Source: Nemertoderma westbladi
Lineage: Eukaryota; Animalia; Xenacoelomorpha
Length of the DNA: 64,000 nt
NCBI GenBank assembly: GCA_032718475.1
Contig: JAUCBJ010001616.1
Span: 1 to 64,000 of the forward strand
Direction: 5' to 3'
Shown here: positions 1 to 64,000 of the stretch, piece after piece
Layout: each line of letters opens with the position of its first letter
Position numbering within the stretch: position 1 is the stretch's first letter
Position numbers and translations under genes: made by a program
The notes under the pieces: generated by a model
The model's input: the letters and a program-made list of their open reading frames with translations, nothing else
Databases searched by the model: none
What the model was told of the DNA's origin: nothing

Positions 1-59
1 AACGTGGAGATTGACTGGATGTTTCAATAGTTAATGATAAGGACAGGGACTCCAATTTA

Positions 60-3000
60 TTGGTTAATGTTAAATCCGTTAAGAAATCCGGAGCTACTTC
101 AATTATTCCCGTAAAGGAAAATATACCCAGTTCACAGTTTGCTAATGACAAAGATATTGAGTCCTGTTTAACTTTAAAGAGGCCAATGTCCCCAAAGACA
201 ACTGTGCTTCAGGATAATGTGTTGTGTTTTACCGCTGTTAATGTTAACGGAAATAATCAGAGGTCTACGCCACCAAGGAAAACTATGTTTAATGATAACA
301 TGTCGTGTTTAACCATTAGGTCAATGTCCCCAAGATTAACTACGGTTAATGATAATGTGTCGTGTTTTACCGCTGTTGGTGTTAATGAAAATGATCAGGG
401 GTCAATGACCCTCCCGGGCCTCCCCCCTTCTGCGGTTACCAGTAAAATCAGTATATTACTGTATAATGCACAGTCTGTGAACAACAAAGCAGAATTTATT
501 AAAGACTACATTCTGGAGAATACCATTGATATAACTGCCATCACTGAGACTTGGTTGACAGGTACAATCCAGGATCATGTGGTCATAAATGATATCTGTC
601 CTAGGGGTAGCTCTATAAAACACATTCCAAGAACCAGAACAAGAGGCGGTGGCGTGGCCTGTATCTATCGCGACTCCCTGAGCATGAAGGTCAGTCCTTC
701 TGATGGTTCAACATATCCAACCTTTGAGTACATGGAGCTGACCCTACGCCACTCGGGGTCCTTAATTAGGATATTCATTATATACCGGACCTGCCCAAGC
801 CCAGCTAACGGTTTCACATATACGCAATTTCTAGACCAATTTGCCGATTTGCTTCAGAATCTGATAACTTCCTCCGGTAGGCTAATTATAATTGGCGATT
901 TCAACTTCCATGTTGACAACAATTGCAATGCGGAAGCCTGCAAATTTCTCGAGATTGTTAGCTGCTTCGGACTCACACAGCATGTAGAGGAACCAACACA
1001 TCGACACGGACACACCCTTGATCTGCTCTTAACCTACTCTGAGGACTTGCAACTCGTTGATAATATTTGTGTACATGACATTGGGCTTTCTGATCACTTC
1101 GCAGTCAGCTTTAATTTGAACTTGTCAAAGCCTCCACTAGTACCCTGTGTGACATCCTACAGAGATACGAAATCGACTAACTGGTGTGACCTTCGCACTG
1201 ATATTGAATCATCACTATTATGCCGATGTCCTGCAACGAATGTCAATGAGTTATCAAGGCAGTACAATGACATTCTATCGTCCCTCTACGAACTTCACGC
1301 ACCACTTGTTGAAAAGTGCACGAAATCTCAGCCCATGGCAAAGTGGTACAATAATTCAATAATGGAGGCTAAAAGGAAGCGAAGGAGACTCGAGCGCCGG
1401 TATAGAAAGACTCAACTTCAGATAGACTGTGATGCTTACAGGCAACAATGTAATGTCGTGGCACAGCTATTAATATCAACAAAAGAGAAATTCTACAGGG
1501 GTATTATTGATTCAAACATTGGTGATAATAGAAAGCTCTTCTCAGTGGTTGACAAAATTCTTCACCGTAAAAGTAATGTCCTACCGACTCATGACTCTGC
1601 ATATGAGTTAGCTGAAAGGTTTGCAGTCTACTTCGACAAAAAGATTGAAAATATTCGCGATGAAATGCTGGGTGTTGATATCGAACTTCGACAAAATCTG
1701 CCAAATCAGACTATGAACTGCGGAAGTGCTGAATCTGAGGTTGGGGCCAAGGTAGCCCCTGATGAAGAGTATTGTAGCCCAACTGACTCTCAATTCTCTT
1801 TTTCAGTACCAAAACTTGATCACTTCGAGGAAATATCAACTGATGATGTTGCCAAGCTTATCAAAGATTCAAAACCCAAATCCAGTCCCCGTGATCCACT
1901 CCCTACACATATTGTGAAGCAATACCTTACAACTCTCTTAAGTGTCATTACAATGATAATTAATTTATCACTCACAACTGCTACATTCCCATCATTATTT
2001 AAAGAAGCTGTGCTCAATCCCATTATCAAGAAGCTACGCCTTGACCCCGAGATACTGAAAAACTTTAGACCTGTTTCAAACCTCTTGTTCATTTCGAAGT
2101 TAGTTGAAAAAGCTGTTGCAAACCAACTGATGCTCCATCTGAACTTACATAATCTACACGAGCCTATGCAAAGTGCCTATAGACCATTCCATGGAACCGA
2201 AACTGCACTCCTTAGGGTCAGCGATGAGATTCTGAGGGGAATTGATGATGGTTGTGCAGTACTGTTAATAATGCTCGATCTCAGTGCTGCATTTGATACT
2301 GTCGAACACAGTATCTTATTAAATACTCTGGAACATGAGATCGGCATTGCAGGGACAGCACTAGATTGGTTTCGATCCTACTTGTTGGGCCGCTCACAAC
2401 AAGTACGCATTAACAACTCATATTCTCAACCTCAGCAATTAAGATACGGCCTCCCACAAGGATCAGTACTTGGCCCAATACTATTTACTATTTATACACG
2501 TTCACTCGCAAATGTGATAAGGAAATACGGACTGTCCCTACATCTCTACGCAGATGATACTCAAATATACATAACATTTAAGAAATCAAACCTGAATGAT
2601 GCAGTGGATATCACTGAAAAGTGCCTTTCCGAAGTTCGAGCATGGATGGACTCACATCTTTTAAAGATGAACTCAGATAAGACTAAAGTGGTCATGCTGC
2701 AGTCGCAATTCGGTAAACAAGTTGAATCCCCGCACGTGATAATCGGTTCCGAGACTATTGGTTGTAGCGCAACTGCGCGTAATATCGGTGTTGAAATCGA
2801 TTCTCATCTGACACTCCGCAAGCACATTGGAATTACTGTCAGAGAAGCATTCTATCACCTCAGGAATCTTGGAAAAATTAAGCGCTATTTATCCAAAGAT
2901 AATCTTGAGATTTTGATTCATGCGCTTGTCACAAGTAAATTGGACAACTGCAACTCCCTTTATTACGGTCTTCCGACTGATTCCATTAAAAAGCTACAAT

Positions 3001-3560
3001 ATGTGCAGAACTGTGCGGCGCGTCTTTTAGTTGGTCTCAAGAAAAGTGACAGGCAACGAATGACCCCTGTACTAATGCGACTACATTGGCTTCCAGTGCA
3101 ACGTCGGATAGACTATAAAATTGCTATGATTACCTACAAGTGTCTGAATGGAACAGCACCAGTATATCTGCGAGATCTACTGTCACCCTACACGCCCTCC
3201 GGGTCACTGAAGTCATCCCACTACGAACTGCTGGTGATCCCTAGATTCAACATGGTGCACTACGGCAAGCGCGCTTTCTCAGTTGCTGCCCCGACTATTT
3301 GGAACAAACTGCCAATCAACGTTCGACAATCACCAACCATCGCGGTTTTTAAGTCGAGGCTAAAATCACACTACTTCCACCTGGAGTACGAGTAAATCTG
3401 CATAATCATGTTCACACAATGTTATCAATGTCCGTTTTTAATTAAACTGTTTTTATCTAATTTTTTAGCAATCCTACATTTTAACAGTGCCATGCGCCTT
3501 GCTCTTCATTTAGGAAAGGCGCTATATAAATATTTTAATTATTATTATTATTATTATTAT
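60..3560 (+). mobile_element. L2/CR1-group LINE with uninterrupted APE-endonuclease + reverse transcriptase ORF (60-3395) and (TTA)n 3' tail
   Basis: 1111-aa ORF with APE motifs (YNAQS, ITETW, GDFNFH, TLDL, SDH), RT motifs (QSAYR, LDLSAAFDTV, GLPQGSVLGP, YADD) and the L2/CR1-type C-terminus HWLPV..RI.YKI...AP.YL. Ends in GCGCTATATAAAT...(TTA)n. The 5' part probably lies before the window. Confidence 0.93.
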
Positions 3561-3564
3561 ATCG

Positions 3565-4150
3565 TCTCTCGAGTTTATCGCTCTGTAAACGACGAGTAAG
3601 AACATATTTATAGGAACCGCAACCGGAGGTCAAGAGTTTTGAACCGATATCGGCTATTTCGAGTTTGTTGCGAAAACTTGTGTGTCGAGGTAGTGTTGTC
3701 GCGTAGCCATTCGGATAGTTGGTGGAGGAACTCCGGTTTGCCATCGCCTAGAACCATAGCATTTCCAATAGGATCCGGATGAAATTGCTCATTGGCATTA
3801 ACAACCAACCACCAGTGACTGACTAAACGAAGGAAGGAAGCGGTACATTTCTCTTCGGGATAGTAAAACTCACAGGCTGCAATAGTAGAGGGATGAAAAA
3901 CTGCTAAAGCCAGAGGAACACTCTGTTTATTATTTCCAAAATGAGTTGCAGAGTAAGTCAACTTGGGAGCCAATCGTAGATGTGAGGAAGTGCAACTGTC
4001 CCGTTCCTCGACCTTGTATAAATGTTGCCATTTAATAACACCGGGAGGAACAGTATATACCGTGCTATTAAGAGAGTATTTAAATGACTTATTGATGTTA
4101 AACCATTTTTTTCAGCAAAAACACAGGATACAGCAGGGCTGAATCTAACC
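3565..4150 (-). pseudogene. P-element/THAP9-like transposase remnant
   Basis: Fragmented ORFs. KLTYSATHFGNNKQSVPLALAVFHPSTIAA...TASFLRLVSHWW resembles the KL..H....K..V.LA..F..S segment of P-superfamily transposases. Confidence 0.6.
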
Positions 4151-4310
4151 ATAACAATAGAAATAAGCTCTATAAAACACTTAATAAAGATAAATTTGGA
4201 AAATTACAAATTCATCATATATATAAAATTCCAAAAAAATGTCAACCGAAAAGTGAAAACCTATTCTGCACACGGGCGGACTTTCGAGTTTCAACGCAAT
4301 CAAAAATCAA

Positions 4311-5144
4311 CCTACCCCGTTCCGTCCCTACCCCGTTCCGTCCCTACCCCGTTCCGTCGCTAACCCGTTCCGTCCCTACCCCGTTCCGTCCCTACCCCGT
4401 TCCGTCTCTACCCAGTTCCGTCTCTACCCAGTTCCGTCCCTACACCGTTCCGTCCCTACCCCGTTCCGTCCCTACCCCGTTCCGTCCCTACCCCGTTCCG
4501 TCCATACCCCATTCCGTCCCTACCCCGTTCCGTCCCTAACCCGTTCCGTCCATAACCCGTTCCGTCCCTACCCCGTTCCGTCCCTACCCCGTTCCGTCCA
4601 TACCCCGTTCCATCCCTACCCCGTTCTGTCCCTACCCCGTTCCGTCCCTACCCCGTTCCGTCCCTACCCTGTTCCGTCCCTACCCCGTTCCGTCCCTACC
4701 CCGTTCCGTCCCTACCCCGTTCTGTCCCTACCCCGTTCCGTCCCTACCCCGTTCCGTCCCTACCCCGTTCCGTCCCTACCCCGTTCTGTCCCTAACCCGT
4801 TCCGTCCCTACCCCGTTCCGTCCCTACCCCGTTCCGTCCCTACCCCGTTCCGTCCCTACCCCGTTCCGTCCCTAACCCGTTCCGTCCATACCCCGTTCCG
4901 TCCCTACCCCGTTCCGTCCCTACCCCGTTCCGTCCATACCCCGTTCCGTCCCTACCCCGTTCCGTCCCTACCCCGTTCCGTCCATACCCCGTTCCGTCCC
5001 TACCCCGTTCTGTCCCTACCCCGTTCCGTCCCTACCCCGTTCCGTCCCTACCCCGTTCCATCCCTACCCCGTTCCGTCCCTAACCCGTTCCGTCCCTACC
5101 CCGTTCCGTCCCTAACCCGTTCCGTCCCTACCCCGTTCCGTCCC
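4311..5144 (-). repeat. 16-bp tandem array (GGGACGGAACGGGGTA on -), about 52 copies
   Basis: Directly visible period-16 repeat with scattered point variants. Confidence 0.97.
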
Positions 5145-5500
5145 CTGTAACATATAAATATAGTAAATATAGTCGAATTGATAAGTAAATAATAAATATA
5201 GTCTATAATTGTGAATAATAGACTATTACTAAATACTTGTAAAATTTTTAATTAATTTTAAACTTATTGCTCCACCTGTATAAAAGAATAAACCTTTTAC
5301 CCCGTTTAGGGGTGCACCTTGAAAAAAAAAAAATAATAATTGTGAATAATGAATATTCATAGTTAACTTACCTAGAATGGATACTAATTACCATTTAGAT
5401 TTACAATAATTAATTAGATTTATAATTATAAAATTATATAAATTCACAGTTTTTATTACAATAAGATCATTTAATATTAATATATAAATTAACCTAAAAT

Positions 5501-6878
5501 TAACCTACCTTCATCACGCAATGTGAGTTAGCGTGATCTTGAATAACCTATCTTCATCACGCAATGTGAGTTAGCGTGATCGTGAATAACCTACCTTCAT
5601 CACGCAATGTGAGTTAGCGTGATCGTGAATAACCTACCTTCATCACGCAATGTGAGTTAGCGTGATCGTGAATAACCTACCTTCATCACGCAATGTGAGT
5701 TAGCGTGATCGTGAATAACCTACCTTCACCACGCAATGTGAGTTAGCGTGATCGTGAATAACCTACCTTCATTACGCAATGTGAGTTAGCGTGATCGTGA
5801 ATAACATACCTTCATCACGCAATGTGAGTTAGCGTGATCGTGAATAACCTACCTTCATCGCGCAATGTGAGTTAGCGTGATCGTGAATAACCTACCTTCA
5901 TCACGCAATGTGAGTTAGCGTGATCGTGAATAACCTACCTTCATCACGCAATGTGAGTTAGCGTGATCGTGAATAACCTACCTTCATCACGCAATGTGAG
6001 TTAGCGTGATCGTGAATAACCTACCTTCATCACGCAATGTGAGTTAGCGTGATCGTGAATAACCTACCTTCATCACGCAATGTGAGTTAGCGTGATCGTG
6101 AATAACCTACCTTCATCACGCAATGTGAGTTAGCGTGATCGTGAATAACCTACCTTCATCACGCAATGTGAGTTAGCGTGATCGTGAATAACCTACCTTC
6201 ATCACGCAATGTGAGTTAGCGTGATCGTGAATAACCTACCTTCATCACGCAATGTGAGTTAGCGTGATCGTGAATAACCTACCTTCACCACACAATGTGA
6301 GTTAGCGTGATCGTGAATAACCTACCTTCATCACGCAATGTGAGTTAGCGTGATCGTGAATAACCTACCTTCATCACGCAATGTGAGTTAGCGTGATCGT
6401 GAATAACCTACCTTCATCACGCAATGTGAGTTAGCGTGATTGTGAATAACCTACCTTCACCACGCAATGTGAGTTAGCGTGATCGTGAATAACCTACCTT
6501 CATCACGCAATGTGAGTTAGCGTGATCGTGAATAACCTACCTTCATCACGCAATGTGAGTTAGCGTGATCGTGAATAACCTACCTTCATCACGCAATGTG
6601 AGTTAGCGTGATCGTGAATAACCTACCTTCACCACGCAATGTGAGTTAGCGTGATCGTGAATAACCTACCTTCATCACGCAATGTGAGTTAGCGTGATCG
6701 TGAATAACCTACCTTCATCACGCAATGTGAGTTAGCGTGATCGTGAATAACATACCTTCATCACGCAATGTGAGTTAGCGTGATCGTGAATAACCTACCT
6801 TCATCGCGCAATGTGAGTTAGCGTGATCGTGAATAACCTACCTTCATCACGCAATGTGAGTTAGCGTGATCGTGAATA
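5501..6878 (-). repeat. 43-bp tandem array = last 37 nt of the CDO exon + GTAGGT donor, about 32 copies
   Basis: Unit on -: TATTCACGATCACGCTAACTCACATTGCGTGATGAAG|GTAGGT. The first copy is the coding end of the exon (IHDHANSHCVMK). Confidence 0.97.
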
Positions 6879-7117
6879 CAGGATCCTTGTCCTTCACTCC
6901 AACACAGAACAATAATGTTGTAGGTCCCGTTACCGGCATCAACTAGGTTCCGAGTGTAACGGTGCTCGTCGAACAAAGCAAACTGCTTCCAGTCCATCTC
7001 GCTACTCCTGTACGCATCCATAATCTCCTTCAAATCGTCAACGTTAACGCGTTCACCCTCGAATATTTCGTGGACTCTGGACAACATTTGATTCCAGTTT
7101 AGCGATAAACAAGTCAT
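6842..7117 (-). CDS. CDO1: Cysteine dioxygenase, first coding exon (92 aa, phase-0 donor)
   Basis: MTCL...FDEHRYTRNLVDAGNGTYNIIVLCWSEGQGSCIHDHANSHCVMK carries the CDO signature YTRNLVD, two Fe-ligand histidines (HDH) and the cross-link Cys. ATG at 7117, AAG|GTAGGT donor at 6841. Downstream exons not identified in the window. Confidence 0.92.
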
Positions 7118-8260
7118 CTCGGTAGAGGTTTCTTTGGCTGAGTATCTTATAACGTCCAGAAAATTAGTTACATAGACAAACCAACGCAAAATGGTTCACT
7201 GTGACAAGGATTGTAAATAAATTACACACATTGGTAGCGGTATTACCGTGGGTAGAAGATAAACTCCCTAGTTATAATAAAAAAACAACTGGTCAGATAA
7301 CAGTTGTAATAAAAATTAATTAACTTCAGTTAGCTAATTTATATTAACAAATTTAACTCATTGCCAGTCGCGCCATCAGTCCTGCTTCCATAATGTTTAA
7401 TTATGTAAAAAAAGTCAGTTGCAAGTTCTGATCACGGCAGTTGTTAATTTGTTGTAACAATATATCGAAGTAAATTCGATATAGTTCCTACATCCTAAGA
7501 AGCCTCAATAGCACGAGGGAAAGGGAGACATGATACAATAAACATATTGTTCATTGATCTATATCTCCCTGCAGCCGCAATGCAAATAAATGGTCGAGTC
7601 CCAAGTGGGCAATAAAATGAGTCCAGAAATAGAATTAGGGCAAGAAGAGATGAACACAGTAGAAATAATATATTTATAACAACTATAAACTATCTCAAGT
7701 ACAACATATCGCCATATGGATTTCAGCAAAGAAATGGAAACCCAAGGTGACATTCATGACGTAACTTGGGAAATTTCCAAGGCATCTCTGGCCATTATTG
7801 GGCGGGCATTGAAATTGGATATGTTACGTACGCCCTTTTTTCTAGCCAATGAATCGTATTACTATATGCCTCTTCCTCTCACTATGGCGACTTACGCGCT
7901 GGCAACAATTCAAGGCAAGGGAGGCAAGTATTATACTCTAAAATAGAGTACAGTGACGATGCCTCAGTCTCTCAAGCGAGGTCCTTTGAAAGCCCTAACA
8001 ACTTTCGGCGAATCATCTGGGTTTGTTCATGATTACTCTGGTAGATAATGCATTACACCATGCATCATGGAAGTACAGTATATGAATAATGTGAGGAATA
8101 GTGCCCATGTGAAGAATTCCCCATAAAGGATTTGTTTTCTAGGGATTAGTTCTGTCTTATAATAACCTATGGTGGGCCTGAGGCTGAGCGGCCAGGTGTG
8201 TTGTTGGTATAGAAACTACTCCAGCCAATTAGATTTGTTTTAACTAGTTTTGTAAAGTCA

Positions 8261-8395
8261 TATGACCCACCTTAATAACCTGTATGACCCACCTTAATAA
8301 CCTGTATGACCCACGTTAATAACCTGTATGACCCACCTTAATAACCTGTATGACCCACCTTAATAACCTGTATGACCCACCTTAATAACCTGTAT
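8261..8395 (-). repeat. 22-bp tandem array (CAGGTTATTAAGGTGGGTCATA on -), 6 copies
   Basis: Units start at 8261, 8283, 8305, 8327, 8349 and 8371. Confidence 0.95.
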
Positions 8396-8779
8396 ATTTT
8401 GACTGACTTCTTTAGATTACATTGTTGACATCGATAATCCGAGGGATCTATCGGATGCGAGATTCTCGATTCTCCATCTCCAGGGGTGTGTTCCACTCTC
8501 ACTATTATTCCAATGCCCGGGGTCCTGATTACAAGTTCTAAAATGCGCTACAGGCCTATCATAACGACAGTTTGAGTAGTATTTTAACAATTAAAACCAA
8601 CAGGGTTGGTGCATGAAAAAATTGTTGCACTAGAAACAATTGAATAAGGGGTATCAAGGTGCCCTGAATCGAATGGTGGGGTGATTTTTTGTAAAAACAC
8701 GTAGAAACGGTGGAAATAGTGGGTTTAAGTAAGCGTGGGAATTCAATTTTGAAAAGCGGCTGTGATTGGCTGCTACAGA

Positions 8780-9130
8780 TTTGACGTCAATACAAAGTGC
8801 TCTCCGAATTACAAAGGGGGCATTTTTATGTAAAGCAAATTTTTGGAACGGAACCATATTTGGTCCATATCCCACATTGTTACGTTGTATGTCTAGTATC
8901 ACCCCTCGCCCAGAAAGGCTGTGCCGCGTCTGCAACTCAGGTAAAATTGAAAGTGAACTAAATTTCCTGCTAGAATGACAAATTTAGTCACTAAGAGTTG
9001 AGTACCTCCCTATGCGATTTACACAAAATCCTTCGATACATAAATACCGTAGTTTACTATCGGTAACAGAACCCGCAACCTTTAAACATTAGCTCACTAT
9101 TTTCGTGTGACTTTTCCCTCGGTATTACTT
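8780..9130 (+). mobile_element. Decayed 3' end of a non-LTR retrotransposon (C-terminal CCHC-like finger, RTEX-like)
   Basis: RPERLCRVCNSGKIESELNFLLE* matches the RLC..C....IE.E.HFLL.C pattern. Degenerate. Confidence 0.45.
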
Positions 9131-9734
9131 AAATTTACCATGATAAGGTTGAAAATTACTTCATATGAACTGCAAACTAGACCATATTGAATCTATTTAC
9201 TACTAATCTATTTTTATACACCATTTCAGCTGCGGGATCTGTGATACTTTAATTAAGTAAGAAACATTACATAGGCCTTAACCATAATTTATTGTTCAGT
9301 TATATTACATATCTATTTTCGTTGCACAAATAAGAAATTAAATTAATTAATTATGTACGTCTTCTCAAAAAACTCTATCCACCCCCTGGCGTACTTATTC
9401 ACGAAAACGTCAACTGTACACTCGTACAATACTAGATAGGCGTCGTCGGGTCTTTATCACCCGCCTCTAGTTAGACTCGGGACTGCTCGTAGTCACTGTC
9501 CTTCCAGGGCACTCTTCATTGGAACGCGCTTAATTACAATGTCCGGTCAATCCCATGTAGAACAGTGTTTTGAAAAAAACTAGAACAAATCCAATAAGCG
9601 GTTTACTCTCGCAACTGAAAGATATGAGTATGAGAACCCTCCAGGAGAAATACCGGCTCTGTCGTCGCCCGGGTCCGTCAGCGGTACCCCACGCTGGGGT
9701 CGATAAATGGCTACTGGAACAGCCGAATGGCTAC

Positions 9735-12700
9735 TGCTAAGCCCATTTGTAATTAAGACTCTCTAGGAATTCAGTCTCTCGCTCACGTATGTTCAGCATA
9801 CTTTCATTATATGGGATTCCTGATGAAATTATTGCAGCAATCAGATCAGTATACGATGGTTCGACAACATTTGTGTCTACTGTTGACGGTGACACAGAAC
9901 CATTTGAAGTGTTATGGGGCGTCCTCCAAGGAGACACACTTGCACCATTCTTGTTCATTATTGTGGTTGACTATGTTCTACGCATGTCCTTAGATCATTA
10001 TAATGATGATGGGGTGATGATAACTCCACCTACTGGCTCCAGAAGTCGAGGAAATCCTGCCAAGTACCTAACTGATCTAGACTTTGCTGATGACTTAGGA
10101 GTACTCTCAGAATCATTAGAGGGAGCCCAACGGCTCCTCAGCTCATTAGAACATGCTGCTTCTAGTGTTGGTCTTTTTATTAACTCCAGAAAGACCAAAA
10201 TTCTGACAGTTAACTTTGAAAGTCCTCAGCAAGTCTCTGATCGGATGAGCATAAGCTCAAAGGATGGTATGCTTGAGCATGTGGACGACTTCTGTTACCT
10301 GGGATCATGGATCCGGAAGTCAGGTGAGGACCTTCGAATACGTAAGGGAAAGGCATGGGCAGCCTTGAATAGGCTTTCCAGGATTTGGAAGTCACCGAGA
10401 ATTAATCGGAAACTTAAGGTCCGATTATTTAGAGCAGCAGTAGTTCCAGTACTCCTCTACGGGAGTCCATGCTGGGCTCTAACTGCTGAGGACACCAAAT
10501 CTCTGGATGGCACATTCACAAGAATGCTACGCCGGGTTCATTGTGTCAAGTACAATGCACACATCTCCAACCAGACACTATATAACATTGGAGGTGTCTC
10601 ATTGGTTCCCCCAAGCTTGACACTAGAACAAAATCGCCTCCGCTTTGCAGGACATTGCTTTCGCCGTGAGGATCAGCCAGTGCATAATCTTGTACTTTGG
10701 CAGCCTCATGGAGTGAATAAGCATGGTGGACAGCCCATGACTTTCTTGAAACGCATCTTAAAGGACACTGGCCTTAAAGATGCGGATGATCTAGCAAATG
10801 TCATGGGTGATAGGGAGTTGTGGCGGTGCAATTTTGTTGACAAGCCGGCACAGCATTCTTAAAAATGCAGCTGCAATGCAGCATGCCGATCCTAGTAGTA
10901 GTAGTAGTAATTAAGACCCTAAACAATATCGAATCTATAAATTCCAGGGTTATGATCGCAACATTTGATGGGAATCCCAACGTTGCCACAGTCCAACCAA
11001 TGCCTCAGAGCCAGAACAAGCAGTCAAGTTTTATGAAGATCTGACTGGACTTATAAAGGACATTCCGAAACACAATGTTAAAGTCATTGCTGGCGACCTC
11101 AATGCGCAAATTGGCCCAGAAGACATCAAGGGTTTCACCTATAACACCAGTTCTAACAGAAATGGGTACTTACTTTTAGACCTAATGGAAGAATGTGAAT
11201 TGATACCAACAAACAACACATTCGAAAAGAGTAAGGGGAAGCTATGGACCTTTCAATACCCTAATGGAACCAATGAAAACAACTGGATTACATCCTTATA
11301 AACAAAAAGTGGAGAAACAGCATGATCAACTGCGAGGCATACAGCTCGTTCAACCTAATTGGTTCGGACCACAGAATTGTGACTGCAGAGATCAGACTCA
11401 GTTTGAGAGCCAGCAAACCCAGGACAAGCAAGCAAATCAACTATGACTGGGAGAAACTCAGAACTGACAATGCTGTAAAGGATGCTTACATAGTAGAAGT
11501 TCAAAACCGCTTTGAAGCACTTCAGTCAATGGATGAAGACCAGTCCACCGATTCAATATACCCGAATATAATAACAGCCCACAAGGAATCAGCTAATAGG
11601 CATATCCCCCAGAAACCCAAACGAAAACAGTTGGTGCCATGGCAAAACTCTGAGGTTACTTGTAAGAGAGAAGATCTTAAGATAACCTGCAAAGTTAAAA
11701 CCGAACAACCAACAACCGAAAACATTAACAAGGTTGAGAAAGCTAAGGACGATCTTAAATTGGCCGACAACATCAGACAGGAAAAGTACATACAGGATGA
11801 AATTGTAGCAATTACAACTGCTCACATACAGCAACAATCAAGACTTACCTGGCAAACTGTAAATTAGGTATCTGGATATCTCTGGAAAAGTTGTGCAAAG
11901 GGGCGCGCCTCAAAGCCGATAGTCCTGAAGAACGTGTTGGGAAGTGGAAAAATCACTTCAGCAACTTGCTTGGACAGCCACCAAACATCGAGGTCAGCCC
12001 TACATTAAAATGCCATTTAGTAATTAGTTCTGGTTGACCCCTTATACTGCACATAATGTACTAACTACTGTACTGTTAGTATTTGACCCTTTATTCTGCA
12101 CATACTATTTACTGTAAGTACTGTATAACTTGACTAATTAACAGACGCGTATGGTAGTGCTAATTAACACAATGTAGGTACTGAATAATCGAACTAAATA
12201 TCAATCTACTGTACAATTAATAGACAAACTTTTTCATAAACTCAATATTGGCGAGTTCAATGTTAACTGTATAATATAATTACCACAAAGGGGAAAAGCC
12301 ACCACCAATTTGGAGTCGAGGTCAACAAAAGACTCTCCCCAAGAAAGGAGACCTCGGCATACCAACAAACTATCGTGGGATCTGTCTACTTGTGGTAGCT
12401 GCCAAAATATACAATAAAATGATTCTATATAGGATTAGGCCTCACATAGAGAAACTACTGCGTAAGAGCCAAAACGGATTTCGACCAAGGAGATCAACAA
12501 TAGCTCAGATACTTGCACTACGGAGACTGATTGAAGGAATTGAGTCAAAGAATCTCCCCGCAGCCATGACTTTTGTGGACTTCAAGAAGGCATTCGACTC
12601 CATCCATAGAGGTAAAATGCTTGAAATCCTAAGAGCTTATGGAATACCAGAAGTAATTGTTGCTGGCATTGGATTTTTATATTGTGACACAGAAGCGTAG

Positions 12701-12865
12701 GTACTCTCACCAGATGGTGAAACTGAGTTTATCTCAATCCTGGCTTGTGTACTGCAAGGTGACACATTAGCACCATTACTATTTGTAATTGTGCTGGAAT
12801 ACGCAATGAGGACGGCCACAACGGGTGAAGATCTGGGATTCACACTTCAAGAACGCAGAAGTAGT
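9735..12865 (+). mobile_element. Degenerate RTE-clade LINE (family B; EN + RT fragments), interrupted by a younger RTE
   Basis: LLSPFVIKTLNNIESINSRVMIATFDGNP reads across the insertion. Also GDLNAQIG, SDHRIV, QNGFRPRRST, FVDFKKAFDSI and VLQGDTLAP, with many stops and frameshifts. Confidence 0.85.
9760..10906 (+). mobile_element. 5'-truncated RTE LINE (family A) with (GTA)n tail and 11-bp TSD
   Basis: ORF 9789-10862 has GVLQGDTLAPFLF, LDFADD, YLGS and RFAGHC. TSD GTAATTAAGAC at 9749-9759 and 10907-10917. Confidence 0.93.
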
Positions 12866-12949
12866 AGTTGTCTTGGTTGTGCGTATATTCTAAATTTAAC
12901 ACTTGGATTTTCGAATAAACTTGTAACTTGTAGTAAATAGCTCAGAAAT

Positions 12950-13570
12950 TGAAAAATCCGGCTCTGCCAGCAATAAGAAAAGTCGAAATATCATCATACC
13001 AAATTTCGTAGCATTTAATTGAAATTTGAAAAAATAAGGGGGGGGGGGGGGGGGGGGGGTTGGCTGCCTACGACTTCCTAAAAATAAAAATAAGGGATAT
13101 GGTGTAATTAACCACAATACGTAACTATAATTTTCTCTTTTGTCTTTAGAGTATTAGACTGGCTATTAAGAAAGCGGTCTCGGTGGTGTACTTTTAGACA
13201 AAATTTCCAAATTTGTTTGAAGAATCGAGTTAAATAAAATACAATACTAATAATATGTACAGTAGACAATTTTTAAGCAACAAAGCTGCCAAGACATAAC
13301 CGTTATTCTTCAACTTCATTCATACTGTTAGAAAGCTGGCCATGCAAGGATTCCAAATGTAACAAACACACTCTGAATTTCGTAGTAAAATAACTGATAT
13401 ATGAGTGTTCAAATTTTGCACTTGCCCGAGTAATTTTATTCTAATTAATATACATCATATTCTGGAACATTTATTTCTGTATGAATAGCTAGGTAATAGT
13501 ATGATTAAAGAAGTATTGCATTGTTGCCCAGCTACGTTTGGGATAAACAAAATGTTCAAGAATATGGTGT
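12950..13570. mobile_element. Diverged relative of the 16371-17307 foldback element
   Basis: Shares poly-G...ATGGTGTA terminus and GAAAGCTGGCCATGCAAGGATTCCAAAT internal motif with that element. Confidence 0.55.
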
Positions 13571-13595
13571 ATTTATAATAGAATAAAAAGCCCCC

Positions 13596-16055
13596 TCTAT
13601 CTTACAATTATTGTGAACGGGCTGGCTATCTTCTATCTTACAATTGTGAACGGGCTGGCTGTCTTCTAACTTACAATTGTGAACGGGCTGGCTATCTTCT
13701 ATCTTACAATTATTGTGAACGGGCTGGCTATCTTCTAACTTACTATTGTGTATGGGCTGGCTATCTTCTATCTTACAATTATTGTGAACGGGCTGGCTAT
13801 CTTCTATCTTACAATTGTGAACGGGCTGGCTATCTTCTATCTTACAATTATTGTGAACGGGCTGGCTATCTTCTATCTTACAATTGTGAACGGGCTGGCT
13901 ATCTTCTATCTTACAATTTGAACGGGCTGGCTATCTTCTATCTTACAATTACTGTGAACGGGCTGGCTATCTTCTATCTTACAATTGTGAACGGGCTGGC
14001 TATCTTCTATCTTACAATTATTGTGAACGGGCTGGCTATCTTCTATCTTACAATTGTGAACGGGCTGGCTATCTTCTATCTTACAATTATTGTGAACGGG
14101 CTGGCTATCTTCTATCTTACAATTGTGAACGGGCTGGCTATCTTCTATCTTACAATTATTGTGAACGGGCTGGCTATCTTCTAACTTACAATTGTGAACG
14201 GGCTGGCTATCTTCTATCTTACAATTATTGTGAACGGGCTGGCTATCTTCTATCTTACAATTGTGAACGGGCTGGCTATCTTCTATCTTACAATTATTGT
14301 GAACCGGCTGGCTATCTTCTATCTTACAATTGTGAACGGGCTGGCTATCTTCTATCTTACAATTGTGAACGGGCTGGCTATCTTCTATCTTACAATTATT
14401 GTGAACGGGATGGCTATCTTCTATCTTACAATTGTGAACGGGCTGGCTATCTTCTATCTTACAATTGTGAACGGGCTGGCTATCTTCTATCTTACAATTA
14501 TTGTGAACGGGCTGGCTATCTTCTATCTTACAATTGTGAACGGGCTGGCTATCTTCTATCTTACAATTGTGAACGGGCTGGCTATCTTCTATCTTACAAT
14601 TATTGTGAACGGGCTGGCTATCTTCTATCTTACAATTGTGAACGGGCTGGCTATCTTCTATCTTACAATTATTGTGAACGGGCTGGCTATCTTCTATCTT
14701 ACAATTGTGAATGAGCTGGCTATCTTCTATCTTACAATTGTGAACGGGCTGGCTATCTTCTATCTTACAATTGTGAACGGGCTGGCTATCTTCTATCTTA
14801 CAATTATTGTGAACGGGCTGGCTATCTTCTATCTTACAATTGTGAACGGGCTGGCTATCTTCTATCTTACAATTATTGTGAACGGGCTGGCTATCTTCTA
14901 TCTTACAATTGTGAACGGGCTGGCTATCTTCTATCTTACAATTGTGAATGGGCTGGCTATCTTCTATCTTACAATTGTGAACGGGCTGGCTATCTTCTAT
15001 CTTACAATTGTGAACGGGCTGGCTATCTTCTATCTTACAATTATTGTGAACGGGCTGGCTATCTTCTATCTTACAATTGTGAACGGGCTGGCTATCTTCT
15101 ATCTTACAATTGTGAACGGGCTGGCTATCTTCTATCTTACAATTATTGTGAACGGGCTGGCTATCTTCTATCTTACAATTGTGAACGGGCTGGCTATCTT
15201 CTATCTTACAATTATTGTGAACGGGCTGGCTATCTTCTATCTTACAATTGTGAACGGGCTGGCTATCTTCTATCTTACAATTGTGAATGGGCTGGCTATC
15301 TTCTATCTTACAATTATTGTGAATGGGCTGGCTATCTTCTAACTTACAATTGTGAACGGGCTGGCTATCTTCTATCATACAATTATTGTGAACGGGCTGG
15401 CTATCTTCTATCTTACAATTATTGTGAACGGGCTGGCTATCTTCTATCTTACAATTGTGAACGGGCTGGCTATCTTCTATCTTACAATTATTGTGAACGG
15501 GCTGGCTATCTTCTATCTTACAATTGTGAACGGGCTGGCTATCTTCTATCTTACAATTATTGTGAACGGGCTGGCTATCTTCTATCTTACAATTACTGTG
15601 AACGGGCTGGCTATCTTCTATCTTACAATTGTGAACGGGCTGGCTATCTTCTAACTTACAATTGTGAATGGGCTGGCTATCTTCTATCTTACAATTGTGA
15701 ACGGGCTGGCTATCTTCTATCTTACAATTATTGTGAACGGGCTGGCTATCTTCTATCTTACAATTGTGAATGGGCTGGCTATCTTCTATCTTACAATTAT
15801 TGTGAACGGGCTGGCTATCTTCTATCTTACAATTGTGAACGGGCTGGCTATCTTCTAACTTACAATTGTGAACGGGCTGGCTATCTTCTAACTTACAATT
15901 GTGAACGGGCTGGATATCTTCTATCTTACAATTATTGTGAACGGGCTGGCTATCTTCTATCTTACAATTGTGAATGGGCTGGCTATCTTCTAACTTACAA
16001 TTGTGAACGGGCTGGATATCTTCTATCTTACAATTATTGTGAACAGGCTGGCTAT
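13596..16055 (-). repeat. Mixed 33/36-bp tandem array (AAGATAGCCAGCCCGTTCACAAT[AAT]TGTAAGATAG on -), about 70 copies
   Basis: Two unit lengths differing by one AAT triplet, interleaved. Confidence 0.97.
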
Positions 16056-16370
16056 TAAGATGATTATTGATCTATGTAATAATTATTACATAAAGATAAC
16101 TCACACTGTTGGTATCTTATAATATATGTTATGTATAAACTATCTTATTATTTTACTTACACCGTATAATAATAATTTCAGCCCTGGTTGTATCCTGTCT
16201 GTATAATATAATTCATATTTTCACAATACGTCAAAACATTTTACTAATTATTGCCACCGTGTGTATCTGGCGAATAATAATAATAATTTATACCGGTTGA
16301 AGTTTAGCACTATGTGTAAAGGATATGAGAACACTGCTACTACTTTAACCACCATTAATTACTACCATTA

Positions 16371-17307
16371 CACCATGTCCCATAATATAATGTCGTAATT
16401 CAGTGACACGGCCCCCCCCCCCTAATTTTTCTACAAATCTTAATGAGATTGCATGAAATTTGAAACAGAGATAGTTCCACCTCCCGACAACTGAGTGGGT
16501 GAGCCAGAATTTTTATTTTTGCTTTCAATCTTCAGCTACAAGCGTTTAAAAACAGTGTCTCCGGCGATATTACACCAGTTGTACTGCAGTTATTCTTCTA
16601 CCTTATAGCAGTTTGTTGGTACCGATGGAAAGCTGACCATGCAAGGATTCCAAATATGTAAAAATATTTGAATTTGGTTGGGAAATAGCTGAGATATGGG
16701 CGTTCGAAAGTTGCATGTATTTTCACCTCCAATGGGCTATTTTATTCTATTTTATAAATACACAGAATTCTGGAATATTTTATTTTGCAAAAAACAGCAG
16801 CGCAAGTACTGACTATCAAGGTATACTAGAGGTAATTGTTTTCCAACGTTTAACTTGCATTTGTATTACTAATGCATAGCTATTTATGAAATAAATAAAA
16901 TATTCCAGAATTCTGTGTATTTATAAAATAGAATAAAATAGCCAAGTGCAGGTGAAAATACATGCAACTTTCGAACGCCCATATCTCAGCTATTTCCCAA
17001 CCAAATTCAAATATTTTTACATATTTGGAATCCTTGCATGGTCAGCTTTCCATTGGTACCAACCAACTGCTATAAGGTAGAAGAATAACTGCAGTACAAC
17101 TGGTGTAATATCGCCGGAGACACTGTTTTTAAACGCTTGTAGCTAAAGATTGAAAGCAAAAATAAAAATTCTGGCTCACCCACTCAGTGGTCGGGAGGTG
17201 GAACTATCTCTGTTTCAAATTTCATGCAATCTCATTAAGATTTGTAGAAAAATTAGGGGGGGGGGGCCGTGTCACTGAATTACGACACTATATTCTGGGA
17301 CATGGTG
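16371..17307. mobile_element. Foldback/MITE-like element with about 410-bp near-perfect inverted arms, TA-flanked
   Basis: TA|CACCATGTCCC...GGGACATGGTG|TA. Arms about 16371-16785 and 16895-17307, with a spacer of about 100 bp. Confidence 0.92.
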
Positions 17308-17398
17308 TAATTAAATGTCAAAAGATCTAAGTTGGTGTTGGTGTAAGGTGTGCAAATATAATATAAACGAGTAAAGTCGGTTATTCACAAAATATCAT

Positions 17399-20300
17399 TC
17401 AATCAATCTTATCACCGAATTTAAGAGAGTAGGTCCATTGTCTATTCCTTCCATAATGTTTTGCCTCTATTTCTCCATCTGCATTAACAGTCCATTGTAC
17501 ACAAGGTTCACTCGATTTACTTCCCGACGATTTAGTTTCGCTTAGAACATTTTGTAGTTCATCTGTATCATACAAACTGGCATTTCGTGATCGTCTTATA
17601 GAATCAGTCGATCTTATCATTCGACGTACAGCTTTTACTAATTCTGTCTCATTGTTTGGAATGTCATCGGCAGATTTTAACTGGAGACTCCCTCGAATGG
17701 ACCTCATCGCTTTATCTAACCTCCTGCTTCGGCAAAGCAAATTCGCGTTTACGCAGAGCCATAGGGTGTCTGCGCGTTGCAACATAGTAGGGTTGTTGGT
17801 GCCAATGCGAAGCGAAAAGAAATAAATAGCGAGAAAAGATACAAAACCCCATAACACAACGAAAAGGATTACAAGTCCAGGGTATTCTTCGATATTCTTT
17901 TTAAGGTTAAGAATATAATAAAGTTTATCAAAAGTCATCAAAAATGGACCCAAGTCCTGTACCTTTCTGCACCTACCATATTGATCGCAAACGCCATCAC
18001 TGTCAATGCCACAGGAACTTCCCGCCACTTTCACCACGTGTCTTCCAGGTACTGCCGAAATACACTGTTGATCCTCAACGTGAAAGCAACACAAACTGCA
18101 TTCTAACAACTCCTTCGTCTTATCAACCGAGCCTTCCAATGAGTTTATGTTACATTGGCATTCATTTCCAAAGTAACTTTGTGTTAAGCAAATTGAACCA
18201 TTACAGTGTCCTCCTATACAAACGCCATTATTTTCCCTGCATTTGATGAATTCATTTTCAATGTGTTTATGTTCAGCTGGTGGGCAGACAGAGTTTGTGC
18301 CATTGCACTCACTGGCCTTCGTACAATCTTTACTTTGCTGACATAATACACCCTTAGTTCTAAATTTACAACTAGTAGAGTCACAACATGGGCCGTTTTG
18401 GGGTGCGCATTGCTCTTTCAATTTACACCTTCTTGAAACAATTTTACTGTCTGAAGGTTCACAACAGTGATCGCCTTTCATCATACAAATTGCTGAATTC
18501 CCACAATCGCATTCCTCGTTATTTTCTGCCTCCCAGACTGCATTACCGCAGACAGCACCCACCAAACAAGGTTTAATTCTGTTACGCAGTCTTCTTTTTA
18601 ATACGGCCGTGATACTTTCTATAGAACATGGCGAGAGGTGAAAATTATTAGCGGTATGACCTTCAACTGCCTTATAATACAATAGGTATCGGCCAACTTC
18701 TTTGGGCGGAATACATAATCCCGAGTCGTGCAAGCTACCCAGGGAGTGACCAACCTCGTGGGCTAACACCAGAGTGGATCGGGGTATCGGCACAAACTCA
18801 CCGTACAGGTTGGTAGTGATCAAACCAGTGTTATAGGGATGTGTATTATCTGCCCCACATATACCACCATGGTCATTAAAGTTATTGCTGGGGTAGGCCA
18901 AACCTAAAGTGCCATTGTGAAATTCCCGATTAGTCATAATATACGCTAAACAGTAATCAACTCCTGGTTTTGAATTAGAAAAATTCTCTAGAAATGATTC
19001 TGTACCCAGGTACTTTGCATTAATAGATCTAAATGTAGGATGACTTTTATTAACATGATACATCACAAGTTTTCTGATTTTGAATTTAATTCCATTTACA
19101 ACACCGGGAAAATTTTCTTTGGCATAAATCGCATTTAATCCAGCCATATGATTTTGTATTTCAGTAAAAATTCGGACTGTGTCAAATTCAAAATATTCCG
19201 TATAACTCCGATCAATATATATTATCATCTGGCAGGTATCGTTTTTATTACCCGTAGAATGGCCACTATCTCTGCGAATTCTATCAGTAGAACGGCCACT
19301 ATCTCTGGGAACTTTATCAGTGGAACGGCCACTATCTCTGGGAACTCTATCAGTGGAACGGCCACTATCTCTGGGAACTCTATCAGTGGAACGGCCACTA
19401 TCTCTGGGAACTCTATCAGTGGAACGGCCACTATCTCTGGGAACTCTATCAGTGGAACGGCCACTATCTCTGGGAACTCTATCAGTGGAACGGCCACTAT
19501 CTCTGGGAACTCTATAAGTAGAACGGCCACTATCTCTGGGAACTCTATCAGTCGAACGGCCACTATCTCTGGGAACTCTATAAGTAGAACGGCCCCTATC
19601 TCTGGGAACTCTATCAGTAGAACGGCCACTATCTCTGGGAACTGTATCAGTGGAACGGCCACTATCTCTGGGAACTCTATCAGTGGAACGGCCACTATCT
19701 CTGGGAACTGTATCAGTGGAACGGCCACTATCTCTGGGAACTCTATCAGTGGAACGGCCACTATCTCTGGGAACTCTATAAGTAGAACGGCCACTATCTC
19801 TGGGAACTCTATCAGTGGAACGGCCACTATCTCTGGGAACTCTATAAGTAGAACGGCCCCTATCTCTGGGAACTCTATCAGTAGAACGGCCACTATCTCT
19901 GGGAACTGTATCAGTGGAACGGCCACTATCTCTGGGAACTCTATCAGTGGAACGGCCACTATCTCTGGGAACTCTATAAGTAGAACGGCCCCTATCTCTG
20001 GGAACTCTATCAGTAGAACGGCCACTATCTCTGGGAACTCTATCAGTAGAACGGCCACTATCTCTGGGAACTGTATCAGTGGAACGGCCACTATCTCTGG
20101 GAACTCTATAAGTAGAACGGCCACTATCTCTGGGAACTCTATAAGTAGAACGGCCACTATCTCTGGGAACTCTATAAGTAGAACGGCCACTATCTCTGGG
20201 AACTCTATCAGTAGAACGGCCACTATCTCTGGGAACTCTATAAGTAGAACGGCCACTATATCTGGGAACGTTATCAGTGGAACGGCCACTATCTCTGGGA

Positions 20301-20917
20301 ACTCTGGGAACATTAACGGGTTGGTCGTTGTTGTACCCGCTGGGAAAGCTTCCGCTTCCACCATCTTCAGTAACTCCGCAATAACCACCGTTAAACTCAA
20401 CATCACTTCCTCTAAAAATTATTGCACGTCTTTTAAAAACACCTTCATATTGATTGGACGGCTGAATATAATACGACTCATTCTCTGTAAACACAAAACC
20501 GTCAAAATTACCATCTCTAATCACACCATGTGCGTATGATTTTGGGTCGCCTTCGAGATAACCTTGATATGCATCCGTAATGACAATAGACTCGGTAGAA
20601 TTCCCTAAAAGAAATTCAGCGTCCGCTGTAAATCCCTCGGTATACGGTTTAAGATGGAGTTTAAATGTTTCTTTAAACGCGGAAATAGCAAAGACTACCG
20701 GGAGTGGTGGATCCGAAATGGACCATCTTTTAGTTCCTTTAGTAAATCCTGGAATGACCAAATCGATTTCTTCGTAATGAGATATAAACCCGCTAATTCG
20801 CCTAGGGCTACCGATATTCACAATAATATCAAATAAAACGAAAGTCAACGGAAATCTATACATCGGTACAACAAAAACGTTAATATTCAATGTTACCGAA
20901 GGCCTACTGTAGTTCAT
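17399..20917 (-). CDS. Intronless ADAM10/Kuzbanian-like metalloprotease-disintegrin with repeat-expanded pro-domain linker (alternative start at 20863)
   Basis: Pro-domain (FDGFV...YYIQP), Cys-switch-like GYCG, RIRR furin site, DYCLAYIMTNREF..GTLGLA, zinc motif HEVGHSLGSLHD, disintegrin (CGN...EECDCG...QCAPQNGPCC), Cys-rich domain, TM helix (LVILFVVLWGFVSFLAIYFF) and cytoplasmic tail. Confidence 0.92.
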   Translation of the reverse strand: MNYSRPSVTLNINVFVVPMYRFPLTFVLFDIIVNIGSPRRISGFISHYEEIDLVIPGFTKGTKRWSISDPPLPVVFAISAFKETFKLHLKPYTEGFTADAEFLLGNSTESIVITDAYQGYLEGDPKSYAHGVIRDGNFDGFVFTENESYYIQPSNQYEGVFKRRAIIFRGSDVEFNGGYCGVTEDGGSGSFPSGYNNDQPVNVPRVPRDSGRSTDNVPRYSGRSTYRVPRDSGRSTDRVPRDSGRSTYRVPRDSGRSTYRVPRDSGRSTYRVPRDSGRSTDTVPRDSGRSTDRVPRDSGRSTDRVPRDRGRSTYRVPRDSGRSTDRVPRDSGRSTDTVPRDSGRSTDRVPRDRGRSTYRVPRDSGRSTDRVPRDSGRSTYRVPRDSGRSTDRVPRDSGRSTDTVPRDSGRSTDRVPRDSGRSTDTVPRDSGRSTDRVPRDRGRSTYRVPRDSGRSTDRVPRDSGRSTYRVPRDSGRSTDRVPRDSGRSTDRVPRDSGRSTDRVPRDSGRSTDRVPRDSGRSTDRVPRDSGRSTDKVPRDSGRSTDRIRRDSGHSTGNKNDTCQMIIYIDRSYTEYFEFDTVRIFTEIQNHMAGLNAIYAKENFPGVVNGIKFKIRKLVMYHVNKSHPTFRSINAKYLGTESFLENFSNSKPGVDYCLAYIMTNREFHNGTLGLAYPSNNFNDHGGICGADNTHPYNTGLITTNLYGEFVPIPRSTLVLAHEVGHSLGSLHDSGLCIPPKEVGRYLLYYKAVEGHTANNFHLSPCSIESITAVLKRRLRNRIKPCLVGAVCGNAVWEAENNEECDCGNSAICMMKGDHCCEPSDSKIVSRRCKLKEQCAPQNGPCCDSTSCKFRTKGVLCQQSKDCTKASECNGTNSVCPPAEHKHIENEFIKCRENNGVCIGGHCNGSICLTQSYFGNECQCNINSLEGSVDKTKELLECSLCCFHVEDQQCISAVPGRHVVKVAGSSCGIDSDGVCDQYGRCRKVQDLGPFLMTFDKLYYILNLKKNIEEYPGLVILFVVLWGFVSFLAIYFFSLRIGTNNPTMLQRADTLWLCVNANLLCRSRRLDKAMRSIRGSLQLKSADDIPNNETELVKAVRRMIRSTDSIRRSRNASLYDTDELQNVLSETKSSGSKSSEPCVQWTVNADGEIEAKHYGRNRQWTYSLKFGDKID
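19250..20310 (-). repeat. 30-bp in-frame coding array (RVPRDSGRST[D/Y]), about 35 copies, inside the ADAM gene
   Basis: Period-30 repeat with the frame preserved throughout. Confidence 0.97.
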
Positions 20918-22410
20918 TGGGTATTAATATAATGTCCTTATTACCGGCCATTTTTAGTAGCTAATATTCACAAATTTTTGCATTTAAAGTGTCATAGCGT
21001 ACGATTGACATATATTTTTAAACAAATTGATGTTCTATAACAAATATTATTAATTCTAGAAAATGATATTAAATATTTTTGAATATATTTGTAAGGCCCC
21101 TCACACGGAGCCACTTGTTTCTGCAACTTATTGCTGGATACATTATTACTACACCTTGTAATCCCATAGACCAGATTTCTCATATTGGCTAGTTTCCTAG
21201 TTTTGGATACTTATTTTATTATTTTATAGAATACTAGCTACTATAAAAAAAATCTGGTCTATGTGTACCCAAGATGTAGTAATGCCTTGTTGGACCCTTT
21301 GAAATTTGTTGCTCAAGAAAATAACATTTTGTTTAAAAATAAGTATCTAACATGTCCAGTCATTTATATATAATATCAAATCACTCAAATCATCTAAAAT
21401 TAGTTAGTATAAAATTGGGATGTAAAAAAGACTTTAAAAAAAGTTGCTGGGAATGTAACTTTTTAAAAATGTTGCAGCAACTTGTTGCTGGTCTCCTCCC
21501 ACATACTGTAATACAGGTTCCAGTCTATTACCCCGTAGGAATTTTATATATGAGTGAGCTACCCTACAAAGATGTTTAGTACAGATATGTGACATTTAAT
21601 AAAATTTGGGTAGATTTCACCAAATGGTTGCGCTGGCTTTTTTGATGGTCTTATAAACATAGCACCGAAGGAAATTGCCATAGCAACAACTCTTATAGTA
21701 GATACAGTATAACGAGTTAACATTTATGAAAGATTGCTATTTTGGATATGATGAATTTAATGGCATATTTAGTTTTTTGAAAATACATACCATAGCAACC
21801 AAGCGAAAACGACCTTCAATGTTAGCAGTATTGACAATGTCCTTAGCAACGGGCTTTAAACGGGCGTAATGCATTTGCAATGGTCGTAGCGTCATCGGAT
21901 CAGAGTCTACCACCAATATATCAAGTCTAAGGAACAATATGCACTATTTTTCAGTTTCTAGTTGACATGGCAACGGGTAACTTTGACTAGAAACGGGCTA
22001 TATGTTATCCGTGGCGTCAGGAACCATATGATAGCATATGTGACAACATAATATTGCCAGTAACCCTTATGATTGAATAGATTGTTATTTTTCACCCGGC
22101 GAAAAAGTAAAATCAAATTTTTTTGGTGGAATTTGTGTGTATGAATGTTGAAAGATCATCGAAGTAGAAAAGGTTTGCACTTAATTTGAACAAAATACAA
22201 TCACAAAGACTAAAGAGATTGCAAACTTTTGTGTCTGCGAGGCGTAGCCTACTCTAAAACGGACCTCAATATCCAATATTGGTTTAAGTATTTACTAGTT
22301 AGTAATAAATATTCGAGAATATAAAATTATTTATGCCAATTTGACTTAAGTTATTGTTTCCAGTGGAAAGCTGGACGTGCAAGTATTCCAATTATGTAAT
22401 AAACACAGGA

Positions 22411-23437
22411 CCTACTACTACTACTAAGATCGGCATGCTGCATTGCAGCTGTATTTTTAGAATGCTGTGCCGGCTTATCGACAGATTTGCGCCGCCACAA
22501 CTCCCTATCACCCATGACATTTGCTAGATCATCCATCCGCATCTGCAAGGCCAGTGTCCTTTAAGATACGTATCAAGAAAGTCATGGGCTGTCCACCATG
22601 CTTATTCACTCCATGAGGCTGCCAAAGTACAAGATTATGCACTAGCTGGTCCTCACGGCGAAAGCAATGTCCTGCAAAGCGGAGGCGATTTTGTTCTGGT
22701 GTCAAGCTTGGGGGAACCAATGAGACACCTCCAATGTTATATAGTGTCTGGTTGGAGATGTGTGCATTGTACTTGACACAATGAATCCGGCGTAGCATTC
22801 TTGTGAATGTGCCATCCAGAGATTTGGTGTCCTCAGCAGTTAGAGTCCAGCATGGACTCCCATAGAGGAGTACTGGAACTACTGCTGCTCTAAATAATCG
22901 GACCTTAAGTTTCCGATTAATTCTCGGTGACTTCCAAATCCTGGAAAGCCTATTCAAGGCTGCCCATGCCTCTCCCTTACGAATTAGAAGTTCCTCACCT
23001 GACTTCCGGATCCATGATCCCAGGTAACAGAAGTCGTCCACATGCTCAAGCATACCATCCTTTGAGCTTATGCTCATCCGATCAGAGACTTGCTGAGCAC
23101 TTTCAAAGTTAACTGTCAAAATTCTGGTCTTTCTGGAGTTAATAAAAAGACCAATACTAGAAGCAGCATGTTCTAATGAGCTGAGGAGTCGTTGGACTCC
23201 CTCTAGTGATTCTGAGAGAACTCTTAAGTCATCAGCAAAGTCTAGAACAGTTAGGTACTTGGCAGGATTTCCTCGACTTCTGGAGCCAGTAGGTGGAGTT
23301 ATCATCACCCCATTATCATTATGATGATCTAAGGACATGCGTAGAATATAGTCAACCACAATTATGAACAGGAATGGTGCAAGTGTGTCGCCCTGGAGGA
23401 CGCCCCATAACACTTCAAATGGTTCTGTGTCACCATA
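22411..23437 (-). mobile_element. 5'-truncated RTE LINE (family A) flanked by about 131-bp direct repeats
   Basis: Near-identical to 9760-10906, with (GTA)n tail at 22411-22425. Flanks 22280-22410 and 23438-23569 are direct repeats. Confidence 0.93.
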
Positions 23438-23781
23438 TGGTTTAAGTATAATACTAGTTAGTAATAAATATTCGAGAACATAAAATTATTTATGACAATT
23501 TGACTTAAGTTATTGTTTCCAGTGGAAAGCTGGACGTGCAAGTATTCCAATTATGTAATAAACAGAGGAACATTTGAATACTAGGTGAACAATTTGGGAT
23601 AGGAGTAGTACCGGTAGCATATAGCACACCTATCTTATGGTAGCAGTTATCGAAAAAAGAAGAACAATCGGGTCTCCCCCTGCTTCGGCCGAGTGTTTGC
23701 TTGCTTCCATTTTGTTTGTTTGCAAACCTCCATTACTGGCCATTGCATTGCAGTAGTCAGGCATAGGCACTTAATAATAAA

Positions 23782-24932
23782 CTAGAGACGGGCCTAGCGG
23801 CCCGTGAAGCAAGTCGTAGGAGACAGTACGAGTCAAGTAAAAGCTTTTTGTTCTGTCTGATAATCAATTAGTGTGAGGGTAGTCCCGGTGGTGTACGAAA
23901 ATTTTTCTAGACAACTTCAAACTATAATTATTATGTTGTAATCATCTAATGAATTATAAAAGCTGTAGTGATTATAGAGATAGAGAGCAGTTAGCGAAAT
24001 GATTATTTTATTCTATCGGATAGAGTAGTCAGAGTCTCAGAGAGGAGTCGAGGTGTCAATTGATTAATAACAATAACAGCAGTTGTCATGAATTCAATAC
24101 AATCGCGCACAAGAAGTGATAAGACAAATTCGTTCTTATTTTTGTAATAAATAAAACAAGTTGAGATGTTTCAATGTAAACCGCGATTAACAATTTACAC
24201 TGTTCAATGTAAACCACGATATTAATTAAATATAACAATTATATTATTATTATAACAGATTTTTATATTTCAAACAATAATGTTAGCCTTATGGAGAATC
24301 ATTTTGAGGCTGAGTAAATATCCAGCCTTATAAGCATACAGCCTCCACAGTATTAATGTTGGCACAAAGATTTCAAAATAAAACAATAATTCGATGAGAG
24401 CATAGTACAATACACTGTGTAGCCAACACACTGTTTAACTAACAGTCATTTAGCTTGCACGCCAATTAATTAACATAGCAAGGATGCATTGGGAAGAGTT
24501 ATTCAGCTGAAACTGTAATAGCCAGTTAAACAAATTAATGTTTGCTTACTGTCTGGGTTGTATAGTAGAGTGATAATAAAACTTGGCAGAGAAAGTACTT
24601 CTTTGTTAGTTGACCTTCCTATTGAATGCATTACCAGGCCATCTCTATGCATTTTTCATGAGTGCCAGCTGGTGTTTTATCATTGCGCCTATGGCAATTT
24701 TAGTGTTTTGGGGCTATTTTTCGAAATAAAACAAGTTGAGATGTTTCAATTTAAACCGCGATTTCACAAGTACCCTTAGAAATCCATTTTCATGGTCCAT
24801 GCAAAATTTCATCAAAATCGTTAGAGCCGTTTTTGCTCTAGGTCAGTAGCCAGTAGTCAGTAGCCAGTAGCCAGTAGTCAGTAGTCAGTAGCTTTTTTTT
24901 CTTACAGTAATCAAGTCTAACGACTTGCTAAT
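23782..24932 (-). mobile_element. Non-autonomous Helitron/Helentron (HINE/DINE-like) element
   Basis: CTAG|T end at 23782 next to hairpin ACGGGCC-TAGC-GGCCCGT (23788-23805). Subterminal inverted repeats AGCAAGTCGT (23808-23817) and ACGACTTGCT (24920-24929). (CAGTAGY)n microsatellite at about 24843-24892. Confidence 0.65.
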
Positions 24933-25384
24933 AACTTAAAATTATTATTACACCAGATTCTCAAGGGTAATCAATGTATTTAAAGTTCCATTCCAAGGAA
25001 AAATGACATTTCTCATTACGTTGATGAATGGTTAATTATTTATTCAGTCCGGCTCATTTGATTGACAAGCTGAATAATAAATATATAAATTTAATACACA
25101 AATAAAGTTTAATGTAAATTTATTTAAAGAAATAGCTTTTTTTTCCACCGATACCACGATGTATAAACTTCCGAGCTCGCATTACCGATTTAGGATAATT
25201 ATACGTTAAGGGGGAGATAAGGGAAATAAAGCTATTTGTTTTACATTAAAATAATCTACATAATTATTTTGTATATATCTCAGATTTATTAAACTATTAA
25301 TAATAATTGGAAACAAACGGTTAGTTATAAAAAACGTTACAGAAAAATGAGGTCAGTTTGTAATGATTTTTGTTTTAAATTAGG

Positions 25385-25721
25385 AAATTAGGAAAACACT
25401 AGTAATACAGTATAACACTTGGAAAACATGGAAAAACACTGTAAAACACCCGGAAAACAGTGAAAATATCGATTGGCAGTTATTTAAAGGATCTACTCCT
25501 CTACCGGCTGACCGGTAAAACAAGGATAGTGCTGATTGGTTACTGTTGCTTGGTTGCCTGGCAACAATGCTTTGTACGTAGTATTACACAATTTATTTTT
25601 TTTAGCAGCATTATAGGTAAAATTTAATGCTGATCAATATATCACTGTTTTCCAGGGGTTTTACAGTGCTTTTCCTGCGTTTTCCTAGTGTTTTACTGTT
25701 TTACTAATGTTTTCTTAATTT
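25385..25721. mobile_element. Old MITE-like element with about 95-bp diverged inverted repeats
   Basis: 25385-25478 is the approximate reverse complement of 25628-25721 (AAATTAGGAAAACACTAGTAA...GGAAAACAGTGA). Confidence 0.65.
25553..25565. promoter_or_regulatory. RFX X-box-like palindrome
   Basis: GTTGCC-T-GGCAAC fits GTNRCC(N0-3)RGYAAC. Inverted CCAAT (ATTGG) nearby. Function unproven. Confidence 0.35.
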
Positions 25722-25763
25722 ATAATTATTGGACTTCACAGACACCTGGGTATGTGGCATTTC

Positions 25764-25825
25764 CTAATTTAGCCCTACATTGAACTAATTTAGCCCTACA
25801 TTGAACTAATTTAGCCCTACATTGA
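25764..25825 (+). repeat. 21-bp tandem repeat x3 (CTAATTTAGCCCTACATTGAA)
   Basis: Directly visible. Confidence 0.9.
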
Positions 25826-26177
25826 GCGGGTAATTTTTTAAGGTGTTTGGGATTTTGAATAAGGATAGTGTTTATCAATGATGATTACGGCTGGGATTGA
25901 ATTTTCAAACCTGATGGTATTTGGGGATGACATTAAAAAGGGATGGAGATTTGGTATATTTTTTTACCTACTTATTACTTGGCCTTATCTATTGACCATT
26001 GATTAAACAAGAACAAGTAGTATAAGTACCAAGTTATAACAAGAACAATAAAAATTATTACACATTTTACCGAAACCCACCAGCGGAGTACTGTTAGTGC
26101 AATTTGCCTTCGTAACACTTCCACGTATATGTATACTTTACAGCCATAAAACAAATTATATAAAAATAAAATTAAAA

Positions 26178-27737
26178 TCATGTATTCTTTGCAATTAGAA
26201 GAGGTTTAGTTCGCCTGACTTCATTGCGTAGTTTACGTTCGTCGCAATACAATGTCGCGCCGCTGAGGGCTGACTGTCGACTGTTTGCACCGTGCGCATA
26301 ACCAAATTGAATTTGGTGTGAGGTTGGAAACTTAGCAAGACTAACGGCGTTGTCCGCGTATGAAAGCGCCTCACCCACGACCGTCGGTGTGCGTACGTTA
26401 TTGCCACTTCTGACCCTATTGGTTGGTGGCAAGTCAAAGGTGCTCTCTGATTCGTCAACGACACCCTTTGAGATATGACCACCCATCTTCCGACCAACTA
26501 TGATTTTTTGTCCTGGGAAATGGGCGAAGGTGGGGAGGGAGGTGGGTTTCTTGGAGGTGCTCATAGCGCCCGCAGGTCGTAAAGTTCGGGAACCGCTAGG
26601 CGGTTTAATCTGAGCGAAACCTAACGATTTATTACCCACTGGGGGATTCACTGGTACAGTTCTTTCCGAGATCACTTTAAGAAGATCATGATCATATTGG
26701 TAGACACCCGTGTGCGTGTCGATATGCGAGCCGTTCGGTCTATCACCTACGAGATTCATCTCGGATTGTGGTGATACCCATTTCGGAGTGTTCCACCCGC
26801 CGGCTGTGGCCTTTGTGCTGCCACCACGAAAGTTTTTATGCGAGTTCTCGTTGGACGGAATATTCCCCGAGGGAAGGCTTGTGTGCATCGCTATTGTGTG
26901 TTCTTTTACAAAGGAGGGTTTTTGTTTAGTGCGTTTATCTGCGTTATAAAACAACGGTGGTCTTGTGAACGTGGAGGCTTGCCTCGCTAAACTCCCGGCA
27001 CTGCGAGGTTTAATTTTCCCGCTGAATTGTTTGAATATCCTGTAATCTTCTACGTACCGGGAGGCGATTCTATGGTGCAGACATCCGGGGTTCCAGTGAG
27101 GACCGCTGTGTTTGGCGACTTCGAATGGCCGCCGGGGATTGGAGCGTCGCCGCGCCGATTCCGAGACCGTAGTTTCCGACTCGGTCGGACCCCATGGACT
27201 CAGTGCAGACTGGTAGCAGTCCACCATCGAGGTGCAGGTACACCGAGACGGTATGTCATTCGGCAATTTGCTCATCTCGTTCGCTGTCAGGCTCTTCTGT
27301 TGTTTCGATAACTCCATTTCCCCGAAATTAGTATCGATATAATTATTGGTCAAATTCTTCCAAGAACTATCCAACTTTATTGCAGTTTTATAACTCGAGA
27401 TAGTATTAGACAATCTTGAAGAACAAGGTTGATTCCAGCTATGTACATAAGCGTTCATGACAAACTTTTCCGGCATCTTGTTATCTAGTTTATCACACAT
27501 TTTAGATTTTTCCACTTCATCAGCTTTTTTATCATCAAAATTATTCAGCGATTGTTGACCATATACTTCAGCTTTATTAATATAGGAGTTTAATACAAAT
27601 TCTCTAGAAGGCGGAAGTTGCCTCTCAGCTCCATCATCGGAATCCGAAGCGCCATTATCGACCCCATCGGTGTCATCATTAGCATCTGTGGCAGTTGAAG
27701 AGGTCGAACTAGATGTAGCGCTGCCACTAACACTCAT
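26178..27737 (-). CDS. Uncharacterised 519-aa S/T/P/G-rich, probably disordered protein (single or terminal exon)
   Basis: 1.56-kb non-repetitive ORF, GC-richer than its flanks. No family motif recognised. Confidence 0.7.
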   Translation of the reverse strand: MSVSGSATSSSTSSTATDANDDTDGVDNGASDSDDGAERQLPPSREFVLNSYINKAEVYGQQSLNNFDDKKADEVEKSKMCDKLDNKMPEKFVMNAYVHSWNQPCSSRLSNTISSYKTAIKLDSSWKNLTNNYIDTNFGEMELSKQQKSLTANEMSKLPNDIPSRCTCTSMVDCYQSALSPWGPTESETTVSESARRRSNPRRPFEVAKHSGPHWNPGCLHHRIASRYVEDYRIFKQFSGKIKPRSAGSLARQASTFTRPPLFYNADKRTKQKPSFVKEHTIAMHTSLPSGNIPSNENSHKNFRGGSTKATAGGWNTPKWVSPQSEMNLVGDRPNGSHIDTHTGVYQYDHDLLKVISERTVPVNPPVGNKSLGFAQIKPPSGSRTLRPAGAMSTSKKPTSLPTFAHFPGQKIIVGRKMGGHISKGVVDESESTFDLPPTNRVRSGNNVRTPTVVGEALSYADNAVSLAKFPTSHQIQFGYAHGANSRQSALSGATLYCDERKLRNEVRRTKPLLIAKNT

Positions 27738-29109
27738 AATAGATTGGGGAAAATATTATATTAATATGTTATATAAAATATTCAAGGTTCAGACGGGGAT
27801 TAATTGTCGTTATAAACAGGTTCCTACGAATACATACAACAAAAGCAACACAACGTGAACACAATAAGTAGACACTGGGGTGTCTTTGCGTTCATGGGGG
27901 TGCCTGGTTACAAAGGGGGAGGCAATTATAAAACAACTATGATAATAATTACTTTAGCGTGCTCACTGGAGGAATAATAATTCTGTGCCAAAATATGCCC
28001 TGCTTTATCCAAAGTTGGCATACCATTACTCTTTTGCGTTTTATTGTAAAACTATTTAAGAAGAATATTTATCGGAAATGATTGTAAAGTCTACCCATTG
28101 TAATATCAATGCGGTAGGGTAGGACTTATAGGTTCTATATCAACCCAAATTAGATTATTACTGCAACCTAACATTAGATTATACTACTGTTACATAAATC
28201 GTTTCATAATGTTGCAAATGGAACTGCGATGACATCCAAGCAAAATAAATACAACACTTTGAAACATCAATTAGCAGAAATCTGTGTGTTATAATGTTCA
28301 TGAAAATCCATACAACGATTTTATAAAGGCAACGAAAGACATCTGCTACATGTTTTGGTTCGCCACAATACGATAATTAATGCGTATCCAACGCCAACAA
28401 CTATTGTAAATGTAATTTGGAGGGGAACACCGACTTTAAAATCGTGGATTTAATTTCCGCAAGTAAAAGTGTAATAAATAACAATAGAAATTGATTTGAT
28501 TACGCTGAGTCTACTGTATCCATGAATACATTAAACACATTGAAATAAATAAATACATATAAAACACATTAAACTTTCAAAAACACCTCAAATTTTGTGG
28601 GTTTGTTGTACTCCAGTTTATCTAGAAGGTGGAAGTTGCCTCTAAGGTACTTAAGTCAGTTACCGTCAAGGATAACTTAGATTTTGGTCGCTTCGCTCGC
28701 CTGACCCCCCCCCCCCCCCCCATCGCCTTCACCAAAAGTTAAATGCGTCACTGATCACACTTTATGTGCCTAATTTATATAGGACGACAATAATGGCTGA
28801 AAGTAAAGTGTGATTGTGTATTGAATTATTTCCAATGGCTATTATGTTGCCTAGCAGTACTAGTTCGAAACATATAACAACACAGAACAAACCTAAGCAG
28901 TACCCATCAAACAAAGTAATATTATAATAATTAGTCAAGCGATGGATACATGAGTAACAACCAAGGCGTACTATATAGTACATAGTACGCCTTGGTAACA
29001 ACACTGGTCGGTGTTCGAATATTTGATTTGATTAAAATTTAAGACTTTCGACATTGACCAAATGCTTTGCCTTTATTTAACGTCGGATTTCCGTGGGTGC
29101 ACTGATAAG

Positions 29110-30104
29110 TATAGCACTCTGCATTGATAAGGCTAGAGTTCCGTATAGCACTCTGCATTGATAAGGCTAGAGTTCCGTATAGCACTCTGCACTGATAAGG
29201 CTAGAGTTCCGTATAGCACTCTGCACCGATAAGGCTAGAGTTCCGTATAACACTCTGCATTGATAAGGCTAGAGTTCCGTATAGCACTCTGCATTGATAA
29301 GGCTAGAGTTCCGTATAGCACTCTGCATTGATAAGGCTAGAGTTCCGTATAGCACTCTGCATTGATAAGGCTAGAGTTCCGTATAGCACTCTGCATTGAT
29401 AAGGCTAGAGTTCCGTATAGCACTCTGCATTGATAAGGCTAGAGTTCCGTATAGCACTCTGCATTGATAAGGCTAGAGTTCCGTATAGCACTCTGCACTG
29501 ATAAGGCTAGAGTTCCGTATAGCACTCTGCATTGATAAGGCTAGAGTTCCGTATAGCACTCTGCATTGATAAGGCTAGAGTTCCGTATAGCACTCTGCAT
29601 TGATAAGGCTAGAGTTCCGTATAGCACTCTGCATTGATAAGGCTAGAGTTCCGTATAGCACTCTGCATTGATAAGGCTAGAGTTCCGTATAGCACTCTGC
29701 ATTGATAAGGCTAGAGTTCCGTATAGCACTCTGCATTGATAAGGCTAGAGTTCCGTATAACACTCTGCATTGATAAGGCTAGAGTTCCGTATAGCACTCT
29801 GCACTGATAAGGCTAGAGTTCCGTATAGCACTCTGCACCGATAAGGCTAGAGTTCCGTATAACACTCTGCATTGATAAGGCTAGAGTTCCGTATAGCACT
29901 CTGCATTGATAAGGCTAGAGTTCCGTATAGCACTCTGCATTGATAAGGCTAGAGTTCCGTATAGCACTCTGCATTGATAAGGCTAGAGTTCCGTATAGCA
30001 CTCTGCATTGATAAGGCTAGAGTTCCGTATAGCACTCTGCATTGATAAGGCTAGAGTTCCGTATAGCACTCTGCACCGATAAGGCTAGAGTTCCGTATAG
30101 CACT
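29110..30104. repeat. 34-bp tandem array (GTATAGCACTCTGCATTGATAAGGCTAGAGTTCC), about 29 copies
   Basis: Directly visible and highly homogeneous. Confidence 0.97.
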
Positions 30105-32250
30105 AAATTTTTAAAACATATATATATCATTGTTACAATGGCAACATTGAAGAGTTCTAGAACAATAGAAAATTATTATATACTATTCTAAAACATATAT
30201 ACAATAAAAAATAGAATGTTCTAGAACATATACCTAGTTTTTTTTAATTTAAATTATTTTTTTTAATTTTTTAATTTTCAAAAATTATTATTTTTTTTAC
30301 GACTTATCAATTAATAATGGCAATATAATTATCAGAAATATGTTATATTTATATTTTGAGTCTAAACTTAAATTACTAAATTAAAAAAAATTATTTTTAA
30401 ATAAATTTCTGAATACATTTAAATTAATAGTTTATAGGGCCTAGGGTTTTTGTATACCGATCCGATTGCTGAAATTAGCTACCATAAAAAATAAATTCAT
30501 TTTTTGCCGCGGGATATGTTTTAGAACATTTATATATGTCTAAATCTGCTAAAAAATAGCTAGTAAAAAAATACAAAATGGGGAGGAATACGGAACTGTT
30601 CCCAAATTAGCTATTAAAACAAAGGGAACAGTTCTGTATGCAGTCGCATTTTCTAAAAACTTTTTATGAAATATATCGCCGTATATTATGACTAATTTAG
30701 ACCTAAATTACCATCGTTGACTTTCTCACAACATATTTCAAAAAAAATATTGTGTTCTAGAACACAATATTAGCTAATTTCAGAACATTAGCTACCGCTA
30801 ATCAAAAATCAATGTACTGAATATATTTTTTAGATTTTAATTTTTTTATTTTAGGTAACTACATTTTTATAACATAAATCATTGTTACCATGGCAACATT
30901 GTAGAGTTCTAGAACAAAATATAATTGTTATACACTATTCTAGAATATGAATAAAAAAATATATAATGTTCTATATAATATATATATATAATAATATGTA
31001 TTAGCAAATCAATCCTTCAGCCCTTCAGAAAATCAATCCTTCAGCCCTTCAGAAAATCAATCCTTCAGCCCTTCAGAAAATCAATCCTTCAGCAAATAAA
31101 TCATGTATAACTACTTCGGCCTACGGCCTCAGTAGTTATACATATTAATTTGCTTCAGGTATTATTCCGTACTCGAACAGACAATAATTATAGTTTATTC
31201 CTTGCGCATCTGATGTCACCAGAGATATCCGATTACTTTGGACACGAATTTATATGAGTATATATTCGTTGCAACTTGTGTCAACTGGAACTGGCATTGT
31301 ATATTTTTGTTATATATTTTCTAAGTTTACGTTTAATTTTGTTCAACTCACTTTTATGTCCATCGCATGCTTTCTCCACTCCTTCACAGTTGCTGCATTC
31401 TTCTTGCTACACGTTAACCAAATTTGTTTCGCTTTTGGCATCATTGATTAAACATTTTATTAATAATCTTTATTTTTAAGAATAAATATTCTAGAACATT
31501 TTTTTCTAGAAAATTGATAATTAAAATGTTCTAGAACATTTATTATCAGTTTCAGAACACTTAGGTTCTAGGACTCTTATCAATATAAAAATACAGGCAA
31601 AATTTAGCATGAAAATATGTTGAAAAAATACAGACAAAGGCTGGCACGGGCGGAACCCAAAATTCCCCAAAATATAGCACCAAAGCACTTCTTGAACATA
31701 TAGTACTTATTCTAAATATAATAAATACTTTTTCTAGTTCTAGAAGTTTTTTTGAAACCGGTTTTTGTCCGAATATAAGCGTGAGAATAATTGAGATCAT
31801 GTGATAGTGATAGATTAAATCCCGTTACTTCGGGTACTAAATTGAAAACTATCAAAAAGTGGAGAAGATCGCCTACTGATAGACATTGACATTTGACGAA
31901 AAATTGACGAAATATCCTCAATGTTAGGATGTGTAATGGCCCAAGTATTCTCGAATTCTGTAATATATTTGCAACAGACACGATAATAATAAAACTAATA
32001 TTGAGAAAAAAACAATTATTTACAAAGTAGCTACCAGTAGGCCTACTATTTTTAAAAACACAAGCTACCATTAAAAATAAATTTTCTCCTTCCGGTAGTG
32101 CTAAATAAAGATGTGTTTCTGGAACATTGGTTCAACAAGAAAAATCTAAAAGTTTTTTCCATTTTTTTATACACCAGCTAGTTCAAAAATACTAGCTACC
32201 ATAAAAATACAATATATATTTGGCCGCATGATGTTCTAGAACATTAATAA
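30105..32250. repeat. AT-rich repeat block with recurrent TTCTAGAACA and TAGCTAC motifs (probable non-autonomous DNA transposon)
   Basis: More than 10 TTCTAGAA(C) motifs. 30120-30225 is similar to 30870-30975. Termini not resolved. Confidence 0.45.
31006..31094 (+). repeat. 24-bp tandem repeat, about 3.7 copies (AAATCAATCCTTCAGCCCTTCAGA)
   Basis: Directly visible. Confidence 0.9.
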
Positions 32251-32264
32251 ATGCAAAATATTGC

Positions 32265-32785
32265 CTAGACCAACACTTCGGTCCACCTCGACAGACCAGC
32301 TGGCGCGACTCGATGTGGCGGTGAGCGGATTCTGGGGCAACCGCTTCCAGAAGATGTTCATCGTTGTGTCGGTGTCCAACCCGATGGCGGACACCAACAT
32401 GGGGATGTCGCCTCTCATCTCCAGCACGAGGCGAGGAGTGCCGGAAATACGAGGAGAGATTACGCGAGGTGGAACACTCAACTGCCTTAATCTTCTCAAC
32501 TTTCGGCGGAATAGCACCAGCTGCCCACCAGTTTGTCAAACGACTGGCGTTGAAGTTGTCCGACAAACGGCAGGTTCCCTATCCGGAGTGCGTCTCATCG
32601 GTACGTCGGCGAATCAGTTTCTCCCACCTCCGGTCGTCCTTAATGTGTTTGCGCGGTAACCGTTCGATGCTAGGCGACCGGTGCAGGTTGTAGTCTCCGA
32701 ATCGTCGATCCGGTTGGCAATGCAGATTCAGACCCGGGGGTGTTGGCGCAGTTCCGCAGGATGGGGTAGTATAGTACAGTAGTAT
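32265..32785 (+). mobile_element. 3' fragment of a CRE-like non-LTR element (restriction-like endonuclease domain)
   Basis: ARLDVAVSGFWG...VSVSNP, then a frameshift to RKYEERLREVEH...IFSTFGG...FVKRLA...RRRISFSHLRSSLMCLRG. GC-rich island ending in a GTA-rich tail. Confidence 0.75.
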
Positions 32786-32960
32786 GCTCCATTACACCAT
32801 AGACAGTTTCTGTGTTGGAGCTGGGCATTGTACACTATTTATTTTAAATTCCCCTCTTATTTTTGTTGCTTAGTAACGTCAGCTGGTGGTGGGTATTATT
32901 TAACATTATCTGAATTTTGTAAAGTTTTTATTAAATATGTAATAAATAAATGAGACTTAA

Positions 32961-33564
32961 GGCCTGTTTACACGTGGCAACTTTTAGAGCAACTTTCTCG
33001 GCAACTAGCAACTTTTTTTGGAGCAACTTAAATTAATCGCTGTTTAAGGCCATGATACACCACAGGAGCGGCGAGCGGCAGCGGCGGGCGGCCGCGGCGA
33101 GCGGCCGATGTGAGCGGCTACTTTTAGTATGATACACTATAGGAGCGGCGAGCGGCAGCAGCCATTTGTGGTGTATCATCACCCATAGAAAATAATGTGT
33201 TCTATTTTTAAAAAGTGGCCGCTTGTCGCGGCCGCTCGCAGCTGCCGCTCGCCGCTCCTGTGGTGTATCATGGCCTTAACACGTGGCAACTTTACCAGCA
33301 ACTTGGCCGGCAACTTTTAGAGCAACTTGGCTAGTTTGACTGTAAAATAGTGGGTCATTTTATCTACTAGCCAGTTTTTAATAATTTAATTTGATTATCC
33401 CGCTTTACTTCGCCAACGCCATTTCCTTCAAGTTCCCGTAAAAGTTGAGCAACTTTTACGGCAACTTTTTTACGTGTTTACACGGAGCAACTTGATCGGC
33501 AACCTGGGTTGCTCTACAAGTTGCCGAGAAAGTTGCTCTAAAAGTTGCCACGTGTAAACAGGCC
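32961..33564. mobile_element. MITE with about 46-bp TIRs (GGCCTGTTTACACGTGGCAACT...), TTAA-flanked; Harbinger-like termini (Kolobok not excluded)
   Basis: Perfect terminal inverted repeats and internal GCAACTT subrepeats. Confidence 0.9.
33048..33275. mobile_element. Nested 228-bp MITE with 35-bp TIRs (GGCCATGATACACCACAGGAGCGGCGAGCGGCAGC)
   Basis: Perfect TIRs with TTAA on both sides. Interrupts a TGTTTA-CACGTGGCAACT subrepeat of the host MITE. Confidence 0.9.
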
Positions 33565-35440
33565 TTAATGAGGTAAAAAAATATTGCTTAAAAATAGCTA
33601 GTAAACAAATTGAAAGGATGATGTGCACAAGGTGTACCGATTACGTAATGTTTTGGAATACTGTATTAACTGAACGGTAAATAATCTTACGCTTGGCCCA
33701 CAATCGCACAATGGCTATAATGTATGGAGAATACTCAAGACGTGTTTTAGAAGTTTATTGTTACTAAGTTCGTGATTTTGCATCATTCCATCCTATAGGC
33801 CACAAGTCTGCTAATTAAGTAGTACTTTGCAGCGTTACGAGGATATCACAAGAACGTTGAAATAATAATATTAATATTGCAGTTACTTATATAGCGCTTA
33901 AACTGCCATAAGGGCTGGTCAAAAGAGAGTACAAAATACACACTAAAGTAACATAGATCAATAAAGTTTTTTTACCGCAATTACTGTAACCGCAAGTAAA
34001 TTAGATTTGGAAAATTTCAAAACTTCTTCCAGACTACTAGTGTACCACATGTTGAGTTAGATTTCACTTAATTGGCAGAGTTAAATGTCATAATGTAACA
34101 AAATTACGTATATCATTGTGTGAAAACGGCCCTATTCAGCGTATAAGACCCTTGTATATTTATGTGAACCTCCCTTACTGCCCCCGCTTGGTACATAAAT
34201 ACAATACACTGGGGTCATAACGCTGAAAAGTGCCTTGACACAAAAAAAACTTGTCACACATTGATGTAAATAGTTATTAAAGCTATAAATCTTATATTGA
34301 TCGGTACTACCTATGTCAAGGTACTTTACATATGTGCCAAGAACAGGCACATTGTGTGAAAAGTAGAACATTTCAACGTTATTGAGGTTGTACTGTATAA
34401 TGAGTGTTGTTTGTCAAGTTTTAAAGTTAGCATTTGTCGCCATGATAGGGATAAGGCATTGAATCCAGAAATGTGGCCTAATAGGGTTTCTGTGATGCAA
34501 TAGTAGTAGAAGAGACCAGGATAGGGCGAATCTGGGGCATTTTAACTCTGTTCGTGAGATATAAGTTCTGGTAAATGGAGTCTCGCAGTAGCAAAAACCG
34601 AAGTGAGCATAACTTAAAAACGCATTCAGTAGGGTCATTATCTGATTATCAGATTTATCTGATTATTCTCAAATTATTACGCCGCACCAAACTCCTGTTG
34701 CCTCGGGTGACAAAGGTAATGTAACTTAATTAATGGATAAAAACTTTCCAACGTTATTTCCGAACTTGATGGAGTCAAGCAAGACGATAGTTTTGGCCCA
34801 ACCTGTTTTCTCGTGTTTATAGCCGATCTATCAACAGTATTATTATATAACGTTATATCGTTAGTTTTATTTTCTTTGCGGATGACCTATTAATTTAATC
34901 TATAAACCGAGTGGATATACAGCGGGCTATTGATTGATTCTTTAATGTTTGGTGTATTGAAAAATGCATGGAGGTGAACAATCCAAATACAAAAATAAAA
35001 AAGTTCGTAAAAGAATGGCAACGGAAGACAAATATATACGCTGGATCCGAAGTTATTATCTCAAACCAGTTTGAGTACCTAGGAATTTTACCACAACGCC
35101 ATATTATCATCTTTAGGTTTATTTTGCTAGTTTGATTGAATCCGAAACATTTTTAATTACATTCTGGAAGATTTATCCAACATAGAAAAATTAAACAATT
35201 AGGCGTTTCAAATTTTAGAATATCGTCGGGAATTCTCTAGGAAATTGAAAACGTTTCGTTTTCGCATTCTGAGGAAGATGGTGCTTCGGTATCTATTTAA
35301 GACAAAAACTATGATGTATCAGGCTGGACCACTATCCAGAAACAATATAGCATAATCACCAAATTTCGTTCCATGCAATAGAAAGTTAATAGAAAAATAA
35401 ATTTCAAATCTGAAAAGTTATAAATGTGTACCGTATTAGC

Positions 35441-36185
35441 CTACTATACTACTACTGCTTAGTTCGAGCGAATTCGAACAGTGGCAATGAGATCCTGTCA
35501 GGCTTTCCCGATTCTCCATAGTTGTCGCAATTTCGTTTCTCCCAAGTTCAGTATCCCTTTCAAGTTGATCTTCAAGTTGATGTTATGGCCGGTCGTCCAC
35601 GACTACGCTTTCCATGAGTTGGTTGCCAGAAAAGTAGATCTGGTATGACCTCGTCTTTACTTCGCCAGCAGTGCGCACTGAATCTTAATCTGAGCTCACG
35701 GAGGGTGGTTGATACAGGTGGTATAGTACCATAGAGCTCGGCGTTTGTTATGTGTTGTCTCCAGCTGATGTTTAGGGCTGCCCTTAGTAGTCTTGTGTAG
35801 CAACCATCAATTCGTTGTTCAAGTGATTTAGTCAGTGTCCAGGTCTCACCCCCATATAAAAGTACACTTTCCACTGTGGCTCGAAAGAACTTAGTCTTCA
35901 GGTGCCTGGAGAGATCTGATTTCCAGATGGTATCCATTTTTGATAGAGCTACCCAAGCCTTTGCTTTCCTAACTTCTATGTCCTTTTTGCTACTCTCTAT
36001 CCATGATCCAAGGTACTGGAAGTCGTCAACCTTCCTTAGTTGATTATTATCGATTGTTGTCATGTTTCCATTTACATTAAAAGTCATGAATTCGGCCTTG
36101 GTAGCATTTATATGCAATCCAACCTCCTTATTAGCACCCATTTCCACTTTATTCAGTAGAAGCTGTGTATCTGCTAGCGTATTTG
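35441..36185 (-). mobile_element. 3' fragment of an RTE LINE with (GTA)n-like tail
   Basis: GLHINATK, FQYLGSW, FRATVESVLLYG.ETW, RLRFSAHCWR, RSRGRP. Confidence 0.88.
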
Positions 36186-36251
36186 ATAGAGACTATATTA
36201 CTACCGATGTAAAATTAACCTCATTAATTACAGAACGTATTTCTATTTCAG

Positions 36252-36458
36252 ATGAAAGTACTTTTCGCAATCGCAGCTATACTAATGTTTGCAACCACAT
36301 CTATGGGATACTTCGATGATAATATTATTCTACAACATTGTTGGATGGCATGCGTTACTTACTGTGACCCATATGTGGTGGATTATTGCATCATGTATTG
36401 TTTGAATTCTATTGAAATTAACATTGATGATTATGTCTACAATATTTGCACCGAATAG
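36252..36458 (+). CDS. Small secreted acidic cysteine-rich peptide (68 aa)
   Basis: Signal peptide MKVLFAIAAILMFATTSMG and 6 Cys. ATG directly follows acceptor-like TTCTATTTCAG. AATAAA at 36591. Confidence 0.7.
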   Translation: MKVLFAIAAILMFATTSMGYFDDNIILQHCWMACVTYCDPYVVDYCIMYCLNSIEINIDDYVYNICTE

Positions 36459-37075
36459 CCGCCTGACAAACTTATTGGAAAAAAGTAAAAACAAAAAATA
36501 ATAACGATATTGACTCTGGTATATTTTAGTATTAAATATCTTATGTCCCAATAATTAATATTTGGCCTATGGATATTCTCAAGGCCATTCAATAAATAAT
36601 TAATTCTTTAAAATATACCCTTTATTGTCCGCAAAAGTGCGGACAATAAGTTGCTAGCTAGTATTATTTAATTACACAAGATTGCAGAATTCACCTCCAA
36701 TTTACGATAACTCTGTTACGTTAAACTTAAATTTAAAGTGAATATTTAAAAGAAAACAACATCTTTTACAAAAAAAAAGCATTTTTTTTCCTCGAAATAG
36801 TAAAAACTTTACCTATTCCTTGAAAATTCGGATTATAAAGTCAGACAAAAAAAACGTTACTTTCTTTTTGTAAAATAAATAGTTATTGTTATTAATATTT
36901 ATTGTTTGTGGTAAAATATTTTGTTCATTATTAAAATGATTTGTGCCGCGATTTAACACAACATGCGCGTGTTTGAAAAAATCAGTAAGATGTTTAAGAA
37001 TGATGAGATAACTAAAGATATTGTCTGTTTATGTGATAGTAAGGTTGGGTAAACACAAGTTTGGAAACAGTGAGT

Positions 37076-37330
37076 GTCGCAGTGTCCGAGTGGATACGGC
37101 GCCTGAACTGCTTACACAATAGTGTTTGGTGGCGCAGGTTCGAATCCGACTAAAGGCTGTAGAAATTTCGCACTGTTGTGTCCCTAGGCAAGTCACTTTA
37201 GACATTTAGTGCCTACGCCAACGCAGTGGTAAAATGGGAACCTTGCTTTACCGGGGTAATAATAATAAAAGCACTTTGAGTATGCCGAGCGTAGAAAAGC
37301 GCTACATAAATAACCGATTATTATTATTAT
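37076..37330 (+). mobile_element. tRNA(Ser/Leu-like)-derived SINE with CORE-like body and L2-type (TTA)n tail
   Basis: A box TGTCCGAGTGG, B box GGTTCGAATCC, body GTGTCCCTAGGCAAGTCACTT...GTAAAATGGGAA, tail AAAAGCGCTACATAAAT...ATTATTATTAT. Confidence 0.88.
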
Positions 37331-38049
37331 GAGAGGGATTGGAGTTGAGGGTAGTGTGAACATGTAATTTATTATTTTAACTGTATATTTTACTTGTTTT
37401 TAAATGTTATGTCAGAAGTTTAATATTTTGTTTATTACAATATTGGAGATTTGCGTATTCAAGTAAACGTGTGTACCTGTGGATCGGCACAGTGTACTTA
37501 CAGCCTGTCACCTGGACTACACTGAATTGCATTACCTCACAATAACTGCTAGGCAACGAACAGTAAACAACATAGAGTTTATCCAATTATTTAAGAGTAA
37601 TAAATTCTCTCATTGTATTCGGGCTTAGCGAGTAACAATGCATTCCTACCTCCACTATATTACCTATTCTGAAAGGCAAATGCGTCAATCGGCCAGCTTA
37701 TTCAATAAATACCTGAGTTATTAAAAATATGGATTTTACACTAATGGGCAGGAAGTTATTACCATTTAACCTAATGTTGGAAGTTATTCAAACCCGACAA
37801 ACAATAAGATCACCCCCCCCCCCCCCCCCCCCACCCCTATCCTCTACGCATACGCGCACCCACACACCATCGGCCTACGATTTACCAATATATAAATTGC
37901 CATTTATTAAGTACTCATAACCGCTTAATCCTTCTTTCAAAACAATTTTAGAGGATTTATTTTCTTATTATTTTGGCATTATTCATGATTTATGAAATAT
38001 AACAAGTTATTATTATATTACCAAAATTAATAGATATATATAACATTAG

Positions 38050-38930
38050 GTCTCAGCTGGAACTGTTAGTACGTCATGCTTGTTAATGACTTCTGCTATC
38101 TGGGGTCCTGGAAAAGGAGTACGACAGAAGACCTCCAGCTTCACATTTGTAGAGGGAAAGTATTTGTCTGTCGTCAATCAGGACCTGTAAATGAGCACAG
38201 TTGAGTACGACATTCCGAGCAGCAGAAGCAGCAGCAGCAGAGTAGCTCTATGGCAGTCCTCGCTGCTGTGTTCTTACTGATGTGAACTCCATATCCATGG
38301 AAGAATACCCAGTCATTGCCATTGCCGGTAGGATCACTTGTTCACAATCTTGTGCAATGCAAACTTCCTGGTTTGAATAGAATTGGTGGTCAGCTAATAA
38401 CTGTCGTTCGCATGCTGTTCGATATCACCGAACTTAGAAATTGTTTGGCTGACAAAGAGTTATTTAGGTCGGCATTGTTTTGTTTGTGTTTGGTGACCAA
38501 ACACATATAGTGTAGTTTGAAGGCGGGGTAGCACAGTTTGTTGGTTGAGCGCCGGTTCCAATGGTTCCTCAGGTTCCCCTAGTGGTGGGGCAATCAATCA
38601 ATACAACTTTGCTTTTTTTTTACTTTTTCGCTCTAGACTTGTTCATAATTGTTGTGGATTATGTTCTACGTATGCCCTTCCACCGTCATGTGAGGATGGT
38701 GTGATGGTAACAGCCCCACCTAAAGGCTCCATAAGTTGAGGAAATCTAACCATTTAGATCTGGGTAACCCAGATCTAGCTGATCTAGACTTTGCTGATAA
38801 TTTAGTAATACTCTGGGATTCACTAGAGGGATCCCAACGGAGATCAGCTCATTGGATGAAGCTGCTTCTAGTGTGTTGCTCTTGCTTTTTGTTATCCCCA
38901 TGAAGACCAACGTTTTGACAGTTAACTACA
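38050..38930 (+). mobile_element. Highly decayed RTE family-A-related fragments
   Basis: 38640-38930 aligns by eye with 9950-10215 (TTGTTCATAATTGT...GATCTAGACTTTGCTGAT...TTGACAGTTAACT). Confidence 0.65.
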
Positions 38931-39231
38931 GTATCACACAATAATGTGCGGATAATATCGCGGAATTAAGCGGTATGATAGGGCGTTTTGGCTAAATTTT
39001 GTCGATGTTAGTGTAGAGCAAGTGCTTTAGGTCTTATATTGAAAACTACTTATCCAATAGCAGTTTATACGTCATTAAAGCGTTCAAGAAAAAATAATGA
39101 TAATGGATAAAATATATTTAACGATAATTTGATAGAAGACTGATGATATGTACATAAATTTCGTAGGCCTATAGGTTTGCAGGTGTTTCTTAACTTTCTA
39201 TTTTTTGTCGTCTGCCTGTCTCTGTATCACA

Positions 39232-39499
39232 ATGGAAGATGAAGGAGAGGGGAAGAAAAAGATACGACATGCACGTATCCAATCAGCAAAGAGTACATCA
39301 TCCTACCACTCGAGTTGTTACCCTAGTGAACACCACCTAGCAAAGACGGCCCTTCAGCAAACTAATAGGACGTACGCCTTAGGAGAATATAGTGACGACA
39401 CAACAGCAGTTCATGATGACATATGGAAGGAGACAGTCGGTAAAGAAGGCGATGTTAAACGTCAATGGAGGGAGCAGTGGGGTTACATGGCCAATACCG
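39232..39499 (+). CDS. C2orf50: C2orf50/CIMIP5-like ciliary protein, exon 1
   Basis: ATG at 39232. VHDDIWKETV.KE...RQWREQWGYM resembles the D.LWRE...E.....W..NWSFL motif of C2orf50. G|GTAAGT donor at 39500, phase 1. Confidence 0.7.
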
Positions 39500-40332
39500 G
39501 TAAGTTACTGCTACCATGGCCATGCTGCTACCTAACAAATAATTGCATACATAGTAACAAAGGGTGAGATTATAAAACATACAATATGGTAGCGTATTAG
39601 CTAATTTTTATTCAAACCACCCATTGTACACTATCCGTTTATTTAGTGCGTGACATAAAATTTATTTTATGAAAAATAAAGACTGTTTAGACTGTTTAAA
39701 TCACATGACTGCTCGTTGCTCTCTAGTTACCATCATGTAAACTAATTAATTTCATTATTGTATTAAAATCATATCATCCATCATCCAGCTTTTTTGTAAA
39801 CTTGTTTCTAAGTCATCGTTTCGTTAAATTTTATTTTTATTTTTATTTTTTGTTTTTGTTTTTAATTTATCTTTGTTTGCATGTTCTTTAACATTTTATA
39901 TCAAATATACGAATACAAGAATATATAACAAGCCTCTGTCAGTCAGGATGTCGTGTACGACCTTTAGTTATTACATTTATTAGCTCATAAAGTTTATCTA
40001 GCACTATATTTTATAATAGTACGAGTTTTAAATGACAAGAAGGATTTTGGAGTAACTGTAGTGTAATATGTAACAAGATGTATAGTAATCATTATTTTTT
40101 CTTGAAACGTGTACTATGTCCGAAATGAGATCTTATATTGCGACACTCTGTATACTTAATATACAACTCTTACAACCTATCTAGTCTAGTAAAAAATACA
40201 AAAATATATATACACTATAGAGTGGTAGTAAATAGTTTAATCCGCGTTAGAAAATTCTATAACAACATTTGTGTGCGATTTAAAATTTCCGTAGAACACG
40301 GCACTTTTTTAATTCCGATATTTTCTCTCCAG

Positions 40333-40544
40333 GACGCCCCACTGAGGAGGAACTTGTGCAGTACAGAATACAACGGGAATCCTTGGCAACACCGTTCTCT
40401 AAGGTGTTCCCGAACACACGGTCCCAGGAGTATGGGTTCCGTACAGCGACGCCTCTCGGGTCCAGGATGATGAATCTACAACGACAATGGAGTTCTGGAT
40501 ACCTCCGTCGGAAAACGGGTCGGGATATTCAGCAGAGCTACTAG
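40333..40544 (+). CDS. C2orf50: C2orf50/CIMIP5-like protein, exon 2 (terminal)
   Basis: Acceptor TTTTCTCTCCAG. Phase matches exon 1 (G|GA). PFSKVFPNTRSQEYGFRTATPLG resembles FSD.VP....Q..G.R..TPLG. Stop TAG ends at 40544. Confidence 0.72.
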
Positions 40545-42563
40545 AAACTAAATGGGTGGGGATATACAGCAGAGCTACTAGAAACTAAATGGGTGGGGAT
40601 ATACAGCAGAGCTAGTAGAAACTAAATGGGTGGGGATATACAGCAGAGCTAGTAGAAACTAAATGGGTGGGGATATACAGCAGAGCTACTAGAAACTAAA
40701 TGGGTGGGGATTTACAGCAGAGCTACTAGAAACTAAATTGGTTGGGATATACAGCAGAGCTAGTAGAAACTAAATGGGTGGGAATATACAGCCGAGCTAG
40801 TAGAAACTAAATGGGTGGGGATATACAGCAGAGCTAGTAGAAACTAAATGGGTGGGGATATACAGCAGAGCTACTAGAAACTAAATGGGTGGGGATTTAC
40901 AGCAGAGCTACTAGAAACTAAATTGGTTGGGATATACAGCAGAGCTAGTAGAAACTAAATGGGTGGGAATATACAGCCGAGCTAGTAGAAACTAAATGGG
41001 TGGGGATATACAGCAGAGCTAGTAGAAACTAAATGGGTGGGGATATACAGCAGAGCTACTAGAAACTAAATGGGTGGGGATATACAGCAGAGCTACTAGA
41101 AACTAAATGGGTGGGGATATACAGCAGAGCTAGTAGAAACTAAATGGGTGGGGATATACAGCAGAGCTACTAGAAACTAAATTGGTTGGGATATACAGCA
41201 GAGCTAGTAGAAACAAAATGGGTGGGGATATACAGCAGAGCTAGTAGAAACTAAATGGGTGGGGATATACAGCAGAGCTACTAGAAACTAAATGGGTGGG
41301 GATATACAGCAGAGCTAGTAGAAACTAAATGGGTGGGGATATACAGCAGAGCTAGTAGAAACTAAATGGGTGGGGATATACAGAAGAGCTACTAGAAACT
41401 AAATGGGTTGGGATATACAGCAGAGCTAGTAGAAACTAAATGGGTGGGGATATACAGCAGAGCTACTAGAAACTAAATGGGTGGGGATATACAGCAGAGC
41501 TACTAGAAACTAAATGGGTGGGGATATACAGCAGAGCTAGTAGAAACTAAATGGGTGGGGATATACAGCAGAGCTAGTAGAAACTAAATGGGTGGGAATA
41601 TACAGCAGAGCTAGTAGAAACTAAATGGGTGGGGATATACAGCAGAGCTACTAGAAACTAAATTGGTTGGGATATACAGCAGAGCTAGTAGAAACTAAAT
41701 GGGTGGGAATATACAGCAGAGCTAGTAGAAACTAAATGGGTGGGGATTTACAGCAGAGCTACTAGAAACTAAATGGGTGGGGATATACAGCAGAGCTAGT
41801 AGAAACTAAATGGGTGGGGATATACAGCAGAGCTAGTAGAAACTAAATGGGTGGGGATATACAGCAGAGCTAGTAGAAACTAAATGGGTGGGGATATACA
41901 GCAGAGCTACTAGAAACTAAATGGGTGGGGATATACAGCAGAGCTACTAGAAACTAAATTGGTTGGGATATACAGCAGAGCTAGTAGAAACAAAATGGGT
42001 GGGGATATACAGCAGAGCTAGTAGAAACTAAATGGGTGGGGATATACAGAAGAGCTACTAGAAACTAAATGGGTGGGGATATACAGCAGAGCTAGTAGAA
42101 ACTAAATGGGTGGGGATATACAGCAGAGCTACTAGAAACTAAATTGGTTGGGATATACAGCAGAGCTAGTAGAAACAAAATGGGTGGGGATATACAGCAG
42201 AGCTAGTAGAAACTAAATGGGTGGGGATATACAGAAGAGCTACTAGAAACTAAATGGGTGGGGATATACAGAAGAGCTAGTAGAAACTAAATGGGTGGGG
42301 ATATACAGCAGAGCTACTAGAAACTAAATGGGTGGGGATATACAGAAGAGCTACTAGAAACTAAATGGGTGGGGATATACAGAAGAGCTACTAGAAACTA
42401 AATGGGTGGGGATATACAGAAGAGCTACTAGAAACTAAATGGGTGGGGATATACAGCAGAGCTACTAGAAACTAAATGGGTGGGGATATACAGAAGAGCT
42501 ACTAGAAACTAAATGGGTGGGGATATACAGAAGAGCTACTAGAAACTAAATGGGTGGGGATAT
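40515..42563 (+). repeat. 37-bp tandem array spanning the stop codon (GATATACAGCAGAGCTACTAGAAACTAAATGGGTGGG), about 55 copies
   Basis: The first copy encodes DIQQSY*. Confidence 0.97.
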
Positions 42564-44027
42564 GCATCCATGTAAATATTTATTTATAATCTATATTGTC
42601 CAATTAAATATAACATCTATCTGTAGGGTATTATCACAATTATGTATATTTATCTGCGATATACTTTATATATGACTGCTAGTTTCGTGAGCGGCATATT
42701 AACATGTGACATATGATGGAAATTATAATTGGTGACGGGGTGCAATAATTATGATGTTCTGTAATGCTATTACGGTCTGACGGTTAGCCACACACACTTA
42801 CCCAACTATGCTTGTTGGTAATTATTATAACATATATATATATATATGTGTTTTAATAACATTGCGCCCCCTATAGATTTAGCGTAATGATTTTGTGGTA
42901 TATAAAAAAAATATATATATTATATATATACTATATTGTTCGTATAAAGCCACAGTAGTCCAGGTGAAATTACACTGTGAGATGAGTCTCAGCCGTTGTA
43001 TAAACTATTCTCAGCCGTCGAATAAAGAGTTTCCGTAGTAAAACGTCCGACATAAAAATTTCTACAGTTGATAATATATTATAAGACATACATTTTCGGA
43101 TAATAATTAATATTATTTAATAATAATTATAAAAATGGCAGCGCTGAAGGTTTGAAAAATATCGTACCGTATAGATAAATTCGTCATTTACATTTCATTT
43201 GTGTAAGCTGATAGGGAATTACCATACCCGACCATATACACCCCCTCCTCCCCCTACCCCAAAACAGGAATTGATTTGATACTTAGATAATGGTGAGTGC
43301 CTATAGCAGCACAATGTACATTAATTATATTGATATACTTATTGAGTTTAGGAGTTTAAATTAGACCATCTGTCGGCTCTGTACACCACTATACGTTGGC
43401 ACCCTATTGGTTGATTTCTATTCAATCAATGTGACTAACATTTACATATTACAATTATTAGTTAGATAGAACAATTATTACTAGACGCCCATTAAGTTAT
43501 AATGTTTTCGTATAATATCTCGAATTATACAGAGAAACAACTTTATCGCAGAACAGATTTGTGTTTGTTAAAATATAATTATAGAATTTAATATTTTCAT
43601 TAATATTATTAAGACTACAAATGTAAATTTGTATAAATATTACTTGATGCTATTTCGGGGACATCGGTCAATCAAACCATTCATGGAGATCCGTTAAGGA
43701 TTTCTTGATTGGCCACGGCTACGCGGCTAATATTGTAGACAAATAATGCCAAATAAATTGGAACATATCAACGTTATCGGCGTTTCTGTTTAAATTTTAT
43801 TAATTTTATATTTTTGTTAAGAAATTCTACCATCTGCTCTCGCAATGTCACAGTAATTTCGCACTATCCGCCCTCAAGTTAGCTGTGTATTTGTGTATTC
43901 CTCATTGTTTTCGTGGTTAGTTGCAACTGTCAATCGTGCACAATCTATCTATCTATCTATTTATCTATCTATAATTGGCCCGGCTGCTTTTACAGTTACA
44001 TATTGAGATGCTCTGGCTTAACATTAA

Positions 44028-45970
44028 CCCTTTCCAGCCGACTGTATATTTTTGTATACACTGAATTTATTTCACTATGAATTTCATAATTTTAACTAAT
44101 TATAGTTGGTTTCATCCAATTGAGACCCTATCACACTTCCTTTACTTATAAATTACCGATTCTGATTGGATAATTGTAGTAGAAGGCTTCAATGAACGAT
44201 TTTAGATGCTGTGTTTTCAGGTATTGACATGATGACTACTACCTGGCATAGGAAAGATGGTTATTTAAATGCTTTGGCAAAGCTATATTGAGAATTTTGA
44301 TTGGGTATTCCAAATATGGATTGTCCAATGAGATAATAATACTTCCAGGATAAACTTTACAGTACAGGTAGGCTGGTAGTGTTATTGATAAACCACTGTA
44401 TACATTTGTCTACGTTAGGTTTATAAAGTTGGGGAGTAGAAGTGGTGCAGCCACAGTTGGGGAGTAGATGTGGTGCAGCACCGTTGGGGAGTAGATGTGA
44501 TTCAGCCACCGTTTGTGTGATGTGGTGCTTCCACCATTGGGGTGTGTGTAGGCCTAGATGTGGTGCTGCCACCATAGGGGAGTCGATGTTGACCATTGGG
44601 GTGTAGTTGTGGCGAAGCCACCATGGGGAGTAGATGTTGACCATAGGATAGTAGAGGTGATGCAGCCACCATTGTGGATAGATGTGGTGCAGTCGCCATT
44701 GGAGAGTAGATGTGGAACAGCCTCCATTGGGGAGTAGATGTGGCGTAGCCACCATAGGGGAGTAGATGTTGATCCTTGGGCCTTGGGAGTAGATGTGATG
44801 CAGCCACTATTGGGGAGTAGATGTGGCGAAGTCGCCATTGGGCCTTGGGAGTAGATGTGACGCAGCCACCATAGGGGAGTAGATGTGGTACATCCACCAC
44901 CGTAGGGGTGTAGATATGGTGCAGCCACCATTGGAGAGTAAATCTGGCGCACCCACCATTTGGAAGTAGATGTGGTGCAGCCACCATTAATGAGTAGATG
45001 TGGTGCAGCCACCATTGCGGAGTAGATGTGGTGCAGACACCATTGGGGAGTAGATGCTGACCATTGGTGAGTAGATGTGGTGCAGACACCATAGTGGAGT
45101 AGATGTTAACCATTGGGCCTTGGTAGTAGATGTGATTCAGCCACCATTGGGGAGTAGATGTGGTGCAGCCACCATTGATGAGTAGATGTGGTGCAGCCAC
45201 CATTGGGGAGTTGATGCTGACCATTGATGAGTAGATGTGGTGCAGCCACCACAGTGGAGTAGATGCTGAGCATTGGTGAGTAGATATGGTGTAGCCACCA
45301 TATGGAGTAAATGTTGACCATTGGGGATTAGATGTGGTGTAGCCACCATATGGAGTAGATGTTAACCATTGGGCCATGGGAGTAGATGTGATTCAGCCAC
45401 CATTGGGGAGTATATGTGGTGCAGCCACTGTTTGGGAGTAGATGTTGTACACTCACATTATACAGGCAGGGCAGATAGACATACAAACAGTTGAAAAAAG
45501 TCAGTCGAAACTGTTTTTTTCAAACTTTAACAAAACTGACAGAAAAAAACATTCACTGTATAATTCTTCCTTTTTAAGTTTTTTTGTCGCACTGTGTTGC
45601 TTTTAAACAACGTGTGTTGTGAAAACACACAAAATTATAAAATTTTGCCATTTTGGCAAATTTCACAGTATTGACAGCTTTTCATTCCGAAAAAACATAA
45701 TTTAAATTTTTTATAAGAATATACTTTCTATACGATGTATGTACAGTATGTAAGTAAGTACGTACAATCTAGAGTTCGTATACAAAAGTATACATTGGGA
45801 ACATGTTTCATATACCTAACGTATACTTTTGTATACAATAAAAAAAACAACATTGGAAATAATTTTTTGAAAATTTTTTCATCGAAAATTATTATTTGGT
45901 GTATAATTAACCCATTAACAAGACCAACCAATTTTTTTTCCTAAATTAAATTAATTCAGGCCGGAAAGGG
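44028..45970. mobile_element. Non-autonomous piggyBac-like element
   Basis: TTAA|CCCTTTCCAGCC ... GGCCGGAAAGGG|TTAA (11/12 TIR match, TTAA TSD). Confidence 0.8.
44428..45445. repeat. Degenerate about 28-bp minisatellite (CCACCATTGGGGAGTAGATGTGGTGCAG) with shorter variants
   Basis: Visible diverged units inside the piggyBac-like element. Confidence 0.9.
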
Positions 45971-45999
45971 TTAATTTGTGCCACCACCATTTAATCCAT

Positions 46000-46310
46000 A
46001 ATTTGCTTGCTGCAATGCAGTGTGCATTAAGTCTTGTCCACAAAATCGCGGCGTCACAACTCTCTATCCCCCATGACCTTCGCGAGATTATCCGCATCTT
46101 CTTCAAGGCCAGTGTCCTTTAAGATGCGTCTTAAGGAAGTCATGGGCTGTTGAGCACAAGCACCTGATTTGTGCAAGTTGTGCATAGGCTGGTCCTCACG
46201 GCTAATGCAATGTCCTGCAAAACGGAGGAGGCTTTGTTCAAGTTTCAAGTTTATGAGGACGAATGGTACACCTCCAATATTATATAGTGTCAGATTGGCA
46301 GGTGTGCATC
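46000..46310 (-). mobile_element. Decayed 3' fragment of RTE family A
   Basis: LRFAGHC.SREDQP.HNL...RRILKDTGL..DADNLAKVMGDREL. Confidence 0.85.
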
Positions 46311-48349
46311 TCTTATAGATGACAACTCTAAAATGAGCAGTTGCAGTAACTGTTGCGGATGAAATTTTTTAAATCATCTGAATTGTGAAACTTCAAGACA
46401 ATGGGACACCTTCCTTGGTGAAATCAAATCATTGATGTGATCAAATCAATTTAAAAGCATAATCACACCATTCGTTTCTACTTCAAAATGAGATACATCG
46501 ACCCATTTGAAGACGGCGTGTCCTTCAGTATTTAGTGCTGGAATCTGTTAAGAGGACTGGCTGACTGATTCTGTCCAGCCGTTCGTTGTTGCTGGATATC
46601 TAGGGCGTATTGACTACACGTCATCATCGGGGTCACAGATAAAGAGTTCAGCAGAAGGCATCTGCACCCGCAAATGGAAAGCATTGTCTGTTTTCAACTA
46701 GCTATCCACGATCTGGATATCAGACTAGTAGAGTAGCTCCTTTAACATTTGGAATCTGTGCTGCTCTATGCAGTCCTTGTTGGGCTCTAACAACACAAGA
46801 TCCTTGAAATTAAATGATACATATTATTATACCACAATGTCATGCAGGGTGTCTGTACATTAGGGTGGAGTGAAAAAAAAAATTTTCTTTATTTTTAAGG
46901 GAAGCACTATTTTTCTTATGCCAAATCGGTCTAAACTAACATTGCAAAAAACAATTTTTGATTTTGAAAAATTCTAAGCGGGCCTCACGACACTTGAAAA
47001 TGTACAATGTACAGTGTACATTGTTTTTGTTTTACATTTGGTGCTGTATGTATATTTTTATTGTGGCACCTCATTACTTAAAGCCTCGCTCTACTGAGCT
47101 ATTCCGAAACTGTAACCTACACTGCACCCGTATACAGAGATGTAGAATCTTGTTTTATAAATATAGAATCTATAACGGTAATTTTCTTAAATTAAAGTTG
47201 AGATTTCTTCTGTAAGTAGCGGCTGGTTTTTCTGTTAGTGATTGGTAAATATAACTTTTATTCCGAAAACAACTTGAATCGAATTTTACAAAATTAGAAT
47301 ATTATAGTATTATAAATAAAGAATCTATTTATATACAAGTAGATTCAAAATCTCTGTATTCTCTGGATGTGGATCTCTTTATGGTTATTATTCCAGAATA
47401 TTGCACTTTTGCCATGGGATCTTATTGACAAAACTCAGCTCGATTCTGCACCTCTGCAACTTAAAGCAAGTCGGACACTGATATCACCCGGTGAGCAGCT
47501 TGTTAATCAAATTTGCGTACTATGGCAACCTACAGGTTTGAACAAAATATATGACCTGACCAATCTATAACTTCCCTTTCCCGGTTTCAGACTTGAAAAT
47601 ATCGTCGAACATGGAAGATGTATCAGTGCGGCTCAGTTTATTATTATAGGCGGCTTTTATTCTGTGTCGACTAGCATTTGAAATTTGTACCACTGTACCC
47701 GATTGCACTGTACCCGACTGTACAGGCTGATGATAGTATGCATGAATAAGGGTGGGGTAACTACAAATAATAACAATTTAATTATTATTAACAAATAATC
47801 TATTTATGACAGATGTAGTGCGCTATTATATTTAAAATTTAATTAATGATTTATATATTTAAGTCATGGTGTTAGCTGTATATTGTTTTTCTACTGTAAG
47901 TATCAACCGAAACATAGACAAATTTTCTTATCAGCGGTATCATCAGGCAGAAGGCCTACTAACAGCGGTTATTGTACAGTTCAGTTTGTTAAAAGGAATT
48001 ATGGCTGAATCTGAGAGTTACTGAGCATGGTGCTCAATTTGTGAAATTGTATTTTTTGTACACGCTACATAATTTGAGCACTAACCACACATCTACAACG
48101 CAATATAGCACTAGTTATTCAACCCGCGGATTAAGTGAGTTCGCCTGTTCGATGTCAAAGCAGTGACATGGGAGCAATGTGGTAATGACATGCATATTAT
48201 CGACAATGTCATGATAAAACAATGACATTTCAAAGGGCGCTACATCGATAAAGGTGGTATATAGTAACGTACAAGGACACCATGTGCTGTTCTCAAACCC
48301 TCCAACAAATAGATTTTCATACATGAATATATAGCGCCACAAAGGAATG

Positions 48350-51300
48350 ATTTAAAATAAATTATTAGATTTTTTGAATATAAACTTTGAATCTTTGATT
48401 TTCTCGATTATCTTATTCTGAAAGATCGTGTCTCCAGCCCATAAAAAATCGTCTACATGGATTATAATCAGGCCACACAATTTTGCTTTAGATTGGAGGA
48501 AAAATACTGCTTGGTCGAAACAAGACTTTTGTAGGCCCAATTTTTCAAACTCGCTAACTACTTGAAGATACCACATTCTCCCTGACTCGTTTAGTCCATA
48601 TACACTGTGATTTAGTCTCCATATATTGTTGGTGTTTGCCTCTTTTGGTGGTCGGATGAATACATCTCACTCCATGGGCATCCCCTGTAGATAGGCACTT
48701 CTAATGTCCAACATGTTTAATTTCCAGCTAAATGTAGATATCAAGACCAAGCAGATCCTGAGCGAATCCTTATAGCATGTTGGTGAATCCATTCTAGAAG
48801 TTCGAATATCTTCAAAGCCCTTTGCGCAAAGTCTTGCTTTAAGAATTGCAACTCCCCCAAGTGTTTTTTCTGTTAAAACCCACTTTGTATTGATGGTATG
48901 CTATCCATTATCTGGAACTTCACTATAAGTTTTCATTTCTACCCATTTCCGTAGTTCCTCCTGCTTTGCTTGATCAAAATTTTTCGTCTTATCATTGTCT
49001 TTATTAATCAGAACTACTGTATCTTGCTATTGAAGTTCTTCATTTGGTTGGTCCACTGTGGTTACATTTTCGATGTTGTTTGCGGTGGCTATATTGTCTG
49101 ATTGGATTTGTCCTAATTCGTTATCTATGTTTTCATATTCTTTCTGATTATTGACTTCCTGTTGAACTCTCCACTCGGCAATATCGTCGCGAAAACTTTT
49201 GCTGCATTGTGTTTCATCACCCTTTTCAACGTTCATTAGATGCCAGTGTTTTCCGGTTGCCTTTCATGCTCTACCCAGAACAGTTACTAATTTCCACTCT
49301 CCTGATTCCTTCTCTCGATATTCTATATTGTCTCTTGTATGGGGAAGTTTCACTTTTCCTTTAGGAATTCCACTGGTTCCTGTTGATGATTGTTTATTAT
49401 AATTAATCGCAGGTTCGTGATCATCGACACTGGTGACTTCTTTAGATTCATTATCTTCATCACCTGAATCGACCATTACAGTGGTCTGCCGATGGTTATT
49501 ATTGGCTGAGTTTTGTTGAGTTTCACTCATTGTTTGCTTTTCTTTTATAGGAATTAAACAACATGGATGGACACGAATATATAGACCACCATGCTTTACC
49601 AAGACCAGTTTTTCATCTGTTCCCAATAATTTAGCAGGACCATTCCAGGAGGTAGAGTTTATGCGTTTATAATAAAATATACATTATCACCTGTACTGAA
49701 AATTTGGGAAGCAAACGATCTAGTTTTTCTGTTTAGAGCCCATCGTAGTTTCTCGCAACTTTCTTGCTGTATAAAGGACTCCCGAGCGCAGTGGAGAGCA
49801 GTTAAATTTTCTCTGACCATGTTGCTAATAATGTGTTCATTATTGGCAGGCAACCTATTGGTTGATGTTTGGGGAAAATTAGGGTTTCTACCGAATACCA
49901 GTATGTTCGGTGTGAATCCATAAACATTAATCAGTGAGTTTTCCTGGTGATCCGAATATACGTATCCAATACTCTAACAGTTTGTTGATTATTGTCTCCA
50001 TTAATTTATTCGTAATCGCTACAGCTTGGGCAAGTCTTGTAACATGGTCGATCACATATAGTATATATATACCTGGTCGAAAGTTTGTCAAATCCATCGC
50101 CACAGTTTAATTGAATGTTGAAGCTAAAGGGAATCCAATGGCCGGTTTTAAGGGAGGGCGTTTAAATCTTTGGCAAATCTCGCAATAATTACTGATTTCT
50201 TTGATTACACCCTCAACATCTTTATGAGAATGACCAGCCTTCACGATTAGGTCCAGCATTCTGTGTGGTGGGGGGTGTGCGAATTGTTTGTGTAGCTTGA
50301 GTATCATCTTCTTTAACTCTAGTTTATTGAGATCGGCCAGAGGGCTAGTGAAAAGTACCTGTTTAATGTTGTCAATTATCACATTGGGAGGCCTAGTCAA
50401 TGGTAGACAATAATGAACTGTAGTTTAAATGACTAAGTTGAATCGGTCCCCAAGTAACTCAAGTGTGTCTGTATTAAAATCAATCTTGCCATTGCCTCTT
50501 TTAATGGACTCTCTGGAACGGAACATCATAGTTTACTATATTTACCCCAAATGTAATCTTTTGTTACCCAGATGAATTGGGATAATTGCTTTCACTGTTG
50601 ATAAATATCCGCACCATCTCCGAATTTGAACCAGATATGACTCTCTTCAAACCTAATATCTCTCTTGTCACCACAACTTAGTGAATCATAATAACAATTA
50701 AACCAAGTTTTACCTGTTAATGTGGTCGAACAACCTGTGTCCAATATGGTGTAAATAATTGTTTCTGCCAATAAACAATCTGTTGTAATTATATGCCATT
50801 CAATGAATATAACTATGTTTGTATCTTCACTTTCCATATATCATGTCTGATAATTTTCCCCACTTCTCTGAATATTCTCTGGGCAGTTTGATTCATAATG
50901 GTAGATGAAAAGGCAAATGCTGCATTGATTGGGTCGACCTTGTTGGTCAGTCGTGTTTAATCTCGAATTATTCTTGTTTGAACCACCAAGGCACTGGTTT
51001 CTGTTAAAATTTCGGTAACCTGTATTTAAATTACCTCGCCCGTTGAATAGTCTTCGGTTAACCATGCCTCCTGCATGGGTAGTGCGTGCACCTCCTCCAT
51101 ATGAACCATAATTCCTCCCTCGGTTTGATCGTATGTCGTGATTAAATCCTCTACTTTTATTACCGTAATATAATTCATTATCATCTTGATATTCTTCCCA
51201 CATATCATTTCCTTCCCATGTCTCATTCTGGTTCTCATTGATTGTAGCAAAAATTGGCTTAACCACGACTTTATTTTTATCTGAGTTTCACTACTGCAGT

Positions 51301-52301
51301 CACTGGACTTTTTGGAGCTTAACTCCGCAAACATTTTTAGAATTTGAGTTCTCATGTTTTTATAAGTTAGTTCTCCAACAGTCGCCAATGCTAACTGACT
51401 CTTAGTTTCATCGAGATTGGCACTTTTCAATAAATGATAGGCCAACACACCATCAGGAAGATTCATGTTATAAGATTTACATACTGTATATATGAACATT
51501 CCGGTCAAACTTAACCAAATAGTTTGTAAGCATGTGATCATTTGGTCATTTAAAGGTACATAATAATTGATCATATGCATGGAATGCTCGAATTGCTTTA
51601 TCTTTTAAGTATAAAGTGTTTAACTTATCTATTATTTGTTCAACTCCATCTTCCTTCTTTAGATCTTCCCGAGATATCTCCAAAACGGCTTCCCGAGCTT
51701 CACCTTGTAGTAGGAACACAGTAGGCCCTTGCCTACCTTCGCCATATCTGTAGCATCCTGCCATCTTTTGATCTCCTGCACCCAATTCACATAGGAGGTA
51801 TTGTCGCGGAGAGGTGGTGGATTTTTCACGTTTACCAGTATCATGTTTGAGGGGTACTCCGCCATCACTTGAATTAGTTGCGTTGTCTTGCTTCAGTAGT
51901 CCTTGGTTATATCCAAATTTTAATGTAACAAATTTTAATGTAATAAGTTAGGTACCGATACCCAGTCCGTCGTAATCGTAATACAGGCTGACAGTCCTGA
52001 GTTTAGTAATAATGCAGTCCTATTATTACTGGTATGTTGTTAGGTAGCCCAGATTCTGGTACTACAGACACCCAGAGTTTATTAACGCTCTGCTACCATG
52101 CTAATTGAGTATAAAGGAATATCATGTTTGTTTCTAATTCAGTATTTATTATAAATATAATTGCGAACAGACAGACTAGACCCTGATACAGGTATCTATT
52201 ACCTACCACACCTACCGGACTCATTCACCCTAGCACGTATTACAGTATTCTATTCATAGTACATAATTCAAAGTTCCCTCTCACCTCAGTATACATTAAC
52301 A
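48350..52301 (-). mobile_element. Decayed Ty1/copia LTR retrotransposon of GalEa type; 5' LTR about 52099-52301, 3' end missing
   Basis: Order on -: gag with CSIC..IYH...C knuckle, protease ILDTGCS, integrase HKQFAH...CEIC, RT (KARLCAKGFE, LDIRSAYLQG, HVDDF). PBS TGGTAGCAGAGC at 52087-52098 abuts a TG...CA segment containing AATAAA. Confidence 0.85.
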
Positions 52302-52507
52302 TATGAGTGGTATTCAGGTCCAGCCTATCATCAAAAATCTGAAATCAAAAATCATCAGTATGCATATCCTTCAATTTTTAAATTTAACATTTAGGCTATA
52401 CTTTGTAAACAAAGTAAATCCTATTAGTCATCCTGCGTAATAATTTAAACGATGTTTAATTTCATTATTAAATAAATATTTATCTTGAATAAATATTTTT
52501 CGTTTCA

Positions 52508-52937
52508 ATGCTACCAGAATTATTAATGGAAGTTGTTAATAAACAGAAATCAAGTAACGATCTTAATGCCTCAGAAAAAATACCTGACAGAGACAAAACT
52601 ATAAATGAAGATATCACAATCGGAACACAACTAAAAACAATGATGGAAAATAATGGAGTAACTTGTGGATCGTTAATGACAGAACAGACTGCAAAGCCGC
52701 ACAAAAATCGAGTACAAAAATCCAAAAATATAATGAAACTGGTATTACGATTCGTCTTAGCAGTAATAACCCTTCCAATTTATATAATTATTTGCGGAAG
52801 TGCAATACATTTGGTTGAAAGTGGGTCGCCATCGGCAAAGGAGATCATAGAGAAATCAATCAATTCCATATCCGACAAACTGGTTCGCTTTGCAGTGGAA
52901 GCGCAAGGTCAAAGCATTGGAAGTGTGAAAATTAGAA
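52508..52937 (+). CDS. Two-pore-domain K+ channel (K2P/KCNK family), exon 1
   Basis: N-terminus, TM1 (FVLAVITLPIYIIICGSAIHLVE) and cap start. A|GTAAGT donor at 52938, phase 1, in frame with exon 2. Confidence 0.8.
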
Positions 52938-55900
52938 GTAAGTGTTAGTAGAAACTATTAGAAGTAAGTGTTAGTAGAAACTATTATAAGTAAGTGTTAG
53001 TAGAAACTATTAGAAGTAAGTGTTAGTAGAAAAGAAACTATTAGAAGTAAGTGTTAGTAGAAACTATTAGAAGTAAGTGTTAGTAGAAACTATTAGAAGT
53101 AAGTGTTAGTAGAAACTAATTAGAAGTAAGTGTTAGTAGAAACTATTAGAAGTAAGTGTTAGTAGAAACTATTAGAAGTAAGTGTTAGTAGAAACTATTA
53201 GAAGTAAGTGTTAGTAGAAACTATTTGAAGTAAGTGTTAATATAAACTATTAGAAGTATTGTTAGTAGAAACTATTAGAAGTAGTGTTAGTAGAAACTAT
53301 TAGAAGTAAGTGATAGTATAAACTATTAGAAGTAAGTGTTAGTAGAAACTATTAGAAGTAGTGTTAGTAGAAACTATTAGAAGTAAGTGTTATTGGAAAC
53401 GATTAGAAGTAAGAGTTAGTAGAAACTATTAGAAGTAAGTTTTAGAAGAAACTATTAGAAGTAAGTGTTAGTAGAAACTATTTGAAGTAAGTGTTAGTAG
53501 AAACTATTAGAAGCAGTGTTAGTAGAAACTATTAGAAGTATATGTTAGTAGAAACTATTAGAAGTAAGTGTTAGTAGAAACTATTAGAAGTAGTGTTAGT
53601 AGAAACTATTAGAAGTAAGTGTTATTGGAAACGATTAGAAGTAAGAGTTAGTAGAAACTATTAGAAGCAGTGTTAGTAGAAACTATTAGAAGTATATGTT
53701 AGTAGAAACTATTAGAAGTAAGTGTTAGTAGAAACTATTAGAAGTAGTGTTAGTAGAAACTATTAGAAGTATATGTTAGTAGAAACTATTAGAAGTAAGT
53801 GTTAGTAGAAACTATTAGAAGTAGTGTTAGTAGAAACTCTTAGAAGTAAGTGTTATTGGAAACGATTAGAAGTAAGAGTTAGTAGAAACTATTAGAAGCA
53901 GTGTTAGTAGAAACTATTAGAAGTAGTGTTAGTAGAAACTCTTAGAAGTAGTGTTAGTAGAAACTATTAGAAGTAAGTGTTAGTAGAAACAATTAGAAGT
54001 AGTGTTAGTAGAAACTATTAGAAGTATATGTTAGTAGAAACTATTACAAGTATATGTTAGTAGAAACTATTAGAAGTAAGTGATAGTAGAAACTATTAGA
54101 AGTAGTGTTAGTAGAAACTATTAGAAGTATATGTTAGTAGAAACTATTAGAAGTAAGTGTTAGTAGAAACTATTAGAAGTAGTGTTAGTAGAAACTATTA
54201 GAAGTAAGTGTTATTGGAAACGATTAGAAGTAAGAGTTAGTAGAAACTATTAGAAGCAGTGTTAGTAGAAACTATTAGAAGTAAGTGTTAGTAGAAACTA
54301 TTAGAAGTAGTGTTAGTAGAAACTATTAGAAGTAAGTGTTAGTAGAAACTATTAGAAGTAGTGTTAGTAGAAACTATTAGAAGTATATGTTAGTAGAAAC
54401 TATTAGAAGTAAGTGTTAGTAGAAACTATTAGAAGCAGTGTTAGTAGAAACTATTAGAAGTATATGTTAGTAGAAACTATTAGAAGTAAGTGTTAGTAGA
54501 AACTATTAGAAGTAGTGTTAGTAGAAACTATTAGAAGTGAGTGTTATTGGAAACGATTAGAAGTAAGAGTTAGTAGAAACTATTAGAAGCAGTGTTAGTA
54601 GAAACTATTAGAAGTATATGTTAGTAGAAACTATTAGAAGTAGTGTTAGTAGAAACTATTAGAAGTATATGTTAGTAGAAACTATTAGAAGTAAGTGTTA
54701 GTAGAAACTATTAGAAGTAAGTGTTAGTAGAAACTATTAGAAGTAAGTGTTAGTAGAAACTATTAGAAGTAAGTGTTTGTAGAAACTATTAGAAGTAAGT
54801 GTTAGTAGAAACTATTAGAAGTAGTGTTAGTAGAAACTATTAGAAGTAAGTGTTAGTAGAAACTATTAGAAGTATATGTTAGTAGAAACTATTAGAAGTA
54901 AGTGTTAGTAGAAACTATTAGAAGTAGTGTTAGTTAGAAGTATATGTTAGTAGAAACTATTAGAAGTAAGTGTTAGTAGAAACTATTATAAGTAGTGTTA
55001 GTAGAAACTTTTAGAAGTAAGTGTTAGTAGAAACGATTAGAAGTAAGTGTTTGTAGAAACTATTAGAAGTAAGTGTTAGTATAAACTATTAGAAGTACGT
55101 GTTAGTAGAAACTATTAGAAGTAAGTGTTAGTAGAAACTATTTGAAGTTAAGTGTTAGTAGAAACTATTAGAAGCAGTGTTAGTAGAAACTATTAGAAGT
55201 ATATGTTAGTAGAAACTATTAGAAGTAAGTGTTAGTAGAAACTATTTGAAGTAAGTGTTAGTAGAAACTATTAGAAGTAAGAGTTAGTAGAAACTATTAG
55301 AAGTAAGTTTTAGTAGAAACTATTAGAAGTAAGTGTTAGCAGAAACTATTAGAAGTAAGTGTTAGTAGAAACTATTAGAAGTAAGTGTTAGTATAAACTA
55401 TTAGAAGTACGTGTTAGCAGAAACTATTAGAAGTAAGTGTTAGTAGAAACTATTAGAAGTAAGAGTTAGTAGAAACTATTAGAAGTTAGTTTTAGTAGAA
55501 ACTATTAGAAGTAAGTGTTAGCAGAAACTATTAGAAGTAGTGTTAGTAGAAACTATTAGAAGTAAGAGTTAGTAGAAACTATTCGAAGTAAGTGTTAGTA
55601 GAAACTATTTGAAGTAAGTGTTAGTAGAAACTATTAGAAGTAAGAGTTAGTAGAAACTATTACAAGTAAGTTTTAGTAGAAACTATTAGAAGTAAGTGTT
55701 AGCAGAAACTATTAGAAGTACGTGTTAGCAGAAACTATTAGAAGTAAGTGTTAGTAGAAACTATTAGAAGTAAGAGTTAGTAGAAACTATTAGAAGTAAG
55801 TTTTAGTAGAAACTATTAGAAGTAAGTGTTAGCAGAAACTATTAGAAGTAAGTGTTAGCAGAAACTATTAGAAGTAAGTGTTAGTAGAAACTATTAGAAG

Positions 55901-56149
55901 TAGTGTTAGTCGAAACTATTAGAAGTACGTGTTAGTAGAAACTCTTAGAAGTATATGTTAGTAGAAACTATTAGAAGTAAGTGTTAGTAGAAACTATTAG
56001 AAGTAAGTGTTAGTAGAAACTATTAGAAGCAGTGTTAGTAGAAACTATTAGAAGTATATGTTAGTAGAAACTATTAGAAGTAGTGTTAGTAGAAACTATT
56101 AGAAGTACGTGTTAGTAGAAACTCTTAGAAGTAAGTGTTAGTAGAAACT
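52931..56149 (+). repeat. 26-bp (and 25-bp variant) tandem array ATTAGAA|GTAAGTGTTAGTAGAAACT, about 125 copies
   Basis: The first copy is the exon 1/intron 1 junction of the K2P gene. Confidence 0.97.
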
Positions 56150-56482
56150 TTACTAGAAGAGTAGTAGAGAGATGTCTGAAGAAAACAATACGTTTTTTAG
56201 TAAGTGTAGTAGAAGAGAGAATGAAAAGTGTGAATACCGCAAATTAAAAAACAATTTGAGTTAATATTCCAAATATATTTATAACAAACTTGAATAAACA
56301 TTAATTACCATTTAATTAAACTGCTACCATTAATTATCTTGCCAGTATCAGTACATCAAGTGTACTACACCAAAGCCAGAGATACTTAACTCAATTTACT
56401 GATTATCTACGGGAGCGTTCTGTAGTTAATTAGTAATTGATGTATCCGGTTTATGGACGCTGAATAATATTATTGAGCTAGA

Positions 56483-56854
56483 CCATGGAATACTAAATAT
56501 AGACGGAACCGCATTAGTGTTATTTTTTCGGCCCCGAAATTTTTTTCAATAAAATGGTAGTATATGCCATAGAAACCTCAGAAAAAAATTTTTGAAAAAA
56601 TTTGACCGGAGCGTTTCCATGGAAACCGGGCAAACATAAAATTTCTAGGTTTTGTCATGAATTAATTATTTTTTGCAACTACTACCCTATTTATTTTTAT
56701 CCTATTTATTTTTATTTCTAGCACAGGTAACTATAGCATAGCAACGAGGTAAAATATATATTTTTTATTTGTATTTTCATTTTTCATTTTTTATTTGTAT
56801 TTTTATTTGTATTAGTATTAGTATTTGTATTTATCTATATTTAGTATTCCATGG
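56483..56854. mobile_element. MITE with 21-bp TIR (CCATGGAATACTAAATATAGA) in K2P intron 1
   Basis: Perfect inverted termini. Flanks CTAGA/CTGGA may be an imperfect 5-bp TSD. Confidence 0.8.
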
Positions 56855-57403
56855 CTGGACCCATTTGAACCCACGGTAGAAAGATATCCTATATACATAT
56901 ATATATCTTGTATCCATTATTGCACGTTTGTATTAGTCAATTAATATTACCAGTATGCTGTTTTATGTACTAATAATACCGCTGTAAACTAATAACTGTT
57001 AATATATCGGACTGGTAACTTAACTTTATTTTGCGAATTTAATTTGAAATATTTTTTCAAAATTTAACCATCTTATAATTGGGGATCTTGAAAATGTATG
57101 ACAAGGACCAATTAATAAGAATTCAAGTATATGGTACAAAACAGTAATTTTTGATATAATTAATTAATTATATTATATTGTTATACTTTATTTTAATCAA
57201 TTTTTATTTCAACTAATTTTATATTAATTCATTTTATTTTAAATAATTTTATTTCATATAGTTTTATTTTAATTCATTTTATATTAAGTTATTTGTTATT
57301 ATTTTAATTAATTTTATTTCATATAATTTTATTTAAATTAATTTAATAATAACTTATTTTTTATTATTTTAATTAATTATATACATTTAAATTAATTTCC
57401 CAG

Positions 57404-57526
57404 ACACGGCAATTGAAATTAGAAGGATTGTTATTGATGTTGAAGGCTATCGAGAACTTCATAAAAATCTACACGACAGCTGGCAAGAAAGTTTTTGGTA
57501 TATATTTGAAGTAATAACAACAATTG
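57404..57526 (+). CDS. K2P channel exon 2 (not in the ORF track)
   Basis: Acceptor TTTCCCAG. Translates (N)TAIEIRRIVIDVEGYRELHKNLHDSWQESFWYIFEVITTI(G), 123 nt, phase 1-1. Donor GTTAGA. Confidence 0.88.
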
Positions 57527-57587
57527 GTTAGACACTGTTATATATTTGAAGTAATAACAACAATTGGTTAGACACTGTTATATATTT
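57499..57587 (+). repeat. 40-bp direct duplication spanning the K2P exon-2 donor
   Basis: TATATATTTGAAGTAATAACAACAATTG|GTTAGACACTGT x2, followed by TATATATTT. Confidence 0.95.
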
Positions 57588-57953
57588 ATAACTTTTAATT
57601 ATTAATTCTAAATTGATATTACCATATTATTCTCATCGCAGTAACTTTTGATTTTCCCCATAATAATGGCGAGATGAAGAGTCCTACTTATTATAATTTT
57701 CGTTCAGTATATGGCTGTTTACCGGACTATTCTGTACTCATGTATTGTATTCCTGATGGGTGTACCTGTACGGTACGTGCACACCAAATATAATATATAT
57801 CACAATACAGATATGATACTTCACTTGTTGCTCTTCTTTAAAACACATACAAATAATAATTTTTATAACTACGCCACTACGGCATTACAATTTAATTACA
57901 GTTCATTTCAATACGTTTACACTTATTGTTTTATAATTATAATTATTTTGCAG

Positions 57954-58624
57954 GCTATGGTGAAGTTACCCCCGCTACGGCTACTGGGAGACACCTAACT
58001 ATTTTATTTGGACTCATTGGAATTCCTCTAACTATTTGCGTTTTAAACTCTTTTGGATTCATCCATATATTTATAGGACATTTTATAAATCGGACTATAC
58101 GTTTTATAAGCCCGAAGAATTTATCGAAAAGGAAAACGCATATTCTTCTAATCGCAGCTCATATCATTTGGTACAATTTAATACTTTTGCTTATTCCCGG
58201 ACTTATATTTTGGTATGTAGAGAATCGCTTTGGATGGACTCTATCAATATCATTGTATACAACATTTATATCTTACAGCACTGTCGGGCTTGGCGACTAT
58301 ATACCAGGTGAGGGTACCCATGATATTCCTGGTTGGTACAGTAATGCACTCTCTTGGATGCTAATGTTGATGCTGTTAGCAGGTCTATCTAGTTTTTCAC
58401 ATTTAGCCAATACAATAGCTTGTGGTAGTTGGAGATACCACTTCCTGGGGGAAACACTAGAGACTGGGGAAAATGAAGATTTAAAGGCCAATGAAATAAT
58501 TGAGGAAATTATTGGAGGAGGAATGGGTATCTTCCACAGCAGTTCATTGCGAATCCGTCGAAAACGTTTCGAAAACCCTGTAAATAATTCGATCGAATAT
58601 GATAATGCACTCGCCCATAATTAG
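57954..58624 (+). CDS. K2P channel exon 3 (terminal)
   Basis: Acceptor TTTTGCAG completes filter 1 (TTIG|YGEVTP). G..LTILFGLIGIPL, second filter STVGLGDYIP and TM4. Stop at 58624. Confidence 0.92.
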
Positions 58625-59229
58625 CAAACCAGTCGATGGTATATATTAATAAATGCGACTTCTGACCTTTGGCTACAGTGCTACAGCATTGATATTTAAT
58701 TCCTTGGATTTATATATGGGTTGATTACAGTTGATACCCCGGCCATGAATGAATGGGGTCGACAACATTGTTGTTGTTGATATGAAATTTATGATACATC
58801 AGCTCAGCATGGGTGTGTCGGGATATAAGAATAATACTGTGCTTCGAAAAATCAGATAAATCTATAACTTATTCGTTGTCACTGATCGGTTTAAAAATAA
58901 TTTCTTTATTTGGCAATATGCATGCATACGGCGTGACAAAGACATAACCTTCTTTAGTTAATATGATGTGGAATACTATTGATATATGATTGAAAATAGG
59001 TCCATTACAGAGTAAATATCAAACCTCTGTCTTTTATGAATGGGATGAAATAAGAATGAATTTACGACAACTACATCGTGATGAATAGTTGATACAATAA
59101 CAATAATATAAATCTATTTTTATTAGATTAAAAAGTAATGTAAGAGAAGTAAGAGAATAGTTGTAATTTTAAGTAAAACTGTAGTATAATCTAAGTATAT
59201 AATATGCAGAAAAAGTTGCATCTAGGTCC

Positions 59230-61785
59230 CTTAACAGACAGAACTCTGATAATCTGAAGGAGCTTATCAATAAATAAACAGTGAATCTCCAATTGAACGC
59301 CTCAATGGATGGAAGGTCCACTTTGAAAAGCTTCTAAACAATGGCATTATTGTATTGCCTAATAACTTTGAGGTAGGCCTACATCATGTATCTGAGTCTA
59401 TGTTCACAGGTATCCCCATTAGTGTCATCTCCCCCTTGGAAAATCAAGACTGCAGCAATGAGCATCAAGACCAATCGTACCAGTGGAGTAGATGCCATGC
59501 CCCCTGAGGTCTTTAAAATTCCTGAGTGTTTGGAGCTCATTCATCCCATTATTTTATTAGACAAAGATAGTCCCTCAAGAAATGAAAACAAATAAGTTGG
59601 TCCCTGCCCCAAAGAAGGTCAAACTAACAACCTACTGTATGGATCTTTTCGTGGAATCTTGCTGATCTCGATTGCTGCAAAGCTATTCTATTCTATTAAA
59701 TTCTATTAAGAATTCTATTAAATCGCATAAGGGCTCCTGTTGAGAGACTGTTATGTGGGAACCAAAATGGGTTGCGTAAAGGAACCTATTTTGGCGCTCA
59801 GAAGGATATTTGAAGAGTTATCAACAAAGAAAGATAGACGTCTAGATATTATATTTGTTAATCACTTAAGGCCTTTGACTCAGTCTCCTGACCACGTATG
59901 TTCAGCATACTTGCAGCATATGGGATTCCTGAGGAAATTATTGCAGCTATCAACATTTAAAATACCTGAGTGTTTAAAGCTCATCTATCCCATAATAGTA
60001 GACATGCACCGAACAACAAGAGTCCCAAAAGAAATGAAGACAAATAAGTTGGTGCCAGTTCCCAAGAAGGGCAACCTAACACTCTATGGTTCTTTTCGGG
60101 GAATTTCTTTGATCTCGATTGCTGCAAAGCTATAAAATAGAATTCTATTAAATCGCATCAGGGATCCCATTGAGAGACTGATCCGTGGAAATCAGAATGG
60201 GTTCCGTAAAGGTCGTGGGACCATGGAGCCGCTTTTGGCTCCATGGCACACTTGCACCATTCTTGTTCATAATTGTGGTTGACTATGTTCTACGCATGTC
60301 CTTAGATCATCATAATGATGATGGGGTGATGATAACACCACCTACTGGCTCCAGAAGTTGAGGAAATCCTGCCAAGTACCTAACTGATCTAGACTTTGCT
60401 GATGACTCTCAGAGATGATTCTGAGAGTACTCTCAGAATCACTAGAGGGAGCCCAACGGCTCCTCAGCACAGGCTGCTTCTAGTGTTCGTTTTTTTATTA
60501 ACTCCAGAAAGACAACAATTTTGACAGTTAACTTTGAAAGTCCTCAGCAAGTCTCTGACCGGATGAGCATAAGCTCAAAGGATGGTATGCTTGAGCATGT
60601 GGACGACTTATATTACCTGGGATCATGGATCCAGAAGTCAGGTGAGGACCTTCGAAAACGTATGGGAAAGGCATGGGCAGCCTTGAATAGGCTTTCCAGG
60701 ATTTGGAAGTCACCTAGAATTAATAGGAAACTTAACGTCCGATTATTTAGAGCAGCAGTAGTTCCAGTACTCCTCTATGGGAGTCCATGCTGGGCTCTAA
60801 CTGCTGAGGACACCAAATCTCTGGATGGCACATTCACAAGAATGCTACGCCGGGTTCATTGTGTCAAGTACAATGCACACATCTCCAACCAGACACTATA
60901 TAACATTGAAGGTGTCTCATTGGTTCCCCCAAGCTAGACACTAGAACAAAATTGCCTCCGCTTTGCAGGACATTGCTTTCGCTGTGAGGACCAGCCAGTG
61001 CATAATTTTGTACTTTGGCAGCCTCATGGAGTGAATAAGCATGGTGGACAGCCCATGACTTTCTTGAGACGCATCTTAAAGGAAACTGGCCTTGAAGATG
61101 CGGATGATCTAGCAAATGTCATGGGCGATAGGGAGTTGTGGTGGCGCAATTTTGTCGACAAGACGGCACAGCAGTCTTAAAAATGCAGCTGCAATGCAGC
61201 ATGCTGATCCTAGTAGTATCCGATCACTGTATGATGGTTCCACCAAATTTGTGTCTACTGCTGATGGTGACACAGATCCATTCGAAGTCTTATGGTAAGT
61301 CTTTCAGGGTGACTCTTGCTTGCACCATTCTTACTTATAATTGTAGTTGAATATGTTTGAATATGTTCTACACATGTCCTTAGATCATCTTATAATGATG
61401 GGGTGATGGTAACACCCTCTACTCGCACAACAAGTAGATGAAATTCAGCAGAGTACCTTACTGATCTAGACGTTCTTGAAGACCTAGGGGTGCTGTCAGA
61501 ATCACTAGAGGGAGCCCAAATGCTCCTCTGTTACTTGGAGCAGTTGTTTCTAGTGTTGGTCTTTTTGTCAACTCCAAGAAGACCAAAATATTGACAATAA
61601 ACTTTGACAACCCTCAAGAAATGTCTGATCGTAAGGGCATAAAGCTCAAGGGACAGCTTGCTTGAGCATGTGCATGACTTCTGCTTCTTGGGATCATGGA
61701 TCCGGAATTCAGGTGAAGATCTTTGGATATGTAAGGGGAAGGCATGGTCAGCATTTAATTGTCGGTCCAGGATTTGGAAGTCCGT
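59230..61785 (+). mobile_element. Cluster of rearranged RTE family-A fragments
   Basis: 59510-59770 duplicated at 59955-60210. 60247-61218 is nearly the same as 9935-10900, with a GTA tail. A further diverged copy starts at about 61219. Confidence 0.85.
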
Positions 61786-63874
61786 CCTATTTGAAACAAT
61801 CCTGGATCTGCTTAGGGTGATTTGCGATGCTAAGCTCGGCTCTCCTAAGTCGGAACTGACCACTGCCTGCCTCTTGTCTTTGTCAATTGTAGTTAGTGGC
61901 TAGCGTGGGAAGGACATTTTAAAAGCTAAAGATTTCGAATTCGTATCTCAGATTGTCCATGGCAAACAGCGACTTATTCATTTTCCAATGGAGTTGCAGG
62001 AGGTAAAGTCTCTGAATTATGACAAGTTGGTAGATAAATTTGACTACAAATTTTGTATGAAGAGTTGCGTTAGTACTATAAGGGGTGCGCAACCACAATT
62101 TTCCAGGGGGGTGTACATACTGCGATGCCACTGACCGAGACCCACTTGTTCATTTTCCTAGGAGGCCATGTATCGTTTTTTTTAGTCACTTAGGCAGATT
62201 AGATAATAGTCCTCTATTATCGCTTACTACTTACTATACCTCTGGTATGTATGTACCATGGCGCGAAAAATAAATTTTTATCTTATGAAAACCCCAAATG
62301 ATGTTATACTTGTCATTAAGTCTACTTCAAAAAATGATGAATAATAGAGTTTGGACTTAAGAGGGAATTCTCTCGCTCCTATCACTGTAGTTATCTTAAT
62401 AAACAGATTGGTTAGGGCAGGTTGATCTCAGGTGACTAATGAAATTAATAACAGCAGTTATTACAAGCTTTCCCCCAATAGGATTTAATTCAAGCCTATT
62501 TTACCACTCTACAAAAATAGGCACCCCAGCGAATTAGATGTAGTGAAAACTACATTACAGTAGTGACTAGGATTCTGTCTACCTTCTAACTTCATTACCT
62601 CACTGACAGTCGAAATACCGTAGTATATCATACAACTCAAAACCACATCGCTGTCACCGTGGGTATCTGTAATCGGAGATATTTCGACATCATTTTCTAT
62701 CCTCAAGATTCTAGACTGATTCTAATAAATAAAATCTATTATAATGAATAATTCACTTGCAAAAAACGCAGAGTAAATTATTCATTACCCCATCAAATAC
62801 CGCCAATCATTAAAGTCAATATAACTAGGTTTTAACAACATATGGCGATAAAAATATGTCAGCCTTGTTAATATATAACTTAAATTAGTTAACATTCTGT
62901 CATCACAATTATAAAGCAGTAATTATCATAATATAGAATTAATGAACAATTTTATAAAATAATTTTACACCCGAAATAAATAACAACCATATCATCATAT
63001 ATTAGTTAATATATTTTGTTGACTCCGTTCACCGTTGTAATGACTTACTGAGTAAACTGTTGGTTGTGCAGTACATAGCAATAGTGGGGCCTTCGTGCAG
63101 CAAAAGCTGCAAGCCATCTTAGAGAACAATTATAGTTATACTATGGCTAGTTATATCTTTATTATAGGAAGGGATCTAGGGGTCTTATAGTTATATCTTG
63201 GCTTCCGACATACACACACATAGATGCACCCACCCTCCCTCACCCCACACCGCGACACACACAACAAACTTTCAGTAATATAGTAGTAGTAAAAGTAGTA
63301 AAATTATAACAGTTTGCTGATGGCTCGCAGTTTTGACTCGCCCCACAAGCGTGTGTCCCCCTTATGTCATACGTCATGATTAGAGGCAATACTGAGTTAG
63401 TATAGATACTGTTTATTGGTATTAAACCAGCCCTCTAATTAAAACCATATAACTTGGTATTGTACAATAGATCATGATAAATATCATCACGCTTTATGAG
63501 GTAATAACTATATTTTCATATGAAAGAATGTATCTTTAAATTCTCAGTGATCTTCGGTATAATTATTATTTTTTTAAATTGTAAAGCTATCCATAACCAC
63601 ACAATAATGATTTTCTCTAAATACATCTCTCGATACTAAACAGTTTTCACTTTGAATAATATCATTTGTAGAAGTTAAACATGACTATTATTATGATAAA
63701 CCATATTCTAATCAACCACATCCCTATTCGATCACTCTATCCACCATTCTCACTCATAGATCCACTTAATAGCTCCCGAACTGGTTCATCAACTGGACCT
63801 TATTGTTCAAACTTTCAATCTGAAATATATTACATGTAGCTAAGAGAAAAATTGTTGCCAACATAGGACTCACA

Positions 63875-64000
63875 GGAAAAGCCACCACCAGTTTAGACTA
63901 AATGTCAACTAAATACCAACATACTATACCAACAAACTATCGTGGGATCAGTCTCTTTGTGGTGACTGCAAAATATACAATAAAATGATTCTATATAGGA
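63875..64000 (+). mobile_element. RTE family-B RT fragment running off the window
   Basis: Matches 12294-12433 (GAAAAGCCACCACCA...ATACCAACAAACTATCGTGGGATC...AAAATGATTCTATATAGGA). Confidence 0.75.

Follow-up and report, generated by a model that had tools for sequence, protein, structure and literature searches.

Splice donors as first units of tandem arrays in a 64,000-nt stretch of the Nemertoderma westbladi genome

Genes and tandem arrays of the window

The window analysed here is a single 64,000-nt contig stretch, picked post hoc for its donor-array pattern. It holds the first coding exon of a cysteine dioxygenase (CDO) gene, an ADAM10-like gene, a C2orf50/LLC1-like gene and a predicted two-pore potassium channel (K2P) gene, together with tandem arrays (n = 12) that make up 21% of its length (Table 1). 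Arrays were detected with Tandem Repeats Finder (TRF), and their copy numbers and lengths rest on the assembly.

Table 1. Gene features and repeats of the window (a slash marks an exon/intron junction)
Feature	Position	Strand	Basis and remarks
16-bp × 52 array, G-rich	4311–5144	-	CDO intron 1, directly after AG; donor-like GTAGGG per unit
Separate exact 11-bp duplication	5486–5507	-	Starts at +2 of last CDO donor copy
43-bp × 32 array	5501–6878	-	TRF; unit of 35–37 exon nt + 6–8 intron nt with AAG/GTAGGT
CDO coding exon 1, 92 codons	6842–7117	-	Pfam CDO_I, E 7e-33
22-bp × 6 array	8261–8395	-	~1.1 kb upstream of CDO start codon; begins at end of candidate 148-nt exon (8390–8537)
33/36-bp × 72 array	13596–16055	-	1.3 kb downstream of ADAM10-like stop
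33-bp × 32 in-frame coding array (11 residues)	19254–20305	-	Within single-ORF ADAM10-like gene, just before protease domain
C2orf50/LLC1-like exon 1	39232–39499	+	Pfam LLC1, E 5.5e-7; strong donor CCG/GTAAGT, array-free
C2orf50/LLC1-like exon 2	40333–40544	+	Open spliced frame; TAG at 40542–40544
37-bp × 55 array	40513–42563	+	TRF; first unit holds last ten codons + stop codon of LLC1-like gene
K2P exon 1, predicted	52508–52937	+	Open spliced frame, profile alignment; donor GAA/GTAAGT
26-bp × 125 array	52931–56149	+	TRF, split into 125 units; unit of 7 exon nt + 19 intron nt
K2P exon 2, ending in first pore loop (TTI-G)	57404–57526	+	Homology
40-bp × 2.2 duplication	57499–57587	+	TRF; 28 exon nt + 12 intron nt
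K2P exon 3	57954–58624	+	Pfam Ion_trans_2, E 9e-15

The protein of CDO exon 1 is 50–57% identical to eight CDO proteins, and CDO transcript contigs reach 5′ to at least 7198–7207. A tblastn search of the window with eight homologues recovered only this exon and its copies among the matches listed, and the start of exon 2 had no match in the window; intron 1, longer than 6.8 kb, extends past the array, and the next exon lies beyond the window. The 25 codons that follow the 16-bp array were considered as the last CDO exon and rejected, with no Pfam match and no alignment. K2P exon 3 has 11 K2P homologues at 29–37% identity, and the spliced model scored 91 bits in a profile alignment that crosses the exon 1 donor, compared with 67 when exon 3 was used by itself; exon 1 by itself gave E 0.04. 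The exon 2 donor splits the pore loop (TTI-G/YG), with homologues matching on both sides. Run X5 contained no K2P transcript contig, and a run search with the K2P sequence listed no RNA run; neither shows that the transcript is absent. In the C2orf50/LLC1-like gene, exon 2 matched LLC1 weakly but collinearly (residues 13–49 of 69 versus profile positions 61–99 of 119, E 0.13), and a homologue search with exon 1 found none. A separate Atlas search with exon 2 returned only borderline clusters of sperm/cilia microtubule-inner proteins.

At three exon ends, those of CDO exon 1 and K2P exons 1 and 2, the end of the exon and its GT donor form the first unit, in gene direction, of a head-to-tail array of 2 to 125 copies according to TRF and the gene models, as the preliminary description had stated. 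Its count is also upheld: three of the four donors in the window carry an array, the C2orf50/LLC1-like donor (39499) being the array-free exception, and none of the three acceptors does. Its term ‘verified’ fits the CDO donor, the one RNA-verified donor of the three, but is too strong for the K2P donors, which are supported by homology (exon 2) or by an open frame and profile alignment (exon 1). The three arrays are donor-spanning ‘mirage’ minisatellites, the unit of each spanning an exon/intron boundary of its host gene. The CDO exon ends at 6842 and the 43-bp array starts across this point; 20 of its 32 units are identical and the donor hexamer is kept in 29 of 32. A perfect GTAAGT is kept in 63 of 125 copies at K2P exon 1, and the splice signal in both copies at K2P exon 2.

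The units appear to have no shared origin. The longest word common to array units is 9 nt, a length equalled or exceeded in 112 of 300 shuffles, which broadly bears out the earlier statement that the units share no sequence, except that a variant of the 37-mer (28 of 55 copies) has 12 nt in common with the 26-mer. The units copy local gene sequence and are related neither to each other nor to an element end, as one satellite family or a transposon-derived satellite would be. An element end common to the arrays behind the word TAGAAACTA was rejected, with one occurrence outside the arrays. Exon GC content was likewise rejected as a cause, because AT dominates in two of the three donor arrays (GC 0.27 and 0.22).

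Five of the 12 arrays touch coding sequence and all five are protein-neutral: three lie at donors, one over a stop codon and one in frame; the last two had escaped the preliminary description. The remaining seven have no contact with any verified gene edge. Among these are the 16-, 22- and 33/36-bp arrays, which the preliminary description had added to the junction arrays on account of a nearby AG and donor-like ends; they are tied to no verified junction, and an AG lies at or within 4–8 nt of a random point 32–46% of the time. In a weighted score, the donor-like 9-mers of the 16-mer and the 22-mer exceed 98.6% and 99.5% of random windows, respectively, and that of the 33/36-mer does not stand out (0.29). 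The occurrence of strong donor-like words in two arrays gave a Fisher p of 0.017 over the nine non-donor arrays and of 0.48 over the six that had not been flagged earlier. No splice-site link was found for the 33/36-bp array, and the 16-mer array is skipped by the CDO RNA seen. The candidate exon beside the 22-bp array is open over 48 codons. Pfam and Atlas searches with it found nothing, and its six other hits are weak (E no better than 7.5e-5); the two of them that were inspected are unrelated repeat proteins. It could still be a non-coding exon.

Splicing across the arrays and short-read support

In runs X4 and X5, which come from different samples and studies, the spliced CDO contigs run from the first donor straight into exon 2 (depth 1196 in X5), and transcript-type depth is zero across 6790–6837; splicing was read from assembled contigs, which drop rare isoforms. 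By frame check, use of any downstream CDO donor would lead to a stop by codon 100. The CDO unit contains AG/GT, and no unit-to-unit intron was seen. At K2P, the downstream donors (all 11 listed for exon 1, and the second of exon 2) either fall out of frame or follow a stop codon, and the introns have their own acceptors.

The short-read contigs also bear on whether the repeats could be assembly or sequencing artefacts. The contigs of runs X1 and X3, which share a sample, and of X2, from a different study, all end at 57528 and resume at 57558. A genuine 40-bp duplication would force a 31-mer graph to break at precisely these points, and hand arithmetic gives about two copies in all three runs. 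A 73-nt loop contig of the 43-bp repeat has a depth of 164 and 244 versus 19 and 14 in the flank in two studies, i.e., ~8.6 and 17 times the flank in two samples, depth being no measure of copy number. The 43- and 40-bp repeats are not assembly errors, because they are present in short-read contigs of two studies, and the variants among units are patterned. This largely refutes an artefact for the 43- and 40-bp arrays and makes one hardly tenable overall; array lengths and copy numbers, including those of the 26-bp array, come from the assembly.

Origin and persistence of the donor arrays

Under a uniform null (12 arrays, summed period 357 nt, collapsed axis of 50,975 nt), an array is expected at a given donor with a probability of 0.007. 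Hits at three or more of four donors then have P = 1.4e-6, and none of 400,000 simulations reached three of four, in a window that was chosen post hoc; for two of four donors, a hand calculation at the same rate gives ~3e-4. Since placement at donors is non-random inside the window, a bias of arrays toward exon edges is plausible within it.

These probabilities weigh against the reading that arrays are born uniformly in a minisatellite-rich genome, that those at donors merely survive, and that the window is an extreme draw. Much of the window would suit such a reading, namely its high array content, the seven arrays away from verified gene edges, the array-free donor and the three array-free acceptors, the location of two of the three cases within one gene (K2P), and the selection of the window for the pattern itself. 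However, duplications are stacked at the same donors, and lancelets have several such genes per species (PMC3087553, PMC3902484, available sections), so that we regard an absence of targeting as rather unlikely. A further proposal, an RNA-linked process at the 5′ splice site (R-loops, a polymerase that pauses where U1 binds, or reverse transcriptase (RT) jumping on pre-mRNA), draws on the contrast between donors and acceptors, on arrays that extend away from the exon in the same direction as transcription, and on the strong donor-like words of the 16- and 22-mer arrays with the Fisher values given above. It is improbable nonetheless: the register to GT is not fixed (7/19, 28/12 and 35/8 exon/intron nt), no unit contains an exon-exon junction, the stop-codon-spanning and in-frame arrays arise without a donor, and an acceptor-side mirage has been published for BflGb6 (PMC3087553/PMC3902484, available sections). 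For the junction-targeted process put forward in the preliminary description, non-random placement at donors is supported within the window; its RT template-jumping variant is disfavoured, because no unit edge coincides with GT in any donor array and the exon/intron split differs from array to array.

U1 telescripting is the suppression of premature polyadenylation by U1 snRNP. The arrays might accordingly be selected as U1 landing pads that curb premature polyadenylation, or reinforce exon definition, where introns are full of transposons, another suggestion of the preliminary description. The well-kept CDO donor hexamer would agree with such selection, as would the length of CDO intron 1, the LINE inside it and the five AATAAA within the 5.5 kb seen. 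Yet the CDO hexamer shows no better conservation than the other unit positions (0.5 versus 0.27 variant cells per position), and in the unit of K2P exon 1 variation peaks at the donor hexamer (14.3 versus 3.5 elsewhere), half of the copies being without GTAAGT. Poly(A) hexamers do not fit either: K2P intron 2 has neither AATAAA nor ATTAAA, and the array-free C2orf50-like intron has both. The depth ratios hint, roughly, at array lengths that differ between individuals, and two arrays, the stop-codon-spanning one and the in-frame one, involve no donor at all. Selection for U1 sites is accordingly disfavoured and very unlikely.

The arrays are probably neutral mirages, in which an exon end and its donor were copied by ordinary DNA slippage and unequal exchange and persist because the first donor is used. 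A segment of 13–43 bp over an exon end would initially be duplicated as DNA, with short direct repeats on either side, seemingly more often at exon 3′ edges than elsewhere. The marks of DNA duplication speak for this origin: a 9-nt direct repeat at the ends of the 40-bp duplication, the 26-bp unit, which is itself a diverged 13-nt dimer (9/13 identity; 0.3% of shuffles), and the second, 11-bp duplication at the CDO donor. Exact 9–25-bp duplications outside the arrays number 11 in 50,618 bases, the one at the CDO donor included. Less in favour of this origin, the ends of the CDO array overlap by only 2 nt, without clear microhomology. Because the spliceosome would take the most upstream donor, the mRNA would be unchanged and the copies intronic, an outcome observed for CDO, described in the literature for F7 and for lancelet genes, and predicted for K2P. 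The anatomy of the arrays suggests that purifying selection would clear coding duplications but spare those that span a donor or a stop codon or that keep the reading frame. Surviving arrays would then grow, shrink and homogenise like VNTRs while decoy donors decay; the K2P exon 1 copies are eroded, with donor-weakening variants over-represented among the high-copy ones, and the CDO array, with 29 of 32 intact, does not show decay.

A survival filter alone cannot lift donor arrays above the intron background (0.007 expected, three of four seen), so a bias at birth is needed. We tentatively extend the neutral reading, as a possibility rather than an expectation, to a mutational hotspot, coupled to transcription or chromatin, through which germline duplication would strike the 3′ edges of coding exons, donors as well as stop codons, at tens of times the background rate, with decoys then actively eroded by selection, here and in other minisatellite-rich animals. 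Mirages would then be a genome-wide mutational class and not scattered oddities.

Comparison with known systems

The structure is already known, and the present arrays contribute little in themselves; the interest would lie in the rate of arrays at exon edges. A genome in which most donors of a window lie in arrays would allow a direct test of whether duplication is targeted to exon edges; first-donor choice could be tested in a non-mammal with as many as 124 copies in competition, and the duplication route to intron gain could be tested as well. Donor arrays can also mislead gene prediction and read mapping.

The preliminary description knew of no named system of this kind, but lancelet mirages and F7-type donor VNTRs are on record. 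A further relative is the tandem repeat of dual-specific AGGT sites, described for UBC and VCX3A together with intron gain by tandem duplication (PMC10809524, available sections). There, too, splice signals are reiterated in a tandem repeat and splicing hides the expansion from the protein. In that type, a single site plays both splicing roles, donor and acceptor, and the length of the intron is a multiple of that of the unit, whereas here an intron that already exists is simply made longer by the array; at CDO and K2P, no intron was found that equals a whole number of units spliced from unit to unit. Human splicing-associated repeats are listed in PMC10078293, in the available parts of which no junction-spanning test was found.

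The 37-bp VNTR of human F7 intron 7 has counterparts in CBS intron 13, interferon-inducible 6-16, lamin B2 and PDGF (PMC1557585, available sections). As in our arrays, the first unit spans the junction, identical pseudo-donors follow, and the most upstream donor is used; the F7 unit of 4 exon nt and 33 intron nt resembles that of K2P exon 1. The human loci differ in being isolated in a large genome, with 5–26 copies and without an enrichment claim in the text available. CBS and 6-16 also use two decoys, and donor scanning was demonstrated in mammalian cells, another host than the present one (PMC1557585).

Lancelet ‘mirages’ are described in Adh3, troponin C, the globins BflGb6 and BflGb9, and PGBD5 (PMC3087553, PMC3902484, available sections; Adh3 and troponin C are taken via these papers). 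They show length instability, reported to be somatic for Adh3, and their mechanism and origin are stated there to be unclear; no exon-edge enrichment test for mirages was found in the literature searched. In lancelets as in our window, a boundary is copied in tandem while normal splicing is retained, units are unrelated (10–160 bp in lancelets), and several genes per genome are affected, including two exons of one gene (PGBD5 there). The present case comes from another animal, is accompanied by a stop-codon-spanning array, involves donors only, whereas both boundaries are affected in lancelets, and reaches 125 copies, compared with 2–7 in the lancelet globin and PGBD5 cases.

Tandem arrays at exon/intron junctions

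As the preliminary description had reported, the exon end and its GT donor form the first unit of a tandem array at three junctions in this stretch of animal DNA. In the cysteine dioxygenase (CDO) gene, 57% identical to an oyster protein, the 43-bp unit comprises the last 35 nt of exon 1 and 8 intron nt and is present in 32 copies, 20 of them identical. In the two-pore potassium channel (K2P) gene on the plus strand, which shares 29–37% identity with channels of insects and mammals, a 26-bp unit made of 7 nt from exon 1, which ends at 52937, and 19 intron nt occurs 125 times; at exon 2, whose end at 57526 falls within the first pore loop, the duplicated segment consists of 28 exon nt and 12 intron nt (TRF). 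The spliced K2P model retains a single open frame, and its score against an 11-homologue profile is 91 bits, versus 67 for exon 3 alone; since exon 1 alone matches this profile weakly (E 0.04), its donor is a predicted one. At 39499, the strong LLC1/C2orf50-like donor lacks an array, which upholds the exception already recognized, and arrays span none of the three acceptors.

Raw data support two of the three arrays (40-bp and 43-bp) well as real. In runs X1 and X3, which share a sample, and in X2, which comes from another study, the short-read contigs stop at 57528 and resume at 57558, by hand the last and first unique 31-mers given the 40-bp duplication, and depth in the duplication bin is consistent with about two copies. 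A closed-loop 73-nt contig of the 43-bp CDO unit was recovered from X1 and X2 at depths of 164 and 244 versus 19 and 14 in the flanks, contig depth not being copy number. One sample may be the assembly's own source; the two studies are concordant.

Contigs of X4 and X5, runs from two samples with a type guessed as DNA, match CDO exon 1 from 7198 or 7207 to 6840 and then exit the window, from which exon 2 is absent. Their loose end, translated by hand, reads VLSGTLKETL and fits homologues past the HCFMK motif (e.g., VLRGELTETL in the CDO homologue P0008). The contigs hold a single copy of the exon end, and the two extra letters are a GT with which exon 2 also begins; the first CDO donor is therefore used, a choice that is well supported in this one gene. 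Every later donor would introduce a stop by codon 100. Depth over 6790–6837 was zero in X4 and X5, though X5 exon depth was 1196; contigs lose rare forms, so a downstream donor may have minor use. A YAG/GTAAGT word at 5371, 130 nt behind the array and one of two on the minus strand, resembles a recursive splice site or a cryptic donor.

Features located in the window
Feature	Position	Strand	Description
CDO exon 1	7117-6842	-	Pfam CDO_I; C-terminal residues HCVMK
Possible 148-nt exon upstream of CDO	8390-8537	-	TTTTAG acceptor, 48 open codons, CAG/GT
ADAM10-like single ORF	17399-20923	-	1174 codons stop to stop; reprolysin and disintegrin domains
LINE endonuclease/reverse transcriptase ORF	15-3395	+	Unbroken, 1126 codons; antisense within CDO intron 1
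Foldback element	16367-17311		419-nt arms, 98% complementary, 107-nt spacer; adjoins ADAM10-like stop, downstream
372-bp element	56483-56854		Lies in K2P intron 1; its ends are perfect 21-nt inverted repeats
Decayed copia-like element	about 48100-51950	-
ORF of 525 codons	26178-27755	-	Low complexity; no Pfam match
Short six-cysteine ORF	36253-36458	+	Signal-peptide-like start, acceptor-like site ahead; no Pfam match
34-, 24- and degenerate 28-bp arrays	29109-30104, 31006-31093, 44428-45445		No donor word or gene edge near

Other arrays and mobile elements

Twelve minisatellite-type arrays with periods of 16–43 make up 21% of the window (TRF, leaving out rows with period <16, low score or AT-rich low complexity), which also contains retroelements and high-copy inverted-repeat elements. 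The 34-, 24- and 28-bp arrays are the ordinary background for judging donor arrays. The 16-, 22- and 33/36-bp arrays had been proposed as further donor arrays, a reading that was not confirmed: none lies at a verified junction, and 32–46% of random points have an AG equally close. Scored with donor weights, the words in the 16-mer and 22-mer beat 98.6% and 99.5% of random windows, and the 33/36-mer has no comparably strong word; Fisher p was 0.017 over the nine other arrays and 0.48 over the six not originally picked. The RNA seen skips the 16-mer array, which lies behind an AG within CDO intron 1, and the 22-mer array begins where the possible 148-nt exon ends, for which homology support was not found. 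Such arrays may be traces of exons that are non-coding or dead, or they may be G-rich repeats.

A 37-bp array (55 copies; 40513–42563, plus strand) begins within the final ten codons of the LLC1/C2orf50-like gene, where a weak collinear Pfam match puts the LLC1 family end, and spans the stop codon; it is the stop-codon counterpart of the lancelet "mirages", minisatellites that copy an exon/intron boundary. The 12 nt TAGTAGAAACTA are common to the 26-mer (52931–56149) and a variant in 28 of the 55 copies of the 37-mer, 10 kb apart, a sharing reached in 1 of 300 shuffles (unit variants lie outside the shuffle model) that may reflect convergence or conversion between arrays. The ADAM10-like gene, possibly a retrogene, carries a 33-bp array in frame, encoding 32 Arg/Ser-rich 11-residue repeats directly before the protease domain. 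Five of the 12 arrays touch coding DNA, which makes up 12% of the window length after array collapse (p 0.01), and all five keep the protein readable, therefore bearing the mark of a survival filter. Because arrays can span a stop codon or lie in frame, a donor is not needed for seeding one.

The 372-bp element is a member of a high-copy MITE-like family: its contig depth runs into the thousands, and the same ends flank other inserts in further contigs. Several decayed RTE-type copies lie elsewhere in the window, a 21-bp repeat (three copies) lies 350 nt downstream of the stop of the 525-codon ORF, and a hairpin followed by CTAG near 36630–36662 resembles a Helitron end.

Apparent excess at donors and probable origin of the units

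Under random placement of the 12 units, the chance that one of them covers a given donor is 0.007, giving p = 1.4e-6 for three of four donors (0 of 400,000 simulations), or 1.9e-5 with eight donors assumed. Since this null is uniform, the window was picked for the pattern from a very large scan and two of the three arrays sit in one gene, the excess can be called credible but not established. A literature search poor in subscription papers found no genome-wide enrichment test of such arrays in print.

By their sequence, the junction-array units look like DNA duplications. The 40-mer has a 9-nt direct repeat at its ends, the 26-mer contains a 13-nt dimer (9/13 identity; 0.3% of shuffles) with a relic unit copy directly behind its array, and the CDO array has an end overlap of only 2 nt. 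At the CDO donor lies a further, separate duplication of 11 bp, one of only 11 short exact duplications of this kind across 50.6 kb; array edges are inherently unstable, and it is not independent evidence. Reverse-transcriptase template jumping at the 5' splice site had been suggested in the preliminary description, and a cut or template jump there is argued against by the unit edges, none of which coincides with the GT in any junction array. Selection for U1 sites had also been suggested; in the K2P 26-bp array variation is highest in the donor hexamer (14.3 vs 3.5 variant cells per position; 1.8 vs 1.5 distinct changes), which counts against it, and in a weak test on four introns or parts the occurrence of poly(A) hexamers did not follow that of the arrays. 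As to selection against decoys (later donor copies inside an array), this variability only hints, because copies are not independent; 29 of 32 CDO decoys are intact, as expected of a young homogeneous array. Units would arise as DNA-level duplications near exon ends, and a survival filter would keep those harmless to the protein, whether donor-spanning, stop-codon-spanning or in-frame. Because such a filter accounts for survival, not for numbers above the intron background, we infer a local birth bias that would raise array numbers at exon edges.

Published counterparts

The donor arrays belong to an already known kind of structure, contrary to the initial view that no named system of this kind existed. 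The most upstream donor is used in human F7, with CBS, 6-16, lamin B2 and PDGF listed as similar (PMC1557585), and dual-site repeats are a related phenomenon (PMC10809524). Lancelet mirages, their origin called unclear, occur in several genes with normal splicing and unstable length (PMC3087553, PMC3902484); they span both exon boundaries, whereas the junction arrays in the window span donors only (0/3 acceptors).
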